From: an uncultured virus (IMG/VR IMGVR_UViG_3300032046_001865)
Lineage: Duplodnaviria > Heunggongvirae > Uroviricota > Caudoviricetes
DNA: 64,000 nt
IMG/VR virus record: IMGVR_UViG_3300032046_001865
Span: 1 to 64,000 of that record
Direction: 5' to 3' (one strand)
Both the position numbers and the translations under genes were made by a program. The notes under the pieces were generated by a model. It searched no databases and had not been told where the DNA came from. It saw only the letters and a list, made by a program, of their open reading frames with translations. Of the stretch, positions 1-64,000 are shown one piece after another. Each line of letters starts with the position of its first letter. Position 1 is the stretch's first letter.

Positions 1-1225
1 TGCATGCTCCAACTGCTCCCCAGATGTCAGACACCCAGCATTCGAAGTCTAGCGCTCGAACGAACTCAACGATCTCTGTGTGAGGCGATCCGATCACAAC
101 AACGTCGTAGTGACTGGCACATGCTTCAGCGCTTGTCAGGTTCGTGAACTCCTCATGTGTGTCGTGATCAAGCAACGTGCTCTCTTTCACCATCGGATCG
201 TGCACGTCCACATGACAGAGATTCAAGAGCAACTGACGCCTCAGTTTCGCTCCAAGACTGTCACGCATGTCATCGCAATCCATCTTGAACGTTGCTCCAA
301 GTAACAAGACACGTGATCCTGTCTTGATGACGCCGAGCTGCTTCATGTGGTTGACGATGAAGACAGGCAAGTGTTCGTTGATCCTCCACGCGCTTGTGAA
401 GATGTCAACCTCGGAGTGTTTCCACGACAGGAAGCCAAAATCCTTGCGAAGACATGTGCCAGCGGCGTAGCCTGGTTTGATCGGTTTGAACCGTGGGTAA
501 CCAGCGCTCGCGAGCTCCATCAGTCGATGTGGATCACGGTTGTGTTCCATCGCTGTCATGGCCAGTTGGTTCCCCAACGCGAATTCGACGTAACGGCGAG
601 CGTTGCAGAAGACCTTGCACAGCTCAGCTTCAAGCACGTCACAGTCGACGAACTGCGAGGCATGTGAGTACAAATCGTGTGCCTTGGCACGCGAGTTCTC
701 GTCGTACGCGCCCACGATCTGCGGCAACGTTAGGAGCTCAGAGTGGGCCAACCCCTCCGAGATCCGTTCGGGTGCGTGTGTGAAGTAGAAGTCAACGCCA
801 AGGGTCCACGTGGGCCTCTCTGCGCGCACGATCTCGATGATGGCGTCACAGATGCCTGGCGCAACCGTGCTGCGTAGGCTGATGTGTTGACCGTCACGAG
901 CTTGTTGAGCCCACTTCCTAACGAACTTGAAGAGGTTTCCAACGTCAGGCTCCATGTGATTCATCAACGGTGTGCCAATGCACACGACCGTGTGATCGTG
1001 ACTGATGCATATGTCGTCAACCAACGGGTCAACGTTCGCAACGAATAACATCTTTTTGGCTATTTCAGCGTCGAACCCTGGCTCGTGGAATGGCATCTTG
1101 CCACTTCTGACAGCTTTCGCGATCTTTGGATCACGTTCAACGATCGCTACGTCATGTGATCTAGCCAACACGAGAGCGAGTGGCAACCCGACACGTCCGG
1201 CTCCAAAGACACACACGTTTGCCAT
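1..1225 (-). CDS. Nucleotide-sugar dehydrogenase (UDP-Glc/GDP-Man/UDP-ManNAc dehydrogenase family), 3' end outside window
   Basis: Not in the ORF track. Manual translation from ATG 1225 gives MANVCVFGAGRVGLPLA, MPFHEPG, CIGTP, LRSTV, HAPERISEG, GYAAGTCLRKD, GATFKMDCDDMRDS. Frame stays open to the window edge. Confidence 0.88.
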   Translation of the reverse strand, partial: MANVCVFGAGRVGLPLALVLARSHDVAIVERDPKIAKAVRSGKMPFHEPGFDAEIAKKMLFVANVDPLVDDICISHDHTVVCIGTPLMNHMEPDVGNLFKFVRKWAQQARDGQHISLRSTVAPGICDAIIEIVRAERPTWTLGVDFYFTHAPERISEGLAHSELLTLPQIVGAYDENSRAKAHDLYSHASQFVDCDVLEAELCKVFCNARRYVEFALGNQLAMTAMEHNRDPHRLMELASAGYPRFKPIKPGYAAGTCLRKDFGFLSWKHSEVDIFTSAWRINEHLPVFIVNHMKQLGVIKTGSRVLLLGATFKMDCDDMRDSLGAKLRRQLLLNLCHVDVHDPMVKESTLLDHDTHEEFTNLTSAEACASHYDVVVIGSPHTEIVEFVRALDFECWVSDIWGAVGAC

Positions 1226-1245
1226 TACCTTCTATCATAGTTCCG
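1226..1245. promoter_or_regulatory. Overlapping divergent -10-like hexamers (TATCAT on +, TATGAT on -)
   Basis: 20-bp gap between divergent ATGs; hexamers lie 7 and 8 nt from the starts. Confidence 0.5.
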
Positions 1246-2424
1246 ATGCAAGAATTGAAGCAAGCGTGTTTGGTCTGTCAAGAACAACGTCTCGTTGACG
1301 TCTTGGATCTAGGGATGCACCCATGTGCTGACACGTTCGTGTCGCGTGGGCAGTACGCTGGCTGCGACAAGGTGTGGCCGCTGATCGTCTGCATGTGCGA
1401 GAACTGTGGCCACGTTCAGACGAGATACCGTGTTTCACAGGACACGCGATACAAAGAGACCGAGTACTCGTTTGTGTCATCCCACTCTGAGAGTTACCGA
1501 AAGTACTGGAACGAGTTCGCGTTGAAACACACCAATCCAGGACAGACGATCGTTGAACTCGGGTGCAACGACGGTTACCTTTTGAAGAAGTGCGAAGACA
1601 ACGGGTGTCACGCATTTGGGATCGATCCGTCTGAAGCAATGGTCACGATCGCATTGGCGCGTGGTTTGGACGTTTTCTGTGGGTACTTTGAAGATGGCAT
1701 CATCTCACGCGACAACTGTGTTGATCTTCTGATTGCGTGTAACGTTCTGAACCACGTTGACAACATCCAGCGATGCATGGAGACCGCGTTCAACGTGCTC
1801 AAGGATGATGGGCGATTTGTGATCCAGGTTCCGTCGTGGTCATGGATGGTGGAGAACGGTGGTTTCGACCAAGTGTATCACGAGCATGTGCATTACTTCT
1901 CAGTCGCTTCCATGGCGTCAATGGCGAAGCGTTTTGGCTTCACAATGACAGATGTGGAGCTTGTCAACTTCCATGGCGTTAGCATGGTTGTGACGTTGCG
2001 AAAAGGTGACGTTGCATCGTCATGCGACGTTGGGACCCACCCTGACGTGGCGACCATCACGATCGCGTCAAAGAAGTTCGACACGCACGTTGAGCGCCTC
2101 CAGTCTGAGCTATTCGCGTTGCGAGCCGTGGGTAGAACCGTGTTCACGTTGGGTGCTAGCGCGAAAGGAAACACTCTTCTGACCTGTGCACATGCCACCC
2201 ATCGCGAGGTTAAAGCAGTTCTCGAGGTGTCGGACAGGAAGATCGACAAGTTCACTCCACTGTCTAGGATCCCAATCGTCGACGAGGGAACGTTGGCGAT
2301 GCACAACGATCCTGTAGTGGTGTTGACCACACGCAACCTACCAACGTCGGTCGTGAACAACCTAAAGAGAATCAATCCAACGACCGAGGTGCTTGCTCCG
2401 TTTTCTGACGAGGTTTCAACATGA
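1246..2424 (+). CDS. NDP-hexose 3-C-methyltransferase-like SAM methyltransferase (N-terminal Zn site, C-methyltransferase C-terminal domain)
   Basis: CLVC..LDLGMHP..CENCGHVQ, ELGCNDG, FDQVYHEH, GASAKGNTLL; start moved to ATG 1246. Confidence 0.85.
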   Translation: MQELKQACLVCQEQRLVDVLDLGMHPCADTFVSRGQYAGCDKVWPLIVCMCENCGHVQTRYRVSQDTRYKETEYSFVSSHSESYRKYWNEFALKHTNPGQTIVELGCNDGYLLKKCEDNGCHAFGIDPSEAMVTIALARGLDVFCGYFEDGIISRDNCVDLLIACNVLNHVDNIQRCMETAFNVLKDDGRFVIQVPSWSWMVENGGFDQVYHEHVHYFSVASMASMAKRFGFTMTDVELVNFHGVSMVVTLRKGDVASSCDVGTHPDVATITIASKKFDTHVERLQSELFALRAVGRTVFTLGASAKGNTLLTCAHATHREVKAVLEVSDRKIDKFTPLSRIPIVDEGTLAMHNDPVVVLTTRNLPTSVVNNLKRINPTTEVLAPFSDEVST

Positions 2425-2792
2425 AGATCAAGATCGAACCAGCCCACTCCGACGACCGCGGGGACATCGTTGACGTCCTGTACAAGGAACCAACTGACCA
2501 CGTCGGGATCGTGACGTTCACTGTCGACGCCGTTCGCGGGAACCACTTTCACAAGGAGACGACGCAGACGAACTACATGATCAGCGGCAAGGTGGAGTAC
2601 CACTCCATGTTCGTGAGCGGCGGCTTCCACCAGACATGCGTCATGGAAGCTGGCGACATGACGGTGAGCAAGCCAAATGAGATCCACGCGTTCAAGGCGT
2701 TGGAGCCAGCCGTCATGCTTGTGATGAGTCGTGGTCCACGAGGCGGCAAGGATTACGAAAGCGACACGTACCGACCGTGCAAGCTCGTATGA
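2421..2792 (+). CDS. Cupin-fold sugar epimerase/isomerase (RmlC/FdtA-like)
   Basis: DDRG, RGNHFHK, EIHAF cupin motifs; sugar-pathway context. Confidence 0.75.
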   Translation: MKIKIEPAHSDDRGDIVDVLYKEPTDHVGIVTFTVDAVRGNHFHKETTQTNYMISGKVEYHSMFVSGGFHQTCVMEAGDMTVSKPNEIHAFKALEPAVMLVMSRGPRGGKDYESDTYRPCKLV

Positions 2793-3640
2793 GAGCTCTT
2801 GTCTTAGGATCCACCGGCTTCGTTGGAAAAAACCTTGTGAAGACGTTGGATGCTAGAGGACACACAACAGTTGAAGCGTGGAGAGAATACGATCTCACTG
2901 AGCTCGACTCAGCGCGAACTTCGATCGAAAATGCACGTGAACCCGATGTCATCTTCTTCTGCGCTGACGTTGCGATCCGTCATTGGCATACTGATCCTTC
3001 GTTTGCGTTCTGTCGACAGCTGACGATGCAAGCGAACGTTGTGGAGGCCTGGAAGACGTACGCGCCGGACGCGAAGCTCGTGTGCTTCACGTCCCACACG
3101 GCGTGGCCGGCATCGCATCACGTCTTGACCGAGGACAACATGGAGGACGGCGCGTTGATGGCGACCTGGGAGGGTTACGGGCAGTGCAAACGCACGCTGA
3201 TCTCACAGTTGAGAACGTCCGGCAATGATTGGCTCGCTCTTGCGTTATGTACGCAGTTCGGGCCTAACGACAACAGTGACAGGTTCTTTCCGACCGTCGT
3301 CAAGAAGCTGACAGCTGACCCGTTGAAGCTCGCGTTAGAGGGTAACCCTGACGATCTGCGCACCTTTGCATTTGTGGAGGACACGGCACATAACATCGTG
3401 TTAGCGAGTGAGACGGTCTCTAACCGTGTGCTCGTGGTCGCGGGTGGGAACACGATGAGCACGTCTCAGGTTGTCGATCAACTGTGTCAAGCACGTGGGT
3501 TGAACCCGATAGTCGAGTACAAAGGACAACATTGGAACGCGGGCAGTAGGCTCTTCAACTCCGATACCTACGAACGGATGTTCCCCGCGTTCCGAAAGAC
3601 CGAGATCCCCGTGGCTGTCAAGCGAAGCCTGGTCCCGTGA
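2789..3640 (+). CDS. NAD-dependent epimerase/4-ketoreductase (extended SDR)
   Basis: GSTGFVG, YGQCK (YxxxK), FGPND; ATGA overlap with the upstream gene. Confidence 0.8.
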   Translation: MRALVLGSTGFVGKNLVKTLDARGHTTVEAWREYDLTELDSARTSIENAREPDVIFFCADVAIRHWHTDPSFAFCRQLTMQANVVEAWKTYAPDAKLVCFTSHTAWPASHHVLTEDNMEDGALMATWEGYGQCKRTLISQLRTSGNDWLALALCTQFGPNDNSDRFFPTVVKKLTADPLKLALEGNPDDLRTFAFVEDTAHNIVLASETVSNRVLVVAGGNTMSTSQVVDQLCQARGLNPIVEYKGQHWNAGSRLFNSDTYERMFPAFRKTEIPVAVKRSLVP

Positions 3641-4317
3641 AGAAGATCTCGATCCTGTTGCCCAGTAGAGGGCGCATCGAGCAGACGAAGGCGTCCGTGG
3701 AAAGCTTGTTCACGCTCGCAGACGATCCCACAAGGTTTGAGATCTGCGCACGAATAGACTCGGATGATGTTGAGAGCATCAAGCTCTACGAGCAGCTGGC
3801 GATCGATCACGACAACGTCAAGTACGTGATCAAGAAGCGAGGTAAAGGCTACCACATCCTGAACGTCTTGTACGACGAAGCGATGTCGATGTCTGATCCA
3901 GAGGCAGACTACGTGTACGTCTGGGGCAACGACAACATCATGGAGACGCGTGGGTGGGACACGAAGTTGATCGCGTGCACTGTCAAGAATCCAGCCGTCG
4001 TGTGGCCGAACAAGAATGGACTCTACTACTGCTTTCCGATCGTCAATAAGAGGTGGTTCACCTTGTTTGGGAACGGAAAGTTCCCTGACTGCCCGTTCGT
4101 GGACACGTTCTTCTACTTCACCATGATGTACGCTGTCAAGACCACTAGCCGCGACACCGAGGAGTTAGAGACGTTGTCCGGGTTGGACGTTCGACACAAC
4201 ATCGTTCACGATGTGATCCACAACGAGGCAAAGAAGAAGGAAGCACCACGTCCCACACGTGATGCGATCGTGAAAAATGCGATCATTGATGCGGCAAAGT
4301 TGGTCAAGGAGTGGTGA
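3637..4317 (+). CDS. Glycosyltransferase, GT-A (GT2-like)
   Basis: ISILLPSRGR, IDSDD, WGNDN. Confidence 0.7.
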   Translation: MKKISILLPSRGRIEQTKASVESLFTLADDPTRFEICARIDSDDVESIKLYEQLAIDHDNVKYVIKKRGKGYHILNVLYDEAMSMSDPEADYVYVWGNDNIMETRGWDTKLIACTVKNPAVVWPNKNGLYYCFPIVNKRWFTLFGNGKFPDCPFVDTFFYFTMMYAVKTTSRDTEELETLSGLDVRHNIVHDVIHNEAKKKEAPRPTRDAIVKNAIIDAAKLVKEW

Positions 4318-5238
4318 TCAGACTTTCTTTGAGACCGCGCGCCCAACCATAGCTTCCCAATCGCGACATTCGCGAATCTCAAGATTCTTTGCCCAAACAC
4401 CGTTCATGACCTTGGGATCGATACCAAGAACCTTGGCGACGTAGATCAGAGCGTTCATGTCTTTTGGAAAGCAGTGACCGCCGAAGCCACGGTTCCCATC
4501 CGGGCCTGGAACAGACCAATGAGATCCGCCAAGACGTTCGTCGAACCGTGCGTACTCAATCACCTTGTCGTAATCAATGTCGAGCCCGATCTTGTCTAAC
4601 TCCTCACAGATCTGAGCGACTTCGTTAGCAAAAGCGACCTTCGTCGCGAGGAAACAATTGGTCACGTACTTGACCATCTCAGCAGTTGTGCTGCTCGTTT
4701 TCATGAGTGGAACCTTCGGGAAGGCAGTTTGGAAGATCTGCTTCACCTTGTTGATGTGAGGGCGTGGCCCGCCCAGCACGATGCGATTCTGGTTACGCAT
4801 ATCGTCGAGCGCGTTGGCCTCTGTCAAAAATTCTGGACAGAAGACAACACGTAAACCGGTCTTCTGGAAGGTTTTGTTCCAACGTACAGTCGAGCCAGGC
4901 GGCACGGTCGACTTCACAACCGCGACGCGTTCGCCAGGGATGGACGCAAGCTCCTTCAACACGCTGTCAACGATGCTTAGGTCAGCCGAGCCATCCTCGT
5001 GCATCGGCGTCGGGACGCACACAAAGTAGACGCCTGTGAAGTCCTTGGCAATGGTCTCGTATCGCTCTACGTGTGTGACAAAGTCAGACAACTTGCCTGT
5101 GCGTGTTGGCCTGTATCCGCCTAGTGCGACCTTGTCGGCCTTGTCGAACGTTTGCACAGTGAACCCGCGTTCAGACATAACAATGGTGAGTGAGCCGCCA
5201 ACAAATCCTTGACCGATGACCGCGATTGTTTTCTTCAC
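4318..5238 (-). CDS. ugd: UDP-glucose 6-dehydrogenase-like protein, short form
   Basis: GQGFVG, CVPTP, KSTVPPG, PEFLTE, GFGGHCFPKD. Confidence 0.85.
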   Translation of the reverse strand: MKKTIAVIGQGFVGGSLTIVMSERGFTVQTFDKADKVALGGYRPTRTGKLSDFVTHVERYETIAKDFTGVYFVCVPTPMHEDGSADLSIVDSVLKELASIPGERVAVVKSTVPPGSTVRWNKTFQKTGLRVVFCPEFLTEANALDDMRNQNRIVLGGPRPHINKVKQIFQTAFPKVPLMKTSSTTAEMVKYVTNCFLATKVAFANEVAQICEELDKIGLDIDYDKVIEYARFDERLGGSHWSVPGPDGNRGFGGHCFPKDMNALIYVAKVLGIDPKVMNGVWAKNLEIRECRDWEAMVGRAVSKKV

Positions 5239-6086
5239 GCCTCGTAATTTAGCTTATCGAGGGCAGGCTGAACGATGCGATACCACGCGTCCATTTCATT
5301 TTTGTCAGCGATCATCATTTCATAGACTTCCTCTACTTTAGAGGAGAGCCATTCCAAGGCTTTTTGTTTGGCTGTGCCGCCGTTTCGAATCGCTCTCACC
5401 AGCTCAGCCAACAGATCTTTACCAGCTTCATCTCGAAGCAAGTCATCCAGTGAATGTCGTGTTTTTGATATGTCTTTGTAAGCACGATCGAAGCCGTTGT
5501 TTGCAGCATCCTTGACCATGTCAACAACATCGTCGCGAGTCCAATACTCCGATCCAGCTTCGGCAGCTTTGTTAATCGCCTTCTCTCCTGATTGAAGAGC
5601 GTGTTCGAGATTGAATCCAACTGGACCCAGGTAAGCGGCCTTTAAAAAGTCGGCCCGACGTCCACCTTGAGAATCCGCGTCTGGTTCCACTAGCGCTGGG
5701 TTATCTTTGTTTTGATCGAAGTAGCGTTTGATTACCTGCTGCGCAGCAGGACTGACGCTGTAATCGGCAAATACACTCTTCCAATACTCAAGGGCAGCAG
5801 CTAGCAAAACGATAGAAACAACAGCATTCTCGGCGTACAGACGGTGAAGTCTGTAGTTTGCATCGTATTCACTGACAGCTTGCGCCAAACCCAACACCTT
5901 GGGGATCGGAACACCCTCGTGATTCACGATCTCGGACGTTGAGATCGCGATCAGCGATGTCATCCTGCCGTTCATGTATGACACGATCGCAACACGGTCA
6001 AGCTGTCTGTTCGCTAGATCCATGACATTTGCTTCCTCAATGAGCTGTCGGTGGATGAGCTCACGCAGTTCGTTGAGGGTCAACAC
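5235..6086 (-). CDS. Hypothetical protein, possible head-internal protein
   Basis: 283-aa ORF with N-terminal LNELRELIHRQLIEE motif, preceded by TACCTA. Confidence 0.55.
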   Translation of the reverse strand: MLTLNELRELIHRQLIEEANVMDLANRQLDRVAIVSYMNGRMTSLIAISTSEIVNHEGVPIPKVLGLAQAVSEYDANYRLHRLYAENAVVSIVLLAAALEYWKSVFADYSVSPAAQQVIKRYFDQNKDNPALVEPDADSQGGRRADFLKAAYLGPVGFNLEHALQSGEKAINKAAEAGSEYWTRDDVVDMVKDAANNGFDRAYKDISKTRHSLDDLLRDEAGKDLLAELVRAIRNGGTAKQKALEWLSSKVEEVYEMMIADKNEMDAWYRIVQPALDKLNYEA

Positions 6087-6104
6087 ATCGTTAGGTATGT
6101 TTTG

Positions 6105-6803
6105 TCAGATGATGTTCATGTCGAGGACGCTGACGATCGCGATGTGTCGTTCGTCACCCAGATCAAGGCAAACCTCAACGTCGTTGGTCAACCTGTTGGT
6201 CTCGTAGATCTTGAAACCACCAGCTAACGTGCCGTAATGTTGCAATCCTCCTGGAAAAGAAGGCCTGTACATAACGCAGGCCTCCAGAATGCACCTCACG
6301 TTAGGACCGACGTAGATCTTGTTGGGTGTAACCCCGTGTTGCTTGCGCAGTTCGTTGCTCGCATCGACGATGGTCTCGATGAGCGTCTCGTACCATTCGC
6401 GAACCGTTCCGGTGAAGACGGGTCCCATTGAGAGACTCGAGGTGAGGTCGATAGGATTACCTGTGAGCTTATTGATGAACTTTCCAGGTGCGCGAGACCA
6501 GAACATCCGAAGTTGGTAGACCTCCTGCGAAGGAGGAGCAATGGATGCGATCTTCCCACAGATCATTCCCTCCATGTAAAAGAGATCAGCCTTCACATCC
6601 TCAGCCAGGAACTTCAACCGCACGGATTCAAGAACTTTTTCAGCGGCTTTCAACGAAGGCATCCTAGTGGCGTACCTGATCTCGTAGCTGTCTGCGCTTG
6701 GCATCTGAGCAGCATAGTCACAGATGTTTTCGAACGTGACGATGACCGCGTTGTCGACAAACTGATCTTCTTTGTCTTGCCTGTATCTGTCGATGAACTT
6801 CAC
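6105..6803 (-). CDS. Protein with a C-terminal fragment resembling gp23-like major capsid protein
   Basis: WSRAPGKFINK..FTGTVREWYETLIETIVD..GTL..VLDMNII resembles recalled gp23-type MCPs of large phages. Confidence 0.7.
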   Translation of the reverse strand: MKFIDRYRQDKEDQFVDNAVIVTFENICDYAAQMPSADSYEIRYATRMPSLKAAEKVLESVRLKFLAEDVKADLFYMEGMICGKIASIAPPSQEVYQLRMFWSRAPGKFINKLTGNPIDLTSSLSMGPVFTGTVREWYETLIETIVDASNELRKQHGVTPNKIYVGPNVRCILEACVMYRPSFPGGLQHYGTLAGGFKIYETNRLTNDVEVCLDLGDERHIAIVSVLDMNII

Positions 6804-7789
6804 AAGTACCTTGTTCTTTCTATGGTGCCGCTCAAACTAGCACCGACGAACTCGTCGACAGTCTTCGCGGCATATTCTCCAACGGCCTCATGACTCATGA
6901 GCGGTCGCAAGGCGGCAGCTCGTTTCCCAAGATCGGTGCGGATCGCTGGATGATCCAACAGATGATCAATGCGTGCTTCGAGCGTCTCGTACTCGTAATC
7001 AGGCCCAAGTGACGCGTAGTGCTCCCATTCTTTCAGCGGCCAGCAGCAGTTGTTCTGCGGCAAGGCAAGGATGCATTTACCAAGCACTAAGAACTCGTAG
7101 AACTTGCGACTTGATACTCCAATGCCGGGGAAATCGAGACACACCTTCGTGCGATTGATGACGCTGTAGTACTCGTCTGGCGGCATGAGACCGTCGTAGG
7201 TGACGATGTTGAGATCCTTGCGTCGCTCCTTGATCTCAAGCAGTTTTGCGTAGCCGATGCGACGGTTGGTTGGCCAGTGTTGATTGGTGTTGCGACTCTT
7301 TGGCCAGCAGTACGGCTTGTTGTGATCGTGAACCTTACCGCCAACGAAGAGCACGTCGATGTCCTGTTCGACCTTCGGAAGCGTGTCAGCCACCTTGAAG
7401 ATGCGATCCGGGTCGTTCGTCATGAGGGCAAGCGGGTAGACATCCTCCTTGAACGGGTAGAACACGCGTTGCTCGGACGTGCTCCCATGTTGAATCTTTA
7501 AGACCATGTAGTCTGTGACCTTGTAGTGGTCGATCAGGTTCTGGAAACGCGGCCAGTTGAGCTTGATGTCGAACGGGGTGCCACCCGATCCGTCGTCGCC
7601 GTCGAAGAAGCACAGGAAGTTCTTGCCGTCGCGTTCGTACAAGAAGCACGACCAATTCTTGTTCAACGTGCTGGATGACATGTTCGCGTCCTGAACCGCT
7701 TCAGGAGCGTGCTTCTTGTAGAACTTCGTCAAGAAGTGAACGAAGTGATCGCGATCGTCAATACCGTAACGCGTGATCTTGCCGATCAT
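6800..7789 (-). CDS. Glycosyltransferase (GT-B C-terminal domain, CgeB-like)
   Basis: DIDVLFVG, YYSVINRTKVCLDFPGIG..RKFYEFLVLG. Confidence 0.7.
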   Translation of the reverse strand: MIGKITRYGIDDRDHFVHFLTKFYKKHAPEAVQDANMSSSTLNKNWSCFLYERDGKNFLCFFDGDDGSGGTPFDIKLNWPRFQNLIDHYKVTDYMVLKIQHGSTSEQRVFYPFKEDVYPLALMTNDPDRIFKVADTLPKVEQDIDVLFVGGKVHDHNKPYCWPKSRNTNQHWPTNRRIGYAKLLEIKERRKDLNIVTYDGLMPPDEYYSVINRTKVCLDFPGIGVSSRKFYEFLVLGKCILALPQNNCCWPLKEWEHYASLGPDYEYETLEARIDHLLDHPAIRTDLGKRAAALRPLMSHEAVGEYAAKTVDEFVGASLSGTIERTRYL

Positions 7790-8514
7790 GTTTCCCTCGT
7801 GTAGATCAGCTCTTTGCTGTGGTGGTGGTTGTCCGACTTGCGTCGACTGGTGACAGTTGTCCTAAACGGTTCGAAGGGAAGCCAGTCGGGGATTGTGCCT
7901 GTCTTGGGACATTCGGCCTCACACACGATGACCTGCCCTCGCAGATCAGCGATTTGACCCGTCAAACGTGTGTAATCTAACGTTTTCGCACGGTACTGGT
8001 AGTTGTACTGATACGGAGGGTCGACGAACCATGTGCCTTCAACACCAGGTTTCAGAAGCTCGAGGCCATCGACTCGAACCTTCCAGTGCTTGATGAGGTG
8101 GAACTCGCTCGCGACACGACTTCTCGTGTTCTCGGTCCACTGCCCTGACTTGTTTCCCCACGACGAGACCGTCCAGCAGCTGCCGACGTTGTTCGTTCTC
8201 TGCCACGTCTTCATGAGCAGTTCTTGACCACGGTTCATGCCGAGCTCACGCACATCCGTCCCCTCAGAGATGTTGATAGGCATCTCACGGATGCTCGCCT
8301 CGGTGGCTTCCTCGATGAGCCACCACCACAGCGCGCACACATGCTCGTCAGACTCAGCGAGCAACACGTCTTTGCGATGGTGTCGCAACGAGTAACCAGC
8401 ACTGCCCGCGAACGGCTCGATGATCATGTCATGCGTCGGCGCGGGGTAATGCTTTGCTGCTGTCCATTTCGAGCCGAACCACTTGAAGAGTGGACCTGTG
8501 ATCGTGTCACTCAT
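7786..8514 (-). CDS. N6-adenine DNA methyltransferase (D12/Dam-like)
   Basis: FKWFGSKW, EPFAGSAG, FVDPPY. Confidence 0.8.
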   Translation of the reverse strand: MSDTITGPLFKWFGSKWTAAKHYPAPTHDMIIEPFAGSAGYSLRHHRKDVLLAESDEHVCALWWWLIEEATEASIREMPINISEGTDVRELGMNRGQELLMKTWQRTNNVGSCWTVSSWGNKSGQWTENTRSRVASEFHLIKHWKVRVDGLELLKPGVEGTWFVDPPYQYNYQYRAKTLDYTRLTGQIADLRGQVIVCEAECPKTGTIPDWLPFEPFRTTVTSRRKSDNHHHSKELIYTRET

Positions 8515-9176
8515 GTTTTCTTCTTTCGAATCATGCTCGTCATGCTGTTGTCAGACGTGTAATCGTACGAATGTTCTTTCGGCAACCGCACCCAGATCGT
8601 CACGTGTTTGACGTCTTGACGAAGCGTCTCGAACACGTGACGGCTCACGTACTTGCTGTGGAAATCCTTCTCGTACTTCAGTGACTCGATCATTCTGAAG
8701 GTCGTGTGAACGAGCTTTTCGTTGTGGGCGTCAGCGGAGCAACTTTCAAGCTTTGGCAGGAAGCTCGTGTGGATGTCCTCAACAACGTAGAACCCATCCG
8801 GCTTCACATGACTCCACAGTTTAGAAAAAGTCGACTGTTGATGCTTCATCGTGTGACTACCGTCGTCAACGATAAGGTCCCATGGGCCATGCTTTTCAGA
8901 GAGTTTCACTAGCTCGTTCGTGTCGTTCGCGTCGATCTTGTGAAGTGTAACACCGTCGATGTCCCCGCAACGCTTGATGTCCAGATCGACGCCATGGATC
9001 TCCGCATTTGGAAAGTACTCACGCCACATGCGTAGACTTGCGCCAAAGAACACGCCGATCTCCAAAACCTTCAACGGCTCAGATCTGCGGTCCTCTAGTC
9101 TACGCTCGTAAACTTCGCAGTACCCGTGGTTCGCCTTGTCAGTTCCATGCTTGACAGCAATGTCGTGTAGGTTCAC
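8511..9176 (-). CDS. Class I SAM methyltransferase (sugar O-methyltransferase-like)
   Basis: GTDK, VLEIGV..GASLRMW, DDGSH, VVEDIHTS. Confidence 0.82.
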   Translation of the reverse strand: MNLHDIAVKHGTDKANHGYCEVYERRLEDRRSEPLKVLEIGVFFGASLRMWREYFPNAEIHGVDLDIKRCGDIDGVTLHKIDANDTNELVKLSEKHGPWDLIVDDGSHTMKHQQSTFSKLWSHVKPDGFYVVEDIHTSFLPKLESCSADAHNEKLVHTTFRMIESLKYEKDFHSKYVSRHVFETLRQDVKHVTIWVRLPKEHSYDYTSDNSMTSMIRKKKT

Positions 9177-9979
9177 TTTCTCTCCAAAATGATGAAGTTT
9201 TGATCGTACTTCCCACCCGAGAACCTCCCGCGCTCCAACGCGTTGAACCCCTGCATCTTGTCGATGACGTCGGCGACAACAGGCTGACGGATGTGACCGA
9301 GTGGGTCGTCAGGTTGAGGCACGCCACCGTGTGGGAGCGCTTTCACAGGGAAGGTGATCAGCACACGCGCGTCTAGACGCGTGATGTCGTGAAGGTCAGC
9401 GATGATGTTGTCTTCGGCAGTCTGATCGACATGCTCCAACACCTCGGTCAACGTCACCACGTCAAACGTTGTGTCGTACGTGTCGCGAAGACGATCGAAG
9501 CGAACGTCAAAGTGCTTCACATCCACACCAAGCAACGTCAACAGCTTGTTGTAACAGGGTGAGAAGTCGCACGTGTGAAGGTTGAGATCGTACCTGTAGT
9601 GATCGCGGTAGAGCAAGGCTCCGTGACACCCGTGCGCTGGAGCGATGTCAAGCAGCCTTCCTGCATGTGCTGCGTTTGGAAAGAAGCGAGCGTTAGCGAA
9701 CTCCGGTCGTGGAAACGTCCTCCCGTTCCTCCACGTTGGGTCGACGAACTCACGTTGAGCCCACACCTTCAACATGTCGCGTTCGTCTGTAGGGAGCGCG
9801 AAGTACACACTCAAGAAATCGTCGAACTGCGCCTTGATCCTCGCACCCGTCTCAGCGTCCATCGTGGCGAACGCAACGAGTTCATCGTGAGAGTAAGGGC
9901 TCATGGCATCACCGCCCCAGTCGATGCGGCCATTCGCGAGCTCGGAAGCGCCGAGACGCTTGAGAATGTCGTCGTTCAT
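9173..9979 (-). CDS. Class I SAM methyltransferase
   Basis: LLDIAPAHG, FDVVTLTEVLEHV, LITFP. Confidence 0.7.
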   Translation of the reverse strand: MNDDILKRLGASELANGRIDWGGDAMSPYSHDELVAFATMDAETGARIKAQFDDFLSVYFALPTDERDMLKVWAQREFVDPTWRNGRTFPRPEFANARFFPNAAHAGRLLDIAPAHGCHGALLYRDHYRYDLNLHTCDFSPCYNKLLTLLGVDVKHFDVRFDRLRDTYDTTFDVVTLTEVLEHVDQTAEDNIIADLHDITRLDARVLITFPVKALPHGGVPQPDDPLGHIRQPVVADVIDKMQGFNALERGRFSGGKYDQNFIILERK

Positions 9980-10887
9980 CAGAGGTCCTTGAACATCTTA
10001 CGGTAAGGTTCCATTCCACCCTTAGAAATCTTAAAGCGTTCCACATCTGGGATGGTTGGAATTGCTTGTGAAACGTCGTCGGCGATCGCAGAATGATGAA
10101 GAACTTGTTCGGCAATGCCGACGGGTGTTGAAACGACAGGAAGACCAATCGCTCCTGCTTCAAGAAAAGCCTGAGGTCCACCTTCGTGCACGCTTGTGAC
10201 AGCGTACAGATCGGCACATTGGTAGAATTCGTTCAAGACTGGTTGTTCTGGTCGTTCGCGATACACATACGGGGTACCTGCAGCAGCGAGGCGGCCGCAA
10301 ATATATTGCCTTCTCCATCCTGCCAAAAGCACCAGTGAGTTTGGATCTTGTTGATGTCTCTTGATGAAGAAATCGGCTAAAGCCTCAGGACCCTTTTCAC
10401 GTTTTGGAGACTTTTCGTCGTGTCCTTCTGTATCGCGCTGAGCCGAGAAAACGATATTCGCGTTCAAAGGCAAATCATGCTTCGCTCTCAACACTTGAGA
10501 ATCAGCTGTGCGTCGCCACATAGCATCATTCACCCAATACGGAACCTGTCTTACGGGTTTGTCTGTCAGGATTTCCAGTTGAGCTTTTGCGCGCGCGTTG
10601 TACACGTGATACAAATCGACGTGCTTGTCGCGGTCCATAAATTCTTCTCGCTCGTCAACGCCAAACTTGGAAGGGACGAGGTGGTGGATCGTGACGACGA
10701 CCTTTTTGTTCGGCTTGTCTTTCAAAAGATGTTTTGGAATGACTCTCCATCTCCACTCTGAGAAAATCCAAATGATGTCAGCTTGCTCAGGTCGCATCAC
10801 CGATGACTTCGGGTTGTGTTTCAACCAATCGTTTGTCAAGGTGTCACAGATCCAGTTTTCATCAGCCGGCAACATATAGATCTTCAT
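9979..10887 (-). CDS. Glycosyltransferase, GT4
   Basis: KREKGPE, YQCADLYAVTSVHEGGPQAFLEAG..PVVSTPVG; start at ATG 10887. Confidence 0.85.
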   Translation of the reverse strand: MKIYMLPADENWICDTLTNDWLKHNPKSSVMRPEQADIIWIFSEWRWRVIPKHLLKDKPNKKVVVTIHHLVPSKFGVDEREEFMDRDKHVDLYHVYNARAKAQLEILTDKPVRQVPYWVNDAMWRRTADSQVLRAKHDLPLNANIVFSAQRDTEGHDEKSPKREKGPEALADFFIKRHQQDPNSLVLLAGWRRQYICGRLAAAGTPYVYRERPEQPVLNEFYQCADLYAVTSVHEGGPQAFLEAGAIGLPVVSTPVGIAEQVLHHSAIADDVSQAIPTIPDVERFKISKGGMEPYRKMFKDL

Positions 10888-11206
10888 TGAGCGAACCTCC
10901 ATTTGAGATTTTGGTGGTGAGGTCGTGTCCCTCGACAGACCGCACCTATGTGACCTTCGCAGTAGTCGTTCGTACGAGCAGCAACCCTAATCGAGGAGTA
11001 CGCGGCAACGAACACGTCGTCCATCGTGTAACAATCAACGCGACGACACCGTACTTGTTGATTGCTCGATGGAAATGGTATTGGCTTCCGGAACGAGCGA
11101 TCGACACATGTTTGCGCCAACGTTTTTCCATGCCTTTCGACGTCCATCCAATGTAGGATTTTCCGTTTACAAGACATGTGTGACAGTAAACAACAAACCC
11201 TTTCAT
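10884..11206 (-). pseudogene. GIY-YIG homing endonuclease remnant with internal deletion and frameshift
   Basis: VVYCHTCLVNGKSYIGWT..RWRKH..AINKYG in one frame; NUMOD1-like RVDCYTMDDVFVAAYSSIRVAA..VCRG..KWRFA in another. Confidence 0.75.
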
Positions 11207-11229
11207 GCCCGAAAGGCTAGTTTATCTGT

Positions 11230-11763
11230 ATGAACTTCTGCGAAAAATATACTTTGCTTCACCGCTTGATGACCGATCACAAACGCGAGAGCTTTGTGGA
11301 GACCGGAACGTACGAGGCCAAGATGAGTCTCAAGATGTCGGATCTGACCTCGAACGTACGATCGATCGAACTTAGCGAAAAGCTTCACAACGAAGCTCTC
11401 GTACAAGTCAAGAAAGCAAAGAAGGACGGCGTAATCACGCTCATCTTGGGGAACAGCGCCGAGCAGCTGCCGAAGGCTCTAGACGGGGCTTCTAAGCCGC
11501 TCGTGTGGCTCGACGCGCACTGGTCTGCTGGGAAAACTGTGCGCGACGATAGTGGCAGCGACACCCCTATTGTGGCAGAGCTTCACGCCTTGAAGGAATG
11601 GGGAGGAGACGCCGTTATCGCAATCGATGACCTCTGGTGCTTCAACGGCAAGAACGGGTACCCTACCTTTGAGAGACTACGCGAAATCGTTCGCGAGCTG
11701 TGGCCAACGGCAACGCTCACGCGAGTCGACGAGTGCGTCTGGTTCCAGGTCGATCCCGCTTAG
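11230..11763 (+). CDS. SAM-dependent methyltransferase-like protein
   Basis: FVETGTY, SIELS, GNSA, WLDAHWS, IDD. Confidence 0.72.
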   Translation: MNFCEKYTLLHRLMTDHKRESFVETGTYEAKMSLKMSDLTSNVRSIELSEKLHNEALVQVKKAKKDGVITLILGNSAEQLPKALDGASKPLVWLDAHWSAGKTVRDDSGSDTPIVAELHALKEWGGDAVIAIDDLWCFNGKNGYPTFERLREIVRELWPTATLTRVDECVWFQVDPA

Positions 11764-11767
11764 ACGT

Positions 11768-12538
11768 TCACGACGTCTTGTCAGCGACACGACCCTTGTT
11801 GCGCTTGACACGTAGCTCGTTCAACTCGGGATCCTCGGGATCTTCGGGACGCTTCTTGAACTGCGTAGAGGTGTACTCACTCTCCAATTCAGCCTCTGTC
11901 ATTGGGACGTAGTAGTACATCGCAAGGCTGCGTCGCGTCATGCCTTCGGGACAGGTCAACGGTTCGGGATGACCGTGGTTGGATTTCATGTCGGTGCGAA
12001 AGACGACGGTGCGGTTGAAGATCGGGAGCACCTTCGACACGCATTCCGTCATTTCCTTGTTCCAGAGTTCAAGGTTGCCGCCGTAACTTGCGTCCCAGTT
12101 CTCGTTGAGGTAGACGATCATGTTGAGCTTGCGGAAAGCCTTCATCGGGCGGTGGATGTTGAAATCCTCGTGCACATCTAGCTTGCCACCTGGCTTGATC
12201 TGGTGAAGGCCACCGCCGTTGAGCGTGTGGTCTGGGACAAGGTTCTCAAGCCCGGCAAGCCGGCCAAGCTGCGCGACAACATCAGACGAGTTAGCCTCGT
12301 CGAAGAACTCGCGAAACCCAACGTCGAGCTGTGACAGATCGTTGAAGGCGAACTTTCGCTCGAGCGGGTTGTCGTACTGCCACCACTTCTTCTCCTCAAC
12401 ACTTGGGTACTTCGGCACAAGCGACCGCAACGCTTCGGGATCGATCAGGTTGTCGACGACGACATGCGGGAACGGATGACCGTTGCGGAACGACTCGATC
12501 ATCAGGTTGGTGTCGATGCGTTTGGTGAAGAACTTCAT
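11768..12538 (-). CDS. 2OG-Fe(II) oxygenase
   Basis: PFPHVVVDN, GGLH..LDVHEDFN, YLN..GGNLELW, HGHP, RRSLA. Confidence 0.87.
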   Translation of the reverse strand: MKFFTKRIDTNLMIESFRNGHPFPHVVVDNLIDPEALRSLVPKYPSVEEKKWWQYDNPLERKFAFNDLSQLDVGFREFFDEANSSDVVAQLGRLAGLENLVPDHTLNGGGLHQIKPGGKLDVHEDFNIHRPMKAFRKLNMIVYLNENWDASYGGNLELWNKEMTECVSKVLPIFNRTVVFRTDMKSNHGHPEPLTCPEGMTRRSLAMYYYVPMTEAELESEYTSTQFKKRPEDPEDPELNELRVKRNKGRVADKTS

Positions 12539-12717
12539 GACTTGTATCCTGAGCACTCGAGAGCTTCGTCTGTGAACGGCGCGTACGTCAATCCTTGATC
12601 GTCAAGTGTAACCAGCAAAACCCATTCGTTTTCGCGAAGCGTGGCGGGCATCTCGCATCGCGAGCACACATGTGTGTTGGAGTTGCGTTGCTCCTTCTGT
12701 CTGAAGTCGTGCTTCAT
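12535..12717 (-). CDS. Small hypothetical protein (CxxC)
   Basis: Overlap-coupled 60-aa ORF. Confidence 0.5.
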   Translation of the reverse strand: MKHDFRQKEQRNSNTHVCSRCEMPATLRENEWVLLVTLDDQGLTYAPFTDEALECSGYKS

Positions 12718-13151
12718 GGCTTGTACTTCTCGTTCCAGGCGTTGAGAACATGTCGATAGACCAACATGTTCGGGCGGTACTGTGGGTTGCCGAAGATCGG
12801 CGCGTCGCTGCCATTGAGCACGAGGTGAAGCGCCGCGGCAACTGCGGCCGACCGACTCTTCCCAGCAGTGCAGTGAATCACAATCTGTTGAGCGTTGGGA
12901 TGTTCCAAGACAAGATCAACGATGCGTTCTCCATCTCCAGGTTGAGCGAGCGGACAGCTTTCTTGAGTCTGTCCTGGGGCGTGCTGATCCAGATCCCAAA
13001 AGAAAAGGTTAAGCCTGCCAAGGGTATGCTCATTTGTCTTGATGTTAGCTGGCTCTTCACCCGGGCAGTTGATGGAGACAATGATGTGCGGGACGTCTGA
13101 TAGATCCATCGCCTCGATGAGGGGACGACTACAGACTTGGATGTCGATCAT
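12714..13151 (-). CDS. Protein-tyrosine/dual-specificity phosphatase-like protein
   Basis: HCTAGKSRS (CX5R) and PN motif. Confidence 0.85.
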   Translation of the reverse strand: MIDIQVCSRPLIEAMDLSDVPHIIVSINCPGEEPANIKTNEHTLGRLNLFFWDLDQHAPGQTQESCPLAQPGDGERIVDLVLEHPNAQQIVIHCTAGKSRSAAVAAALHLVLNGSDAPIFGNPQYRPNMLVYRHVLNAWNEKYKP

Positions 13152-13294
13152 GACATCCCCGAACTCTTACGCTTGAAGTAAAATTCATGCTCGTGTACAC
13201 CAACAAGCTCCCAACCTTGAGCTCCAAGTTTGTTGAGAATCTCACATCTTAACGAGTAGACAGAGATGCTCGCAACATGGTATTCCCACTTCAT
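13148..13294 (-). CDS. Small DUF4177-like protein
   Basis: Manual translation MKWEYH..LNKLGAQGWELVGV..YFKR; ATGA overlaps at both ends. Confidence 0.7.
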   Translation of the reverse strand: MKWEYHVASISVYSLRCEILNKLGAQGWELVGVHEHEFYFKRKSSGMS

Positions 13295-14262
13295 GGCCCA
13301 ACCATGTCGTGAATCCAGTTAAATGTTGTCTCTAGACCTTCGATGAGTTTCTTCTTTGGCCGCCAGCCGAGCACCTGGTCGATGAGCAGGTTGTCGCTGC
13401 AACGACCTCTGACGCCTTGAGGACCCTTGACATGCTTGACGGTGAGCTTCTTGCCCGAGATCTTGATGACCATGTCAGCGAGTTGGTTGATCGTCACCAT
13501 CTCGTCGGAGCCGATGTTCAACGGCTCTGTGTAGTCAGAACGCATGAGGCGAAGCACGCCTTCGACACATTCATCGACGTGGAGGAAGCTGCGAGTCTGC
13601 TTGCCGTCTCCCCACACCTTGATCTCGCCGCCGTCCTTCGCTTGCGCGACCTTACGACACATGGCAGCGGGAGCCTTCTCACGACCGCCGTCGTACGTGC
13701 CGAACTCGCCGAAGATGTTGTGGAACCTGGCGATGCGTACGTCGACACCCTTGTTGCGTTGGTACGCCTTGTACAGACGCTCGCTGAACAGCTTCTCCCA
13801 GCCGTACTCGGAGTCCGGAGCGGCGGGGTAAGCGGAGGCCTCGGAGCACACCGGGTTGTTAGGATCAAGCTGGTTGCGCTCGGGGTAAATGCACGCCGAG
13901 GACGAGTAAAAGATCTTTGGCTTGACATTGAGAGCGGAGACTCCGTCGAGAACGTTCAAGTTGATGGTCGCCGAGTTGTGCATGATGTCAGCGTCGTTCG
14001 CGCCGCAGAATACGAACCCGGCTCCTCCCATGTCAGCTGCCAATTGAAAGATCATGTCGAATCCTCCCGCGACGATCGCCTTCGCAAAGTACGGATCGCG
14101 TAGGTCGTCGCGAATGAACGTCTCACCTTGACTGATCTCACGAAACTCCGGCTGCTTGATGTCAACCGTCGTGATGTGATACCCGTCTTTGATGAGACGA
14201 CGTGTAAGATGTCCACCAATGAACCCGCCGCCGCCTAGAACAAGCGCTCGTTGTTTACCCAT
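13291..14262 (-). CDS. GDP-mannose 3,5-epimerase-like SDR
   Basis: GGGGFIG, LAADMGGAGF, SSACIYP, YGWEKL, GGREKAPAAMCRK, GVRGR. Confidence 0.88.
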   Translation of the reverse strand: MGKQRALVLGGGGFIGGHLTRRLIKDGYHITTVDIKQPEFREISQGETFIRDDLRDPYFAKAIVAGGFDMIFQLAADMGGAGFVFCGANDADIMHNSATINLNVLDGVSALNVKPKIFYSSSACIYPERNQLDPNNPVCSEASAYPAAPDSEYGWEKLFSERLYKAYQRNKGVDVRIARFHNIFGEFGTYDGGREKAPAAMCRKVAQAKDGGEIKVWGDGKQTRSFLHVDECVEGVLRLMRSDYTEPLNIGSDEMVTINQLADMVIKISGKKLTVKHVKGPQGVRGRCSDNLLIDQVLGWRPKKKLIEGLETTFNWIHDMVGP

Positions 14263-14263
14263 G

Positions 14264-15055
14264 TTATCGCAGAAGGTAAGCTGCCTCAGTCAGCACCCGA
14301 TCCTTCGTTTTCTCGTGGCAGTGATGCATGATCCATGGATAGCTCTCCAGGATCGGCACCTTGTTGACGTGCAGGAAGTAGTTGACCGCCGTCTGTTCGG
14401 CGCAGCTCCATACCTTCGTCTTCTTGCCCGGCGCGTCCGGGAAATGAGACACGTCCGTGACGTCGACCGCGATGAGCTTCTCGCAGTACCCAACGATGTC
14501 GCCTGCGTTCGCCTGGTACTCCTTTGTCAAGCCAAGCGTGCCCATGTTGAAGATGGGGAAGTCCTCGGTGCCAAGCCCCTCACGTGCCGCCTTGCGTTCA
14601 CCCCAGTACTCACGTCCACCTGAGCACATCCTCTCTCGTTTCCAGGCGATGGCCCCACGGTGAGCGAGGAGGTCATCGATCGGCTTCAGGCATGTCAGGT
14701 CGTTGTCGAGCTTCAATGCGTCGTGACGGCCATCGTGGTTCATCTCCACGATCTTGACGAGCGGCCAAAAGGAGTACCAATGCGATTGCCACTCACGGAT
14801 CTCCTTCGTTAGATCGACGGTGTCGAGGTAGTCGAGCGACACGTTGTACGCCTTCAACTTGTCAAGGATGAGTCCGCAGTCGTCTGTGAAGACGCGGTAG
14901 AGCATCTTTGGGTTGTGGTGCAGGAACGTTGCGATGGATGCGGCCGTGTACGAGAAGATGTAGTCCTTGTTCTTGTACACCTCACTCGCCCAGTGACGAC
15001 CGGAGTCGGTCACAGTCTTGAGGTTGTAATCAAACACCAGCGAGTAGACTGTCAC
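14264..15055 (-). CDS. Putative glycosyltransferase, GT-A (GT8-like)
   Basis: FTDD, LDND, FNMG, AEQ, HH; start moved to GTG 15055. Confidence 0.6.
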   Translation of the reverse strand: MTVYSLVFDYNLKTVTDSGRHWASEVYKNKDYIFSYTAASIATFLHHNPKMLYRVFTDDCGLILDKLKAYNVSLDYLDTVDLTKEIREWQSHWYSFWPLVKIVEMNHDGRHDALKLDNDLTCLKPIDDLLAHRGAIAWKRERMCSGGREYWGERKAAREGLGTEDFPIFNMGTLGLTKEYQANAGDIVGYCEKLIAVDVTDVSHFPDAPGKKTKVWSCAEQTAVNYFLHVNKVPILESYPWIMHHCHEKTKDRVLTEAAYLLR

Positions 15056-15309
15056 TTCACGTTCTCCTCGGGTTTGTGAAGGCTGCTGACGATCGTTCCG
15101 ACAAACGCGCCAACCATTGCGGGGATCAGCATCCAATGATTTGAGATGTACTCGATCGTTGTGAACCCGCCGGCGAACACGATGATGGACGACCACACCG
15201 CAGCGCGGAGCATCTTGGTGGTCGCCAGCGAACGGATGTAAACCGACCACGCGTAATCGACAAACGCTGTGGCAGCAAAGACGAGAAATCCCTGGAGGTA
15301 GATGTTCAT
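15052..15309 (-). CDS. Small membrane protein (~3 TM helices)
   Basis: Hydrophobic segments; overlap-coupled. Confidence 0.65.
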   Translation of the reverse strand: MNIYLQGFLVFAATAFVDYAWSVYIRSLATTKMLRAAVWSSIIVFAGGFTTIEYISNHWMLIPAMVGAFVGTIVSSLHKPEENVK

Positions 15310-15977
15310 TGAGCACCCGACGTTTTTCGTGGGATCGTCTTCTTTACGAAGAGCCCATCGCCCCAGTTGTATTTCGTCATCGTCTTTTCACGCAGCTCGA
15401 ACCCTCGCGTCTCGAGGTACTCGGTCAGTTCAGACAAGAGGACGCCTCCTTTGTAGAGCTCCACCTCGTTGATCTCTGCCATGATGTAGTCGAACCCGTC
15501 GATCAGGTCACCCATCCCCTTGATCACACGGAGTTCTGCACCTTGAACGTCAATGTTCAAGAAGTTGAACGCTGAGATCTGGATGCCTTTGTCTCTCACA
15601 AAGGTGTCTAGACGTCGACACGGGACCTTGATCACCTCTTGCAACGTCACGTGTGGGTAGTACTCGAGATGCTTGCCCAACGGGAGGATTGACGACGATC
15701 CGTTCTCGCCGCGGTGGTTCTTCGTGACGTTGAACGTTGTTGTCCCGTCAACGTCAGTGAGCGCGTAGTTGAACGCTTGGTGACCAGGGATGCTCTTGAC
15801 ATTTTCCTGCAGCTTCGCGAAAGTGGATGGAAGAGCTTCAAACCACATGACGTTGGGGATCTTGTGTAACGTGTACTCTTTCCTCTCACCTCCGTCGTAG
15901 GCTCCGACGTGGACGATCCCTCGAAATGCAACGGTGGGGTTGTACTCGTTGTAGACGTTGTCAAAATTCAGAAGCAT
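15306..15977 (-). CDS. FkbM-family methyltransferase
   Basis: HVGAYDG, FEAL, SSSIL, IDVQGAELRV. Confidence 0.88.
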   Translation of the reverse strand: MLLNFDNVYNEYNPTVAFRGIVHVGAYDGGERKEYTLHKIPNVMWFEALPSTFAKLQENVKSIPGHQAFNYALTDVDGTTTFNVTKNHRGENGSSSILPLGKHLEYYPHVTLQEVIKVPCRRLDTFVRDKGIQISAFNFLNIDVQGAELRVIKGMGDLIDGFDYIMAEINEVELYKGGVLLSELTEYLETRGFELREKTMTKYNWGDGLFVKKTIPRKTSGAQ

Positions 15978-16882
15978 TGGAGCCTTTCACGGAGATTGTA
16001 GAATTCCTTCACGATTCTATCAACGTGAAACAGCTTTCCACGTTCGAAAGCCTGAATTGACATGTTGCGTCGACGACGTGTGTTCGTGAGGATCGCGTCT
16101 AACTCTGTCAACATGACCTCTGCGTTCTCGGCGAACTCAAATCCGCAACCTGGATCTGCGGTACCCCACTCTTTGTAACTCTCGTACGGTGTGACGACCG
16201 ATGGGATCCCGTACGCCTGGAAGTTCGTGAGTTTTGTGTTTGGCTTGTAACGCTTCATCAACTCAACGACACGTGGTCGCATGCTTGCGTCTGACTCGGC
16301 AAAGACAACGCCGACGTCAAGGCTGCGGAACACTTCGTCACACTCCTCGCGTGTGTTCGGGTGAACGGAGACGAACTCTACGTTGTGTTTCGTGCATAAA
16401 ACCCTGAAATCATCCTGTCTACTCAGTTGCTCTGGCAGGCCAACGTAGCCAACACGCTTCGGCACGTCACGAAAGGTGTTCGGTGTGTTCGCGAAGTTCG
16501 TCGAGTGGTGAGGGATGATGAGGATCTGGTTGGTCGTGAATATCGACACGTCAGCTTGTTCGGCTGCGTTGTTCACGATGAAGAAGTCGCATTCGGGGTG
16601 CACGAAGTCACGCAGGTCGTTCACGTCCTTATTACGAAAGACGGCGTCGCCGACCGGCGCATCCGCCACCTCGTAGCCGACCGTCTTGCCGGCATCCTTC
16701 AACCGTCTGGCCAGGTTCGGATCGTACGTCCTCACGAAGAGGATGATGTTGTTTGCCGCGAGCGCGCTCGGGTCGGGGTTGTGGACGTCGGTGAAGCGCG
16801 CGGTCCCACCAATGGCGTCCGCGACCTGTCCGCCGCGGATGATGCCGCTGGTGCGGCTCGGCATGCCGAGGAAGGTGATCAT
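15968..16882 (-). CDS. Putative glycosyltransferase, GT-B
   Basis: SGIIRG, VGYVG, KPNTKLTNFQAYGIPSV. Confidence 0.7.
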   Translation of the reverse strand: MITFLGMPSRTSGIIRGGQVADAIGGTARFTDVHNPDPSALAANNIILFVRTYDPNLARRLKDAGKTVGYEVADAPVGDAVFRNKDVNDLRDFVHPECDFFIVNNAAEQADVSIFTTNQILIIPHHSTNFANTPNTFRDVPKRVGYVGLPEQLSRQDDFRVLCTKHNVEFVSVHPNTREECDEVFRSLDVGVVFAESDASMRPRVVELMKRYKPNTKLTNFQAYGIPSVVTPYESYKEWGTADPGCGFEFAENAEVMLTELDAILTNTRRRRNMSIQAFERGKLFHVDRIVKEFYNLRERLQCF

Positions 16883-17637
16883 CGGACGCGCACGCCGCGC
16901 ACGTTCACGTTGACGTTGTACTTCACGACGAGCTCCTTCATGATCTCAGGGTACTGATCCATGTTCCACTTTCCGCGGTTGATTCCGGTGCAGACATACG
17001 GCCACACCCTTGAGTCGTAATGGAACGCACCGATCTGCGGTTCGCCGTTCCACATAAACGTCCCTTTGATACCGACCTGACGTGCCCCCACGTTCCAATG
17101 TTCGGCTTCGAGCCACTTTTCAGATCCAACATGTGTGTACAACATTCGCATGCGACTCTTCTTCCACATCGTGGCTTGCATGCTGAACGCATCTTGTGTT
17201 GCCATGTCGACCTCGAAGAAGTTGTCCTTGACGTGTTCCTTGAGCGGCGTCTGGTAGCCGCAACGGATGAGTCGCACGTAGTCGTAGTTGCTACTCTCCA
17301 GAAAGTCACGCGCCTTCTGCAACATGTCATGGTTGACGTTGGCGTAAAGGAAGAAGTCCTCTTGGCAGTAGATGACGTAATCTTCAGTGATCTGATCGAG
17401 CGCGTTGACGTACTGAACAAAGTACTTGTCCGCATCATTGTGCTCGATCAACTGATGCTCCTTGAAGTCGTAGGCCTTTCCAGACCCTCGATCTGAGAGC
17501 ACGTAGCTCTTCAAACCGCCAAGATACTCGCTCAGCTGGCCGAAGTACATCGGCCACACGTCAGCGTACTTGGACGTGGTGTAGGTGACGCAGGCGACGT
17601 CAGCGAGCGAAGACGGTGTTGAGGATCTGTTGAGCAC
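16879..17637 (-). CDS. Putative glycosyltransferase, GT-A
   Basis: YTTSKYADVW, YVIYCQEDFFL, QATMWKK; start uncertain (GTG 17637). Confidence 0.6.
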   Translation of the reverse strand: MLNRSSTPSSLADVACVTYTTSKYADVWPMYFGQLSEYLGGLKSYVLSDRGSGKAYDFKEHQLIEHNDADKYFVQYVNALDQITEDYVIYCQEDFFLYANVNHDMLQKARDFLESSNYDYVRLIRCGYQTPLKEHVKDNFFEVDMATQDAFSMQATMWKKSRMRMLYTHVGSEKWLEAEHWNVGARQVGIKGTFMWNGEPQIGAFHYDSRVWPYVCTGINRGKWNMDQYPEIMKELVVKYNVNVNVRGVRVR

Positions 17638-18562
17638 GGTTCTTGGCCGTATGGTAGCACATCGCATGCTCCAGACCACGCTCTCCAATGAGCTCGGGGT
17701 TGGCGTCATTGAAGACAAGGTGATGGATGCTCTTTGACAGCTCGTCTGGGGTGGACCACGACACCGCATGCTCGAAGTCCAAGAACGGGTGTGGGAACTC
17801 GACGTTGTACCGTTGATACAAGACGCACGCGCGCGCCCCCACGGCTTCCCAGAATCGGTCACACGTGTCGCCACCGCCCCACGCATCCACAACGATCCGC
17901 GCGCGTCTCAGGTGGTCCTTGTACTCACTCGATGACAGGTCACTGCGCACAACGATGTTTAGTTTGTGTGACGCGTCGGTTGTGTCACGAAAGTTTTGGA
18001 CGACCTCGATGGCCTCCTTTCGCATGCCGGTCTTTGTGTGACCGAGTGAGCAGAGCACGTCGATGTCCTTCTCGCCTGTCATCACTACGTGACGATCGCA
18101 CATTGCGAACGGGAACGGGACGACGTCGCGTGCAAGGTCTTGTGCGTATGTCTCGCGTTTGAAGTAGTGACCGCAGCGCTTGAGCATCTCCTCGTCAAGC
18201 CACGGCTCACCGCGACGACGCGACGGGTTGGTCAACGAAGCCGCGGCCTGATCGCCCGACTCCCACCCGGTGGCGGACCACTCGGATCCGTCGATATACA
18301 CCGTTCGATCGCGTGGGAAATCGGAGTCAGCGACGAAGTAACGACGAGGAGGTCGGTTGCCTCGCACCTTGCCGAAGAAGCAAAGCAGCAAGTCACTACT
18401 CTTCAATTCCTCACGGAAGGAGCCGTCGATCAGAGAATGCTTGCAGAATCCATTGCCAGGATCAGAGACAACGAGCTGGTGTCCAAGTTCAGACAGTCCC
18501 TCAAGAACCATCTCGCACAAGTAATCGCGTTTGTTGTCAGGCGTTATGCAAGCGATCTTCAT
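17600..18562 (-). CDS. Glycosyltransferase (GT-B, CgeB-like C-terminus)
   Basis: YIDGSE, YFKRE, DIDV, GGGDTCDRFWEAVG. Confidence 0.72.
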   Translation of the reverse strand: MKIACITPDNKRDYLCEMVLEGLSELGHQLVVSDPGNGFCKHSLIDGSFREELKSSDLLLCFFGKVRGNRPPRRYFVADSDFPRDRTVYIDGSEWSATGWESGDQAAASLTNPSRRRGEPWLDEEMLKRCGHYFKRETYAQDLARDVVPFPFAMCDRHVVMTGEKDIDVLCSLGHTKTGMRKEAIEVVQNFRDTTDASHKLNIVVRSDLSSSEYKDHLRRARIVVDAWGGGDTCDRFWEAVGARACVLYQRYNVEFPHPFLDFEHAVSWSTPDELSKSIHHLVFNDANPELIGERGLEHAMCYHTAKNRAQQILNTVFAR

Positions 18563-19563
18563 GTTGTCATCCTCACGATGACATCGAGGTACTTCTTGCA
18601 CATCGTGTCTGCGCTTAAGTCAGCGGTGAATGCTCTTCTGCTGTACGTCACGTAGTCATCTTTGATGGTCTCGAGCGCGTCCTGAAACCCTTTGACGCCG
18701 CCTACAAGCTCCTCACCGTAGCGCTGACACATCTCAACCACGCCTCCGCCATCACCGTGGAAGATCACAGGCAAACCGCAAGCTGCGCCTTCAACATGGT
18801 GAGAACCACACGCCTCCCAACGCGCGCCTGTCACGTAGACGTCGTGTTTACGCAACTCATCACCAAGTTCAATGCCGTACAACGGAGCGATGATCTTGAT
18901 GTGTTTTGGAATGTGTCCGGCAGGGTAGCGTCCGATGTACGTGAATTCAAAAGCGCCGCCAACATCAATCAACTCATCGATGTGTTCGTAGAGGTCAACA
19001 CCTTTTGATGGGTTATTTGACCAATGATGCGTGACGAGACGGATCGGAGCATGTGGCTTGTTGAAGCCAGGTGGAAAAAATGTCTTTCCATCGCTGCCAG
19101 AACGTATCCGTTGCCATTCGGTCGATGTCCACCTACCAGCGTGAAAATACCTTTCATCACAGCCGTTGGTGATGACACACACGTTGCTGTGACTCGGTCG
19201 CATGTCCTTGCTCGCGTAGTAGTCGGCAACCCAACTAGAGATGAAGACGGTCGCGTCTGCCACAGCGTTCGAACCCATGATGATGCGATCAAGCTCATCT
19301 CCACCGCGCGTCTTGCCGGTGTCGTTGACACGGTGAAGCACTTTGACGTTCGGGTTGGATTGCTTGTAACGCGCGATGTCACCAGCGGAGAACCCACCAT
19401 CCTCATGACGAGGATCAAGCATGACGATCGCGTGGATCCCAGGTTCAAGCGTGTACACAACTTGATGCCCGATTGTTGTCAGGTAGTCGGCGAACGTGGT
19501 CGCAAAATGCGCACCTCCACCCCAAGGCGTACGACGTGGCATCCTGTTGAAAGCGATCTTCAT
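18559..19563 (-). CDS. Glycosyltransferase, GT4
   Basis: WGGG, ADATVFIS, NG, KG, EACGSHHVEGAACGLPV. Confidence 0.85.
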   Translation of the reverse strand: MKIAFNRMPRRTPWGGGAHFATTFADYLTTIGHQVVYTLEPGIHAIVMLDPRHEDGGFSAGDIARYKQSNPNVKVLHRVNDTGKTRGGDELDRIIMGSNAVADATVFISSWVADYYASKDMRPSHSNVCVITNGCDERYFHAGRWTSTEWQRIRSGSDGKTFFPPGFNKPHAPIRLVTHHWSNNPSKGVDLYEHIDELIDVGGAFEFTYIGRYPAGHIPKHIKIIAPLYGIELGDELRKHDVYVTGARWEACGSHHVEGAACGLPVIFHGDGGGVVEMCQRYGEELVGGVKGFQDALETIKDDYVTYSRRAFTADLSADTMCKKYLDVIVRMTT

Positions 19564-19742
19564 GCTGCCAATCTCTCAACGAGAGCGTTGAAAAGAGTGA
19601 TTTGCTGCTCACGTGAGAGCCTATTCAACTTCTTCATGAAGCCGTCGAACTCCATGCTGAGCATTCGAGTCGCGTGACGATCACGCACGGCGAGAAAGTC
19701 GGCTTCGAGCTTAGCAGCGCCTGACTCGTAATCGTCGTTCAC
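19560..19742 (-). CDS. Small hypothetical protein
   Basis: Overlap-coupled ORF. Confidence 0.5.
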   Translation of the reverse strand: MNDDYESGAAKLEADFLAVRDRHATRMLSMEFDGFMKKLNRLSREQQITLFNALVERLAA

Positions 19743-19975
19743 CCTTTGCTCCCGATCGGGTCGTTCCCGTAGCTGTTACGCTCGTGGATCAGGCCATCCT
19801 TGCTGTGGATGAAGTGCTCACCCTTGTTGAGCATGGCACGCTCTCGACCAGCTGCCTTCGCTTCCTTCTTCGTCTTGTGAACAGGCCCGAACTGCACGTC
19901 ATCTTCGGTGTTGACGTACCCGTTCTTACGGTTCCCTGACGTGTGAACTGCTTTTCCACTGGTGATCTCTGTCAT
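19739..19975 (-). CDS. DUF2188-like protein
   Basis: TKKEA..GR..IHSKDG.I.ERNSYGNDP. Confidence 0.75.
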   Translation of the reverse strand: MTEITSGKAVHTSGNRKNGYVNTEDDVQFGPVHKTKKEAKAAGRERAMLNKGEHFIHSKDGLIHERNSYGNDPIGSKG

Positions 19976-19987
19976 GTTTGTCTCTTT

Positions 19988-20920
19988 TCACGCAAGTCTC
20001 TGGAAGTAGTGCTCGATCGTGAGCTCAAGCCCGCGAGTGAACGTCGTGAACCGACTAGGATCGATGTCACTCTCGATCCAGTAACGACGGTCATGTCCAA
20101 GTCGATCGGCAACAAACACAACGTTCGCGTTTGGGATCATCCCGAGCTCACGGTAGCGATCGTCTACCTGTTTGATGATGGCGACGTTGGTGTCTGTGTA
20201 ACCAGACGAGATGTTCAGGATCTTGTTTGTCACACCTGAGACGATGGTATCACGGATCGCTCTGACAGTATCTCCCACATACGTCCACTCACGACGTTGC
20301 ATGCCGTCTCCGTAGAGAGGGAAGTCCCGCACGGTGATCATCGCCTCCAACAGCTTGGGGAGGAACTTCTCTTTGTGCTGACGCGGGCCAAAGTTGTTCG
20401 AAGGACGAAAGATGAGGTACGGCTGCTTGTACGTGTTGTGATACGCGAGCAACATCATGTCGGCGGCTGCCTTCGTGGCCGAGTATGGGTTGCGTGGGCG
20501 CAACGGATCAGTGGTCACGTAACCTCGATCGCAACCCAACGCGTCACCGTAGACCTCATCGGTCGACAACTGACAGAACAGAGCGTTGTAATGACGTGCA
20601 ACATCCATGAGCGCAGAAGCGCCGTGAAGGTTTGTTCGGATGAACGGCTCGCTGTCGTTGATCGAGTTGTCGACATGTGTCTCGGCAGCGAAGTTGACGA
20701 TGACGTCGAACCCACCTTGGAGAAAAACTGTGTTCATCGCATGCTTGTCACATATATCAAGCTGTTTGAACTCGAACTTCCCCCACGACTCAGACAGGTT
20801 CTTCAGGTTGCCAGCGTACGTCAGCTTGTCAACGACGGTGACGTTGTCACCACAGGACACGAAATGATCAACCGCGTGGGAACCGATGAAACCTGCGCCG
20901 CCTGTCAGAAGAACCTTCAT
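19988..20920 (-). CDS. rfbB: dTDP-glucose 4,6-dehydratase
   Basis: GGAGFIG, DKLTYAG, AAETHVD, STDEVYG, YSATK, RLGHDRRY. Confidence 0.93.
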   Translation of the reverse strand: MKVLLTGGAGFIGSHAVDHFVSCGDNVTVVDKLTYAGNLKNLSESWGKFEFKQLDICDKHAMNTVFLQGGFDVIVNFAAETHVDNSINDSEPFIRTNLHGASALMDVARHYNALFCQLSTDEVYGDALGCDRGYVTTDPLRPRNPYSATKAAADMMLLAYHNTYKQPYLIFRPSNNFGPRQHKEKFLPKLLEAMITVRDFPLYGDGMQRREWTYVGDTVRAIRDTIVSGVTNKILNISSGYTDTNVAIIKQVDDRYRELGMIPNANVVFVADRLGHDRRYWIESDIDPSRFTTFTRGLELTIEHYFQRLA

Positions 20921-21807
20921 GCGGTCTTATCGTAGTTCTCTACGCACCAGTCGATGACCTCTTCAGCCGTGCGTGGGTGGTAGCCGGTGCTCTTCAACTT
21001 CTCGATGTTGAGCACCGTGTTTACACGCTTTACCTCGATGGAGTCAAGGTACTCCTGGTAATCGACCGGCTGTGGATCGAGCTTCGGGTTGAGCTTCACG
21101 AGCTTGACCGCGATCTGATACGGCGAGATGGTGCCTTCGTTCGCGCAGTTGAAAATGCCAGTGGCTCTGACCTTCAACAGGTGATCCACCATGTCGCAGA
21201 AGTTCTCGATGCAAGTGATGGAGTTGGCGCTCTCGATGAACCGCGCGGGGGCTGGCACGCTCAGGAACTTCGTCAGAAGGTTCGTCTTGTATGGGATGGC
21301 GCTGACCAGCTGCCGCGGTCGCAGGATCAGCACAGGCACGTCCAGCTTCGCGTTGAGGATCATCTTGTCTGCTTCGGCTTTGGAGAAAGCGTAGAAGCTC
21401 GCCGGCGTGGGCTCGTCCTCCTCGCTGTACTCCTTTTCGGTTCCCATTCCGTCGAACACGCAACCTGATGAGATGTGGATGAGCTTCCACCCGAGTGCGT
21501 CGCAAGCTTCGGCGACGTTGAGCGCGCCGAGGGTGTTGACCGCGTAGCATTCCTCCTTGTTGTGTTCACAATATTCAAGATTAATGAGAGCTGCTGTGTT
21601 GATGACGACGGGGTTGAGACTGTCCACCACATGGTCAAGGTCGCCCCAGGCTCGAAGGGCGAGAACTGCCTTGTCATGCGCCGCTTTCATGACCTTCGCG
21701 AGCTTCAACGGCTTGTCCGTGATCTCGATGTCCTTGTGACCAAGAACAACGTCTCCGGGTTTCTTGAGTTGCTGCGCGAGCTTGCCGTTGCCGATGATGA
21801 TCCTCAT
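20917..21807 (-). CDS. rfbD: dTDP-4-dehydrorhamnose reductase-like protein (possibly bifunctional epimerase/reductase)
   Basis: GNGKLA, INTAA..CE, HISSGCVFDG, YAFSK. Confidence 0.78.
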   Translation of the reverse strand: MRIIIGNGKLAQQLKKPGDVVLGHKDIEITDKPLKLAKVMKAAHDKAVLALRAWGDLDHVVDSLNPVVINTAALINLEYCEHNKEECYAVNTLGALNVAEACDALGWKLIHISSGCVFDGMGTEKEYSEEDEPTPASFYAFSKAEADKMILNAKLDVPVLILRPRQLVSAIPYKTNLLTKFLSVPAPARFIESANSITCIENFCDMVDHLLKVRATGIFNCANEGTISPYQIAVKLVKLNPKLDPQPVDYQEYLDSIEVKRVNTVLNIEKLKSTGYHPRTAEEVIDWCVENYDKTA

Positions 21808-22583
21808 TTGAACTCCTTTGTGACCTTCGAAATGAGGTCTATGTCTTCTTTGAACGCACGATTGCGCATCATCTCAGTCGCGCGCTGGTAACTTTCATGT
21901 GTTCCAGCATCGACCCACCCGTCTTCCACACGGAAAACATGACCAGTGTGAAACGCGGACTTGACATACGCCGAGTTGACGTCGGAGATCTCGTACTCAC
22001 CACGCGCGGACGGTTTGAGCCGTTTGATGATCTGAAAGACGTCAGCGGAGTACAAATACAACCCAAGCACTGCGTCAGAGCTCGGCAGCATGTCAGGCTT
22101 CTCAAGAATGTCTTCAATACTACCGTCAGGTCCGTACTTTGCCACACCGAAACGCTTTGCGTCTGGCAGCTCCTTCACAAAGAGACCAAAGTCCGTCTTC
22201 TTGTCTTGGGCAAAGAACGCGATGTCAGCCGCCACGTCGTCCACGTTTTCAAAGATGTTATCGCCGAGGATGACGGCAAATCGATCCTGTCCAACAAAGT
22301 TTTCGCATAGACCAAGCGCAGCAGCGATGCCGTTCGCGTTGTCTTGAACCCTGTACGTCATCTGACACCCGTACTCCGAGCCTGAGCCGAGCAACGACAT
22401 GATCGCTCCAACATGCTCAGTGCCAGTGACAAGCATGATGTCAGTGATGCCAGCTTTGAGGAACACGTTGAGAATGTGCACGATGATCGGCACCTCACCC
22501 ATCGGTAGCAACGCCTTGTTGGTCACCCGTGTCAATGGGTAGAGTCGAGAACCAGTGCCGCCTGCGAGAATGACGCCCTTCAT
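21804..22583 (-). CDS. rfbA: Glucose-1-phosphate thymidylyltransferase
   Basis: KGVILAGGTGSRLYPLT, LGDN, EKP, SARGEYEI, WVDAGT. Confidence 0.92.
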   Translation of the reverse strand: MKGVILAGGTGSRLYPLTRVTNKALLPMGEVPIIVHILNVFLKAGITDIMLVTGTEHVGAIMSLLGSGSEYGCQMTYRVQDNANGIAAALGLCENFVGQDRFAVILGDNIFENVDDVAADIAFFAQDKKTDFGLFVKELPDAKRFGVAKYGPDGSIEDILEKPDMLPSSDAVLGLYLYSADVFQIIKRLKPSARGEYEISDVNSAYVKSAFHTGHVFRVEDGWVDAGTHESYQRATEMMRNRAFKEDIDLISKVTKEFK

Positions 22584-23653
22584 CAACGCGAAATATAGCG
22601 CTTTGTTTGGGAACTACTTCGAATCGCCATCAAGAGGTTGAAGTCAGTCCACCCTTGAGATACATCGTACTTGAGACGCTGACCTCCTTGTGTGATGACA
22701 TGATCAGCGAAGTTGTCGACTAGAACTTTGAGCGCTTCCTGTTGATCGTTGAGATGATCAGTCTGAGCTTCCCAAGCGTGTGTCTCCAAAAGAGGACCGT
22801 CTGGTTTGTAGAGCTCACCGAGGATCGACTGCGTCTTTCCGGCGAAGCGGCCTGGGTTGACCCTGACAAACATGGTTGAGTGGTCGGGTCCTTCAAGAGC
22901 CACCCTGATGTTGAGATCGTTGTCGTGGTTCACGATCGAAGCGCACGACGTGTAGATGCGCAACGAGCATGGAGAACGATACTTGCAACGGTTGTAGAGT
23001 GAGCTGAAGTTGTAGATGGCCACCTCGCCGGTAGCGAATCGGATCTGCCCGCTCTCCCAGTTCTCTGTGTGTCCGTGCTGTGACACGCCGTTGCCGTCTT
23101 TGAACGACGCCATTGGGACGCCGTGCGACATGCCGCAGACCTCGATCGGCACCTTGTCGAAGCCGATGTAGCGTCGAAGCTGCGCGAGACCATGGTACTC
23201 GAACGTGCGAAAGTCGTTGACAACCGTGTGAGGCTTGCCGTATCGGCTATGACCTAACACGTTCATTTTGAACTGCTCAGACGGCAGCCAAGGCGTCTGC
23301 TCGGCGATCTGAAAAGGAATACCCTTCTTCTCGGCCTTGGTGACCACGTCCTTGGTCCAAACAGGCGTCTCGGCCATCAACGGCTTGCCGTAATCGAGGC
23401 ATCGTAGAGCGATCTCAGTGAGCGCCGAGGAGTTGACCACGATGACGAGCGCGTCGCTCGAGCGCGCCAACCTGTCGAGATCCGCGTAACGTGTGTACCC
23501 AAACGCGTCGATGAGCTTTTGGCCTTTCGCGAGGTCGCGGTTCCAGAACCCGCTCACTTCGATGTCGTTGTTGGAGTTGAGGACAGGTGCGTACATGTCG
23601 TGCACACGTTTGCCTGCTCCAACGATGCCGATTCGTAGCTTGCCAACTGTCAT
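22583..23653 (-). CDS. Gfo/Idh/MocA-family oxidoreductase
   Basis: LRIGIVGAG, ETP, YHG. Confidence 0.75.
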   Translation of the reverse strand: MTVGKLRIGIVGAGKRVHDMYAPVLNSNNDIEVSGFWNRDLAKGQKLIDAFGYTRYADLDRLARSSDALVIVVNSSALTEIALRCLDYGKPLMAETPVWTKDVVTKAEKKGIPFQIAEQTPWLPSEQFKMNVLGHSRYGKPHTVVNDFRTFEYHGLAQLRRYIGFDKVPIEVCGMSHGVPMASFKDGNGVSQHGHTENWESGQIRFATGEVAIYNFSSLYNRCKYRSPCSLRIYTSCASIVNHDNDLNIRVALEGPDHSTMFVRVNPGRFAGKTQSILGELYKPDGPLLETHAWEAQTDHLNDQQEALKVLVDNFADHVITQGGQRLKYDVSQGWTDFNLLMAIRSSSQTKRYISR

Positions 23654-23823
23654 TTTTCATCCTTCAGCAGGTCGCGAACCTGCTCCAACACCTCGTCAAG
23701 TGTGTCACGTCGACTGTCCCACGCACCCTCGCGTTCAGGATCGGAGACGTACGGGTTGCCGCCGTAACTCACTGTCATCTCATGCTCCAACCACGCTTTC
23801 AGGTACAACAGTTTGTCGTTCAT
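23650..23823 (-). CDS. Small hypothetical protein
   Basis: Manual translation MNDKLLYLKAWLEHE.. (57 aa); ATGA overlaps at both ends. Confidence 0.55.
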   Translation of the reverse strand: MNDKLLYLKAWLEHEMTVSYGGNPYVSDPEREGAWDSRRDTLDEVLEQVRDLLKDEK

Positions 23824-24551
23824 CGATCCTTCTCTCTTCGCATGACGTAACGATCGTGTAACGTCGCGTGCCCTTGCTTATCAGCGAACCGCTTCTGATA
23901 CTCGTGCTCAGAAGCGAACGAGTACATGACTCTGACAGATCCGCGCGGGTTCTTGTCTGCTACGACACCGTGAAGCATTGAGGACTCGAACATCAATACA
24001 CGGTCGTTCGACGACTCAAGTACCTCGTTCTCGTACTTGGAGATGAGCATCGCGTCAAAACGCTCGTCGTTCGCCATACACCGATGCGTGCCGCGCACGA
24101 ACTTCAAACGTGGTTCTGGTATCTCAAACGTCGGGTAGAAATTGATCTTCACCACGGGGGGAAACGCGCCCACGATGGGGTTGCGATCGAACTGGTACGC
24201 GTCACGGTGCCAATCTTGGTGCGGAGGACCTGGCATCTGCTTGACAACCTGAGCGTGAACGAGCGACAGCTTACGACCCACGATGTCCTCGAGCAGATAC
24301 GGGAGCTCGTTCGCGAACAAGAAATCCAAGAAGATGTCGTCGTAATCGTAGACGTTCGGGCGTAGATGAAAAACGTTCTCCATCCTCTTCTCGTAGAAGA
24401 AGCCAGCACGCACGTCGTCGTTCCACAGCTTCTCGAGCACGTCGACCATGAGCTTGCTGGATCCATGATCCACAGGCAACAGATCGAACCCGTTGGCGTA
24501 GAACCTCTCTTGCGGTAGCAGTTTCTCCTGATCGAAGTCGACGAGTCTCAT
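23820..24551 (-). CDS. Phytanoyl-CoA dioxygenase-like 2OG-Fe(II) oxygenase
   Basis: WHRD, GTH, LHG, R-x-x-Y. Confidence 0.72.
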   Translation of the reverse strand: MRLVDFDQEKLLPQERFYANGFDLLPVDHGSSKLMVDVLEKLWNDDVRAGFFYEKRMENVFHLRPNVYDYDDIFLDFLFANELPYLLEDIVGRKLSLVHAQVVKQMPGPPHQDWHRDAYQFDRNPIVGAFPPVVKINFYPTFEIPEPRLKFVRGTHRCMANDERFDAMLISKYENEVLESSNDRVLMFESSMLHGVVADKNPRGSVRVMYSFASEHEYQKRFADKQGHATLHDRYVMRREKDR

Positions 24552-25486
24552 GTTGCTACGACGAATTTTAGCACGTCTTCGTAGGCTTTCGCACACTTCA
24601 CGATGTCAACAGACGACGGATCAGCACGACGACCTTCCATCATGAGCGGCAACGTCACTGTCGGTGTGACGTGTGGAGGATTATCGTAATCAACCAATCC
24701 AAACTTGTACTCCTCATGGTCAGAGACGACGACGCCGTACCTCTCGCCTACCAACTCCTTGGTGCCACCTTCGCTGGAGCAGATCACGAGACATCCTTGC
24801 GAGATCGCCTCAACCACGACATTTGGACAGTGATCTAGCCATGCGAGGTGGATCATCCAGTCAGCGATGGAGTAAACCTCTGCACACAGATCGTGACGGA
24901 TGCTGCCGGCGTAGAAGATGTCCTTGTCGGCCACCTGAACGTCGGGGTTGTTACCGAGCACGATGAGGCACGAGCTTGGATGCTGCGAAGCACGGATCGA
25001 CTTGAAGACTGCGATGTTGTCGATCAGACGTTTCTGCGGGTGCCAGTTCGACGAGCAGACGAAGACCTTCTTGTAACGTTTACGGATCTCAATCAACGCT
25101 TCACTTCGCAATGTTGCAGGGGCGATCTCGATGCCGTTAGGAATGACACGCCCTGATCGTGCACCAAACCACTTCGTGGTCATCTGCTTGTCGAACTCAC
25201 TCTGCCAGATGACGTAACTGGCTGCGTCATACGCGGCGTGGATGCCACGGTTCATGCCGGACGCCATTTGCTCAGGTTTAAACCAGATTCCATCGAGGCG
25301 TTGCACAAACGGCTTCTTCGGATCGAGCTTCGTTGACGGCTCGATGAACACAAGGGCGGCGTCGTAGTCGTCGGGATCGGCCACGATGTGTCCAAGGTTG
25401 CCCAAAGCTATGGCAAGTCGCTTAGCGAAGCAGTTGGGTCCGGTGTGTTCGGCGTTGAAGTCAACGCCGTCAAAAAATACCTTCAC
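24548..25486 (-). CDS. Glycosyltransferase, GT4
   Basis: QRLDG, WQSEF, IPNG, KRL, DHCPNVVVEA. Confidence 0.85.
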   Translation of the reverse strand: MKVFFDGVDFNAEHTGPNCFAKRLAIALGNLGHIVADPDDYDAALVFIEPSTKLDPKKPFVQRLDGIWFKPEQMASGMNRGIHAAYDAASYVIWQSEFDKQMTTKWFGARSGRVIPNGIEIAPATLRSEALIEIRKRYKKVFVCSSNWHPQKRLIDNIAVFKSIRASQHPSSCLIVLGNNPDVQVADKDIFYAGSIRHDLCAEVYSIADWMIHLAWLDHCPNVVVEAISQGCLVICSSEGGTKELVGERYGVVVSDHEEYKFGLVDYDNPPHVTPTVTLPLMMEGRRADPSSVDIVKCAKAYEDVLKFVVAT

Positions 25487-25665
25487 GCATCCTCAGCTTT
25501 CTCTAGCGATTCCATCGCCACCTGGACTCTAAGGCTCGCTCGAACGTAGCCACCGTGATCACCATTTTCTAGGCATTCAATGGCTCGACAAATGTCTTGT
25601 TTGATCTCGAACTCCAAAAGTCGAACGTACAGATCATTGACGTCGCTGGAGGGATCCTTCGTCAT
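25483..25665 (-). CDS. Small hypothetical protein, paralog of the adjacent gene
   Basis: VRLLEFE..AIECLENG..GYV. Confidence 0.55.
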   Translation of the reverse strand: MTKDPSSDVNDLYVRLLEFEIKQDICRAIECLENGDHGGYVRASLRVQVAMESLEKAEDA

Positions 25666-25816
25666 CTCTGTACCACTTTTCGATGTTTTCACAGGTTTTA
25701 ACGTAGCCTTCGATGTTCCCGGCTTCCAAACACGAGATAGCGTAAAGACACTCGCCTTCCAACATGGCTTCTTTCAACCGCACGCCGAACGTCTCACGTT
25801 TCTTATCGCACGCCAC
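25634..25816 (-). CDS. Small hypothetical protein, paralog of the adjacent gene
   Basis: VRLKEAM..AISCLEAG..GYV; start uncertain. Confidence 0.55.
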   Translation of the reverse strand: MACDKKRETFGVRLKEAMLEGECLYAISCLEAGNIEGYVKTCENIEKWYRDDEGSLQRRQ

Positions 25817-26261
25817 GACGCTTGAGCTCGTCCATGATGTCTCCCGCGAAGCTCGACTCGCTGAACAGGCCTGCGATGAGGCGGATGTCCTGCAGTGGGA
25901 CGCGATCAAGCTTGCACTTCGTGTACACGGGGTGGACGTCGTGCTTCCACGTGTCCTCTTCACGTGTGATGATCGTGCTGTCACCGATCTTGATGGTCTC
26001 GTACATCTTCTGTGCGATCCAGCAACGTGCATCCTCATGGATGTTCTGCGATCCCTTCGCGAACACGTTGTGAACGGTCTCCGACACGCAGTCGAACATC
26101 TCCTCCATGGTGTCCTTGTCAAGTTTACGGGTGCCGTCCGCGAACTTTTGGAGCTTCATCCCGAGGTGGTACGACAACACGTCTAGAAAGCGAGGGCCTC
26201 CAGGTTTGCCAACGTTGGGCGGGATGGTGACAGGGTGGCGTGGTTTGGGTTCGTCGTTCAT
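25803..26261 (-). CDS. Hypothetical protein
   Basis: 152-aa coupled ORF. Confidence 0.6.
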   Translation of the reverse strand: MNDEPKPRHPVTIPPNVGKPGGPRFLDVLSYHLGMKLQKFADGTRKLDKDTMEEMFDCVSETVHNVFAKGSQNIHEDARCWIAQKMYETIKIGDSTIITREEDTWKHDVHPVYTKCKLDRVPLQDIRLIAGLFSESSFAGDIMDELKRRGVR

Positions 26262-26989
26262 GTGATAAATCCTCTTTTACGCAAAAATTCCGCTTCTTCT
26301 TTTTGAAAGCGAGCGTCGTCAGTCTGAAATGTAGCGGGGCTCATGTCACAACGGTAAGCGTACATTGTGATCGGCACGTGAACGCGTTTCTTAGCAAGTG
26401 CGAGCACCGGCAAGTAGATCGCTTGGTCGCCGGCACGTTTGATGTACTCGCCGTCAGCGCCGCGGTAGTTGGCGTCGAAGACATGTTTTGACACGCTCTT
26501 CTTCCAAGTCTTGAAGTGACTAGAGACCCATGGGTGTTTATACGGGTCAACGCCAGACGGCAATGCTGCCGAGATGTTTTGGTTTGTGATCCCGTTCTGA
26601 TCAAACCAGCGATGATTGCTCCAAGCAGCCTCTAGATCTGGGATCTTTTCGTAAGCAGTCGCCATGATCTCAAGTGCGTTGAGGTCACAGAGGTAGTCGT
26701 CTAGGTCGAGACGGCAGACGATATCGTCATCATCCATCTGCGACATGGCTAGGAGAACGTTGTATACCTCCCATCGCCGTTCCTTGTTGCGAACGACGCT
26801 GACTTTGTGTTCGATTCCAAGCCACTTAGAGTACGTTTCGACTTGGTCAGCGGTGCCGTCAGTAGAGCAATCGTCCACGATCACCGCGTACCAATTGGTG
26901 TAGCTTTGACCGGCCATTGAGACAAGCGTCTGCCACATGGTCTTGACGCTGTTACGTGTGGGGATAGCGAAGGCGAATGTGACGCTCAT
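26258..26989 (-). CDS. Glycosyltransferase, GT2
   Basis: IPTRN, QSYTNW, VDDCSTDGT, LDLDD. Confidence 0.88.
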   Translation of the reverse strand: MSVTFAFAIPTRNSVKTMWQTLVSMAGQSYTNWYAVIVDDCSTDGTADQVETYSKWLGIEHKVSVVRNKERRWEVYNVLLAMSQMDDDDIVCRLDLDDYLCDLNALEIMATAYEKIPDLEAAWSNHRWFDQNGITNQNISAALPSGVDPYKHPWVSSHFKTWKKSVSKHVFDANYRGADGEYIKRAGDQAIYLPVLALAKKRVHVPITMYAYRCDMSPATFQTDDARFQKEEAEFLRKRGFIT

Positions 26990-27138
26990 TTACACTCACA
27001 AGCTGGACAGCGTTTAGACTCGATCGGTTGTTCGGTGATCTTGATCATGCACACTGCTCCCTGGTACGTTGCCTTGCATTCAAACACCGAGGTGTTGTGA
27101 TGACAGCCGATAAGAAACAAAAACACGAGAAACTTCAC
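26986..27138 (-). CDS. Small Cys-rich putative lipoprotein
   Basis: Manual translation MKFLVFLFLIGC.. (50 aa); lipobox-like. Confidence 0.5.
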   Translation of the reverse strand: MKFLVFLFLIGCHHNTSVFECKATYQGAVCMIKITEQPIESKRCPACECK

Positions 27139-27308
27139 GGTGAACCATCGTTCAACTCACGCAGTAGCGCGATGAATTCCTCCAGTGTAGCGTAGTCACA
27201 TCCGGCTGCGCCCGCAGCCGAATACACTTCATCAAGATCTGACAGCAACCCATCCACATCTTCGGGCGTGAGGTGGATGTCACCCTTGTCATCTGCGTAG
27301 ACGTTCAC
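27135..27308 (-). CDS. Small acidic hypothetical protein
   Basis: Manual translation MNVYADDKGDIHLTPED..; GTGA overlaps. Confidence 0.5.
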   Translation of the reverse strand: MNVYADDKGDIHLTPEDVDGLLSDLDEVYSAAGAAGCDYATLEEFIALLRELNDGSP

Positions 27309-28081
27309 CAGTCCCAGGTCTCCGACACCACACTCAGCTTCGCCTTGTTGGCGACAGCGCCTTCACGTGTGAGAAGCAGTTGCCCGTAACGGATCTTCTC
27401 GTCTGGCCAGCGACGATCGTCAAAGAAGACGCGACGATCCATGATGATGAGCTCACTGCTCACGTCGGCAGGCAGATCGCACTCCTCAAGCGCTTCGTGC
27501 ACCTGGATCGCAGCGTCGGTGCCCTTGTCCATGTGCCAGTCGTCGAAGAGGCAGAAGCAGGACCACATGTCTTTCACACCCTCCCAGTCGCCACGGACCG
27601 CAGGAGCTGTGTGATCACCGTCGATGAACACGAGATCGTACTTGTCGTTCATCTTTGGCAAGACGTCAGCCGACTTCCCACGCGCAACCTGAATGCGACT
27701 TGTCCACTCCGTTGGGAACATCTGCGCGATCATCTGCATGTGTTGATCGTCTAGCGCCGGCTCAACCACCATGACCTGCCCGTCGTTTCCAAGCTCAGCG
27801 AACGCCTTCGCGGCGCACAACGCGGAGTAACCGCGGCCGAACCCGATCTCAAGGTACGAGTCAAGCTTGTACTTCTTGATGAGCGAGTAGATGAGCAATC
27901 CACGCTCGAGGTTGGGTTTGAAGAACGCGCCCACTGTGCGGAACAGTTCAGAGTTAGGATCACGGAGCTTCTTCGCGGTGGCTTCTCCAATGTAATCGAA
28001 CTCCCCTAACGAGAGGGATTCAACCGGCATGCTGATCTCGGCGAGCTTGTCTTTGATGTTGACGTTCTTGTTGGGCTTCAT
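27305..28081 (-). CDS. Class I SAM methyltransferase (Methyltransf_24-like)
   Basis: YLEIGFGRGYS, YDLVFIDGDH, LFDD. Confidence 0.85.
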   Translation of the reverse strand: MKPNKNVNIKDKLAEISMPVESLSLGEFDYIGEATAKKLRDPNSELFRTVGAFFKPNLERGLLIYSLIKKYKLDSYLEIGFGRGYSALCAAKAFAELGNDGQVMVVEPALDDQHMQMIAQMFPTEWTSRIQVARGKSADVLPKMNDKYDLVFIDGDHTAPAVRGDWEGVKDMWSCFCLFDDWHMDKGTDAAIQVHEALEECDLPADVSSELIIMDRRVFFDDRRWPDEKIRYGQLLLTREGAVANKAKLSVVSETWDW

Positions 28082-28108
28082 GTGTTACTCGTGACGGTAG
28101 TTCGCTTC

Positions 28109-28939
28109 TTAGGCAAGATCCCGAGGTTTTTGTAGTTCTTTCTTCATCCAAAGTTGTGAGTTGGGATGTTCGACATGGAACCACTCCCATTTCGCTTTAG
28201 CGTCAGCACGCATATATCCTTTTACTTCGATGTACGTGTTCAGGAAGACGCCAGTTGTGATCAACGCGTCGGGACGATACGTGCGTCCGTCCGGCATTGT
28301 GAACGGGCCAGGTTGCCATTCGTAATCGGTTTGGTTCACGTTGAGCCAGCGAACGACGGCGAGCTCCCACGAGCCAACACAGAGAAGTTCATCATTTGTC
28401 TTCCAATGACGCTCGACGGTTGCCTTGTTGGTGGAGCGAGCGATCTTATCTTGAACATGAATCAACTTCGAAGGATGATCTACACCGTATTTCCTCAACA
28501 AAGTTTTCTTCCACGTCACACGTTGTAACAAGCTTCCGCGTTCTGGGTGCCCATGACCTCGAAGAACATGAGATGGTTGTGCCTTCCAATCTCCATATTC
28601 AACGTCGTGAAACCACGTAGGTGTCACCTGATCGACATACGGACCTACGAACGTAACGCGACCATCGTGAGCGTTTTGTAACCGAGAACACAACTCGGAA
28701 AGACTGGTACGAGCTTGTACTCGAGCTCGCTTTGGATGCTTGGTACCTCGCATCACTTCTCTTGGTTGAGCTAACCATTCTCCATAAAGAATGTCACAAA
28801 ACAAGCATTTGGTCTTAGCGTTGACGTATGACCCTATCAATCGAAGTGTGGTTCCGTGAACATCTTGAATCCGTCGCTCAACTTCTTCAAGAGTAAGATT
28901 CTTGATGTATTCTCCACGGCGTATTCGATTACGAGCCAC
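28109..28939 (-). mobile_element. Free-standing PD-(D/E)XK homing endonuclease
   Basis: Two N-terminal repeats (YGEW/YGDW..HP), KYGVDHP, YRPD..IEVKGY. Confidence 0.75.
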
Positions 28940-30959
28940 GAATCAATTTTAGCAGTTCTTCCGGAGGTCTGACGTCCTTCAATGTCATCCACGGTGTTTT
29001 TTGTCCAAGATATTTGGAGTGCCAGACGTGGCCACCCGTCTTCTCTGCAAGCTCCTTCGCTCGCTCCTTGATGTCAAGATCGGTGACATCGCTCCACGCT
29101 TTGTCAAAGAACATGTTGGTCTCCGCGGTGTCAACGTACTCCTTGCCCTCAAGGACGTTCCAGTGACGCGTCCAGAAGTCACGGTAGAGGCGGATCTTAC
29201 GCTCGATGTCGAGCCAACTGGCGTGGTACACAGACGGCACATTCAGCACGACACGACTGAACCAGTCCTCGTACATGAGCAACGCCTTCGGGTCGCCTGT
29301 CAACGCTAGACGACGAACCTGTTCCATCTCGTTCGTGAGGAAGCCGAGGAACACGATCGGCTCGCCGGTGTTGACGTCGATCGGGTCGCAACCGTCTGTG
29401 CCAGGCAAGGCAACGAGGCGACCTTCCGCATCCTTGGATCGCAGGTGAACTGGCACACCGTGCCCGATTCGTGGGGAGTTACGGCTGACGCGCCACTTCC
29501 ACGGTGTGACATCGAGTCGCACCTTGTCAAGTCCACCCCAATACTCGACGACTGGGAGTGACAGCATAGGGACCGCCTTGGGGAAGTTGCCGACGAGCTC
29601 GCGAACCTTCTTCCAGTCCTCCTTACGCACGACCTCGTCGACGTCCATCTGCCAGACGAAGTCGCCGGTGCAACGCTTGCGTGCTTCGGCCTTCTGCATG
29701 CCGTCGAAGAGAGCGGAACGAGGATCGGACCAATCGCGACGAACGACTTCGATTCGAAGCTTGCCAATCTGGACGCGGAAGTGGGTCTTTTCCCCATCTT
29801 CACACGAATCACAGAGATATCCGATGTCCTCCAGAAATTCTGGCGTCACGTGGTCGTGTTTGATTCCAAGATCGACAAGACGACGAAGCGTGCCGTCGGT
29901 GGAGCCAGCGTCGACGACGACGACCTCGTCACAGAAGCCGAGCATCGACTCGATACACGCGGCGAATGGGTACTCCTGCTTCACACAGTTGAACGTCGTC
30001 GCGTAGCCGGACAGTGTCACCTCCTTAGCCATCGAGCGCGCCGTTGCGCGCCAGAAGACCGCTGGAGCCCCTCGAAGGTACTCCTCGATGTGCGTCAGGT
30101 CATCAGTGGCGAACCACGATTCTTTGGCGTGTTGAACGTGGTCGTTGAGTCTCAACTCGCAACCGAGCAACTTCGCTTCAATGACGAGGCGAGGGCATGT
30201 GTCGCCGCCGGCTGGGCAGAACACGAGACCCTTCGCGCCAGCGAGCTTGCGCAGCATTTGATCGTACGAGACGCCGCCGATCAACTCGTAATCGAGCTCG
30301 TCACGTTCAGCATTGTACACCGACAGTTCGGTGCCTTTCACCCACGAAGTAGACTGGAGGATCAACCACTTGTCAGACTTGACGATGCTCTCTGATCGAA
30401 GTGCTTCGATCGTGCGAAAGAAGCGGTCGTCGAAGACGCTGGAGAGCACAGTGTTGGGGTAGTCAACAAGGAACGGGAAACGGTCGTGGTAAGTCTTCTG
30501 CTGCTCTTCACTCATCCACCAGGTGTGCTCGGCGGCAGACATGAAGCTGGAGACGACGTTGCCAAGCTGAGTCGTGTGACAGTCACACGGCTTGCTCTCG
30601 TTGAGCTCATGTTTTTCAACCGATCGGTACTTGCAGAACTTGTAATCACACTCCACGATCGAGTAACGAAGGTTGGTCGCGATGGAAGGAAAGAGCTGGG
30701 ACTTCAGGCTCGAGTAGTTCCCGAACACCCAGAACTTCTTTGCTCCCTGTTTGATGTGCTCGATCGTGAGCTCTGAACAGAGCATCTTGTGCACCTTCAA
30801 AGGTGCAGCGTCGATCAACGCTTGAAGCGTCAACTCGGCGCCTCCAATGAGTTGCTCAGGGTAAGCGTCCGACACGAAGACGATCTGAGCGTCCTCCGGA
30901 AGGAGCGTGTTGAAGTTAAGTTTCGCGAATAGGGATCCGTCTTGTCTCACGCCTGTCAC
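28929..30959 (-). CDS. Two-domain glycosyltransferase (GT-B fused to GT2-like GT-A)
   Basis: GGAELT, KG, DTCPRLVIEAKLLGC, then VVVDAGSTDGT and QMDVDE. Confidence 0.82.
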   Translation of the reverse strand: MTGVRQDGSLFAKLNFNTLLPEDAQIVFVSDAYPEQLIGGAELTLQALIDAAPLKVHKMLCSELTIEHIKQGAKKFWVFGNYSSLKSQLFPSIATNLRYSIVECDYKFCKYRSVEKHELNESKPCDCHTTQLGNVVSSFMSAAEHTWWMSEEQQKTYHDRFPFLVDYPNTVLSSVFDDRFFRTIEALRSESIVKSDKWLILQSTSWVKGTELSVYNAERDELDYELIGGVSYDQMLRKLAGAKGLVFCPAGGDTCPRLVIEAKLLGCELRLNDHVQHAKESWFATDDLTHIEEYLRGAPAVFWRATARSMAKEVTLSGYATTFNCVKQEYPFAACIESMLGFCDEVVVVDAGSTDGTLRRLVDLGIKHDHVTPEFLEDIGYLCDSCEDGEKTHFRVQIGKLRIEVVRRDWSDPRSALFDGMQKAEARKRCTGDFVWQMDVDEVVRKEDWKKVRELVGNFPKAVPMLSLPVVEYWGGLDKVRLDVTPWKWRVSRNSPRIGHGVPVHLRSKDAEGRLVALPGTDGCDPIDVNTGEPIVFLGFLTNEMEQVRRLALTGDPKALLMYEDWFSRVVLNVPSVYHASWLDIERKIRLYRDFWTRHWNVLEGKEYVDTAETNMFFDKAWSDVTDLDIKERAKELAEKTGGHVWHSKYLGQKTPWMTLKDVRPPEELLKLIRGS

Positions 30960-31167
30960 TCTAGCAGCTGATCGCTGGGTAGTAGGCCGAAACCTTCGGT
31001 TTCATGTGACTACGCTCAATCCAGTACTCTTTAAATCTGATCTTCTTAAGAGATCGATCTCCCTTCAAATTTCTCTGATCGAGAGCCTGATAGCTCATTA
31101 CAATCGAAAAGGCGGTTGGGTGGGGTCGGAGGATCTAAGGGACATGTTGTCGCGTATGTAGAGAGTG

Positions 31168-31638
31168 ATGCCTCCTCGCCGCAAGCCATCCGACGACGAT
31201 CTGGAGTTTCTTGTAAAAGAGATCCACAGTAAACTTGACGGAGTCGTCTTCAACGGCGGGTTCGAAACGTTGGTTTCTAACGTCCAGATCATCCAGAAGA
31301 CGCAGGAGGAAATGCTGGTCAAGATGGAGGACGTTCACAAGGTCATCTACGAGCCAGACGATGGTCTCTTCGCTCGCGTGAAGAAAGTGGAGACGAACCA
31401 CGATCACGAGTTAGCACCCCTGCGCCGCGAGGTTGACGATCTCGACAAGTGGCGTGAGAAGCTTCAAGCGCAAGACGGGTTGTTCGAGATGGCAGTTCAA
31501 GCTCACAAGGACGTGAAAGAGTTGAACGCGTGGAAGAAGCGCATCATCGCTCTCGTCGTCGCAGCAGCTAGCAGCACGCTTCTCATGGGTCTGAAGACGT
31601 TCTACGACCTCATGAAAGACCACGTATCGCTGCACTAA
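31168..31638 (+). CDS. Coiled-coil protein with C-terminal TM segment
   Basis: Heptad-rich region followed by IIALVVAAASSTLLMGL. Confidence 0.6.
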   Translation: MPPRRKPSDDDLEFLVKEIHSKLDGVVFNGGFETLVSNVQIIQKTQEEMLVKMEDVHKVIYEPDDGLFARVKKVETNHDHELAPLRREVDDLDKWREKLQAQDGLFEMAVQAHKDVKELNAWKKRIIALVVAAASSTLLMGLKTFYDLMKDHVSLH

Positions 31639-31647
31639 CATGCTCAC

Positions 31648-32853
31648 GTGAAGTTGAGCAAAGCTTCGATCGTTGAGGGGGTGACGGCCGCGAAAGCCTA
31701 CACGGGTGGAGGCGTCACGATCGTTGGCAGAGACTCTCTGTCAAGAGTGGCTGTCGTTGGGCCAATGGGCCTACTGCTGAACACGCGAGCGCCTGACGAC
31801 CTAGATGACGGCGCAGTGCACCCGTTCCTGATGGCGTTAGAGCACGCTCGCGTTAGCGAGACGCAAGGCCCTGGATCGCTACGTGCGAGCGTCGTCTACG
31901 CTGACAGGCTTCTTCGAGGAGCCTCGCCAGCGTCACGTGAGCTGACTGGTCGCACGTTCACTCGCGCCGACGTCGCGCGCGTGGCTGGAGGCATCCTCGA
32001 CGCCGACGATGTTGAGGCGATGACGGTGTTTGTTCAAGACGCAGGCGCTAGTCGGTACATTGTTGAGCGACAACCGGCGAGAGCAGACAGCGTCGAGTTC
32101 GTTGACAGCTACGAGTTCAAACACACATCGAAATCCATCGATGGCACGGTGTGCATGGACGGCGCTCGAGTGTTGGTCGCAGACGGCTACATCGAGACAG
32201 TCGCCGAGATCCACGGCGTGCTTGACCGCTGCGCGAAGGAGGGTGAGAGACTGCTTATCTGCGGTCGTGGATTCTCGGATGATGTGATGCACACGTTGGC
32301 CGTGAACCGTTCACGTGGGACATTGGTGGCGTACGCGTTGACCTTCCCGTTCGACGATACGGATGCGAACACGCTGGTTGACGTGGCAACGATCGTGGGA
32401 GGAGACGTTGTTTCCTCTCTCAAGGGCCAGTTGTACTCAGCTGTCGATGTGACCGCGTTGCCGCGCGTTCCATACGCGCGTTTGCGCGGGCAGACGTTAG
32501 ATTTCCGTGGCGAAGGCACGGCTGAACGTGCGGCAGCAGTGCTCCTTGGCGTTCAGAGCAAACTCGCTGAGTCCGAAGACCCAGTGCGTTCCATCCTTGA
32601 ACGTCGCGTGAGACGCCTCTCAGGGGCATGCATGATCGTGCGCTTGGAAGATGGCGTCAACCACCTCTCACGTGTGGAGGCTTGGGATCTCGCGCTCAGA
32701 AGCCTGCGAGCCGCGACACATGGCGTCGTGGACGCGACTGACAACGAAGCTTGGCCTGGACGCGACGTGGTGCCGTTGAGCTCGGTGGCCATGGCCCACG
32801 AGACGGCACGCAAGCTCGTTCGAGCGTTAGAGTCGCTGGATTCTTACGTCTGA
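31648..32853 (+). CDS. Degenerate GroEL/Cpn60-like chaperonin
   Basis: Apical-domain-like VLVADGYIETVAEI..LLICGRGFSDDVMHTLAVN..RG..LVDVATIVGG; ILERRVRRLSG. Confidence 0.72.
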   Translation: MKLSKASIVEGVTAAKAYTGGGVTIVGRDSLSRVAVVGPMGLLLNTRAPDDLDDGAVHPFLMALEHARVSETQGPGSLRASVVYADRLLRGASPASRELTGRTFTRADVARVAGGILDADDVEAMTVFVQDAGASRYIVERQPARADSVEFVDSYEFKHTSKSIDGTVCMDGARVLVADGYIETVAEIHGVLDRCAKEGERLLICGRGFSDDVMHTLAVNRSRGTLVAYALTFPFDDTDANTLVDVATIVGGDVVSSLKGQLYSAVDVTALPRVPYARLRGQTLDFRGEGTAERAAAVLLGVQSKLAESEDPVRSILERRVRRLSGACMIVRLEDGVNHLSRVEAWDLALRSLRAATHGVVDATDNEAWPGRDVVPLSSVAMAHETARKLVRALESLDSYV

Positions 32854-33801
32854 TCAGCTAACAGGCGCGGCGGCCGGCGGAACGTTGCCAGGGCCAAGCT
32901 TGTTCGACGGCTTCGCGGGTACCTGGATGTCCATCAACCCCTTGGCTTTTGCCAAGGCTTGGATCACCTTGTTCGCAGCATCCTTGTCGACCCCTGACTG
33001 GCTAGCGATGAAGTACGCGATGTCGCTGATCTTCGCAGCGTCAGTTGTAGCGTCAAGGCGTTTGTTGGCGGTTGGAGGAGCGACCTGCGATGGTGTCGGG
33101 GCAATTGCACCCTTTGTGGCTGCCGCTGCTTGTGTTGGAGCAGCCGCGGTCGTGCCTGTGGTGGGAGCTCCGCTTGCTGCCGGGGTTGGAGCAGCCTGGC
33201 CCGCAGTCGCGGGTTGAGCAGTCTGCGCCGGTGGAGCCGGTGGCGCAATTTGTGGAGTAGCAGCGATCTGCTGCGCATTCTTGAAAAGCATTTGCGGATT
33301 TGTGTTCTGCAGCAACTCTTGAGCGGCTGCCTTGACGTTCATGACGTACGGCAATTTGCCGAACGCTTTCGTCATGATGGCGATCAATTGTTCTTGCTTC
33401 TCGGCAGGAACCAACTCTAACATGGATTTCTGGTTTTCCTGCTCCATGCCAGCTGGGACGAAACCCTTTGCAAACGTGGGGATGTTTGCCAAACCGGCAC
33501 GGATTCCATTCGCAAGATTCACTGCTTTTGCGACAGGATCTCCGCCAAGCCCAAACACATTCTTGATACCTTGCTTCAACCCACCTTGGATGTAGTTGTT
33601 AAGTTCGTTCGTCGCCTTGTCGATGGCCATGTTGAAGAGGTCAGCGTTAGGTGGAACAAGGTTTTTGAGCTTCGCTAATGCATCCTCATACTGCTTCATT
33701 TTTGCAGGATCAAGTCCAGCCTCCGTGAGTTGGGAAACACCTTCGCGTGGTGTTCGCTGTTCGTAAACGTTCTTGAGCGTGCGATCCTTGAGCCTGATCA
33801 T
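32854..33801 (-). CDS. Hypothetical Ala/Pro/Thr-rich protein, probably late/virion
   Basis: MIRLKD start preceded by TAGTTA; low-complexity linker. Confidence 0.6.
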   Translation of the reverse strand: MIRLKDRTLKNVYEQRTPREGVSQLTEAGLDPAKMKQYEDALAKLKNLVPPNADLFNMAIDKATNELNNYIQGGLKQGIKNVFGLGGDPVAKAVNLANGIRAGLANIPTFAKGFVPAGMEQENQKSMLELVPAEKQEQLIAIMTKAFGKLPYVMNVKAAAQELLQNTNPQMLFKNAQQIAATPQIAPPAPPAQTAQPATAGQAAPTPAASGAPTTGTTAAAPTQAAAATKGAIAPTPSQVAPPTANKRLDATTDAAKISDIAYFIASQSGVDKDAANKVIQALAKAKGLMDIQVPAKPSNKLGPGNVPPAAAPVS

Positions 33802-33839
33802 GTTGGTAACTAGCCGATTCACGACGTAAGATAGACATC

Positions 33840-34106
33840 ATGCAAAAGCAACGCAATGCGGCCGAGAAATCCCTTCTTGAGATGGCAGAATCCATCAAGA
33901 CGGTCGTCGATCAACGTCTCTACGCAGCGCTTGGTGAGTCCGGTGTGGAACGACAGAAGTCCCACAAGATCCTCGCGATCGTCAACGCGGCGATCGATGA
34001 GACCTACGGACGTTCTGCTAAGCACTTCGATAAGACGCTTGATACTCTTGTGAAGGCAGTCCAGGAGGACTGCCAGCTCAAGGGTTCCAAAAGCGCGAAC
34101 AAGTGA
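33840..34106 (+). CDS. Hypothetical protein
   Basis: ORF with upstream TAAGAT. Confidence 0.55.
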   Translation: MQKQRNAAEKSLLEMAESIKTVVDQRLYAALGESGVERQKSHKILAIVNAAIDETYGRSAKHFDKTLDTLVKAVQEDCQLKGSKSANK

Positions 34107-34121
34107 AAGCTGGGTGAAACG

Positions 34122-34595
34122 GTGGCGAAACATGGTGTCAAACATCTTGTTAAATGCGTCTGTGTACTTCCGCAGCTGAGCAAGCAAAAGGATCCACCGT
34201 CGCACGAGTTCACGGTCTTCTCGATCTACGACGACGATCCCGAGGATTTCGAGACGTCGTTCGTGCAGTGCGACAACTGCAGTGTGATTCATAAGGTCAC
34301 GGACGTCTGTGTATCCTCCATCTTACGTGGCCGTGACGAGATGAAATCGATCGTCACGCTTGACGACGTCAAAGGATCGGTGCCGTCTAAATTGGCAGCC
34401 ATCCTCGATCAAAACAAGGTGGATCTGCCAACGTGGCAACAGGTTGCCTGGATCGTGGAGACCAAACAATGGGGCGCTTACGTCATCCTAACATCCGAAT
34501 ACGTTGATGGAGCTCGTCAAGGAAAGATCATGACGATCCTTGATGACACTCTCTACAAGATCAGCAACTTCACAAACGAGACAGCAACAAGATGA
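34122..34595 (+). CDS. Hypothetical Cys-containing protein
   Basis: KHLVKCVCVLPQ, CDNC. Confidence 0.65.
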   Translation: MAKHGVKHLVKCVCVLPQLSKQKDPPSHEFTVFSIYDDDPEDFETSFVQCDNCSVIHKVTDVCVSSILRGRDEMKSIVTLDDVKGSVPSKLAAILDQNKVDLPTWQQVAWIVETKQWGAYVILTSEYVDGARQGKIMTILDDTLYKISNFTNETATR

Positions 34596-34828
34596 ACGAA
34601 CAGAACATCGGCAACTCCGACGGTGACAAGAAGGTTCAAGACCTGCAACTCTGCCGTGATGTGGTGCATGAGATCATGAACCTCAACCCATCTCAAACCC
34701 AAATACTGATGGTGATCCAACTACTTGGATGTGAACTGCTTCACCACGAACAGATGGTTGAGGTGGTCGCAATGACCAAAGAGTTCATGAAGGGTCAGAA
34801 TGCGTTGTTCATCCCCGACGAAGAGTAA
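34592..34828 (+). CDS. Hypothetical protein
   Basis: ATGA-coupled ORF. Confidence 0.55.
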   Translation: MNEQNIGNSDGDKKVQDLQLCRDVVHEIMNLNPSQTQILMVIQLLGCELLHHEQMVEVVAMTKEFMKGQNALFIPDEE

Positions 34829-34850
34829 AGAACGTACCAGCTTGTGAAGC

Positions 34851-35441
34851 ATGGGACGTTCAACAGTCATCAACGGCAACGCGTCGCTCGGATCTGGCGA
34901 CGAATCAACGGCGATCCAACTCGCTGAACGCATCGTGTACCTGGCTGGTGAGGTGAACGAGCAGGCCATCGCTCACGTGACAGCAACGATCATCGCGTTG
35001 GCAAATTTAGACAAAACGTCACCTATCAAGCTCATAATCAGCACGTATGGAGGTTCCGTCGATGAGATGTTTAGCCTCTACGACATCATCAAGTACGTTC
35101 CATGCCCTGTTCACACGATCGCGATAGGCAAGGTGATGTCAGCTGGTGTTCTCCTCGTCGCATCTGGACAGAAGGGAAGTCGACTCATCGGTCGTTCCAC
35201 ACGTCTGATGATCCACCCGATCTCGGCCGGTCAAGAAGGCACCGTCTTCCAGTTGAAGAACGAACTGTCTGAATCTGTTCGTATGCAAGCTTTGATGGAA
35301 GAATTACTTGCTGCAAACACGAAGATGACAAAGACACAGGTTGCATCTCTCATGAAAAAAGGGTGTGACACGTACATTACTGCGAAAGAAGCAGTGAAAC
35401 TTGGCATCGTTGATGCTATCTTTGAAGCACGGGAGAAATGA
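34851..35441 (+). CDS. clpP: ClpP protease subunit
   Basis: STYGGSV, MSAG (Ser), MIHP (His), DTY (Asp), EAVKLGIVD. Confidence 0.9.
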   Translation: MGRSTVINGNASLGSGDESTAIQLAERIVYLAGEVNEQAIAHVTATIIALANLDKTSPIKLIISTYGGSVDEMFSLYDIIKYVPCPVHTIAIGKVMSAGVLLVASGQKGSRLIGRSTRLMIHPISAGQEGTVFQLKNELSESVRMQALMEELLAANTKMTKTQVASLMKKGCDTYITAKEAVKLGIVDAIFEAREK

Positions 35442-35442
35442 T

Positions 35443-35652
35443 ATGGAAGGCACACTGAAAGAAAAGATCGACGCGCTCAAGAACCTGCTCGACTCGCTGG
35501 ACGATGACGTTCAGAAGAGTGATGAGGGTACGCTCGCAGCTGGTGGGCGGGCGCGAAAGCTGCTTCAGGAACTCAAGAGGCTTGCGCAAGACGCACGACT
35601 CTTCTGTCTGGAGCGTGATCACGTTCGCAAGACGACCGCGAAGACCTCGTAG
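35443..35652 (+). CDS. Histone H1-like Hc1-family protein
   Basis: DVQK..GTLAAGGRARKLLQELK..AQ.AR. Confidence 0.65.
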   Translation: MEGTLKEKIDALKNLLDSLDDDVQKSDEGTLAAGGRARKLLQELKRLAQDARLFCLERDHVRKTTAKTS

Positions 35653-35687
35653 TAGACATCTGACGTGGAGGCGTACTTAAACAGGAA

Positions 35688-36104
35688 ATGCCAGCCCCTA
35701 AAGCCTTCCTCCGCGACATGCATGACTTCAAGCTCGATCCCAAGGTGGCCTACACAAAAGGCCACCTTGGGCCTGACGGTCGCATGAAAGACACGAGAAC
35801 TAGCGACGCAGTTGAACCTGTTGTCACACAAGTTCTTGAACCGTTCACAAATGTCGATGCCACCGCAATCGATCCAGATGAGTCTATGAGATCTGGTCTT
35901 GTGTACACATCCTCAGATGAAATCGTTACACCGCTTGAGGCCGTTGAAGTTCCTACGGTCACGATCAAGGCGTCAACGAAAACGAAAGTAAAGTCGAGCA
36001 AGAAATCGACTGCAGTTGTTACGAATACTACATCTGGAGAAGACAACAGTGGTAAAAACGCGGTCGAATCGGACGATGAGAAGCCAGAGTCTACCGAAGA
36101 CTGA
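35688..36104 (+). CDS. Hypothetical protein with low-complexity C-terminus
   Basis: ORF preceded by TACTTA. Confidence 0.6.
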   Translation: MPAPKAFLRDMHDFKLDPKVAYTKGHLGPDGRMKDTRTSDAVEPVVTQVLEPFTNVDATAIDPDESMRSGLVYTSSDEIVTPLEAVEVPTVTIKASTKTKVKSSKKSTAVVTNTTSGEDNSGKNAVESDDEKPESTED

Positions 36105-37440
36105 TCAGCGTAAGACTTTCATTCTTGACACAAACGTTTTCCTCAGTGACGTCGACGCGATCGGCTCGTTTGGGGACAACGATGTGGTCATTCCACTTGC
36201 TGTCTTAGAGGAGTTGGATTCCAACAAGAAGCGAATGGACGAGGTGGGTCGTAACGCACGTTCGGCATGTCGAAAGCTCGACGCGCTTCGTGACGTTGGA
36301 AGTCTGCATGATTGGGTCCCTCTCCCTAACGGAGGTCGGATCTGTGTTATGCAGAACAAGGCTGACGCGAAATCCATCCTGCCGTCTGAACTCCACAGCG
36401 ACAAGAACGATAACCTGGTCATTGCGTGTGCGCTTCAACTCAAGGATAGCGATCCCATCGTTGTGTCGAAAGACATCAACGTTCGTGTGAAATGTGATGC
36501 ACTTGGTGTCATTGCTCAAGACTACTTGAAGCAGCGTGCAGCCGACATGGCTGAGAACCTCTACACAGGCGTGCTCGTCACTCCACTCGACGACGATCTT
36601 GTCGCCACTGTGTGGGCGACTAGGCAACTAGACATCGACGACGTGCCTCACGACACACATCCCAACCAGATCGTCGTCATCCCACGCAGTGGTGATGCAG
36701 CGACCACGACAGTTGTCCGTCACATGAACGGCAAGTATCGTCTTGTAAAGGAACATCGTGACGTGTTTGGGCTTGAGCCACGTAACAAGGAACAGAACTT
36801 CGCTCTGGATCTGCTGTTGGATGAGAACGTGAAGCTTGTCACACTGGTTGGCCCCGCCGGATGTGGAAAGACCTTGATCGCTCTCGCGGCTGGGTTGCAA
36901 CAGACGCTTGGTGCACATCCGATCTACGACAAGCTCGTTGTGACCCGTCCTATCGAGCCGCTCGGTCGCGACATTGGATTTCTTCCTGGAACATTTGAAG
37001 AGAAGATGGCGCCATGGATCGCGCCGATCCGTGATAACCTTGGCTTCCTACTCTCTCACAAGGGGAAGAGTGGTAAGAAAGGAGCCAAGGATATCGAAAG
37101 CGATCCGTACATCAACATGCTCTTTGAGCAGAAGAAGATCGAGATCGAGGCTGTCGCGTACATTCGTGGGCGCTCCATTCCAAACTCGTTCATCATCATC
37201 GATGAAGCGCAGAACCTCTCAGTCCACCAACTCAAGACGATCATCACACGCTCAGGTGAGAACACGAAGATCGTTCTCTGTGGTGACGTGCATCAGATCG
37301 ATGTCACGCACATGGACGCCGTCTCCAACGGTCTGTCGTACGTGGTTGAAGCCTTTAAAGACGAAGAAATGGCTGGTCACGTCACCTTGATCAAGGGAGA
37401 GCGCTCAGCATTGGCCACGCGTGCAGCTGAACTGCTGTGA
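36076..37440 (+). CDS. phoH: PIN-PhoH protein (PhoH2/YlaK type)
   Basis: ILDTNV..EELD (PIN); GPAGCGKT, GFLPG, RGRS, IIDEAQN, GD. Confidence 0.92.
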   Translation: MRSQSLPKTDQRKTFILDTNVFLSDVDAIGSFGDNDVVIPLAVLEELDSNKKRMDEVGRNARSACRKLDALRDVGSLHDWVPLPNGGRICVMQNKADAKSILPSELHSDKNDNLVIACALQLKDSDPIVVSKDINVRVKCDALGVIAQDYLKQRAADMAENLYTGVLVTPLDDDLVATVWATRQLDIDDVPHDTHPNQIVVIPRSGDAATTTVVRHMNGKYRLVKEHRDVFGLEPRNKEQNFALDLLLDENVKLVTLVGPAGCGKTLIALAAGLQQTLGAHPIYDKLVVTRPIEPLGRDIGFLPGTFEEKMAPWIAPIRDNLGFLLSHKGKSGKKGAKDIESDPYINMLFEQKKIEIEAVAYIRGRSIPNSFIIIDEAQNLSVHQLKTIITRSGENTKIVLCGDVHQIDVTHMDAVSNGLSYVVEAFKDEEMAGHVTLIKGERSALATRAAELL

Positions 37441-37472
37441 AAGCTTGATGTTGGTTATCTAGAGTCGTCTCA

Positions 37473-38405
37473 ATGGGGCTACTCGATCCTAAGTCACGTG
37501 TTCTAGACGTTGTGTTGACCGATCAGGGTCGAGAAGCGTTGGCACGCGACGCGTTCAAGATTGCTTACTACAGTCTGACAGACGCGACGACGTTTTACGA
37601 GCTCGACGCAAGCGGATCGTCTGACGTCACTGTGCGGGTGCATGCTGAATGCTCCCCAAACACTCCACAGGACGTCATCAGCCTGTTGACGGATGACGCA
37701 GGGCAGGTGACGCGTGTGCGTTCTACGGCAATGCCTACTGGCTCTGTTTACGGTGGACACATCCTACAAGGCGCTTACCAAGATGAACGCATCTTGTCGG
37801 GTAGTGCCTTTGCTTCGATGGCCGGGCTCATTCTGTCTTCGTCGCTGGACAACCTGAAGAACAACTACGTGCTTGGAACGGTGGATGAGTTTTTCGAGGA
37901 TGAGGAATTTAGGCTTGGTCCAAGTCACGTCAATTTCTCGTTGAGTGTGGCAGATGATCCAACCCACCTGAACACAGCAAATGTGTCAGATCTTGAAGGT
38001 TTCATTCAAGATCCACTGCTAAGTCACGTTCCCAACTTCCAGTACCTGCCTCCTATCAACAAGCGAACCTCTGACGAGGTGCCTGTGTCTCTTCTCGGTC
38101 AGTACTCAGCACTTGGTGGCAACATCCAGATGGATTTCAACGATGTTAAACTGGAGATGAGCGCTGCACGTAACGTCGGAAACGTGCGTACATTCACGTT
38201 TGATCCAGCACCACGAACGAACAACATCCATTTGCAGTTCTTTGAGCAGACCAGCGCTGGGATGACGAAGTTGGACGTGATCGATTTTGGCACGTACCGT
38301 GGCGACGCAGGCGCGCCGGTTCGCGTGGTGTTCGTAGGCAAGGTGTACTGGGACGATTACGACGTCGAAACCTTTGTCAGGCTCTTCACGATCACGTTGG
38401 AGTAA
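37473..38405 (+). CDS. Putative virion structural protein
   Basis: MGLLD..DVVLTDQGR..LAR N-terminus shared with the gene at 48827. Confidence 0.6.
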   Translation: MGLLDPKSRVLDVVLTDQGREALARDAFKIAYYSLTDATTFYELDASGSSDVTVRVHAECSPNTPQDVISLLTDDAGQVTRVRSTAMPTGSVYGGHILQGAYQDERILSGSAFASMAGLILSSSLDNLKNNYVLGTVDEFFEDEEFRLGPSHVNFSLSVADDPTHLNTANVSDLEGFIQDPLLSHVPNFQYLPPINKRTSDEVPVSLLGQYSALGGNIQMDFNDVKLEMSAARNVGNVRTFTFDPAPRTNNIHLQFFEQTSAGMTKLDVIDFGTYRGDAGAPVRVVFVGKVYWDDYDVETFVRLFTITLE

Positions 38406-38409
38406 GAGA

Positions 38410-40815
38410 ATGTACATCCACCTTCAAACATCACACCAAGTCGTCACGCTACCAGACGATTTTCTCACTCTCAAACAGATCGATGGTGAGGATCTCGTTT
38501 TTGAACTGAAGTACCTTTTTGATCAAGAGGTAGGGATCAAACAGGGCATCACGAGCGTGAGCGTCGAGATCGCAAAGAATTCTCCGCCGAAGTTCGCGTC
38601 AGATGATCCAAACATCGTGCGTGGGATCCAGCAGCAAAAGGGTATTCACACGCGACGAATCACGAACTACATCAAGAATGATCTCGTCACGACAGTCGCG
38701 AGTGATCCTACTAAAAACGTGAACAACGAGATCGTTCCTCTTTACAAGCGTGGGTTCAACTCAACGCAGATCCCACAGCTTTTTTCTCGCAGGTTGAAAG
38801 CAGTTCGTCTTCAAGATGCAAAGAACCCGATCACTCTTGTAAACGCACAACACGATGTTGGCGAAGAAAGCTCGGAACAGAAGATCGCCGAAGAGCTCTT
38901 GATGCTTGGCGCAGATCCCAGCATGTCATACGAGGAAAATGATCTTGGGTTGTCGTTGAACGAGAGTCATAACGGCACACATCGTGCTAGTCCATCGGTC
39001 TTCACCACCAAGGTTCAGAAGACGTTGTACAAGTATAAAATGCTACCACATCTGAAGCCCATCGAACAAACATCGCCAGGTGAAGTCGGTGTCGTTATTT
39101 TCGATGACAGCGCAACACCCGATCAGTTCGTAACGGAACGTGTAACCGTTGACGGTCGTCACGCCGAAGTAAAAGACAAGATCAGGTTCACGCTGCCTGC
39201 TACAAGTCCAGATAGACTCACACTGATCCTGAAGGCAAAGGATTCATCTGGCGTGACAATGCAGATCCTTGAACGTGTGTTCCATCCACGTGAGTACATC
39301 AAGTACTTCAGCATTCCTACGATCGCTCCGATTGTCAAGTTGAGCAATCAAACTGACAAGACGTACGGCATGCTTAGCATCAAACAGGTCGATCCAGTTG
39401 CCACACATGTTCGTGTTTACAAGCGTGTGTATGATCACTTCACGGTCAACGACGAACAATACACTCTTGTGAATGAGTTCGATCTAGTTCCATCAAATGG
39501 TTGGAAATACATCCCAGTGGAGATATCGTTGGGCAACACGAACATCTACCGTGTGGTCCCGCTCAGCGCGCTTGGCATTCATGGTTCAGACTTTGCAACC
39601 ATCGTAGTCAAGCCTAAAATGCGAAATCCAGCGATAAAACGCGTCGTTGTCACGACGAAACCACAGCTACAGAGCGTGTTGCTAGAGGTGTCAAAACTCC
39701 CATCAGACTGCGTGTCGTTTCAGATGCTACGTGAAGATGTGACACTTGACAAAGGAACGCGCGTGTTTGTTGAAACCCCTGTGAGAACAGAAAGCAACGA
39801 TCCTAACCATGTGTACACGCTCACTGACATAGGCGTCAAACAGAACCATGTGTACGCTTACCACTGTCGCATCTTCAGGAAGACAGGAAGTCACGAGGAT
39901 AGGTTGGCGACCCATTACGAGCACGTCGCGCTCGTTGAGAACGTCGTTGAAACAAAGATCGTTGATACGATGTTGCAGCTAACAAACTCAGGTTACGACG
40001 TCCAGTTCACCATCTCCACCACAGTTGTGAGCACGAACGTTGATCAGATCAAGCAGATGCTGGAACGTCAAGGTTTGTACGAGATATTCAAGGATGACGT
40101 GGCAGATGTTCGCGATCAGCTTGCGAAGCTGATCGCTCATAACGTGAAACGAGTTGATTTGACTACAGGCGACGTTGAGGATTTCGGGACTGTCACGGCA
40201 GATAAATTCTCTGATCTCACATCACGAAATGTGACAGGCGTCTCTGAACTACGTTTAGGTCACAAGTACCGATACATCGTGACCGCTCTTTTACGCACCC
40301 CCGAAACGCTGTTGGAGTCGTTCATCAAGACATCGCGTGACACGATCACCGGACGTGATTACTCGTACAGTCCGTTCAAATTCCTTCACCCTGTCGTAGC
40401 AAAATACGGGAACATCGTGACTCCAAGCTCAATCCGCACGAACTACTCCAAAGATCCCATGACATTTGGAGAGATTGGCAACCACACTACGGTTGAGATC
40501 GCGCTTGACAAGCAGAACTCAATCATCACGTCTGCTACACGTGTGAAGAAAGGAAGCGACGTTGATGTGCTTCAATGGGTGCTGGTTGGCCCTTCTAAGG
40601 ACGTTGATCACTTCCAGATTGTCGTTGAACACGGTGGGAAGAAGACGACCGTCGGCAAAGCAACGTGCGTGCCAGAGACCGACAACTTCTTGTATGTGCG
40701 ACGTCTAGATCAAACAGAAGTTGGTCTTGATCTGAAGTACTACGTGTGTCCTGTGTACCACGATTACGTTCGCGGTCGCGAAATCCTTGTGGCAAACACC
40801 GAGGGCAGCTCGTGA
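38410..40815 (+). CDS. Putative virion structural protein (beta-rich, FN3-like segments)
   Basis: ~800 aa; YRVV/YAYH/YRYIV strands; operon context. Confidence 0.55.
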   Translation: MYIHLQTSHQVVTLPDDFLTLKQIDGEDLVFELKYLFDQEVGIKQGITSVSVEIAKNSPPKFASDDPNIVRGIQQQKGIHTRRITNYIKNDLVTTVASDPTKNVNNEIVPLYKRGFNSTQIPQLFSRRLKAVRLQDAKNPITLVNAQHDVGEESSEQKIAEELLMLGADPSMSYEENDLGLSLNESHNGTHRASPSVFTTKVQKTLYKYKMLPHLKPIEQTSPGEVGVVIFDDSATPDQFVTERVTVDGRHAEVKDKIRFTLPATSPDRLTLILKAKDSSGVTMQILERVFHPREYIKYFSIPTIAPIVKLSNQTDKTYGMLSIKQVDPVATHVRVYKRVYDHFTVNDEQYTLVNEFDLVPSNGWKYIPVEISLGNTNIYRVVPLSALGIHGSDFATIVVKPKMRNPAIKRVVVTTKPQLQSVLLEVSKLPSDCVSFQMLREDVTLDKGTRVFVETPVRTESNDPNHVYTLTDIGVKQNHVYAYHCRIFRKTGSHEDRLATHYEHVALVENVVETKIVDTMLQLTNSGYDVQFTISTTVVSTNVDQIKQMLERQGLYEIFKDDVADVRDQLAKLIAHNVKRVDLTTGDVEDFGTVTADKFSDLTSRNVTGVSELRLGHKYRYIVTALLRTPETLLESFIKTSRDTITGRDYSYSPFKFLHPVVAKYGNIVTPSSIRTNYSKDPMTFGEIGNHTTVEIALDKQNSIITSATRVKKGSDVDVLQWVLVGPSKDVDHFQIVVEHGGKKTTVGKATCVPETDNFLYVRRLDQTEVGLDLKYYVCPVYHDYVRGREILVANTEGSS

Positions 40816-43800
40816 GCATCACCGTGAGGAAATCGGCTGTCACCGCAGCCTCCATCTCCATCCAACCAAAACCACTTGTTTCAACGTCTGCAATCGTCTC
40901 AACTACCACTAGTCAAAAACTGTCCATAACGAACATTTTGGCATCGTTGGCTGTAGCACCTGCAAAATCAAAGTTCTCGTTCGATCGCTTCGACTTCAAG
41001 GCAATCTACACAGGGTTGTACCTGACTGCACCTGATCGTCGTTACAACGATGAACTCCCACATTCGACAGCAAAGTTCACAGCGTTCGAAGAACTAAGCG
41101 GCATCGCTTCCTCTAGGCCAGACATCCTCAGCGTTTCCGAGTTCAAACCACTGTTTGAAGGAAACAACAGTGGATTCACAGCTGCAGGTGAGTTCATGGA
41201 TGCGCAAGTAAAGCTGATGAACCTACGGCATGAAGCTGTCGTCACACTCGTCAACGATCTCAAGAAGGACGAGAAGTTAGCGGAACAACTGGATCAGATC
41301 GAACGCGATTTCCTTCTACATGTGGAGAACCTGAAATCACAAGCAGATTTCTTGGTCAGCTTGCAGAAGTACATCCAACGCCTCAGCAACCTTCTTGATC
41401 TGCGTGACACCGGCACAAAGATCGATGCTGCTGCTCTGTTGGCCCAGTACTACTCGTCAATCTACAACAACGTCACGTCGGCAAAAGATACGTTGCCAAT
41501 CTTCACGTACGCTGATCTGCTTGGACAGCATGGTTTTGACAAGAAAAATGTGAATGGGTTCAGCAGCACCAAGATCCTTCTTCAAACGCTGTTTGAGGCG
41601 AAAAAGATCCTTAGAGCAGGCAGTGATTCCCTAGTGAGTGTGGATGTGTCTCTCGCTGCGAAAGACAAAGACGCGTCAACGATCAATCGACGTGTTTACA
41701 GCGATCCACACGTGAAACTCGGAAAAATCACAGACTTCCCAAGCTTTTCAGACGTTGCAACGTTTGGGATCCATAACTCAGACACCAAACGAACGTCGTA
41801 CGTGAAGCAGTTGGAAAATGGTTTCCGTGCCATCGACACTGTGTATGCAGGCGCGTCTTCAGACGAGATCGCTTACACGCTAAAATTGCGGACATTTGCC
41901 CGTGAAGCGTCGTATTCTAAAGCGTTGAACGATCCCGCGGTGTCAACTCTGTTGTCGCAGTACGGCTACCAGCTCAGCACAACTGTTGGAAATCAGCAAC
42001 TGTTTGATGCAGTTTACGGACAACTAGGAAGTCGCATCACCGACGATCGAACAGGTGTGAACGCGAACTCGTTGAGTTCGATCGCCTCTCGGATCGTCGG
42101 TGACGTCTCTGTGCTCACCTACGAGGTCGATTACCTCGAGGATGATCAGGGGAGCGTGTTCACGCCAGGCGCAGCATTTTACATTGGCTCCACGGTCAAA
42201 CCAAGTGACAACGGGTTCTCTATCGACAACGCAGCTGCTCTTGTGTCAAGACTGTCAACGATCATCGACAAATACGTGGATTTTGTCGGAAAATTCAACA
42301 TCCTACCGCGTGTTGGAAACATCCTTAACACGCAGTCTGAAACGCAGTTGATCACCGATCCTTCGTTGATGACCAACGCGTTGTACAGCATCTTTGTGGA
42401 AAGCGACGGCAACCACTTGATGAACGACGTGGAGGATAATCCAATAGTCAACCTCTTCGCAGAGGCAGCCACGAACGCGACGTTGCGCGCGAACCTGCAC
42501 CTGTACATGTGTTGCGTTGGCAACGTGACAGGCGATGGCTTGGTGGACGCCGTTGGTGCTCGTGAGAACGCCGGCGTGAGTCTGAGTCAGGAATCGTTGA
42601 ACGCGGCAGCGGCCGCTGAGAATCGCAATGCGGCCATCAGCCCAACGATTGACAAGCTCATCAACAACTGTATCTCTTACTACAAGAGCATCACGAAGGA
42701 TTCTGCACGAGCAGCCAAGATCGAACACTCGTTGAAGAATTTCAACGAGCAAGGTCCATTGGCTCGATCGATCGCCTACGTGGTTGCGGTCTACGGAACA
42801 TACAAGAAGATCGCGGAATCTAGTCCAACACGTTACTCACACCTCACAGACAACATGATGGTCGCACTGTCAGTGCAAAGCGTGTTCGACACCGCACGTC
42901 GCTACGCCTCGGCAGGTGTGAGCCAAAATGTTGCGATGTTGGCGAACCAGAACTTTGCAGCAGTCGCCAGCAGCAAAGGTTCGTTGGTCGCAAGTCTCTT
43001 TGGATCGCAAACGACGACTCAACACGTCGTTGCTGCTCCCACCACGAAGACGACCGCGAAAGCTCTTGGTCGTGTGAAGTTGCCAGCTCAACCAACCGTC
43101 GCTGTCAAGGCGCCCGTGCTGAGTAGGGCAAGGATCACCACAAAGTTGCCTTTGAAGCAAGCTGTGTTGGCAAGGTTGGATCGTGAAGAAACGCTTTCCA
43201 TTCGCACAGCGTTGGCTCCTCTCAACGCGATTCGAGTCGTTCGTGACGGGTTGAAGGATTACGTTGTCTACCTGCAAAAAGCAGACAGTGTCAAGATGAT
43301 CAACGATATCTTGGCGGTCGTTGGCGATCGAAAGCTTGTTGAACTGTTAGGTGATCGTGGGCAAGTACAACTGCTCTACAACACTGTGGAAGGCATTCTT
43401 GAGAAGATCGATCCGGCGTCGACAACAAACGCAACCGTCACCAATCTTGTCGATGTCACGTCTCTAACACGTTCGGTCGATCCGGCCGAGGATCTGAAGA
43501 TCTTCGATGACTCCTTCATCACAAGCAAGACGCTTGATGTGCTTAAGGCTGTCTTTTCGAACGCGAAGTACAACATCGCGCGAGGCTCAAACATTCGTGT
43601 CATCACCTTTGGTCTTCCACATGGCTTCGCGGCGAAGTTAAGGAACAAGTTCAAGTTGACAAGCTTTGCCGAGCAGGTAAACAGCAAGTTGAAGCAGAAC
43701 GACGTGGTGATCGCAGACGTGTACAAAGTCGACGTTCGTTACCCCGATCTTGTCTTCAAGCCGATCTCGCGCGTGTTCGAGCTGAGCCGTTTCCCAGTGC

Positions 43801-44660
43801 GTAACGAGAACAGCTTCAAGAAGGCGGGCGTAGGCATGTCTCTTGAAGACGCGTTGGATGCCGTTCCAACCAGAGATTACACGAACATCGACTCGCCTGT
43901 CACGACAACAGACGTGCCTCAATTTGGATCTGGCGCGAACGTTGCGTACGACTTCTTGACAAAACTTGATCGTTTGAGCATGATCCGTAACCACACAACA
44001 AGCTACATGCTCGAGCTCTACTTTCGCATCTTGACTGGCATCCCGTTGAGCGAGCGCGAGCTTTACATTGCCGATCCCGATGAAAATGATCGTCCTATGC
44101 CGTTCATCGTGCGTGCCGTGTTGAACAACATCACCGAAAAGACATTCAAGGCTCCGCCGCCTCCACCGACGCCGAAAGTTGTGCCTCCTATGCTCGCTAC
44201 TGCGATAGCAGAAAAAGGAAAATGGTCTGCTGTCAACGGGAAGTTCGACGTCAAAATTGAGAGCAGTGGTGCTACAAGATACCTCGTGGGAACGAAAGCA
44301 CACGCCGCGGTGATCGCACCGTTGGCCAGTAAAATGACAGTGTACATCGATCATGCCACTTCTGGCAAATACATGATGTCACCCAAGCTCTTCGAACGTG
44401 TCTTCTTTGTGGACATCGATCCTGACGACTACGAGATCGATCACGACGAGACATTCAAGACCGAAGCGGGTCGCAAAATGTTCACACAGTTGCAGCAAGC
44501 CGGCGAAGTGGTGACCATCACCAACAGTTTCGAACAGGCTAATTCGCTGTCACGCGACACCTACAAGCTCAAAGATCACACGATAGAAAAACAGATGATC
44601 TTCGAGAAGTACTTCATCACCGTTCGATCCTACGCGCCACTCCCTGTGAGGTCAATTTGA
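40812..44660 (+). CDS. Large putative virion protein
   Basis: ~1280 aa, overlap-coupled; no recognised domain. Confidence 0.55.
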   Translation: MSITVRKSAVTAASISIQPKPLVSTSAIVSTTTSQKLSITNILASLAVAPAKSKFSFDRFDFKAIYTGLYLTAPDRRYNDELPHSTAKFTAFEELSGIASSRPDILSVSEFKPLFEGNNSGFTAAGEFMDAQVKLMNLRHEAVVTLVNDLKKDEKLAEQLDQIERDFLLHVENLKSQADFLVSLQKYIQRLSNLLDLRDTGTKIDAAALLAQYYSSIYNNVTSAKDTLPIFTYADLLGQHGFDKKNVNGFSSTKILLQTLFEAKKILRAGSDSLVSVDVSLAAKDKDASTINRRVYSDPHVKLGKITDFPSFSDVATFGIHNSDTKRTSYVKQLENGFRAIDTVYAGASSDEIAYTLKLRTFAREASYSKALNDPAVSTLLSQYGYQLSTTVGNQQLFDAVYGQLGSRITDDRTGVNANSLSSIASRIVGDVSVLTYEVDYLEDDQGSVFTPGAAFYIGSTVKPSDNGFSIDNAAALVSRLSTIIDKYVDFVGKFNILPRVGNILNTQSETQLITDPSLMTNALYSIFVESDGNHLMNDVEDNPIVNLFAEAATNATLRANLHLYMCCVGNVTGDGLVDAVGARENAGVSLSQESLNAAAAAENRNAAISPTIDKLINNCISYYKSITKDSARAAKIEHSLKNFNEQGPLARSIAYVVAVYGTYKKIAESSPTRYSHLTDNMMVALSVQSVFDTARRYASAGVSQNVAMLANQNFAAVASSKGSLVASLFGSQTTTQHVVAAPTTKTTAKALGRVKLPAQPTVAVKAPVLSRARITTKLPLKQAVLARLDREETLSIRTALAPLNAIRVVRDGLKDYVVYLQKADSVKMINDILAVVGDRKLVELLGDRGQVQLLYNTVEGILEKIDPASTTNATVTNLVDVTSLTRSVDPAEDLKIFDDSFITSKTLDVLKAVFSNAKYNIARGSNIRVITFGLPHGFAAKLRNKFKLTSFAEQVNSKLKQNDVVIADVYKVDVRYPDLVFKPISRVFELSRFPVRNENSFKKAGVGMSLEDALDAVPTRDYTNIDSPVTTTDVPQFGSGANVAYDFLTKLDRLSMIRNHTTSYMLELYFRILTGIPLSERELYIADPDENDRPMPFIVRAVLNNITEKTFKAPPPPPTPKVVPPMLATAIAEKGKWSAVNGKFDVKIESSGATRYLVGTKAHAAVIAPLASKMTVYIDHATSGKYMMSPKLFERVFFVDIDPDDYEIDHDETFKTEAGRKMFTQLQQAGEVVTITNSFEQANSLSRDTYKLKDHTIEKQMIFEKYFITVRSYAPLPVRSI

Positions 44661-46519
44661 GCACATCTAAACCTTCAAGTGAGATCCACGTCATCGACGT
44701 TCCTGACGTAGGTGGGTTCACCTCGCGTTTCGTGTACAACTACCACATCAAGGATGAAGGCACGAACGGAGCTGCTGGCGTAGCGCAAGCCTTGCTGACG
44801 AAACCAGGCGAGTACTTCGACGCACACGTCGTTGACTACCTTGCGATGGCAAAAGCGCCACGCTACGTGGTCTTCACATGGAGTCCTGTCAGTTACCGTG
44901 ATCGGTTGTACGGACAGTCACCGTACTTCCAGGATGATGAGATCCCCAAAAATTACGTGCGTGACAACCTCGCAAATGTGTTGAGCGAGGAGCATTTCGC
45001 GTCCGACAAGTTCACAAGCTACAACATCAGTGATCAGAGCATTGATCGCAAGCTGTACTCGTACATCTCAGCATCAGCAAATGTGCTCAACTCGCAACGT
45101 CAGAACGCTTCGACGCAACGTGGTCTCGCGTTGCAGACGAACGAGCTCACGTCAAACCAGGTCGACTACCAGTTCCTTTCCAAGTACCTTGTGCAGCCAG
45201 CTGAGGACGGTGCGTTCTTTTACACACGTGACTCGCAACGTGTACGCAACGATGTTGTGAACAAGCTCAAGGATTTCAACATTCAGGTTCAACTCAACAA
45301 CAACATCATCCACACGTTGATCAAGCGCGCGATCGCATTTCCAGAGTCAACGTTTGACAGCGTTCACCTGCCGATGTACGAGGTCTCACGTAAGTTGCAA
45401 GGGAAAGCGCAGACACGCGGCATCAGAGACCTCAAGGCCGACGACTACAGAACCGTTGCCCCGGCGTACGTGAAGTTGAAAGCAATGAAATCAGCTGATC
45501 CAGGCCTTGCAACGCACGCTCGGATCGTTGGGTACATCATCAACCGGTACGAGATCTTGGGCGATGGACGATCAGTCGCCTTGGACCCGATCGTCATAGA
45601 GAACCCCAAAGCGTCGTCGACAGTTGACTTGAACGTGAAGTACTACGCGAGGTACCAGTACACTGTGCGTTCTGTGGCAGAGTTTAGCATCCCCTCAATC
45701 GTGGAGGATACAAACGAACTGGTGGTCTCGAAGTTCCTCATCGCCTCACGTCCAAGCGCACCACTAGTCGTGTCGTGTGTTGAGCTTGTGCCACCGCCGG
45801 CGCCGGCTGACGTGCGCTTCACATGGAACTGGGACACAGATAAACTCTTCATCAGTTGGTCGTTTCCACCCAACCCGCAACGTGACATCAAGCAGTTCCA
45901 GGTGTTTCGACGTCGCAGCACCACTGAACCGTTCGAGCTTGTGAAACAGATCTCCTTCGACGATTCCACGGTGCCTGCGCCTTACGCTGAACGCCCTGAT
46001 CCACGTCATGTAGAGGATGTCACGAACCCAAAACTCTGTTGGATCGACGACGAGTTCACACGTGATTCAAGCTTCATCTACGCGCTTGGCAGTGTAGACG
46101 CACATGGAATGGTCTCGACGTACGGTCCGCAATCGCAGGTGTCTTACCTCAAGTACCGTAACCGTCTGTCTGTTTCACGTGTCTCACCAGGCGGTGCGCC
46201 ACGCCCGTACCCAAATATGCATCTACGTGTTGACACGTTTGTCGACAGCGTGATCGAATCCAAGAAGCACACGATGAAGGTTGCCTTCGTCCCCGAACAC
46301 AACCTGATCATTGACAAGAACAACAACGACCTTGGGTTCATCAAGACAGAGGACAAGGGTGGTCACTACAAGATCCTAGCGATGAACACGGATCTAGCGA
46401 CAGCGCAGGTTGTGGACATCGTGATCAAGGATCAACGTCCAGCTGACGTTGTCCAAAAGCCACCGAGCGCTGTCGCGATCCCGGATTACGGGAACACGCT
46501 CGCGAAAAGTCTGAAGTGA
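44657..46519 (+). CDS. Putative virion protein with FN3-like region
   Basis: PPPAPADV..ISWSFP..FQVFRR..YALGSVDAHG. Confidence 0.6.
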   Translation: MSTSKPSSEIHVIDVPDVGGFTSRFVYNYHIKDEGTNGAAGVAQALLTKPGEYFDAHVVDYLAMAKAPRYVVFTWSPVSYRDRLYGQSPYFQDDEIPKNYVRDNLANVLSEEHFASDKFTSYNISDQSIDRKLYSYISASANVLNSQRQNASTQRGLALQTNELTSNQVDYQFLSKYLVQPAEDGAFFYTRDSQRVRNDVVNKLKDFNIQVQLNNNIIHTLIKRAIAFPESTFDSVHLPMYEVSRKLQGKAQTRGIRDLKADDYRTVAPAYVKLKAMKSADPGLATHARIVGYIINRYEILGDGRSVALDPIVIENPKASSTVDLNVKYYARYQYTVRSVAEFSIPSIVEDTNELVVSKFLIASRPSAPLVVSCVELVPPPAPADVRFTWNWDTDKLFISWSFPPNPQRDIKQFQVFRRRSTTEPFELVKQISFDDSTVPAPYAERPDPRHVEDVTNPKLCWIDDEFTRDSSFIYALGSVDAHGMVSTYGPQSQVSYLKYRNRLSVSRVSPGGAPRPYPNMHLRVDTFVDSVIESKKHTMKVAFVPEHNLIIDKNNNDLGFIKTEDKGGHYKILAMNTDLATAQVVDIVIKDQRPADVVQKPPSAVAIPDYGNTLAKSLK

Positions 46520-46526
46520 CGCTATC

Positions 46527-46805
46527 GTGGAAGGTGTGGAAATACCTCGAGTCCCTTGCTGCTCACATCAGATCTTCGCGTTGGTGGATGTGGACGTCAC
46601 GGTCCACCGTGTGGATCCTGACTTAGAGTTCGTCGTGTGCTCTCACTGCAACAGCGGATGGATCCGAGACGTTTCAGCGTGGACACGCTTAGACGAATCC
46701 ATGACACGATTGAACGTGCGAATAGATGCCTTGGGTGTACACATCAAGAAGATAGTAGACAGCACTAATGAGCTCGCGGCCGCGTTGCTGAAAGCAGATA
46801 CGTGA
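46527..46805 (+). CDS. Hypothetical protein
   Basis: CC..CSHC motif; coupled. Confidence 0.5.
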   Translation: MEGVEIPRVPCCSHQIFALVDVDVTVHRVDPDLEFVVCSHCNSGWIRDVSAWTRLDESMTRLNVRIDALGVHIKKIVDSTNELAAALLKADT

Positions 46806-47311
46806 GCCTTCTCATCTTACACGAGCCAGGCAACCGAGAAGCCTTGGCTGACATCCTCGGTGACATACAGGCACCATTGGTGGAGAAACCAACCGAGGAA
46901 TGGCTCACGACGCTCGTGGCGTGGATGGTTGACGAGCAGCCAGACGACGCTCGCGCGATCTACGTGTCGAACGACGCTACGTTCGCCGACGCGTTGCAGC
47001 TCACATGCGATGTTGGCGCTCGGTTGGAGGCTGAACTAGCTGGTAGGTTCAAGAAGATCGTCCCTGTTGAGGGAGCTGTCATCCCATTCACCAGCCTTGA
47101 TGGGGAACTATCGGCCTGTGTGGTCGATAACGTCAAGCTGACGATCATGAGCGAGGATCCAAGGGAGATCACCTGCGCGCTCGCTGCCGAGATGCTGAAG
47201 GCCGATCCATCGCACGACACCCTGTTCATCCGTCAGCTGATCAGGAAGTACACTGTGTCAGCTGGGTTTAGTCGTTACGACACACGTTTCGCAACCGCGA
47301 AGACGGCGTAG
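46802..47311 (+). CDS. Hypothetical protein
   Basis: GTGA-coupled ORF. Confidence 0.55.
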   Translation: MSLLILHEPGNREALADILGDIQAPLVEKPTEEWLTTLVAWMVDEQPDDARAIYVSNDATFADALQLTCDVGARLEAELAGRFKKIVPVEGAVIPFTSLDGELSACVVDNVKLTIMSEDPREITCALAAEMLKADPSHDTLFIRQLIRKYTVSAGFSRYDTRFATAKTA

Positions 47312-47314
47312 TTA
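47309..47314 (+). promoter_or_regulatory. TAGTTA, representative of a recurrent TANNTA putative late-promoter motif
   Basis: Similar hexamers lie 5-13 nt upstream of about 10 probable late genes. Confidence 0.5.
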
Positions 47315-47320
47315 CAAGGC

Positions 47321-47629
47321 ATGGACGAACAAGCTCTTCGAAAGTACGTGCGCACGATCTTGGAAGGTGCGATGAGCGAATCGATGACCGACAAGCAGCT
47401 TCTGCAGAAGGTCGACAACGGCCCGTTCCACTCGATGCCGATCGATGAACTCTCTCCAGAAGAGGTTGAGGCGGCTGAGACGTTGACGATGCGCGGGTTG
47501 CTCCGTCGCATGCCGGCGACAAACCGCTTCCCTGAGCGTTTCGTGCTCACCGCCGGAGGCAGTCACGCAACCGGCACGTTCGCCTCAGACACACTTCACG
47601 ACGAGAAGCCACGCCGTCGACGATACTGA
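47321..47629 (+). CDS. Hypothetical protein, possible head-internal protein
   Basis: LRKYVRTILEG N-terminal motif; TAGTTA upstream. Confidence 0.6.
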   Translation: MDEQALRKYVRTILEGAMSESMTDKQLLQKVDNGPFHSMPIDELSPEEVEAAETLTMRGLLRRMPATNRFPERFVLTAGGSHATGTFASDTLHDEKPRRRRY

Positions 47630-47663
47630 AGACAGCTAAAGTGACGGTCATGAGAACCTGGCT

Positions 47664-47945
47664 GTGACCGACGAGTACGCGTTGCTGATGGCCTTGGTTG
47701 AGCATGCCGAGTCAGGCGAGGCTGCCTACGAGCTGAGCGTCGACGTCGAGCACGTCGAGCAGACAGGTGACATCTACCGCACGTGCTGCGCCGTGTACGT
47801 TGACGGGGAGCAAGCGTTCTTGATCGACATGAAAGAGCTGTCCACGTGGCTGATCTCGCCGAGCAGGCTGAGGCCTTTCGGCAACGTTTACATACGAAAC
47901 AGACATCGCAAGGATTTCAGGCTTGAAGACGAACCGATGAAGTAG
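47664..47945 (+). CDS. Small protein, paralog of 48287..48568
   Basis: MTD..LL..L...AES...A..L.V....V.VDG.Q pattern shared. Confidence 0.6.
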   Translation: MTDEYALLMALVEHAESGEAAYELSVDVEHVEQTGDIYRTCCAVYVDGEQAFLIDMKELSTWLISPSRLRPFGNVYIRNRHRKDFRLEDEPMK

Positions 47946-48289
47946 GTTCTTGACATGTGTAAGACCAAACTGCAGCAACTGCGGATGTCGAAATGCGAGA
48001 ACAAGCTGTTCTCCTGCAGCGTTCATAAAATCGCCGAGAAGGCTGACGAACTCAACGAGCTGTTCAAGGATGGATGGCTCACTGAGGAGACGCAGGTCGT
48101 CGGCGACACGTACCTTGTGCTCTTGAAGAAGGAGCATTCCGGACGCAAGGTGTTCTACGTCGACGTGGGCAACATGGCGCCGGAGGAGGTCACAGCGTAC
48201 ATGGATCGTGTGAAGGAGCTGACGTCTAACCCGGACAAGGATAGCGACTTCTACATCCCAGGCAGGTGATCGCGTAGGTTCTTGACATG
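47942..48289 (+). repeat. 16-bp perfect direct repeat GTAGGTTCTTGACATG (47942-47957 and 48274-48289)
   Basis: Read directly; each copy ends in the ATG of a small gene. Confidence 0.9.
47955..48269 (+). CDS. Small protein carrying a portal (clip-region) fragment
   Basis: RKVFYVDVGNMAPEEVTAYMDRVK versus portal RRVFYVDVGGVAPDEIGAYMEAAK. Confidence 0.8.
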   Translation: MCKTKLQQLRMSKCENKLFSCSVHKIAEKADELNELFKDGWLTEETQVVGDTYLVLLKKEHSGRKVFYVDVGNMAPEEVTAYMDRVKELTSNPDKDSDFYIPGR

Positions 48290-48568
48290 ACGGACGCTAT
48301 GACCATGCTGCTCAACCTGATCACCCTCGCTGAATCCGACCCGACAGCGATCAAGCTTGAGGTGAGCCGTACGTACTACGATCCAGAGGACTTCACGCCA
48401 CGTAAGACGGTGAGGGTTGACGGCTCTCAGGTGTGCGTCGTGGAGCTTGCAGACGTGATGGAGGCGTCGAAGGACTGGCCCGCTCTGCGACACGAGACGC
48501 TAGAGAAGTACATGCCAACGTTGAAGCCGGGGATGATCCCGGTGGGGGAGCCGGTCGAGGACTCGTGA
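48287..48568 (+). CDS. Small protein carrying a capsid-like DPEDFTPRK motif
   Basis: LEVSRTYYDPEDFTPRKTV resembles the gp23-type motif that follows YxPY. Confidence 0.6.
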   Translation: MTDAMTMLLNLITLAESDPTAIKLEVSRTYYDPEDFTPRKTVRVDGSQVCVVELADVMEASKDWPALRHETLEKYMPTLKPGMIPVGEPVEDS

Positions 48569-48817
48569 TCGTCTACCTGATCACGTGCACCGTCAACGGG
48601 AAGGGGTACGTGGGCGTCACGTGGTCTCAATCGACACCCTGTGCACGTTTACGAGAACGATGAGCATGTCGCTACCTACCTCAGGCTAGAGTTCGTAGCT
48701 GAAGACATGAGAGTCAGTCTCAAAACTTTGCGCAACTGGTTGCGCTCTGGGAAGGATTTCGGTGCTCGTCGGTACGTACGAGACGAAAGTACTATCAGCG
48801 CATTGCGCTCTAAGTAA
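48565..48817 (+). pseudogene. GIY-YIG homing endonuclease remnant with internal deletion and frameshift
   Basis: MIVYLITCTVNGKGYVGVT, then out-of-frame NUMOD1/HTH-like PVHVYENDEHVATY..VSLKTLRNWL. Confidence 0.7.
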
Positions 48818-48826
48818 AGGTAACTA

Positions 48827-49543
48827 ATGGGCTTCTTGGATTCGAGCACAAATAACGTGATTGTGGACTGCGTTTTAACCGACGTGGGCCGCCAATTCCT
48901 CGCCCGAAACGACGGTAGTTTCTCGCTCGTCAAGTTCTCGCTCGGCGACGACGAGGTTGACTACACGAACGTTCGAAAGTACGGTCGCACCGTCGGCAAG
49001 GAGCGCATCGAGAAGCTCACCCCGGTGCTCGAAGCCCTGACGAACCAGTCGTACGCGATGAAGTACAAGCTCATTAGCGTCTCCAACCCCAACCTTGTTC
49101 GACTCCCTCGACTGTCCCTGTCTGGCGACTCGAACGTCAACAGCTCGACCGGCGTCGTCACGCTTGGCCGAACGACGCAGAAGACGTCCGCCATCTCCGT
49201 CGAGCAGACGATCCAAGGTGAGTCCACGATCGACGTGGAGTTGCGTGATCAAGTGTTTCAGGTCGAGATGAGCAACCTCTTCCTACAGGTGCTCCAGAGC
49301 ACGCCGGACACGACAGACGGCCAGCAACGTTCGACCTACTTGCTCCCTCGCTCTCCTAGCGAGAACAGTCAAGGTGGATCCAGCTTGCAGTTCACGCTCG
49401 CTGCAAAGAGCATCCCAGACGCGCAGTTCACCGTCTACGGGTCGACCGCCAACAAGAACATCATCTCGACGTACGTGCGTGTCACCGGCCTGCAATCAGG
49501 CGCGGTGCTCGAGTACAAGGTCAACATCAACAAGTCCATCTGA
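48827..49543 (+). CDS. Putative virion structural protein
   Basis: MGFLD..DCVLTDVGRQFLAR..KFSLGDDEVDY. Confidence 0.7.
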   Translation: MGFLDSSTNNVIVDCVLTDVGRQFLARNDGSFSLVKFSLGDDEVDYTNVRKYGRTVGKERIEKLTPVLEALTNQSYAMKYKLISVSNPNLVRLPRLSLSGDSNVNSSTGVVTLGRTTQKTSAISVEQTIQGESTIDVELRDQVFQVEMSNLFLQVLQSTPDTTDGQQRSTYLLPRSPSENSQGGSSLQFTLAAKSIPDAQFTVYGSTANKNIISTYVRVTGLQSGAVLEYKVNINKSI

Positions 49544-49641
49544 TGAAGAAGAACGCAAGCAACCAGAGCTACGGATCGTTTTAGCTAGAATTCCAACAAG
49601 GACGTCGTTTCAAGCACGCGACTACGTAAGGAACACAGAAC

Positions 49642-50880
49642 ATGGCCATCTACAAAGAGCTCTCAAGTGATAATATCAAGACCGCCAAGAGTTTTTTGTC
49701 GCAATTAGTTGAAGTTTTGCAGCAGGACATCTCCGGCTCCTCCACCCGTAAGAAGTACCAGCACTTCGTCACTGGCGCGGGTGTCGCTCCAGGCGTCACA
49801 TCCTCGCTGTTTCAGACCGTCCACGATCAGGACTTCACGATCCAGACGACCAACCCGCAGTTCGACATCACGGTCGGCTTGTTTGCCAGCGGCACGATCG
49901 CGACAGCGATCACAACGGGAACAGACTCGGCTGGAAAGCTGCTGTTCCCTTCGAACTCGCTGATGATGCGCGAGAAGGTGGACATCTACCGGCAGTTTGC
50001 CCAGCTGCTGCTTGGAGACGCCACACTTCAGTTCACAGCACCGCTTGACTCGGCAACGTCCACAGACGCGATCGACGCAGCCATGTTCATCAGCTTCCGA
50101 CGCTTGTTTGCACGCGACAAGATCAAGCGTGAAACGTTCGCGTTGAAATCTTACTTCTACGCGAACGTGTCTGAGCACAACAAAAGCCACCCCGGAAACA
50201 TCGCGACCGTCATCTCAGGGTCAGAGCTCACGGGCGCGTTCATCTACACGGACGTCGGCAGTGCAAACAATCGAAATGTCAGTGTCGGTGGCGAAGTTGG
50301 AAGCATTGTCCAATCCTCTAACACGTCTAACACCGTTGGATTACTGTTCTACGATCGCGGCATCGCCGTTCTCAACCTCGCAAAGATCATGAGTGGAACC
50401 CAACGCGTCTCCGGTTCCGTGAGCTCCGCTGGCAGCACCGCGGTGTACGGTCTTCTCGCGGGTCAACAAGTGATCGGTGGCACATTTGCAGACAACCCTA
50501 ACGCGACCTTCATCCCCGACTTCATGACCAGTGGCTCGATCGATGACATCGTCGATCACCTCTGTTCGGTTCGGTTCCACACGGGATCCGTCACCGCGAT
50601 CACGTTCCAGAACGTCACGAACATCAACTCCACCCTGATCTCCGTCCAGGCTGGGCCTGACGAGTTCAACTACTCGAGCAACCCGACGTTCCGAGACACC
50701 GACGATCGCATCGTTGTCATCGAGGCTGGTCAGGAAGACATCTCACTGACGTTCGTGTTCGTCACGAGCGTTGGGCTGTTCGACGCGAACGACAACCTGC
50801 TCGCGGTCGCCAAGCTGAGCCGTCCGGTTGAGAAGAGTCCTGAACGGGGATTGAACCTCAGAGTACGTTTGGATTATTGA
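49642..50880 (+). CDS. Putative virion structural protein (tail/baseplate)
   Basis: C-terminal NYSSNPTF..VTSVGLFD..LLAVAKLSRPVEK. Confidence 0.7.
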   Translation: MAIYKELSSDNIKTAKSFLSQLVEVLQQDISGSSTRKKYQHFVTGAGVAPGVTSSLFQTVHDQDFTIQTTNPQFDITVGLFASGTIATAITTGTDSAGKLLFPSNSLMMREKVDIYRQFAQLLLGDATLQFTAPLDSATSTDAIDAAMFISFRRLFARDKIKRETFALKSYFYANVSEHNKSHPGNIATVISGSELTGAFIYTDVGSANNRNVSVGGEVGSIVQSSNTSNTVGLLFYDRGIAVLNLAKIMSGTQRVSGSVSSAGSTAVYGLLAGQQVIGGTFADNPNATFIPDFMTSGSIDDIVDHLCSVRFHTGSVTAITFQNVTNINSTLISVQAGPDEFNYSSNPTFRDTDDRIVVIEAGQEDISLTFVFVTSVGLFDANDNLLAVAKLSRPVEKSPERGLNLRVRLDY

Positions 50881-50895
50881 AAGGACACGGGCCTC

Positions 50896-53265
50896 GTGTC
50901 CATCAAACGTCTACCTCCTGAAGCGATCGAGACATTCTCGATACTTCTACACCCAAAGAGAGCGTACGTCTCATCGTCTTTAGGGGTAACAGGATCGCTC
51001 AAGATCTTCTCGAACCCATCGGCTCGCGAGAAAGACATCTTCTTGCCGTCGGCGTTCGTTGACACAGCACGTTCGTCGAACACGCTGGAGTCCACCCTTC
51101 GAGCATTGCAGGTGAAGGTCGCTGGCGGAACGTCAAATGTTTCAGAAGCGATGCAGTCGTACCTTGATCAGGTAAATTCCACGCCTACATCCGCCAAGAA
51201 CACGATGGACTTGGAGATCCTACGCCACGCTCCAACGACACTGTACACGATCAACACCGCCAAGAAACTGTTCGTGCAAGATAGTCTGATGCCGTACTAC
51301 CGTGTGCATAGGCCGAGCAACAACTGGGCGTACGTCAACTACCACAGCGTCAACTTCTTCACGAGCGACACAGTCCCAAGCGACGCGGCTTGGCTCTACC
51401 CGAATGTGCGTGACGCTGAGTACCCGAGTGGTTGCTACTCGCCGACTGGCAGCTTCACCTTCGAACTCCACGTCAACCCACGTTACACGGCTGACGTGAC
51501 CAGCTCGTACAACGCAGGAACGATCATCCACCTGTCGTCGAGCTACGTGCTTTCGTTGGTGTCTGGATCTTCTCGTGGCCGCGACGGCAACCCTGACGCC
51601 TTCCGTCTGCTTCTGCAGCTGTCAGGGAGCGCCGACGTTCAACCGAGTCAGGTCACACCCGGCGTCGGTGACGGTGTGTACGCTTACCTGTCCGATGACA
51701 ACAGCTTGCGTCTCAACAACTGGCACCATGTGCTTGTGACGTGGGGCACGAGCAGGAACGATCAAGGCACAGGTAGTTTCTACGTCGACGGCGTCCAGAA
51801 GGGCGTGTTCGTCTTCCCTGGCAACACGATCCTCCCGCCTGTTGCGACAAACGACGCGCTTTGCCTCGGCAACTTCTACGAGGGGTCGAACACAGGACCC
51901 AGCATCCAGGCCAGGTTCTTCACGACAGACACCGCCGCACGTGAAGGTGTGCATGAGCTAGACGGCACGTCGGGGGTGAACTACCCTACCTCGTTCAAGT
52001 TCAGACACCAGTTGAACGCGGAGCTGCATGACGTCAGCATCCGTGACGAGTACCTGCCGTCGACTAAGGCCAAAGTGCACGGCTCGGTGACCGTGAAGAA
52101 GGCGCCACCCACGGCGGACAACTACCTGTTCTACGTTCCTCCGTTCTTCGTCCCGGGTTCACCGACGTTGACAGAAGTTGACGGATCTGGCGGACTGCTC
52201 ATCTCTCCTTTCCACGCGCTGGATGAGAGCAGCAAGCATCCGTTCTCGGCCCCGATGTCCTTTGGCGTCGCCGGTCGGTACAACAGTCTTGAAAACTTCA
52301 CACGGGACTTCGCGACGAACCGTCACGCGCGTGTTCTCCACTTGACAGCGAGCCAGTTCCTTGACACCACGCCAGGTGCGTTGACATGCAACGATTACCT
52401 CTACGCAACAGCCAGCGTGAGGTTGCGTAACCTCAACGTGCTCCCATGCGACGATGGTAACTTCTGTCCGAACTTCGAGATGGCATCCGTGTTGGATCTC
52501 GTCGACGAACCACGTTTCGTTGATGACATTGGCTCGCCAGATCCTGCGCTCATCTCGTTACGCAAGATGATCTCTGGCTCGATCTACTCGAGCTTGTTTC
52601 ACCAGACCGGCTCGTTGTTCTCAGATGTCGTGAGACTGCTGCCGGAGTCTGGATCGCTGTCGCCCACCGTTGTGCCTTCAGGGCTGTACGCTGTGTACCA
52701 ACGCACGCAGGACGCGTCCTCGAACGAGGTTGTGTTCTTCGACATCAGCAACCTGTTCTTCGGCGAACGCATCCGTCCGGGTTCGTTCATCATCACAGAT
52801 CCTGCCATGTCGGGATCCAACGGTCGCGTCTCCATTCGTCTTCAAGACGATGGCAACGGTGGGCTCTTTCGTGCTGACAGCGTCACGCAACGCGCCATGT
52901 GGAACCACGTCGGCAACGTCTTCTACGAGGAAGGCGTTGTGGCTATCAAGTCACCCGCGTTACCGTTCTTCGGCGCCGAAGGGTTCGAGATCGAGTTCGA
53001 GGGTGAGAAGGCAGTGCACACGACAAAGATCAGCGTGCTTGTTGATGCGACATCGTACAACACGTCGTCGAACCCGTCGTGGAGCCCGACGATGTCAGCG
53101 TCCTTCGACGCGAACCGCGACCCTGAGAACCAGAAGTTCGTCACGGTCACCGGCGTCAACTTCCACGACGAGAACCTCAACGTCGTGATGCGCGCGCAGC
53201 TGGCGCAGCCCATCGTCAAGCGCAAAGGCGACCGTTACCTGCTGCGGATCAAGTACGATTGGTGA
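50896..53265 (+). CDS. Putative virion protein with LamG/ConA-like domain
   Basis: SFTFE..NNWHHVLVTW..FYVDG; C-terminus paralogous to 49642. Confidence 0.7.
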   Translation: MSIKRLPPEAIETFSILLHPKRAYVSSSLGVTGSLKIFSNPSAREKDIFLPSAFVDTARSSNTLESTLRALQVKVAGGTSNVSEAMQSYLDQVNSTPTSAKNTMDLEILRHAPTTLYTINTAKKLFVQDSLMPYYRVHRPSNNWAYVNYHSVNFFTSDTVPSDAAWLYPNVRDAEYPSGCYSPTGSFTFELHVNPRYTADVTSSYNAGTIIHLSSSYVLSLVSGSSRGRDGNPDAFRLLLQLSGSADVQPSQVTPGVGDGVYAYLSDDNSLRLNNWHHVLVTWGTSRNDQGTGSFYVDGVQKGVFVFPGNTILPPVATNDALCLGNFYEGSNTGPSIQARFFTTDTAAREGVHELDGTSGVNYPTSFKFRHQLNAELHDVSIRDEYLPSTKAKVHGSVTVKKAPPTADNYLFYVPPFFVPGSPTLTEVDGSGGLLISPFHALDESSKHPFSAPMSFGVAGRYNSLENFTRDFATNRHARVLHLTASQFLDTTPGALTCNDYLYATASVRLRNLNVLPCDDGNFCPNFEMASVLDLVDEPRFVDDIGSPDPALISLRKMISGSIYSSLFHQTGSLFSDVVRLLPESGSLSPTVVPSGLYAVYQRTQDASSNEVVFFDISNLFFGERIRPGSFIITDPAMSGSNGRVSIRLQDDGNGGLFRADSVTQRAMWNHVGNVFYEEGVVAIKSPALPFFGAEGFEIEFEGEKAVHTTKISVLVDATSYNTSSNPSWSPTMSASFDANRDPENQKFVTVTGVNFHDENLNVVMRAQLAQPIVKRKGDRYLLRIKYDW

Positions 53266-53663
53266 GAAAGCCTCGCCGCAAGCGCGTCAGCCGCAAAGCG
53301 AAACGCGGCGTCTACCGAGCGCTCAAGTGCGTGCTGCCGATCAACTACCGATCCGGGTGGGAGCTCGAGTACGCGAAGTGGCTGGACGCCTGCCCGTCCG
53401 TGCTCTCGTACAAGTACGAGCCGTACGCCGTCGGCTACGTCTCCAACATGAAGTCCGGGAAGCTGCGCAAGTACTACCCCGACTTCGAGGTGACGTACAC
53501 GGACGGCACGAAGGCGCTCATCGAGATCAAGCCGAAGAAGAAGGTGACGTTGGCGCGCAACGTGAAGAAGTTCGCGGCCGCGTCCGCGCATTGCCTGAAG
53601 CAAGGCATCGACTGGCGCGTCGTCACGGAAGTGGACCTGAAAGCTCTAGGTTTGCTGAAGTGA
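53262..53663 (+). CDS. TnsA-like endonuclease / T4 gp4-like head completion nuclease
   Basis: YRSGWE, YEP, YYPDF, IEIKP, VTE. Confidence 0.8.
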   Translation: MRKPRRKRVSRKAKRGVYRALKCVLPINYRSGWELEYAKWLDACPSVLSYKYEPYAVGYVSNMKSGKLRKYYPDFEVTYTDGTKALIEIKPKKKVTLARNVKKFAAASAHCLKQGIDWRVVTEVDLKALGLLK

Positions 53664-54214
53664 GGATCCTCGGGCTTGACATCTCGACTTCGGTCGTCGG
53701 TTACGCCATCGTCGAGGCTGACGACATGAGCCTCGTGAAGATCGGGCACATCGACCTCAAGAAGGCGCCTAAATGCCTTTACCGCAAGGCCGACATCGTC
53801 GTCGGGAACCTTCGCGAAGTCTGTGAGGGCCTTGGGGTCGAACGGAAGTCCGTCTGGGTGGAGGAGCCGGTCATCCGCTTCACGCCTGGCATGTCTTCAG
53901 CCCAAACCATCTCGATGCTGCTGAAGTTCAACGCCATGGTGTCGTACGGCCTCTGGACGGGATGGGACCGCGAGATCGTCCACGTAACGCCTGGCGACGC
54001 TCGCCGCACGTGCGGGCTCCTGATGACGACGAAGAAGAAGTCGGGCGGGAAATCGCAGAAGGAGCAGGTCTACGACCAGCTCACCGCCGTGGGCGGTTTG
54101 CTAGAGTTTCTTCCTTGGCCCATGACCAAGACGAACAAGCCAAAACCAGAGAATTACGATAGGGCTGACGCCTACGTGGTCGCGTACCACGGGGCGAAGG
54201 AGAGCCGCAAATGA
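53660..54214 (+). CDS. RuvC-like Holliday junction resolvase
   Basis: ILGLDISTSVVG, VEE, DRADAY; start GTG 53660. Confidence 0.8.
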   Translation: MRILGLDISTSVVGYAIVEADDMSLVKIGHIDLKKAPKCLYRKADIVVGNLREVCEGLGVERKSVWVEEPVIRFTPGMSSAQTISMLLKFNAMVSYGLWTGWDREIVHVTPGDARRTCGLLMTTKKKSGGKSQKEQVYDQLTAVGGLLEFLPWPMTKTNKPKPENYDRADAYVVAYHGAKESRK

Positions 54215-54387
54215 ACAAGACATCTGGTTACTGGTGGACGAGCAGCCCCGACGAAGGTTGGGAGGGTTTCGCGCCTTCGCGTGAAGAAGCCCTGAAGCAG
54301 ATCGACGAGTGCAAGTACGACTCCGACGACGAGCTGCAAGAGATCGCCTTCACCGGCCCAAGCGAGACGATCCAGATCAGCCCGTGA
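54211..54387 (+). CDS. Small acidic hypothetical protein
   Basis: Manual translation MNKTSGYWW.. (58 aa); 4-bp overlaps at both ends. Confidence 0.55.
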   Translation: MNKTSGYWWTSSPDEGWEGFAPSREEALKQIDECKYDSDDELQEIAFTGPSETIQISP

Positions 54388-55373
54388 TAACCGTCTCGCA
54401 GAAGTACGAGCTGCTCGTGAAGCTGCTCGGGCCTGGCGACATCGACAGCCGCGCGATCAACGCGCAGTTCTGGTGCCCGTTCTGCAAGCACCACGACGCG
54501 AAGAAGCGCAAGCTGGCCGTCCGCCTCGCTGACGGCATCACACATTGCTGGGTGTGCAACTGGTCAGCGAAGAGCCCAACGCGGCTCGTTCCAGTCTTCG
54601 GCGCACGTCACCTGTTGGCCGAGCTCACAGCTGCGTTCGGAGACGGAGGCACCGTCGTCGAGGATGAGCCGATTGAGAACGTCGCAGACGCCGAGTTGCC
54701 GTCCGACTTCTCGCTTGTGTGCGATGAGATCGACAACGGCGTGCGCCACCCAGACAAGCTCGACGCCATCAGCTACCTCGAGAAGCGTGGCGTGTCGTAC
54801 AGCACCGCCAAGTACCTTCGCCTCGGGTTGTCGACCACCGGAGCGTTCCGACGACGCGTCGTCTTCCCCTCGTTCGACGGCGACGGCGCGCTCAACTACG
54901 TCACCGCGCGAGCCATCGACGACGCGACAACATTCAAGTACTTCAACACGCAGAGGCAACGCTCTGAGCTCGTGTTCAACGAGGTCGACGTGGCGTGGAA
55001 CCGTGAGCTCATCCTTGTTGAAGGACCGTTTGACCTGACCGCTTGCGCTGGGATGAACGCGGTGCCGATGCTTGGCTCGTGGCTCGATGAGAATTACTTG
55101 CTGTTCAACCGCATCGTGCTCAACCGCACGCCGGTGTGTCTCGCGTTTGATCCAGACGCAGCGAAGAAGCAGGCGAAGGTCGCGGCTCGCTTCCTACGCT
55201 ACGAGATACCTGTGCGCACCGTTGATTGGACTGGGCATCCGCTCGATCATGATCCGTCCAAGGTTGGGCATGTAGCCTTCCGTCAGATGGTGAAGGCGGC
55301 GAAGACGTTTGACGAGACGACGGCCTTCCGGTCAAGACTGGCGCGAGCACTAGGTTCGATGAGGTTGACATGA
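54384..55373 (+). CDS. DNA primase (Zn finger + TOPRIM)
   Basis: CPFC..HCWVC, YLEKRG, RVVFP, VEGPFD, FDPDA. Confidence 0.88.
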   Translation: MITVSQKYELLVKLLGPGDIDSRAINAQFWCPFCKHHDAKKRKLAVRLADGITHCWVCNWSAKSPTRLVPVFGARHLLAELTAAFGDGGTVVEDEPIENVADAELPSDFSLVCDEIDNGVRHPDKLDAISYLEKRGVSYSTAKYLRLGLSTTGAFRRRVVFPSFDGDGALNYVTARAIDDATTFKYFNTQRQRSELVFNEVDVAWNRELILVEGPFDLTACAGMNAVPMLGSWLDENYLLFNRIVLNRTPVCLAFDPDAAKKQAKVAARFLRYEIPVRTVDWTGHPLDHDPSKVGHVAFRQMVKAAKTFDETTAFRSRLARALGSMRLT

Positions 55374-55969
55374 AGATTGCACACATTGCCGATTTACATG
55401 TTCGTGGTCTCACACGTCACGATGAGGTTCGCACCGTCATCACAGCCTTCTGTGAGGATGCCAAACTACGACAGGTCGATCACATTGTCATCGCCGGCGA
55501 TCTTTGGCACACGAAGACGTACGGCATGACAGCTGAGTACTTCGAACTCATGACATGGATGCTGCGTTCGATGGCCGAGGTTGCACGCGTCCACGTCACG
55601 TTGGGTAACCACGACGGCGCGCTCACCAACTTCTCAAGGCAGGACGCGATCAGCCCGATCGTTGACGCTATCGCTGACCCACGGATCAAGCTGTATAAGA
55701 AAAGCGGTGTGTACCCGATCCAAGACGGTGTCAATCTGTGTGTGTACAGCTTGTTTGACAAAGAAAGTTGGGATGCTGTTGGTCCTGTCGACGGCGATTA
55801 CAACGTCGCAGTTTACCATGGCTCTGTCGGCGGTGCGGTGACAGAAGAGGGGTGGATCCTCAAGCATGACGTGACAGTCTCGTGGTTTGAGGACAAGAAG
55901 TACGACATCGTGCTGCTTGGAGACATACACAAGCAGCAGTACCTCGGGTACAGGGAGTACGAGGAGTGA
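55370..55969 (+). CDS. SbcD/Mre11 (gp47-like) nuclease, N-terminal part of a split gene
   Basis: IADLH, AGDLW, GNHD, YHG, GDIH; ends before the YxGS motif. Confidence 0.88.
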   Translation: MKIAHIADLHVRGLTRHDEVRTVITAFCEDAKLRQVDHIVIAGDLWHTKTYGMTAEYFELMTWMLRSMAEVARVHVTLGNHDGALTNFSRQDAISPIVDAIADPRIKLYKKSGVYPIQDGVNLCVYSLFDKESWDAVGPVDGDYNVAVYHGSVGGAVTEEGWILKHDVTVSWFEDKKYDIVLLGDIHKQQYLGYREYEE

Positions 55970-56847
55970 AATCGTGCGCTCGTTGCTTGCAACCGCTCCG
56001 CGGAAGACAGAAAGTCTACTGCTCGCGAACATGTCAAGCGAAAGCGTTAGGTGTCAAAAGCGCCTACATCGTTGTTCGTAATTGTGCGACGTGCGCCAAA
56101 GAATTGGTGATTCGGATTCGAAGTCGCGGCGAGAGCGATCGTGTGTACTGCTCGAAGAAGTGTTACGGGGTCCATCTGAGCGTTGCGTACGTCGGCGCCG
56201 CGAACCCGGGCGTCGGTCGAGTTCGTTCCGCGGAAGAAACCGCAAAGCGTTCCGAGTCGATGATAAGCAAATGGAACGACGAGACGTACCGAGCGAACGT
56301 GCAAGCTGGGCAGGCAGCGTTCGTCGAGCAGCACGGGCATTGGGGTGGCTCTGACATTCAAACGATCGAGAAACGACGTGCTACTTGTCGTGTTCGTTTT
56401 GGCGTTGATCACCCCTGGATGATCGAATCGATCCGTGAAAAATGCGAAGTCACATCATTGAAACGTCACGGCAAGCTGACGTGGCAAATCGCGAAGGACG
56501 CGGTGCCGACTTCTGACACGCGACCCGAACTGCGTTTCGCCGAAGCGCTCCGAGCGGCAAACATCACCCATGCTCACCCGTTCGACGTGTTCTACGACCA
56601 ACGACGAAAGTTTGAGTACGACTTTTACCTCCTCGGCAAGCGAACGCTCGTCGAAGTCGACGGGGATTACTGGCACGCTCACCCTGACAAATTTCCTGAG
56701 CTAGACGCGACACAGAAGTGGAATCGCGATCACGATCTGAAGAAGAACGAGCTCGCCGAACGATTAGGCCTTCGATTGGTCAGAGTGTGGGAATCTGATG
56801 TGATGAACGAGGAACAATTGACGAAAGTAATCGAGGGCTTGCGATGA
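55966..56847 (+). mobile_element. Homing endonuclease-like gene (Zn-finger repeats + Vsr/DUF559 nuclease)
   Basis: CARC..YCSRTC, CATC..YCSKKC, FGVDHP, YDF..EVDGDYWH..D..KN..RVWE. Confidence 0.82.
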
Positions 56848-59390
56848 AGAAGTTGATCCCTTGGATCGGATATGCGGGCAGCACTCTTCAGAACACGTAC
56901 GCGGAAGATCTGGAACACGGTTATCTGCTTTGGGACGTCGACCTCGCCAAACGCAAGCACACCGTCGATTTCGTTGGCCTTCCTAACCCGCGTCCGTTCG
57001 TCACGGTGGATTGGGCAGGTGACGTTGTCTCAACTTTCGAATCTGCGTCCACCTGGCCTCAACAGAGCCGCTTCAGAATACGTTCGGCGTACGCGCTTCC
57101 GTCATCCGACGCAGCGTCTCTCAGCGCGAAGCTTCGCAAAGATAAGCAAGCTACCGAGATCGTCTTCAAGTCAAATGACGAGGAGTCGGCAAAGAAGTTC
57201 GCCTCAGCCAGCCTTGGCGTTGACGTGCGATCCCTTGACGCAGTCGAGGGTTTGCTGCGTGAATACTACTCCAGTGAGGAGTTAGACGACACGACATGGG
57301 ATGGAATGCATGACGCGCTCGTGGCTGTCCACCCACAAGCCATAACTGAGGATGACATCGCTCGTGGGACCGTTTGGACTCTCAAAAGTTTGGAGTTCGA
57401 CAACCTGTTTGGCTACGGAAGTTCTAGCAAGATCAACTTCGAGGACAAAGCAGGCATCGTTGGCATCTTTGGTCCAAACCAGATAGGAAAGTCTGGCATC
57501 GTTGGCGCCATCATGTACACGTTGTTCAACACGTCGGATCGTGGCGCTGGCAAGAACGCGCACATCGTCAACAAGAGGAAGAAGCTTGGATCGGCGCGCG
57601 CCGTCGTGAACGTTGTAGGCTCAGACTACGAGATCAAGCGACAGTCTGAGAAGGTCATCTCGCGTGGACTCCTCACAGCCAACACGTCTCTCACGTTGAA
57701 GCAGATGGACGGCGACGGGCTTGATCTCACCGGAGAGCAGAGGCCGGACACTGAGAAGAATCTTCGCAAGCTGATCGGCAACTACGAGGATTTCGTCGTG
57801 ACGTGTGGATCAATGCAGGACGACGTGTCACGTTTCCTTCGCGAAGGTGCCACGCAGCGTAAGGCGATCCTGTCGCGTTTCCTAGGCATAGACATCTTTG
57901 AAAAGATCTACGCACTGCTTAACAGCGAGCTCAGCGAGGCGAAGAGCAAACTCAAGAACGTTCCGTCGCGTGACGCGTTGCTGGATGAGATGAAGCAGCT
58001 CAACGAGCTGCAGACCACGTCTCACATTTCACTCTCTGCCAACGAAGTCGAGAAAGGGTTGTTGGATTCCCAACGCTCAGAAGCTTACGTTGAGATGCAG
58101 AACCTTGCAGCGGCTGTCGCCGTCAGAAAGGCTGTCGTCGAGAAGAACGACATAGTCAAACACGCGCTTTCTAAGATACAAGAATGCGCGAGCGCGATGC
58201 GTTCTGTGCAGACAGAGATAGACTCAAAGAAGACAAGCGTCGTTGTCGCCGAAGCACTCCTGAACGACTGTCTCACGTGGGACGAGATGGACGCTCGCCG
58301 CACGCAGATCGGCAACGCACGACTAGCCCTTCAGACGCTGAAGTCTGAAGCTGACAAGCAAGGGTTGGAACTGGAGCGCTCGAAGAAGATCGCGTTGAAG
58401 CTCGTGGATGTTCCTTGCGGGGATGAGTACGCGGATTGCGTCTACATCAAGGATGCTCACAAAGAGAAGAAGCGGATCGCGACGCTAGAGGAGCAATTTC
58501 GTGTGGCGCTGGATGAGCATGCGACTGCTGCGAACTTGATCGCTGACCTCGGTGAGAGTGACCTTGATCTCGCTCGAAAGACGCGAAAAGGACATGAGGA
58601 GAGCATTGTTTCTCTCAACTTCCACATCAACGCTCACGAGTCAAAACTGAAACAACTCGGTGAGGAACACGACAAAGCGAAGGCAAGCGCTGCGAAGTAC
58701 GCGACCATCTCGTTGGACGACAGCGACATCGAAGAACGACACGCAGCAGCCATCGCGCTGCATAAGCGATTGACCCTTGATCTAACGAGCGTGGATGGAC
58801 ACATGAAGACCACCTCGCATTTGCTAGGCATTTACGAGGCAAACCTGAAGAAGGCGCAGTCAGATCTCGACATGCGAGTCACGCTCGAGCGTCAAGCCCG
58901 TGTTCGTGAACTGCTTGTGAACGCGTTCTCACGTCGTGGCATCCCCAACGTCATGTTAGGCAGGATGTTGCCGGTCGTGAACAGTGAGATGAGCAAGATC
59001 CTTAGCGGCGTGACCAACTTCAACGTCACGCTCGTGGCGGAGGATGCGACCAACGCACTTGAGATCTACATCGACGATGGAGACACAAGCAAGGAGAGCC
59101 TTCGTCCGCTCGAACTCGGTTCTGGCATGGAGAAGACGATGGCGTCTCTAGCGCTCAGAGTCGCGCTGAGCAACCTCACGACTCTCCCCAAGACTGACTT
59201 CATGATCATCGACGAGGGTTTCGGCTCGCTTGACGACGAGAACGCTGTGGCATGCGTGTCGTTGATCCGTTCACTCAAGCAATGGTTCCGTTTCGTGCTT
59301 ATCATCAGTCACGTGGACATCATCAAAGACGCTGTAGATTGTCACATAAATGTTGTGACAACACCCGACGGAGCGCAGGTGGTAGCGTGA
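56844..59390 (+). CDS. SbcD C-terminal part fused to SbcC/Rad50 (gp46-like) ATPase
   Basis: WIGYAGSTLQ..GYLLW, GPNQIGKS, coiled coil with CGDEYADC, GSGME, IIDEGFG, ISH. Confidence 0.9.
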   Translation: MKKLIPWIGYAGSTLQNTYAEDLEHGYLLWDVDLAKRKHTVDFVGLPNPRPFVTVDWAGDVVSTFESASTWPQQSRFRIRSAYALPSSDAASLSAKLRKDKQATEIVFKSNDEESAKKFASASLGVDVRSLDAVEGLLREYYSSEELDDTTWDGMHDALVAVHPQAITEDDIARGTVWTLKSLEFDNLFGYGSSSKINFEDKAGIVGIFGPNQIGKSGIVGAIMYTLFNTSDRGAGKNAHIVNKRKKLGSARAVVNVVGSDYEIKRQSEKVISRGLLTANTSLTLKQMDGDGLDLTGEQRPDTEKNLRKLIGNYEDFVVTCGSMQDDVSRFLREGATQRKAILSRFLGIDIFEKIYALLNSELSEAKSKLKNVPSRDALLDEMKQLNELQTTSHISLSANEVEKGLLDSQRSEAYVEMQNLAAAVAVRKAVVEKNDIVKHALSKIQECASAMRSVQTEIDSKKTSVVVAEALLNDCLTWDEMDARRTQIGNARLALQTLKSEADKQGLELERSKKIALKLVDVPCGDEYADCVYIKDAHKEKKRIATLEEQFRVALDEHATAANLIADLGESDLDLARKTRKGHEESIVSLNFHINAHESKLKQLGEEHDKAKASAAKYATISLDDSDIEERHAAAIALHKRLTLDLTSVDGHMKTTSHLLGIYEANLKKAQSDLDMRVTLERQARVRELLVNAFSRRGIPNVMLGRMLPVVNSEMSKILSGVTNFNVTLVAEDATNALEIYIDDGDTSKESLRPLELGSGMEKTMASLALRVALSNLTTLPKTDFMIIDEGFGSLDDENAVACVSLIRSLKQWFRFVLIISHVDIIKDAVDCHINVVTTPDGAQVVA

Positions 59391-59587
59391 TTCGTCAGTG
59401 GAAACGAAAGGGATCGCCTGTCAACAGGCCAAACCTCTTCTGTCCCAAGTGTGATCGGTGCATGTACACAAAAGAAGATGTGCGCTCTCGTGAAGAACGC
59501 GGATTTTGTGCGAAGTGCTCAGAAACATCTGTCACATCCGAGTATCAGACGGATGTCGTCACCATCGTTATCCGTGAAGGTGCCTAA
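59387..59587 (+). CDS. Small Zn-finger protein
   Basis: CPKC..CAKC; GTGA overlap. Confidence 0.6.
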   Translation: MIRQWKRKGSPVNRPNLFCPKCDRCMYTKEDVRSREERGFCAKCSETSVTSEYQTDVVTIVIREGA

Positions 59588-59601
59588 CTATCGTTAATAA
59601 C

Positions 59602-60054
59602 ATGGCTGACAAGAACATCGATCTGAACGCGCTTGGGCAGGCAATCGACACGTCGTTCACACGTTCGAGCGCTTCGTACGGTCCGGCTTTTGAGACACAC
59701 TCCATCAAGGTGGGGTTCGCTCACGGTGACAAACTGAAGATCAAGGTTGTCTACTCCTGTGTGGTGAACATGGTTCGTGATCGTGACATCCAGGAATCGA
59801 AGACGACGTACGAAAAAGAAGGCGACGCTTACATCGACGCCGCCTCGAAACAGATCGTCAAGGATTACCGTGAGATCGTCGCAGGCGAGGATGATCACAA
59901 CGACGTTGCCGATATCGCAGGCAACGAAGTGAAGTCAAGCATCAAGCTCACGCGCGCTGACGTTGGCACCTCCATCGAGATCATCGATCTCAACATTCAC
60001 AACAACAAGAGGTCTGCGCTCTTCCGACGTATTGCCTTCTTCGAAGTGACTTGA
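59602..60054 (+). CDS. Hypothetical protein upstream of terminase
   Basis: 150-aa ORF; TAACTA upstream. Confidence 0.6.
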   Translation: MADKNIDLNALGQAIDTSFTRSSASYGPAFETHSIKVGFAHGDKLKIKVVYSCVVNMVRDRDIQESKTTYEKEGDAYIDAASKQIVKDYREIVAGEDDHNDVADIAGNEVKSSIKLTRADVGTSIEIIDLNIHNNKRSALFRRIAFFEVT

Positions 60055-60062
60055 GGTGATCC

Positions 60063-61754
60063 TTGGGAGTTCCAAGCTCAGGACGTCGTCAGATAGTCGA
60101 TCGCGCATCACCTAAAGGGCCCGAGATACAAGAGTTGATCCGCGTGGCTAGGGATCCATCTTACTTCGCGAACAATTACTGCAAGATCCAGCACCCAAAA
60201 CGTGGAACGATCCCGTTCAAGACGTTTCCGTTTCAGGATGATTGTTTACGTGCGTTCAAGAAGCACACGTTCAACATCATTCTCAAATCAAGGCAGCTCG
60301 GATTGTCAACTGTCGCAGCAGCGTACGCTGCTCACATGGCGCTCTTCGCGCGCGACAAGAACATCTTGGTCATCGCGACAAAGCTGTCCACCGCGAAGAA
60401 CTTCATCAAGAAGGTTGTGAAGATCCTTGACAACCTCCCACCGTGGATGCGCATGTGCAACTACGACAAGAATCAGCAAGAAGTCAGGTTCGACAACGGA
60501 TCGCAGATCAAAGCCGTTCCGACCACTGACGACGCGGGTCGCTCAGAAGCGCTCTCGTTGCTCATCATCGACGAGGCCGCGATCATCCGCAACTTTGAGG
60601 AGATCTGGTCAGCGCTCTTCCCTACGCTGTCTGAAGGTGGTGGAGCCATCGTCCTCTCAACACCCAATGGTGTTGGTGGGCAGTACCACGATCTGTGGCT
60701 TGGAGCTGAGACAAACGGGTTAGGCCCTGATGCTGTTGGTGAGAACGGCTTTCACCCGATGTGTCTGCCGTGGCAGGTTCACCCTGAACACGGTGAAGAG
60801 TATTTCGAGAAGATGTCGAGGAAGCTCGGCCCTCGCAAGACAGCGCAAGAGCTGCTCTGCGACTTCCTGTCTTCTGGCGAGACGTTTCTCAAGGCAGTTA
60901 CGACTAGTTGGATCAACCAGGAGCAACGAAGCCCAATATCAAGAGAAGGTCCTGAGGGGGCTGTTTGGGTGTGGAGTCTGCCGCAGCAAAATCACAAGTA
61001 CTTGATCGCTGCTGACGTTGCGCGGGGAGACGCTCGCGACAACACGTCGTTCGTTGGGATTGACATGACGACGGGAGAGATGGCCTTCGAGTATGTTGGA
61101 AAGATCTACCCCGATGGGTTGGCCGAGGTGTTGGATTCGTACGGACGCAAGTACAACACGGCTTTAGTTGTGGTTGAAGCGAACACGTTCGGCAACCACA
61201 CGCTCATCGATCTTCGAAAGCTACGTTACCCGAACATCTTCTACCGCACCGCCCCAAAACACGCTGTGGAGAACCATTACCCAAGCGACAAAGACAAACA
61301 CGGGTTCGACACCCAAACGGCAACACGACACGACGCGCTCATTCGCTTCGAAGACAGCATGCGTTGTCACGTTGTCACCCCTCGCTCAAGTCGCTTCTAC
61401 GACGAGGTCCAGTCTTTCGTCTGGATCGATGAGAAACCACAAGCGAAGAAGGGTAAACACGACGACCTCGTCATGGCGATGGCGATCGCGTGCTGGGTGT
61501 ACCGCACCTACTTCGAGGTGTATCGTCTCAGTTGCTGTGGACCCGACGGTCAGTTACGTGCCTCTGGTGTGAAACCGCTTTTCATGTACATGTCAAAGAC
61601 GACAAAGACTTACAACCCAATCAAGCCAAACATTCTGCTCAGTCGTGACATCGATAAACAGCGTGACTCAAAGCTGCTTCTTGAAGAAAGACGTAAAAAA
61701 TTGCCGTCTGGCGTCGAGCAGGAATTCGAAGAGTTCAAGTGGTTACGCAACTGA
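60063..61754 (+). CDS. terL: Terminase large subunit (T4 gp17-like)
   Basis: FPFQ, KSRQLGLS, IIDEAA, LSTPNG, ADVARG, VEAN, HDDLVMA. Confidence 0.95.
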   Translation: MGVPSSGRRQIVDRASPKGPEIQELIRVARDPSYFANNYCKIQHPKRGTIPFKTFPFQDDCLRAFKKHTFNIILKSRQLGLSTVAAAYAAHMALFARDKNILVIATKLSTAKNFIKKVVKILDNLPPWMRMCNYDKNQQEVRFDNGSQIKAVPTTDDAGRSEALSLLIIDEAAIIRNFEEIWSALFPTLSEGGGAIVLSTPNGVGGQYHDLWLGAETNGLGPDAVGENGFHPMCLPWQVHPEHGEEYFEKMSRKLGPRKTAQELLCDFLSSGETFLKAVTTSWINQEQRSPISREGPEGAVWVWSLPQQNHKYLIAADVARGDARDNTSFVGIDMTTGEMAFEYVGKIYPDGLAEVLDSYGRKYNTALVVVEANTFGNHTLIDLRKLRYPNIFYRTAPKHAVENHYPSDKDKHGFDTQTATRHDALIRFEDSMRCHVVTPRSSRFYDEVQSFVWIDEKPQAKKGKHDDLVMAMAIACWVYRTYFEVYRLSCCGPDGQLRASGVKPLFMYMSKTTKTYNPIKPNILLSRDIDKQRDSKLLLEERRKKLPSGVEQEFEEFKWLRN

Positions 61755-61787
61755 GGTCTGTCACTCAATAGTTACCACGAGATCCAC

Positions 61788-62225
61788 ATGGCAAACACCA
61801 CTGAACAGAACGAGATGATCGAGCTTCGCCGCAGGGTTCGTGCCTGCATCAAAGAGACGGTTGGCACGCCCGGCGGCGCTGGGGTCGCTGGCGAGGTGAT
61901 CTCCAACGAAACCGAGAAGCCGAAATCGTTGAACGTGTCGGTCAAACCCGATGCGACCATCCAATCCACGGTTGTCGACATCACGAAGTCGGCCGCGTAC
62001 GGTCTTGAACGTTTGGAGCTGCTCAAGAAACGTGATTTCCCGACACATAGGTCGGCGAATGCAGTGAGCACAGCGCTTGACGCTCTCGAGATGATCTTCC
62101 AGGACATGCTCAAGAATCCGATGGGTTACCTTGACGAGGATCCGACCGAGAAGGTTGCAGAGTACGAGAAGTCGCTTGACTCTGAAGAGGCAATGCTCTC
62201 AAAGGGATCGCCGGCGGCCTTCTGA
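61788..62225 (+). CDS. Hypothetical protein between terminase and portal
   Basis: ELRRRVRACIKE motif; TAGTTA upstream. Confidence 0.6.
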   Translation: MANTTEQNEMIELRRRVRACIKETVGTPGGAGVAGEVISNETEKPKSLNVSVKPDATIQSTVVDITKSAAYGLERLELLKKRDFPTHRSANAVSTALDALEMIFQDMLKNPMGYLDEDPTEKVAEYEKSLDSEEAMLSKGSPAAF

Positions 62226-62248
62226 GTCGGCGTATCTTCTAGGTCAAC

Positions 62249-64000
62249 ATGGCTGATCGCAGAGGCAACCTTTTTGCACAGTTAACCCGACTCTTCAAAT
62301 CTGGACCTATCGTCAAGAGGAAGGTCAAGTCGGCAAACACACGCATCGCACGCGCTGATCCCACTGGGATGAGCAGCGTCCTCCTTTTGTCGAAGACACA
62401 GGGAGTTGGGTTCAACGCGTCTCTCAACGGTCAATACGGCGTTCAAGAACGCCAGTCACGCTTGCAAGACTACAACGAGATGGACGCGTACGCGCTAGTC
62501 AACGCTGCACTTGACATCTACGCAGATGAGTCTGTGGCACAGGATGCTAACGGAAAGACGCTCCACATCCACTCTGACAACCCGGCCATCAAGGAGAACC
62601 TTGAAGAGTTGTTCTACAACACGCTCAACGCCGAGTTCAACCTACGGCCGTGGACACGCAATCTGTGTAAGTACGGTGACTTCTACCTGTACGTGGACGT
62701 TTCGCCTGAGTACGGAGTCATCAACGTCATCCCGATACCAGTGAACGATCTCAACCGTGAGGAAGGTTACGACACCGCCGATCCGTTGGCTGTTCGCTTC
62801 CGTTGGACGAGCCTTGGAAACAAAGTTCTTGAGAATTGGGAGGTCGCGCACTTCCGATTGCTTGGCAACGACATGTACCTTCCGTACGGATCCTCCATGG
62901 TTGACGGTGGTCGTAGGTCGTGGCGACAGCTCGTCATGATCGAGGATGCGATGCTGGTCTACCGTGTGACGCGCGCCGTCGACAGACGTGTCTTCTACGT
63001 TGACGTTGGTGGTGTTGCTCCTGATGAGATCGGCGCTTACATGGAAGCTGCCAAGATGAACATCAAAAGTCAGGCCATCGTCGATCAGGCGACTGGAAGA
63101 GTTGATCATCGATACGCTCCGCTCTCCATCGAAGAGGATTACTGGGTCGCGACACGTGGCGGAGAAACTGGCACAAAGATCGACACGCTTCCCGCGGGTA
63201 CAAACGTCGCTCACGTTGAAGACGTCGAGTACATCAAGAAGCAGCTCATCGCAGCGCTTAAAGTGCCAGCTGCTTACCTTGGGTACAACGATGCTATCCC
63301 AGGCTCGTCTGGGCTCGCGCAGGTTGACATCCGTTTCTCACGCACGGTCAATATGATCCAGCGAACGATCGTCAGTGAACTCAACAAGATCGCGATGATC
63401 CACCTTTACGCAGCGGGTTTCCGTGGCGAGGATCTAACCGACTTCGAGCTTAGCCTGAGCAACCCATCGACCATCGCACAGCAACAGAAACTTGAACTAC
63501 TTCGTTCACGTTTCGAGATCGCCGGCACAATGCCTATGAACGGTGAGACCCCGCTTATGAGCGAACGTTGGCTGTTCCGAAACGTCATTGGGTTGAATGA
63601 TCAGGAGATCTTGCAGGTTCGACGTGAACGTCTAGATGACGTTCGTGCGTCTGGTGCGCTTGAAGCAGCTGGAGCTCTTTCAGGTGGTGCTGGTGGTGAG
63701 GCAGGCGGCGAAGCTGAAGTTGGTGCAGAGGCTTCGGCTGGTGGTGAAGAAGCTGGCGGAGCCGAGGCAGGCGCGGCAGCACCCGGGCTTGAGACCGCCG
63801 CGGATGACAACCGCGGGCAAGGAGACATTCTCACGGCGGTTGGATCACGTTTGAGAGAACAAGACGGCCCTGTCAAGATCTCGCCACACCTGAAGAACGC
63901 GATGTACAACCGTCGTCGCAACCTGAGACGGCGAGGGGATGGCTTCCCCAAGATCAACGACCGTGCGCTCAACGGTGACACAGCTGTGCCGTCTAACCCT
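62249..64000 (+). CDS. Portal protein (T4 gp20-like), 3' end outside window
   Basis: Manual translation: ALDIYADE, CKYGDFY, LPYGSSM, EDAMLVYRV..RRVFYVDVG, EDYW..RGG, IDTLP, ALKVP, DIRFSR; no stop before 64000. Confidence 0.95.
   Translation, partial: MADRRGNLFAQLTRLFKSGPIVKRKVKSANTRIARADPTGMSSVLLLSKTQGVGFNASLNGQYGVQERQSRLQDYNEMDAYALVNAALDIYADESVAQDANGKTLHIHSDNPAIKENLEELFYNTLNAEFNLRPWTRNLCKYGDFYLYVDVSPEYGVINVIPIPVNDLNREEGYDTADPLAVRFRWTSLGNKVLENWEVAHFRLLGNDMYLPYGSSMVDGGRRSWRQLVMIEDAMLVYRVTRAVDRRVFYVDVGGVAPDEIGAYMEAAKMNIKSQAIVDQATGRVDHRYAPLSIEEDYWVATRGGETGTKIDTLPAGTNVAHVEDVEYIKKQLIAALKVPAAYLGYNDAIPGSSGLAQVDIRFSRTVNMIQRTIVSELNKIAMIHLYAAGFRGEDLTDFELSLSNPSTIAQQQKLELLRSRFEIAGTMPMNGETPLMSERWLFRNVIGLNDQEILQVRRERLDDVRASGALEAAGALSGGAGGEAGGEAEVGAEASAGGEEAGGAEAGAAAPGLETAADDNRGQGDILTAVGSRLREQDGPVKISPHLKNAMYNRRRNLRRRGDGFPKINDRALNGDTAVPSNP

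Follow-up and report, generated by a model that had tools for sequence, protein, structure and literature searches.

Small genes of a jumbo T4-like phage carry conserved copies of its own head-protein segments and may mimic head-protein interfaces

Why should a phage carry, besides its portal and major capsid protein (MCP) genes, small free-standing genes that contain pieces of the same proteins? The question is raised by a 64,000-nucleotide stretch of DNA (the window) from the uncultured virus IMGVR_UViG_3300032046_001865, which is part of a 72.7-kb fragment (record, 72,728 bp) of a jumbo T4-like phage. A sequence-only reading of the window had described three such genes as a set displaying trimmed head-protein fragments on unrelated carriers. 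All three ORFs are present with intact frames, and the MCP gene indeed lies beyond the window, at 69803-71713 of the record (636 aa). Six-frame translation of the record gave 622 ORFs of 40 aa or longer, all of which were searched by BLASTP; in an all-vs-all comparison only six non-overlapping pairs were recovered at E < 1e-3, namely the three pairs of a small gene with a head protein, two antisense shadows of the A-domain/MCP pair and one tail-fibre-like pair. The pieces are true copies of head-protein segments within intact, conserved small genes ("minis"). These genes are not peculiar to this assembly, since intact relatives with conserved motifs were found for all three.

The gene at 6105-6803 (minus strand) encodes a protein of 232 aa, which we denote the A-domain mini. 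Its supposed similarity to the phage's own MCP proved significant: residues 100-201 align with MCP residues 448-562 at 49.6% identity over 115 aa (E 1e-31, BLASTP), and the two proteins have in common a clade-specific loop/helix motif and the C-terminal strand (VLDMNII and LMDMSII, respectively). The AF2 model is of very high confidence (pLDDT 94.1). By VIA-align, residues 91-232 (6108-6533, minus strand) form an HK97-fold A-domain from which the P-domain hairpin has been excised; they align to A-domains only, and ORF 6105 is therefore not a complete HK97 fold. The fold resembles the A-domain of gp23-type MCPs (PF07068; T4 gp23/gp24; PDB 5vf3, 7vrt, 6uzc, 1yue) with Z values of 10-11.8, including T4 gp24 (5vf3_a; Z 11.8, rmsd 2.8, 115 aa) and gp23 (7vrt; Z 11.3, chain 313-521). 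About 44 residues of the MCP row are missing from every mini in a 35-sequence alignment, and for this piece trimming at domain boundaries, with clean removal of the P-domain hairpin, is borne out. Unlike gp23-type MCPs, the A-domain mini lacks the N-arm, E-loop, spine helix, P-domain and insertion domain and so cannot tile a shell; it also differs from them in evolving far faster and in carrying an orphan N-terminal domain. In Pfam, ORF 6105 matched no family at E ≤ 0.01, including Gp23 (PF07068) and DUF1884 (PF08967).

The N-terminal domain (residues 1-90; 6534-6803, minus strand) is predicted to consist of helix 2-32, a strand, helix 51-67 and a hairpin. It shows no relationship to the MCP (hhalign probability 0.2%), in agreement with its description as a carrier. 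A fold search gave no clear match (two weak rows, Z 5.9-6.2), and an Atlas search returned none. In the 35-sequence alignment the carrier is confined to the nine full-length orthologs, which are 33-55% identical to the A-domain mini; about 25 shorter versions were also found, and A-domain-only relatives measure 132-170 aa. The family carries a near-invariant motif shared with the MCP in codon and protein alignments (residues 100-152; 6348-6506, minus strand), WSRxPGKFVNKLTG...GPxFTGTVREWYETLxETIxD, which corresponds to the loop and the start of the first A-domain helix. Its DNA is identical to MCP codons 448-500 at 117 of 159 nucleotides and at 29 of 53 third codon positions, and ten residues (W102, G107, F109, G115, G132, R135, W137, Y138, E139 and T140) are invariant in all 35 sequences.

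The mini-portal gene (47955-48269, plus strand) is an intact ORF of 104 aa with seven homologs of 103-108 aa at 60-75% identity. Its dN/dS against the relative G026 is about 0.15, which, together with the invariant residues of the A-domain alignment, speaks against neutral evolution. The protein has its own conserved N-terminal half. Alignment to the phage's own portal identified a portal-like segment at residues 48-93 (48096-48233, plus strand), running from the end of the stem helix through the first clip strand, KVFYVDVG, and the tip, GNM, into the clip helix. The portal gene itself occupies 62249-64000 (plus strand) of the window and continues to 64312 of the record (Pfam Portal_T4, 8.7e-71; 3ja7, E 7e-27). 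Residues 48-87 of the mini-portal match portal residues 230-269 (source-like segment 62936-63055) with 45% identity over 40 aa (E 5e-7, BLASTP), and these portal residues align to residues 266-305 of T4 gp20. Only the equivalent of T4 266-305 is shared; the mini-portal is without the complete set of wing, stem, clip and crown, and it scores 20.2 bits against Pfam Portal_T4 (PF07230), below the cut-off of 22.9 and at profile positions 206-232 only. With the T4 domain limits given in PMC4493910, the piece begins where stem helix alpha5 ends and takes in roughly the first 30 residues of the 80-residue clip. It is not a whole domain, and in this respect the earlier description of the portal piece is only partly right. 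A mini-portal profile recovered the portal segment in the relatives G002, G003 and G004 and, among 25 further relatives, within large open frames of 22.

In the T4 study from which these limits and the peptide boundaries are taken (Sun et al. 2015; PMC4493910), a 24-aa peptide from the portal (residues 288-311) is described as binding the terminase gp17 and inhibiting packaging, with the tip residues N291, M292, R295 and K296 contacting gp17. Mini-portal residues 70-93 align to this peptide via the phage's own portal and are homologous to it, the KVFYVDVG strand and the G-N-M tip being conserved. Unlike the T4 peptide, the mini-portal is a natural free-standing gene that covers the first part of the clip only, and a putative TerL binder; the large terminase encoded at 60063-61754 (plus strand; phrog_2, 1.8e-50; Pfam Terminase_6N) is a candidate partner for the clip-like segment. 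Among the mini-portal homologs the tip reads GNM, GGV, GDL, GGM, GDM or SGM. The same portal clip motif occurs in two PHROG families of small phage proteins without assigned function: of 13 small proteins with a clip motif that were scanned, six match phrog_12349 and four match phrog_23805. ORF 47955 itself matches phrog_12349 weakly (E 0.005, 13.4 bits, profile positions 55-84), and that profile also matches portals.

The third gene (48287-48568, plus strand) is an intact ORF for a 93-aa protein, to which two homologs are 62% and 71% identical. Its motif IKLEVSRTYYDPEDFTPRKTV (residues 22-42; 48350-48412, plus strand) resembles the P-loop of the MCP at residues 591-611, with 52% identity over 21 aa (E 5e-4, BLASTP); the match is short and marginal and, judged on sequence, the weakest of the three to a head protein. 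The profile of this hairpin family matched the MCP hairpin in four of four genomes (G000, G002, G003 and G004), at E values of 0.006-0.03 only. A fourth ORF, missing from the set first described, encodes a 93-aa paralog of the ORF 48287 protein at 47664-47945 (plus strand; 29% identity over 59 aa, profile match E 2.7e-4) in which the MCP-like motif has been lost, and its counterpart in G026 retains ILDPNDFTPR. The 16-bp leader GTAGGTTCTTGACATG occurs exactly twice (plus strand, exact matches), at 47942-47957, where it includes the TAG stop codon of the upstream gene and the ATG start codon, and at 48274-48289; the first copy is also present in G001. The two copies had been read as a leader common to two of the genes, and they are more correctly described as a direct repeat on either side of the mini-portal gene.

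The three genes form a set only in part. The two adjacent genes co-occur in G000, G001 and G026; the A-domain gene stands apart, lying 41 kb away on the opposite strand in a sugar-enzyme operon and belonging to a different and much wider family that is also present in genomes without the other two. Three records reach 82% completeness or more, and in these the A-domain minis number three (G002), one (G003) and none (G004, 82% complete). The mini-portal gene was found in three of 30 records. At least six mini-genes carrying parts of the capsid protein are present in one near-complete relative, and in G002 the MCP is involved in five of eight small-versus-large paralog pairs. The A-domain minis branch outside the MCP clade, and the branches of minis measure 0.3-5 changes per column compared with about 0.05 for MCPs, with the motif kept. 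Clip motifs, single or paired, are widespread in small proteins, and six of 15 such proteins inspected from other phages have the motif twice in tandem. These tandem copies and the MCP-linked pairs of G002 suggest that the motif is the functional unit.

What could such proteins do? Our preferred answer, held tentatively, is that they may be non-activating decoys for host immune sensors that read the copied surfaces. Each mini presents one assembly-contact surface on a small soluble protein unable to join the capsid or portal ring: the A-domain mini a whole A-domain that retains the capsomer-interface loop and helix, the mini-portal the clip strand, tip and helix, and ORF 48287 the P-loop motif. 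The minis would then compete with the unassembled monomer for its normal binding partner. The likeliest partners may be host pattern-recognition proteins that read the same surfaces on monomers or the portal ring, with the A-domain interface directed at Avs7/8/10-type sensors and the portal stem and clip at Avs4/Avs11/SpbK-type sensors; a copy that is monovalent or truncated would engage the sensor yet lack the remaining contacts or the clustering required for activation. Binding, target and timing are here what we infer. For the early expression that had been proposed, neither promoter nor RNA evidence was found, and the sequence was absent from the RNA runs searched; no known anti-defence gene was identified among the neighbours. 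The decoy reading is favoured because published sensors read the surfaces copied here, a correspondence drawn between the identity of these surfaces and the footprints published for the sensors. For SpbK, the N-domain is described as binding the portal clip helix, clustering on the dodecamer being the activating step (PMC12847820). The best-conserved stretch of the A-domain mini comprises the loop and the first main helix, and the two main A-domain helices are given as the main inter-subunit interface by Andreas & Giessen (PMC8346489). Several points count against decoys. A sensor-binding fragment might trigger its sensor rather than block it, core fragments being sufficient for activation in several Avs families (PMC13581612), and a decoy role leaves unexplained the sugar-enzyme synteny and start/stop overlap of the A-domain mini (four of six loci). 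Moreover, the sensor-read surfaces double as assembly interfaces and are the most strongly conserved segments, and BLAST is able to detect conserved pieces only, so the same coincidence is also expected if the minis regulate assembly.

It is nearly as likely that the minis regulate or chaperone head assembly and packaging of the phage itself, a possibility to which we give somewhat less credence. The A-domain mini would cap the capsomer-forming face of new MCP monomers until scaffold-driven assembly, and the clip mimic would hold the phage's own large terminase inactive at its portal-docking site until proheads are ready. The alignment of mini-portal residues 70-93, with the tip kept, to the inhibitory T4 peptide (PMC4493910) fits this role, as do the about 80% identity of the interface loop and helix of the A-domain mini to the own MCP and the co-orientation of all small genes in the plus-strand block with the head and packaging genes. 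However, core assembly factors are expected to be universal and to reside in the head module, whereas the minis are patchy, fast-evolving and located in accessory regions; the tip differs from one mini-portal homolog to another, and blocking its own terminase or capsomers would carry a cost for the phage.

For the A-domain mini, a role as an enzyme helper like the Family 4 A-domain encapsulins, or as an adaptor presenting the MCP to glycosylation enzymes, is unlikely, though its surroundings speak for it. The gene adjoins a glycosyltransferase-like gene (6800-7789, minus strand; 329 aa; Pfam Glyco_trans_1_2, E 5.6e-4, below the cut-off) upstream, whose stop overlaps the start of the mini (GTGA), and a UDP-glucose dehydrogenase-like gene (4318-5238, minus strand; Pfam UDPG_MGDP_dh_N, 1.7e-26). 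A homologous glycosyltransferase-like gene of 307 aa precedes the ortholog in L006, and the dehydrogenase-like neighbour recurs in L006 and G003. Four of six loci examined (the window, L006, G003 and one G002 locus) lie in sugar clusters; the other two lie near neck/tail genes in G002 and beside tail sheath/tube genes in G011, which weakens the case. Family 4 proteins (DUF1884; PF0899, PDB 2PK8) are stand-alone HK97 A-domains encoded directly downstream of enzymes that they may stabilise according to Andreas & Giessen 2021 (PMC8346489), a pattern that the mini follows in part, and 2pk8 matches the mini by VIA-align (Z 8.2, rmsd 2.8, 85 aa). Unlike them, the mini is encoded by a phage and clearly descends from a gp23-type MCP, has an additional 90-aa N-terminal domain and adjoins other enzymes; reports of Family 4 are confined to thermophilic Euryarchaeota and two genera of Bacteroidetes. 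The missing DUF1884 match in Pfam also argues against a helper role, an enzyme partner would not explain the near-invariant MCP-like interface motif, nothing points to glycosylation of this capsid, and the idea is silent on the other two ORFs.

That the minis are weapons against co-infecting relatives, as dominant-negative capsomer poisons or blockers of terminase-portal docking, is improbable, even though the same interface logic holds and the patchy, fast-evolving distribution is consistent with it. A satellite precedent exists in PLE Gpi, described as binding ICP1 TerL and blocking packaging (bioRxiv 10.1101/2024.04.22.590561). With Gpi, and with DSAD1 acting on DSR2, the minis would have in common that small accessory proteins interfere at a virion-protein interface, reportedly by binding where the structural trigger would or by a block on the packaging motor (PMC11087589; bioRxiv 10.1101/2024.04.22.590561), a mode that is putative here; unlike DSAD1 and Gpi as these are described, the minis are homologous to the phage's own structural proteins. 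No immunity mechanism is visible for the carrier phage, and the copied motifs are closest to the consensus of its own clade, so its own proteins would be hit too. Finally, non-functional recombination relics or chance similarity are very improbable, for although chance alone would yield about 0.3 matches like the 21-aa hairpin match when all 622 ORFs are compared with one another and the paralog at 47664-47945 is without the motif, the intact frames, the families with invariant residues, the low mini-portal dN/dS, the very confident AF2 model and the recurrence of the same pieces in other genomes oppose this and largely refute it for ORFs 6105 and 47955.

Collectively, these data identify ORFs 6105-6803, 47955-48269 and 48287-48568 as genuine mini-genes under selection. 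Their patchy copy number, the rarity of the mini-portal, the long branches and the direct repeat make them look accessory rather than part of core assembly. Whether as immune decoys or otherwise, the minis probably act as mimics of head-protein interfaces, as the head-protein segments that they copy suggest.

When the three small ORFs were compared by BLASTP against every six-frame ORF of 40 aa or more in the 72,728-bp record (622 in total), each of them matched a head protein of the same phage. The ORF at 6105-6803 on the minus strand (denoted the A-domain mini) aligned through residues 100-201 with residues 448-562 in the phage's major capsid protein, MCP (49.6% identity over 115 aa, E 1e-31), the ORF at 47955-48269 (mini-portal) through residues 48-87 with portal residues 230-269 (45% over 40 aa, E 5e-7), and ORF 48287-48568 through residues 22-42 with MCP residues 591-611 (52% over 21 aa, E 5e-4). 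The last match is short and, with ~0.3 chance matches expected over 622 queries by our arithmetic, marginal when taken alone. All-vs-all comparison of the 622 ORFs yielded only six non-overlapping pairs at E 1e-3. Three are the mini/head-protein pairs, two are antisense shadows of the A-domain mini's match, and one joins the C-terminal ends of two tail-fibre-like genes. A head protein is therefore the partner of a small ORF in three of the record's four genuine paralog pairs. The sequence-only reading, which had proposed such pieces, the capsid ones by comparison with gp23-family sequences, was also correct that the three frames are intact and that two of the genes share an identical 16-bp leader; the repeat is exact, its two copies at 47942 and 48274 being the only ones.

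The MCP gene lies outside the window, as had been noted: a 636-aa gp23-type MCP is encoded at 69803-71713 of the record, just beyond the window's end. The other T4-type head and packaging genes are those for the large terminase, TerL (60063-61754), and the portal (62249-64312; Pfam Portal_T4, 8.7e-71). CheckV puts the completeness of this IMG/VR record at ~20%, and relatives with the same MCP type measure 309-318 kb at 91-93% completeness, which indicates a jumbo T4-like phage; its TerL is only ~40% identical to those of the nearest isolates. A 652-aa ORF outside the window (69773-71731, minus strand) is open antisense to the entire MCP gene, and a similar antisense frame underlies the shadow matches to the A-domain mini. 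Two adjacent large genes (49642-50880 and 50896-53265, the second with a Laminin_G_3 domain) have their C-terminal 85 aa in common (31% identity, E 1e-5) and may be paralogs with a fibre or receptor-binding role. Between SbcD-like (55370-55969) and SbcC-like (56844-59390) genes, and overlapping both at its ends, is a 293-aa HNH/homing-endonuclease-like gene (55966-56847).

The mini-portal has seven database homologs of 103-108 aa (60-75% identity), in which the entire protein is conserved and KVFYVDV is invariant. Compared with its ortholog in record G026, dN/dS is ~0.15 over 104 codons, against 0.06 for TerL (79% identical), both ratios being rough because dS is near saturation. The mini-portal profile matches the portals of G002, G003 and G004 at model positions ~48-90, and 22 of 25 further records contain one match each in a large open frame (635-1654 aa), a putative portal. 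Through the alignment of the phage's own portal to T4 gp20, mini residues 48-87 correspond to T4 residues 266-305. Sun et al. 2015 (PMC4493910) assign T4 gp20 residues 255-278 and 359-377 to the stem and 279-358 to the clip; the copied segment accordingly comprises the last part of stem helix alpha5 together with the clip's first strand, tip and helix alpha6. The same paper describes the clip as the docking site for terminase gp17 and neck protein gp13, lists N291, M292, R295 and K296 as tip residues touching gp17, and reports gp17 binding and packaging inhibition by a 24-aa peptide, 288-311. Mini residues 70-93 align to this peptide, and at the tip the mini keeps G-N-M, whereas the phage's own portal has G-G-V; the tip varies among the mini-portal homologs. 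With the gp17-binding peptide as precedent, the minis might control the phage's own terminase and capsomers, a reading that we consider less likely than not and rank only slightly below that of immune decoys.

A full HMMER pass with the mini-portal profile over 1.84 billion representatives returned 27 proteins at E<=0.001, eight of which (97-106 aa) are clear family members. Six of 15 inspected sequences (P0127, P0128, P0129, P0132, P0134 and P0142) carry the clip motif twice in tandem, and in two of the 15, apparent portal pieces follow an HNT end, which we take to be intein-like. The tandem-motif proteins, of 93-201 aa, come from other metagenomes and match phrog_12349 and/or phrog_23805. 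Among 13 scanned small clip-motif proteins, Portal_T4 scored above its cut-off in six, phrog_12349 matched six and phrog_23805 four, both PHROG families being without known function; the mini-portal itself matches phrog_12349 weakly (E 0.005). A tblastn search of the phage collection with P0129 found one unannotated metagenomic record and nothing else. The AlphaFold2 model of the mini-portal was poor (pLDDT 58.3), and Foldseek rows obtained from it are meaningless. A 223-aa ORF of G003 with a profile E of 1e-3 looks like a neck/tail-module protein and was taken as a chance match, and the minus-strand 141-aa ORF at 47712-48137 was ruled out as a true gene, the conserved protein families lying on the plus strand.

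Two homologs of ORF 48287 (62% and 71% identity) retain SRTYYDPEDFTPRK or SRTYHDVEDFVPRK. The three-sequence profile matches the MCP hairpin at model positions 24-44 in G000 (the present record), G002, G003 and G004, in each genome as the sole match outside the family, though at no better than E 0.006-0.03; a pattern scan for the hairpin family picked up only unrelated ORFs. The paralog of this gene at 47664-47945 is missing the motif in G000. In G026 the counterpart of this paralog reads ILDPNDFTPR, and the ortholog of ORF 48287 carries a degraded YELEDFCSR. For the ORF 48287 group pN is 0.37 and pS 0.77, a weaker constraint than that on the mini-portal. The order paralog A (47664-47945), mini-portal, paralog B (48287-48568) is kept in G000, G001 and G026, with additional ORFs between them in G026; the leader copies form a direct repeat around the mini-portal gene that is also found in G001 and of which G026 retains only TAGGTT. 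The adjacent cluster may be the product of cassette-type shuffling. The proposal that the three genes form one set holds for this conserved cluster and fails for the A-domain gene, which is separate in place, strand, family and distribution. No RNA run was listed with the stretch 46500-49600, and a 49.9-kb contig among those from four DNA runs covers it with 8 differences, too few to gauge selection. A sigma-70 and terminator scan found nothing exceeding shuffled background, and the T4 late-promoter word TATAAATA had 0 matches.

The alignment of the A-domain mini to the MCP opens at WSRAPGKF and continues at ~80% identity through GTVREWYETLIETI, falling off thereafter; the two proteins have the C-terminal strand in common as well. 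AlphaFold2, run on a 35-row alignment, yielded a model with pLDDT 94.1 and pTM 0.83, in which residues 91-232 superpose on the A-domains of T4 gp24 (5vf3_a; Z 11.8, rmsd 2.8 over 115 aa), gp23 (7vrt, chain 313-521; Z 11.3) and HK97 gp5 (Z 7.2). They also superpose on the Family 4 A-domain encapsulin PF0899 (2pk8; Z 8.2), a 94-aa stand-alone protein. When 48,161 representative chains were searched by fold, 48 of the 50 matches listed were to 2pk8 or to HK97-fold shell proteins. In the 35-row alignment the MCP row has ~44 residues (ETGFVYAPYVPL...RSDFY) that are missing from every mini and that we take to be the P-domain hairpin inserted between A-domain strands of the HK97 fold. On this assignment the A-domain piece is cut at both domain boundaries, which bears out the suggested trimming at structural boundaries. 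The unrelated carrier likewise stands: residues 1-90 do not resemble the MCP at profile level (hhalign probability 0.2%), their fold matches amount to two weak rows among the 50 listed from the 48,161 chains, and an Atlas search with this N-terminal domain gave no usable match.

Of 315 candidates of 127-406 aa from a word-indexed search, 107 reached E<=0.001. The alignment comprised 34 of the 107 together with the C-terminal part of the MCP, namely nine full-length proteins (232-241 aa, 33-55% identity) and 25 shorter ones (132-212 aa) without the Pfam Gp23 label; the 73 left out were mostly Gp23-labelled pieces from short contigs. Ten residues are invariant, all of them common to the MCP: W102, G107, F109, G115, G132, R135, W137, Y138, E139 and T140. 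A related-locus search with P0012 returned mostly MCP loci, and the sole result of tblastn with the A-domain mini on the phage collection was a metagenomic record without annotation. A quick IQ-TREE run covered 40 minis and 60 MCPs, the latter being the first 60 that differed in sequence among 136 loci with an MCP-like ORF; in the tree, one branch (SH-aLRT 99) parts all MCPs from all minis, so the minis stem from one or more old duplications and not from each genome's current MCP. End branches are ~0.05 for MCPs and 0.3-5 for minis, so the minis evolve much faster; these long branches also make the inner order of the tree unreliable. Over the best 53 codons, DNA identity between the A-domain mini and the MCP is 117/159 (74%), with 29 of 53 third positions identical, values that do not fit a recent copy. 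Recent copying or gene conversion from the phage's own MCP is accordingly rejected, both by the third codon positions (just 55% identical) and by the 99 split, which keeps the minis from grouping with their own genome's MCP.

Of the 30 searchable records G000-G029, those with A-domain minis are G000, G001, G002 (three copies, one of them recognised only when the frame was read), G003 (a single copy) and G011 (a tandem pair). Because most of the remaining records are 16-61% complete, a lack of minis in them carries little weight. At 82% completeness or more there are three records, and minis are present in two of them but not in G004. In the window the GTG start of the gene overlaps the stop of a 329-aa glycosyltransferase-like gene, and a UDP-glucose dehydrogenase (UGDH) gene lies two genes downstream; at locus L006 a 33% identical ortholog lies between a homologous 307-aa glycosyltransferase-like gene and UGDH. 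The G003 gene overlaps the end of UGDH, and one G002 copy has group-1 glycosyltransferases on one side and GDP-sugar/heptose-type genes on the other. Neck/tail or sheath/tube genes adjoin the other G002 copy and the G011 pair. With four of six loci in sugar clusters, the link is conserved and not universal. An enzyme-linked role for the A-domain mini, which rests on this synteny and on the analogy of Family 4 encapsulins (PMC8346489), appears improbable.

The window's sugar-modification island (1180-30959, ~30 kb, mostly minus strand) is very large for a phage and is dominated by methyltransferase, glycosyltransferase, nucleotide-sugar, epimerase, cupin and UGDH genes. At L174 4341-6763 (G002), Pfam GT4-conflict ('Family 4 glycosyltransferase in conflict systems') is a further match for both glycosyltransferases adjoining the A-domain mini, with a score of 31 bits in one of them, above the cut-off of 26. 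A cytidylyltransferase-like/NUDIX fusion gene that looks like a NadR-type NAD salvage enzyme comes after the mini/UGDH block of two relatives (L006 5980-7017, L172 7374-9825) and is followed in G003 by a 462-aa gene. Tandem runs of at least five small paralogous genes, whose products all begin MKITE.../MKIK(P/S)LIFE..., are found near head/tail modules at L173 11776-13700 (G002) and L180 9062-12384 (G011).

The head-protein mini-gene phenomenon is wider than the phage of the window. All-vs-all comparison of the 481 genes called in G002 (318 kb) gave 90 pairs at E<1e-3; eight pair a small gene with a much larger one, and five of these eight involve the MCP. One of the five small genes is an A-domain mini; the other four lie at 147663-148352, 303567-304097, 86383-86721 and 103223-103549. 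Two proteins (229 and 176 aa) have the MCP N-terminal region ~18-110 in common, the C-terminal KGVSFVDAGHVYAPYVPLQITPKL of a 112-aa protein matches MCP 572-595, and MCP 95-123 is copied at the C-terminal end of a 108-aa protein; the G000 MCP is matched by all five as well. The N-terminal parts of the 108-aa and 112-aa proteins look alike (GDL[VI]W). MCP 72-123 aligns to T4 gp23 83-134, presumably the region of the Gol peptide, which binds EF-Tu and activates Lit. According to a review (PMC3014915), the Gol region comprises 29 residues within the first quarter of gp23 and is the best-conserved part. The copied segment 95-123 falls in this Gol-like region.

Proteins that are unable to assemble yet keep assembly-contact surfaces would act, in the generic reading, by competitive mimicry. 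An accessory, conflict-type role accounts better than one in core assembly for the patchy distribution of these fast-evolving genes in accessory regions and for the tandem motif variants, and on this basis we tentatively favour the reading of the minis as immune decoys, which the sequence-only reading had put forward beside interference with the assembly of competing phages. SpbK, according to PMC12847820, binds the clip helix and is activated by clustering on the dodecamer; a sensor that depends on clustering could be blocked by a monovalent copy. Sensor footprints coincide with the best-conserved assembly interfaces, and similarity searches detect conserved pieces only, so the coincidence is weak evidence. 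A broader and slightly more doubtful proposal is that large T4-like phages carry a 'self-epitope' mini-gene repertoire, monovalent copies of the surfaces by which bacterial pattern-recognition receptors detect virion proteins before assembly, and that these copies would titrate or jam those receptors; the copied surfaces would be the A-domain capsomer interface, the portal clip and the P-loop, with the Gol-like N-terminal region in a relative.

Recent work has revealed that bacterial immune receptors read conserved surfaces of phage capsid and portal monomers, and phage answers beyond point mutation are a largely open field. Literature searches and the portions of reviews or resources consulted gave no account of a phage encoding copies of pieces from its own capsid or portal. 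Small genes copying these surfaces would represent a directly testable class of counter-measures; experiments are feasible, since isolated phages too encode clip-motif mini-proteins (two PHROG families). The natural free-standing A-domain bears on the origin of truncated HK97-fold proteins such as Family 4 encapsulins. If the minis act on the phage itself, they would be a new level at which head assembly and DNA packaging are controlled; if the 'self-epitope' proposal is true, they would represent a general, undescribed anti-immunity strategy, and the repertoire of copied pieces would be a map of what host sensors recognise.

What the first reader, a model, noticed from the sequence alone, without database searches (positions are those of the whole stretch)
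47955..48269. Mini-protein with the portal clip segment
Residues from 48144 (RKVFYVDVGNMAPEEVTAYMDRVK) match the portal at 62984-63055 (RRVFYVDVGGVAPDEIGAYMEAAK) at 15 of 24 positions. After a short linker comes DFYIPGR, corresponding to portal DYWVATR, with the intervening portal loop mostly removed. The N-terminal half (ELNELFKDGWL..LLKKE) resembles the DUF4177-like pattern also seen at 13148. In gp20-type portals this region is the clip, which contacts neighbouring subunits, terminase and the head-closure adaptor. Synonymous codon differences argue against a recent duplication or an assembly artefact.
Basis: partly seen in the sequence, partly recalled or inferred. Interest (0 to 1): 0.8.

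Follow-up and report, generated by a model that had tools for sequence, protein, structure and literature searches.

The report
Small phage protein carrying portal clip
An uncultured giant phage encodes a conserved 104-residue protein whose tail end is a trimmed copy of the portal's docking tip, which may let it form a small look-alike of that docking site.

Summary
ORF 47955-48269 (+, 104 aa) is a real gene. It has full-length relatives of 97-108 aa at 31-75% identity and dN/dS of about 0.15 against a 67%-identical orthologue.

Residues 61-104 are homologous to the clip of T4-type portals. BLASTP against the window's own portal gives E 3e-9. A profile-profile comparison gives 98% probability, E 1.5e-13, with a 17-residue portal loop deleted. 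The segment corresponds to T4 gp20 279-339.

It is no closer to its own portal than to distant portals, so it is not a recent duplication. Residues 14-60 are predicted as a beta-alpha-beta-beta domain that resembles small DUF4177/DUF1737 phage proteins in fold only.

A four-copy model passes its controls, 0.45 against 0.00, with a head-to-tail interface. Other small proteins with one or two clip modules exist.

My best reading, which is inferred, is a self-associating clip mimic that competes for a clip-docking factor. No function was tested. Four literature searches found no description of such proteins.

The parts
47955..48269 (+). Mini-protein gene, 104 codons plus stop; ATG start at the same position as in the orthologues
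   Evidence: ORF list. Seven homologues of 103-108 aa at 60-75% identity cover 97-100% of the query. dN 0.29 and dS 1.9 against the L004 orthologue.
47994..48134 (+). N-terminal domain, residues about 14-60: strand 13-22, helix 23-38, strands 42-49 and 52-61; DUF4177/DUF1737-like in predicted fold
   Evidence: AF2 on 16 sequences, pLDDT 92-94 over residues 21-60. BFVD matches to small DUF4177- or DUF1737-named phage proteins, rmsd 1.0-1.7 A over about 50 columns, E 5e-3 to 0.1. No Pfam hit.
48135..48266 (+). Clip-derived segment, residues 61-104, corresponding to own portal 243-303 and T4 gp20 279-339
   Evidence: hhalign probability 98%, E 1.5e-13; gp20 mapping.
48147..48164 (+). Clip strand 1 (residues 65-70, KVFYVD); K65 is invariant and V66, Y68, V71 nearly invariant in 16 sequences
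48168..48197 (+). Clip tip, residues 72-81 (GNMAPEEVTA). N73, M74, E77, E78 correspond to gp20 N291, M292, R295, K296, the proposed gp17 contacts. No column here is invariant among the 8 close orthologues
   Evidence: PMC4493910 passages.
48180..48224 (+). Clip helix (residues 76-90), equivalent of gp20 alpha6
48249..48263 (+). Clip strand 2 (residues 99-103, FYIPG), corresponding to portal 298-302 (YWVAT). D98 is invariant. The protein ends at R104, which corresponds to gp20 R339
47943..47957 (+). Intercistronic junction TAGGTTCTTGACATG, copy 1: stop of the upstream gene, AGG, then the ATG of the mini-gene
   Evidence: Exact 15-nt repeat, 2 exact copies in the window. The same TAGG[AT]T-N7-ATG junction form occurs in L155.
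48275..48289 (+). Identical junction, copy 2, in front of the downstream paralogue
47664..47945 (+). Flanking small gene, paralogue A (93 aa), no known family
   Evidence: BLASTP against paralogue B: 17/59 identities, E 2e-5. No Pfam or PHROG hit.
48287..48568 (+). Flanking small gene, paralogue B (93 aa), no known family
62249..64000 (+). T4-type portal gene, 3' end outside the window (open frame 689 aa in the record)
   Evidence: Pfam Portal_T4 E 1.3e-69.
62975..63157 (+). Portal residues 243-303, the part of the clip that the mini-protein matches

Best explanation
ORF 47955-48269 is a real accessory gene of an uncultured, probably giant, phage. Its product has two parts. Residues about 14-60 form a small beta-alpha-beta-beta domain of the kind seen in DUF4177/DUF1737 phage proteins. 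Residues 61-104 are an old, trimmed copy of the T4-type portal clip: strand 1, helix alpha6 and strand 2, without the loop gp20 311-326 and without the last 19 clip residues. I propose that the N-terminal domain drives head-to-tail self-association. That would place the clip modules side by side, with strand 1 of one copy next to the C-terminal strand of the next, much as in a portal ring. The resulting portal-less clip array would compete for something that normally docks on the portal clip. I favour a host sensor of portals over the phage's own terminase or neck protein. Shown here: the gene is real, it is under purifying selection, and it is homologous to the clip. Predicted only: the fold and the self-association. 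Inferred only: the competitor or decoy role and its target.
For: Gene reality: 7 homologues at 60-75% identity, all 103-108 aa. The exhaustive profile search adds relatives of 97-106 aa at E 2e-30 to 5.5e-10. dN 0.29 against dS 1.9 versus L004. Orthologues sit in the same gene block on three other contig lineages. Clip homology. Age: the clip segment matches its own portal at 17 of 31 positions and unrelated portals at up to 20 of 31 (that set was selected by a shared motif). Fold: AF2 on 16 sequences, mean pLDDT 80.7, gives strand 65-70, helix 76-90, strand 99-103. Self-association: four copies scored 0.45, 0.23 and 0.46, median 0.45, against a best of 3 controls of 0.00. The mark was reached by 20 of 30 proteins solved as pairs of one chain and 1 of 23 solved as single chains. 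The runs share at least 50% of contacts and the partner's pLDDT is at least 56. My own alignment and four copies differ from the calibration. One face (14-20, 44-58, 64-71, 79-87) meets the other (23-37, 40-48, 96-103). Of the 15 invariant or nearly invariant positions, 11 lie among the 51 interface residues (one-sided Fisher p 0.039). The clip as the working unit: other small proteins consist of little else. Six proteins of 93-201 aa pass the Portal_T4 cut-off, five of them with two stretches. Two more such ORFs lie on phage contigs, L055 (97 aa) and L131 (93 aa). Conflict-type context: gene order in this block of small unknown genes differs in all three contexts seen. The mini-protein diverges faster (67% identity) than portal (83%) and TerL (79%) between the same two phages. 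The clip is a known immune epitope: SpbK binds the clip helix of the SPbeta portal (PMC12847820, passages).
Against: No binding partner was tested. The tip, which contacts the terminase in T4, is the least conserved part. Residues 72-81 have no invariant column among 8 orthologues. They share 1 of 10 residues between the window and G001 proteins, while the two portals share 9 of 10 there. So the protein does not track its own portal's docking surface. That weighs against a terminase or neck target, and against an epitope-level decoy. Avs4 is described as sensing portal monomers as folds (10.1101/2025.11.14.688446, passages), and 44 residues could hardly imitate that. The most confident predicted contacts lie in the N-terminal domain rather than in the clip. 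One of the three runs scored only 0.23. The pass may owe something to solved portal rings. The monomer model has pTM 0.49. A ring-shaped decoy might trigger, rather than block, a sensor that is activated by clustering on the clip.
Confidence: 0.4

Rival explanations
1. Portal-directed protein. Its clip strands pair with the complementary strands of free portal subunits, or with an open edge of an incomplete ring. It would then act as an assembly cap or chaperone for the phage's own portal, or as a poison for the portal rings of co-infecting T4-type phages.
For: In T4 the clip holds the only main-chain to main-chain hydrogen bonds between portal subunits. [quoted passage not shown] The strands are the best conserved part of the mini-protein and keep the pan-T4-type consensus: KVFY[VI]DV and D[FY][FY][IV]P.R. 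The tip, by contrast, drifts.
Against: The protein lacks the equivalents of gp20 340-358. It would meet its own portal, which carries the same strands. Conserved strands are equally expected if they are simply the core or the self-interface.
Confidence: 0.2
2. Exapted building block. The clip-derived beta-alpha-beta is only a structural or oligomerisation piece added to a DUF4177-like domain. The protein's function has nothing to do with portals, packaging or portal sensing.
For: The clip core is a compact beta-alpha-beta that packs against neighbours in portals. The tip is unconstrained. The most confident predicted contacts involve the N-terminal domain. DUF4177/DUF1737-like small proteins are common in phages in their own right.
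Against: Several unrelated architectures keep the same clip core together with the portal-like G[DN]M.P tip, and some are little more than two clip modules. That is hard to explain if the clip were incidental. The conservation of D98 and R104, which correspond to invariant portal residues D297 and R303, goes beyond what a generic strand needs.
Confidence: 0.25
3. Non-functional remnant: a decaying fragment of a duplicated portal gene, or a chance ORF.
For: Short ORF, no Pfam hit above the cut-off, no RNA data.
Against: Relatives keep the length (97-108 aa), and the closest homologues cover 97-100% of the query. Forty columns are invariant among 8 sequences. dN/dS is about 0.15. The N-terminal half is not portal-derived yet is conserved as well.
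Confidence: 0.03

Closest known systems
Clip domain of T4-type portal proteins (T4 gp20, Pfam PF07230 Portal_T4; PDB 3JA7, 6UZC)
   Same: Residues 61-104 are sequence-homologous to gp20 279-339: strand 1 (R-[RK]-V-[FW]-Y-V-D), the G-N-M turn, helix alpha6 and the E-D-Y-W strand. The predicted order of secondary structure is the same, beta-alpha-beta.
   Different: No wing, stem or crown; 104 aa against 524. The loop gp20 311-326 and the last 19 clip residues, gp20 340-358 (which include K342 of the DNA-facing inner clip loop), are absent. The stem helix is replaced by an unrelated beta-rich domain. The tip charges are acidic (E77, E78) where T4 has R295, K296. The Pfam score is below the cut-off.
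DUF4177 (PF13783) and DUF1737 small phage proteins
   Same: The predicted fold of residues about 14-60 superposes on 48-90-aa phage proteins with these names: rmsd 1.0-1.7 A over about 50 columns, and 8 of the top 50 BFVD rows carry one of the two names. The LN.L...GW motif recalls the window's own 48-aa DUF4177-like ORF at 13148-13294.
   Different: No sequence-level membership: 0 of 16 family members hit DUF4177. No BFVD match reaches E 1e-3. Those proteins have no clip segment, and their function is unknown.
GFRP (GTP cyclohydrolase I feedback regulatory protein) and KCTD5/KCTD1 C-terminal domains
   Same: These are the best solved-structure matches for residues 11-63. GFRP: Z 6.0-6.5, rmsd 1.5-2.0 A, 44-50 residues. 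KCTD: Z 5.4-5.7. Both are ring-forming homopentamers (recalled from memory, not from a call), which fits a self-associating N-terminal domain.
   Different: Z is under 8, the range the tool flags as a possibly common arrangement. They are eukaryotic proteins with unrelated roles and there is no sequence relationship.
Other stand-alone clip-module proteins found here (P0017, P0018, P0019, P0022, P0024, P0032; L055 9794-10087; L131 6112-6393; P0023, P0025, P0034)
   Same: Small proteins (85-201 aa) that carry the [RK].[VI]FY[VI]D[VI]G.M.P...Y..V motif of T4-type clips without the rest of a portal. Where strand 2 is present the long clip loop is shortened as well.
   Different: Different partner domains: two clip modules in tandem, a C-terminal helical tail, a Zn-ribbon-like N-terminus, or the end of the stem helix. 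Some keep the third clip strand, which the window protein lacks. Only P0025 seems to share the N-terminal domain type.
Portal-clip sensing by host defence (SpbK-YonE of B. subtilis/SPbeta; portal sensors Avs4 and Avs11)
   Same: These show that the clip, and portals in general, are targets of immune recognition, which a free clip mimic could in principle intercept (PMC12847820, passages; 10.64898/2026.01.04.697583, passages).
   Different: No sensor is known for this phage's unknown host. Avs4 is described as sensing portal monomers. No interaction was tested.

Membership tests
T4-type portal protein (Pfam PF07230 Portal_T4) | Whole-protein HMM score at or above the gathering cut-off of 22.9 bits | tested here: not met
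   20.2 bits, E 2.8e-4. 12 of 16 family members hit at E<=10, best 5.5e-6.
T4-type portal protein (Pfam PF07230 Portal_T4) | Full wing-stem-clip-crown architecture (about 430 profile positions) | tested here: not met
   Only profile positions 206-232 of 433 are matched. hhalign aligns only residues 61-104. The protein has 104 aa.
T4-type portal protein (Pfam PF07230 Portal_T4) | Clip core: strand, helix alpha6, strand, with the VFYVDVG motif | tested here: met
   hhalign probability 98%, E 1.5e-13. AF2 gives strand 65-70, helix 76-90, strand 99-103. Motif conservation.
T4-type portal protein (Pfam PF07230 Portal_T4) | Dodecameric ring | not testable with these tools
   Only four copies could be modelled. 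Head-to-tail contacts were predicted: score 0.45 against 0.00 for the best of 3 controls.
DUF4177 (Pfam PF13783) | HMM match | tested here: not met
   0 of 16 members at E<=10. The N-terminal 62 residues alone give no family at E<=10.
DUF4177 (Pfam PF13783) | Small beta-alpha-beta-beta fold | tested here: inconclusive
   BFVD: five rows named DUF4177 and three named DUF1737 among the top 50, best E 4.9e-3, none at or below 1e-3. The Atlas rows are under its own bar. hhalign against the window's DUF4177-like ORF gives 21% probability.
Phage counter-defence decoy | Binds and neutralises a host sensor of the mimicked protein | not testable with these tools
   Host and sensor are unknown. No complex with a sensor was modelled.
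Phage counter-defence decoy | Lies in a variable accessory gene block and evolves faster than core genes | tested here: met
   Gene order differs in the window, L004 and L155. Mini-protein 67% against portal 83% and TerL 79% identity between the window phage and G001.
Phage counter-defence decoy | Mimic tracks the surface of the mimicked protein | tested here: not met
   Tip residues 72-81: 1 of 10 identical between the two mini-proteins, against 9 of 10 between their portals. No invariant tip column in 8 orthologues.

The most novel reading that the evidence does not exclude
Stand-alone portal-clip proteins are an undescribed class of phage accessory proteins. In this family a DUF4177-like oligomerisation domain arrays trimmed clip modules into a portal-less ring. 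The ring imitates the docking face of the portal vertex. It would serve either as a decoy that intercepts host immune sensors docking on the clip (SpbK-like or Avs-like), or as a weapon that captures the terminase or neck proteins, or the portal subunits, of competing T4-type phages.
Probability: 0.25. Interest if true: 0.85.

Novelty: new variant of a known kind. Interest (0 to 1): 0.62.

Why it matters
The portal clip is the hub of the packaging vertex. Terminase docks on it, then the neck, and at least one host defence protein does too. A conserved small protein made of little more than that hub, without the rest of the portal, would be a natural competitor at this site.

If it is a decoy or inhibitor, it opens a way to study how phages protect, or attack, the portal vertex. 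It would also supply a minimal, soluble clip module for structural and binding work.

The family seen here is one of several independent architectures built around the same module. That suggests a recurrent solution rather than a one-off accident. If it turns out to be only a reused structural piece, it is still a clear case of a virion-protein domain being recruited into an accessory protein.

Tried and rejected
**Recent duplication or assembly artefact.** Rejected. 45 of 72 bases are identical, and the own portal is not the nearest clip.

**Pseudogene.** Rejected.

**Cultured relatives.** tblastn against 50,697 phage records found 45 records, none covering 80% or more of the query. Most listed hits lie in annotated portal genes; three lie in unannotated records, and the Erwinia phage Faunus hit is a GDSL-like lipase gene. 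Of the two hits I checked, RsoM2USA_378 is a 574-aa protein, and SOI901_24 lacks the motif when translated.

**Other collections.**
- Bacterial and archaeal genomes: a pattern scan gave 64 stretches, none a relative.
- Viral contigs with P0011: none.
- Viral contigs with the tandem-clip pair A5: of the 80 loci kept, only L131 holds a small ORF. The others were not inspected individually and are presumably portals.
- Alignments A4 and A2 were too divergent for the locus scan.

**Neighbours.** Seven nearby proteins have no Pfam family. Twelve of the 20 neighbouring proteins scanned have no PHROG.

**Transcription signals.** No promoter-like or terminator-like site lies at the gene.

**Fold searches.** Nothing reached Foldseek E 1e-3 or Z 8. 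The N-terminal domain filled the lists, so the clip part was never tested as a fold on its own.

**Expression.** No RNA holder was listed. The DNA holders are sediment and freshwater metagenomes, two of which may be the source.

**Repeat proteins.** P0016, P0020, P0021 and P0026 match only short stretches. P0020 and P0021 match residues 37-77 with W..GW...Y.FLLK repeats. I set these aside as probably spurious. P0029 and P0030 are intein-bearing portal fragments.

**Not done.** The sources and contexts of P0002-P0034 could therefore not be seen.

**Literature.** Four searches found no paper on stand-alone clip proteins or clip decoys. Subscription journals are not covered. Gao et al. 2022 on Avs4 was not seen and is only recalled.

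Full report
**The setting.** The window is bases 1-64000 of a 72,728-base linear virus record that CheckV rates at about 20% complete, so the phage is probably very large. It encodes a T4-type large terminase (60063-61754) and a T4-type portal (62249 onward, Pfam Portal_T4 E 1.3e-69). The nearest portals in cultured phages are only 37-38% identical: Microcystis phage Mel-JY01 and Flavobacterium 'immuto' phages. Near-identical DNA is held by sediment and freshwater metagenomes.

**The observation.** ORF 47955-48269 (+) encodes 104 residues.
- The 24 residues from 48144 match portal 62984-63055 at 15 positions. At DNA level 45 of 72 bases agree, and 8 of the 15 identical residues use different codons.
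- BLASTP of the whole protein against the portal gives 18/40 identities without gaps, E 3e-9 for that comparison.
- A profile of 16 orthologues against a profile of 10 T4-type portals gives 98% probability, E 1.5e-13. It aligns residues 61-104 with portal 243-303, places DFYIPGR on DYWVATR, and leaves 17 portal residues unmatched.
- Pfam Portal_T4 hits the window protein just below its cut-off, 20.2 against 22.9 bits. It hits 12 of 16 family members at E<=10.

**Where this lies in a portal.** The window's portal aligns with T4 gp20 without gaps over 121 residues, so portal residue n corresponds to gp20 n+36. Mini-protein 61-104 thus corresponds to gp20 279-339.

Sun et al. 2015 (PMC4493910; section 6 read in full, other passages by search) give these facts:
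- The clip is gp20 279-358, three strands plus helix alpha6.
- It is the docking site of the terminase gp17 and of the neck.
- N291, M292, R295 and K296 at its tip are the proposed gp17 contacts.

The mini-protein starts its homology exactly at the first clip residue. It keeps strand 1, the G-N-M turn, alpha6 and the E-D-Y-W strand. It lacks gp20 311-326 and everything after R339. Its N73, M74, E77 and E78 sit at the four tip positions.

**It is a real gene.** The word-indexed search found 7 homologues at 60-75% identity, all 103-108 aa and covering 97-100% of the query. Forty columns are invariant among the 8 sequences.

The exhaustive profile search of 1.84 billion representatives found 27 proteins at E<=1e-3. 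Seven of them are more distant relatives of 97-106 aa, at E 2e-30 to 5.5e-10. Against the 67%-identical orthologue on contig L004, dN is 0.29 and dS 1.9, which is saturated. The ratio is about 0.15.

No relative was found in bacterial or archaeal genomes with the two patterns used. No full-length relative was found in cultured phages.

**It is not a recent copy of this phage's portal.** Over the 31 comparable clip positions the mini-protein matches its own portal at 17 and unrelated environmental T4-type portals at up to 20. That set was selected through a shared motif, so the first residues are biased. The C-terminal D-F-[FY]-I-P-x-R is closer to the general portal consensus D-Y-[FY]-I-P-V-R than to the own portal's D-Y-W-V-A-T-R. 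The match is to the clip consensus, kept by selection.

**The N-terminal half.** It does not align with portals. AF2 on 8 sequences was poor, pLDDT 58. On 16 sequences it reached pLDDT 80.7 and pTM 0.49. That model gives strands 13-22, 42-49 and 52-61 and helix 23-38, followed by strand 65-70, helix 76-90 and strand 99-103.
- Solved-structure searches gave nothing decisive. The best rows are GFRP (Z 6.0-6.5, rmsd 1.5-2.0 A over 44-50 residues) and KCTD5/KCTD1 C-terminal domains (Z 5.4-5.7), all under the tool's Z 8 caution line.
- Against predicted viral structures, residues of this half superpose on 48-90-aa phage proteins. Eight of the top 50 are named DUF4177 or DUF1737, with rmsd 1.0-1.7 A for the best, but no row reaches E 1e-3.
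- At sequence level, 0 of 16 members hit DUF4177.
- The window's own 48-aa DUF4177-like ORF (13148-13294, minus strand; E 7.7e-5, below cut-off) aligns over only 14 columns at 21% probability.

**Self-association.** A model of four copies, using the 16-row alignment, scored 0.45, 0.23 and 0.46. The median is 0.45, against 0.00 for the best of 3 controls, which passes the tool's mark. That mark was reached by 20 of 30 proteins solved as pairs of one chain and by 1 of 23 solved as single chains. The runs share at least 50% of contacts and the partner's pLDDT is at least 56. My own alignment and four copies differ from the calibration.

The arrangement is head-to-tail. The sheet face (14-20, 44-58), clip strand 1 (64-71) and alpha6 (79-87) of one copy face the helix (23-37), the G40-W41 loop (40-48) and the C-terminal strand (96-103) of the next. 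The lowest-error contacts are between N-terminal domains. Eleven of the 15 invariant or nearly invariant positions fall among the 51 interface residues (p 0.039).

This supports self-association but does not show it. Memory of portal rings may contribute to the score. The ring size is unknown. GFRP and KCTD C-terminal domains are homopentamers (recalled from memory), which is at most a hint.

**What evolves and what does not.** Between the window phage and the phage of L004 (record G001), the portal is 83% identical, TerL 79% and the mini-protein 67%. The portals' tip is 9 of 10 identical (GGVAPDEIGA against GGVAPDEIGN). The mini-proteins' tip is 1 of 10 identical (GNMAPEEVTA against TGLAQDKINE). 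No tip column is invariant among the 8 close orthologues.

The conserved elements are the strands, Y82-M83 in the helix, D98 and R104. D98 and R104 align with invariant portal residues D297 and R303. So the protein does not copy its portal's terminase-facing surface. What is preserved is the strand-and-helix core.

**Context.** The gene lies in a same-strand run of small genes without known families, between two paralogous 93-aa genes (17/59 identities, E 2e-5). Gene order differs in each context seen:
- Window: paralogue A, mini, paralogue B, 238-aa gene.
- L155: paralogue A, X, Y, paralogue B, mini, 238-aa gene.
- L004: paralogue, 133-aa gene, mini, X, paralogue B.

Junctions have the form TAGG[AT]T-N7-ATG. 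In the window the two junctions flanking the mini-gene are identical over 15 nt, which looks like cassette shuffling at intercistronic junctions. No promoter-like or terminator-like site lies at the gene.

**A wider class.** Apart from the orthologues, the profile search recovered other small proteins built on the same module.
- P0017, P0018, P0019, P0022, P0024 and P0032 (93-201 aa) pass the Portal_T4 cut-off. Five of them have two matched stretches. P0018 and P0022 hold two complete modules, including the third strand.
- P0023, P0025 and P0034 carry one module with other partners.
- On phage contigs, L055 encodes a 97-aa protein with the end of the stem helix, strand 1 and alpha6. L131 encodes a 93-aa protein with an N-terminal clip module that has the same shortened loop, beside thymidylate-synthase-type genes.
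- Of the 67 loci found with the family's motifs, 2 are orthologues, 1 is L055, and 64 are long ORFs of portal size or cut by contig ends.

The sources and contexts of the P-numbered proteins could not be seen.

**Interpretation.** I read the protein as a self-associating clip mimic. A small oligomerising domain replaces the portal's stem and wing and sets trimmed clip modules side by side.

I favour a competitor or decoy role at a clip-docking interface (confidence 0.4 for the whole chain). Three things point that way. The clip is the unit shared by several architectures. The gene sits in a shuffled accessory block and evolves faster than core genes. And the clip is a documented immune epitope: SpbK docks on the clip helix of the SPbeta portal (PMC12847820, passages), and portals are sensed by Avs4 and Avs11 (10.64898/2026.01.04.697583, passages).

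Against it:
- The unconstrained tip argues against a terminase or neck target and against epitope-level mimicry.
- Avs4 is said to sense portal monomers (10.1101/2025.11.14.688446, passages).
- No partner was tested.

The rivals are a portal-directed cap or poison acting through strand pairing (0.2), an exapted structural piece with an unrelated function (0.25), and a dead fragment (0.03).

**Novelty.** Four literature searches found no description of stand-alone clip proteins or clip decoys. The library lacks most subscription journals. I rate this a new variant of a known kind: a known virion domain in a new, free-standing, conserved form, with its function still open.

Noticed in passing
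L070 about 2380-2850 (record G001, portal gene L070:1501-3927): The portal of the related phage carries an insert of about 150 aa inside the clip, between ...RYAPLPI and SIEEDYWVATRGG. It ends ...LLRN followed by S, which looks intein-like. The window's portal has no such insert.
   Followed up: partly
P0029, P0030: These are portal fragments from metagenomes with an intein C-terminal motif (HNF...THNT) directly in front of the end of the stem helix. Pfam Intein_splicing hits at E 4e-6 for P0030. Together with the G001 insert, this suggests the clip region is a recurrent intein site.
   Followed up: no
window 47943-47957 and 48275-48289; L155 about 1710-1724 and 2064-2078: Intercistronic junctions have the form TAGG[AT]T-N7-ATG. 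The two in the window are identical over 15 nt and flank the mini-gene, while gene order in this block differs between relatives. This looks like cassette shuffling by recombination at junctions.
   Followed up: partly
window 47664-47945 and 48287-48568: Two paralogous 93-aa genes (17/59 identities, E 2e-5) of no known family flank the mini-gene. Homologues occur in L004 and L155.
   Followed up: partly
window 13148-13294 (-): A 48-aa ORF with a DUF4177 hit just below the cut-off (E 7.7e-5, 23.3 against 25 bits).
   Followed up: yes
window 55370-59390: An SbcD-like ORF (55370-55969) and an SbcC-like ORF (56844-59390) are separated by an ORF with HNH/homing-endonuclease PHROG hits (55966-56847).
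   Followed up: no
L131 6112-6393; L055 9794-10087: Two further small ORFs on phage contigs carry a portal clip module in other architectures. L131 lies beside thymidylate-synthase-like genes. L055 lies beside a peroxiredoxin-like ORF; that label is my own reading of the sequence and comes from no call.
   Followed up: partly
P0020, P0021: These long repeat proteins carry many W..GW...Y.FLLK units that match residues 37-77 of the family profile (7 and 5 stretches). The likeness is probably only a beta-hairpin pattern, but it covers the most conserved motif of the N-terminal domain.
   Followed up: no
window 36016-37440: A PhoH-like gene (PHROG 2765, E 2e-102) lies upstream of the large unknown ORFs 38374-46519.
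   Followed up: no
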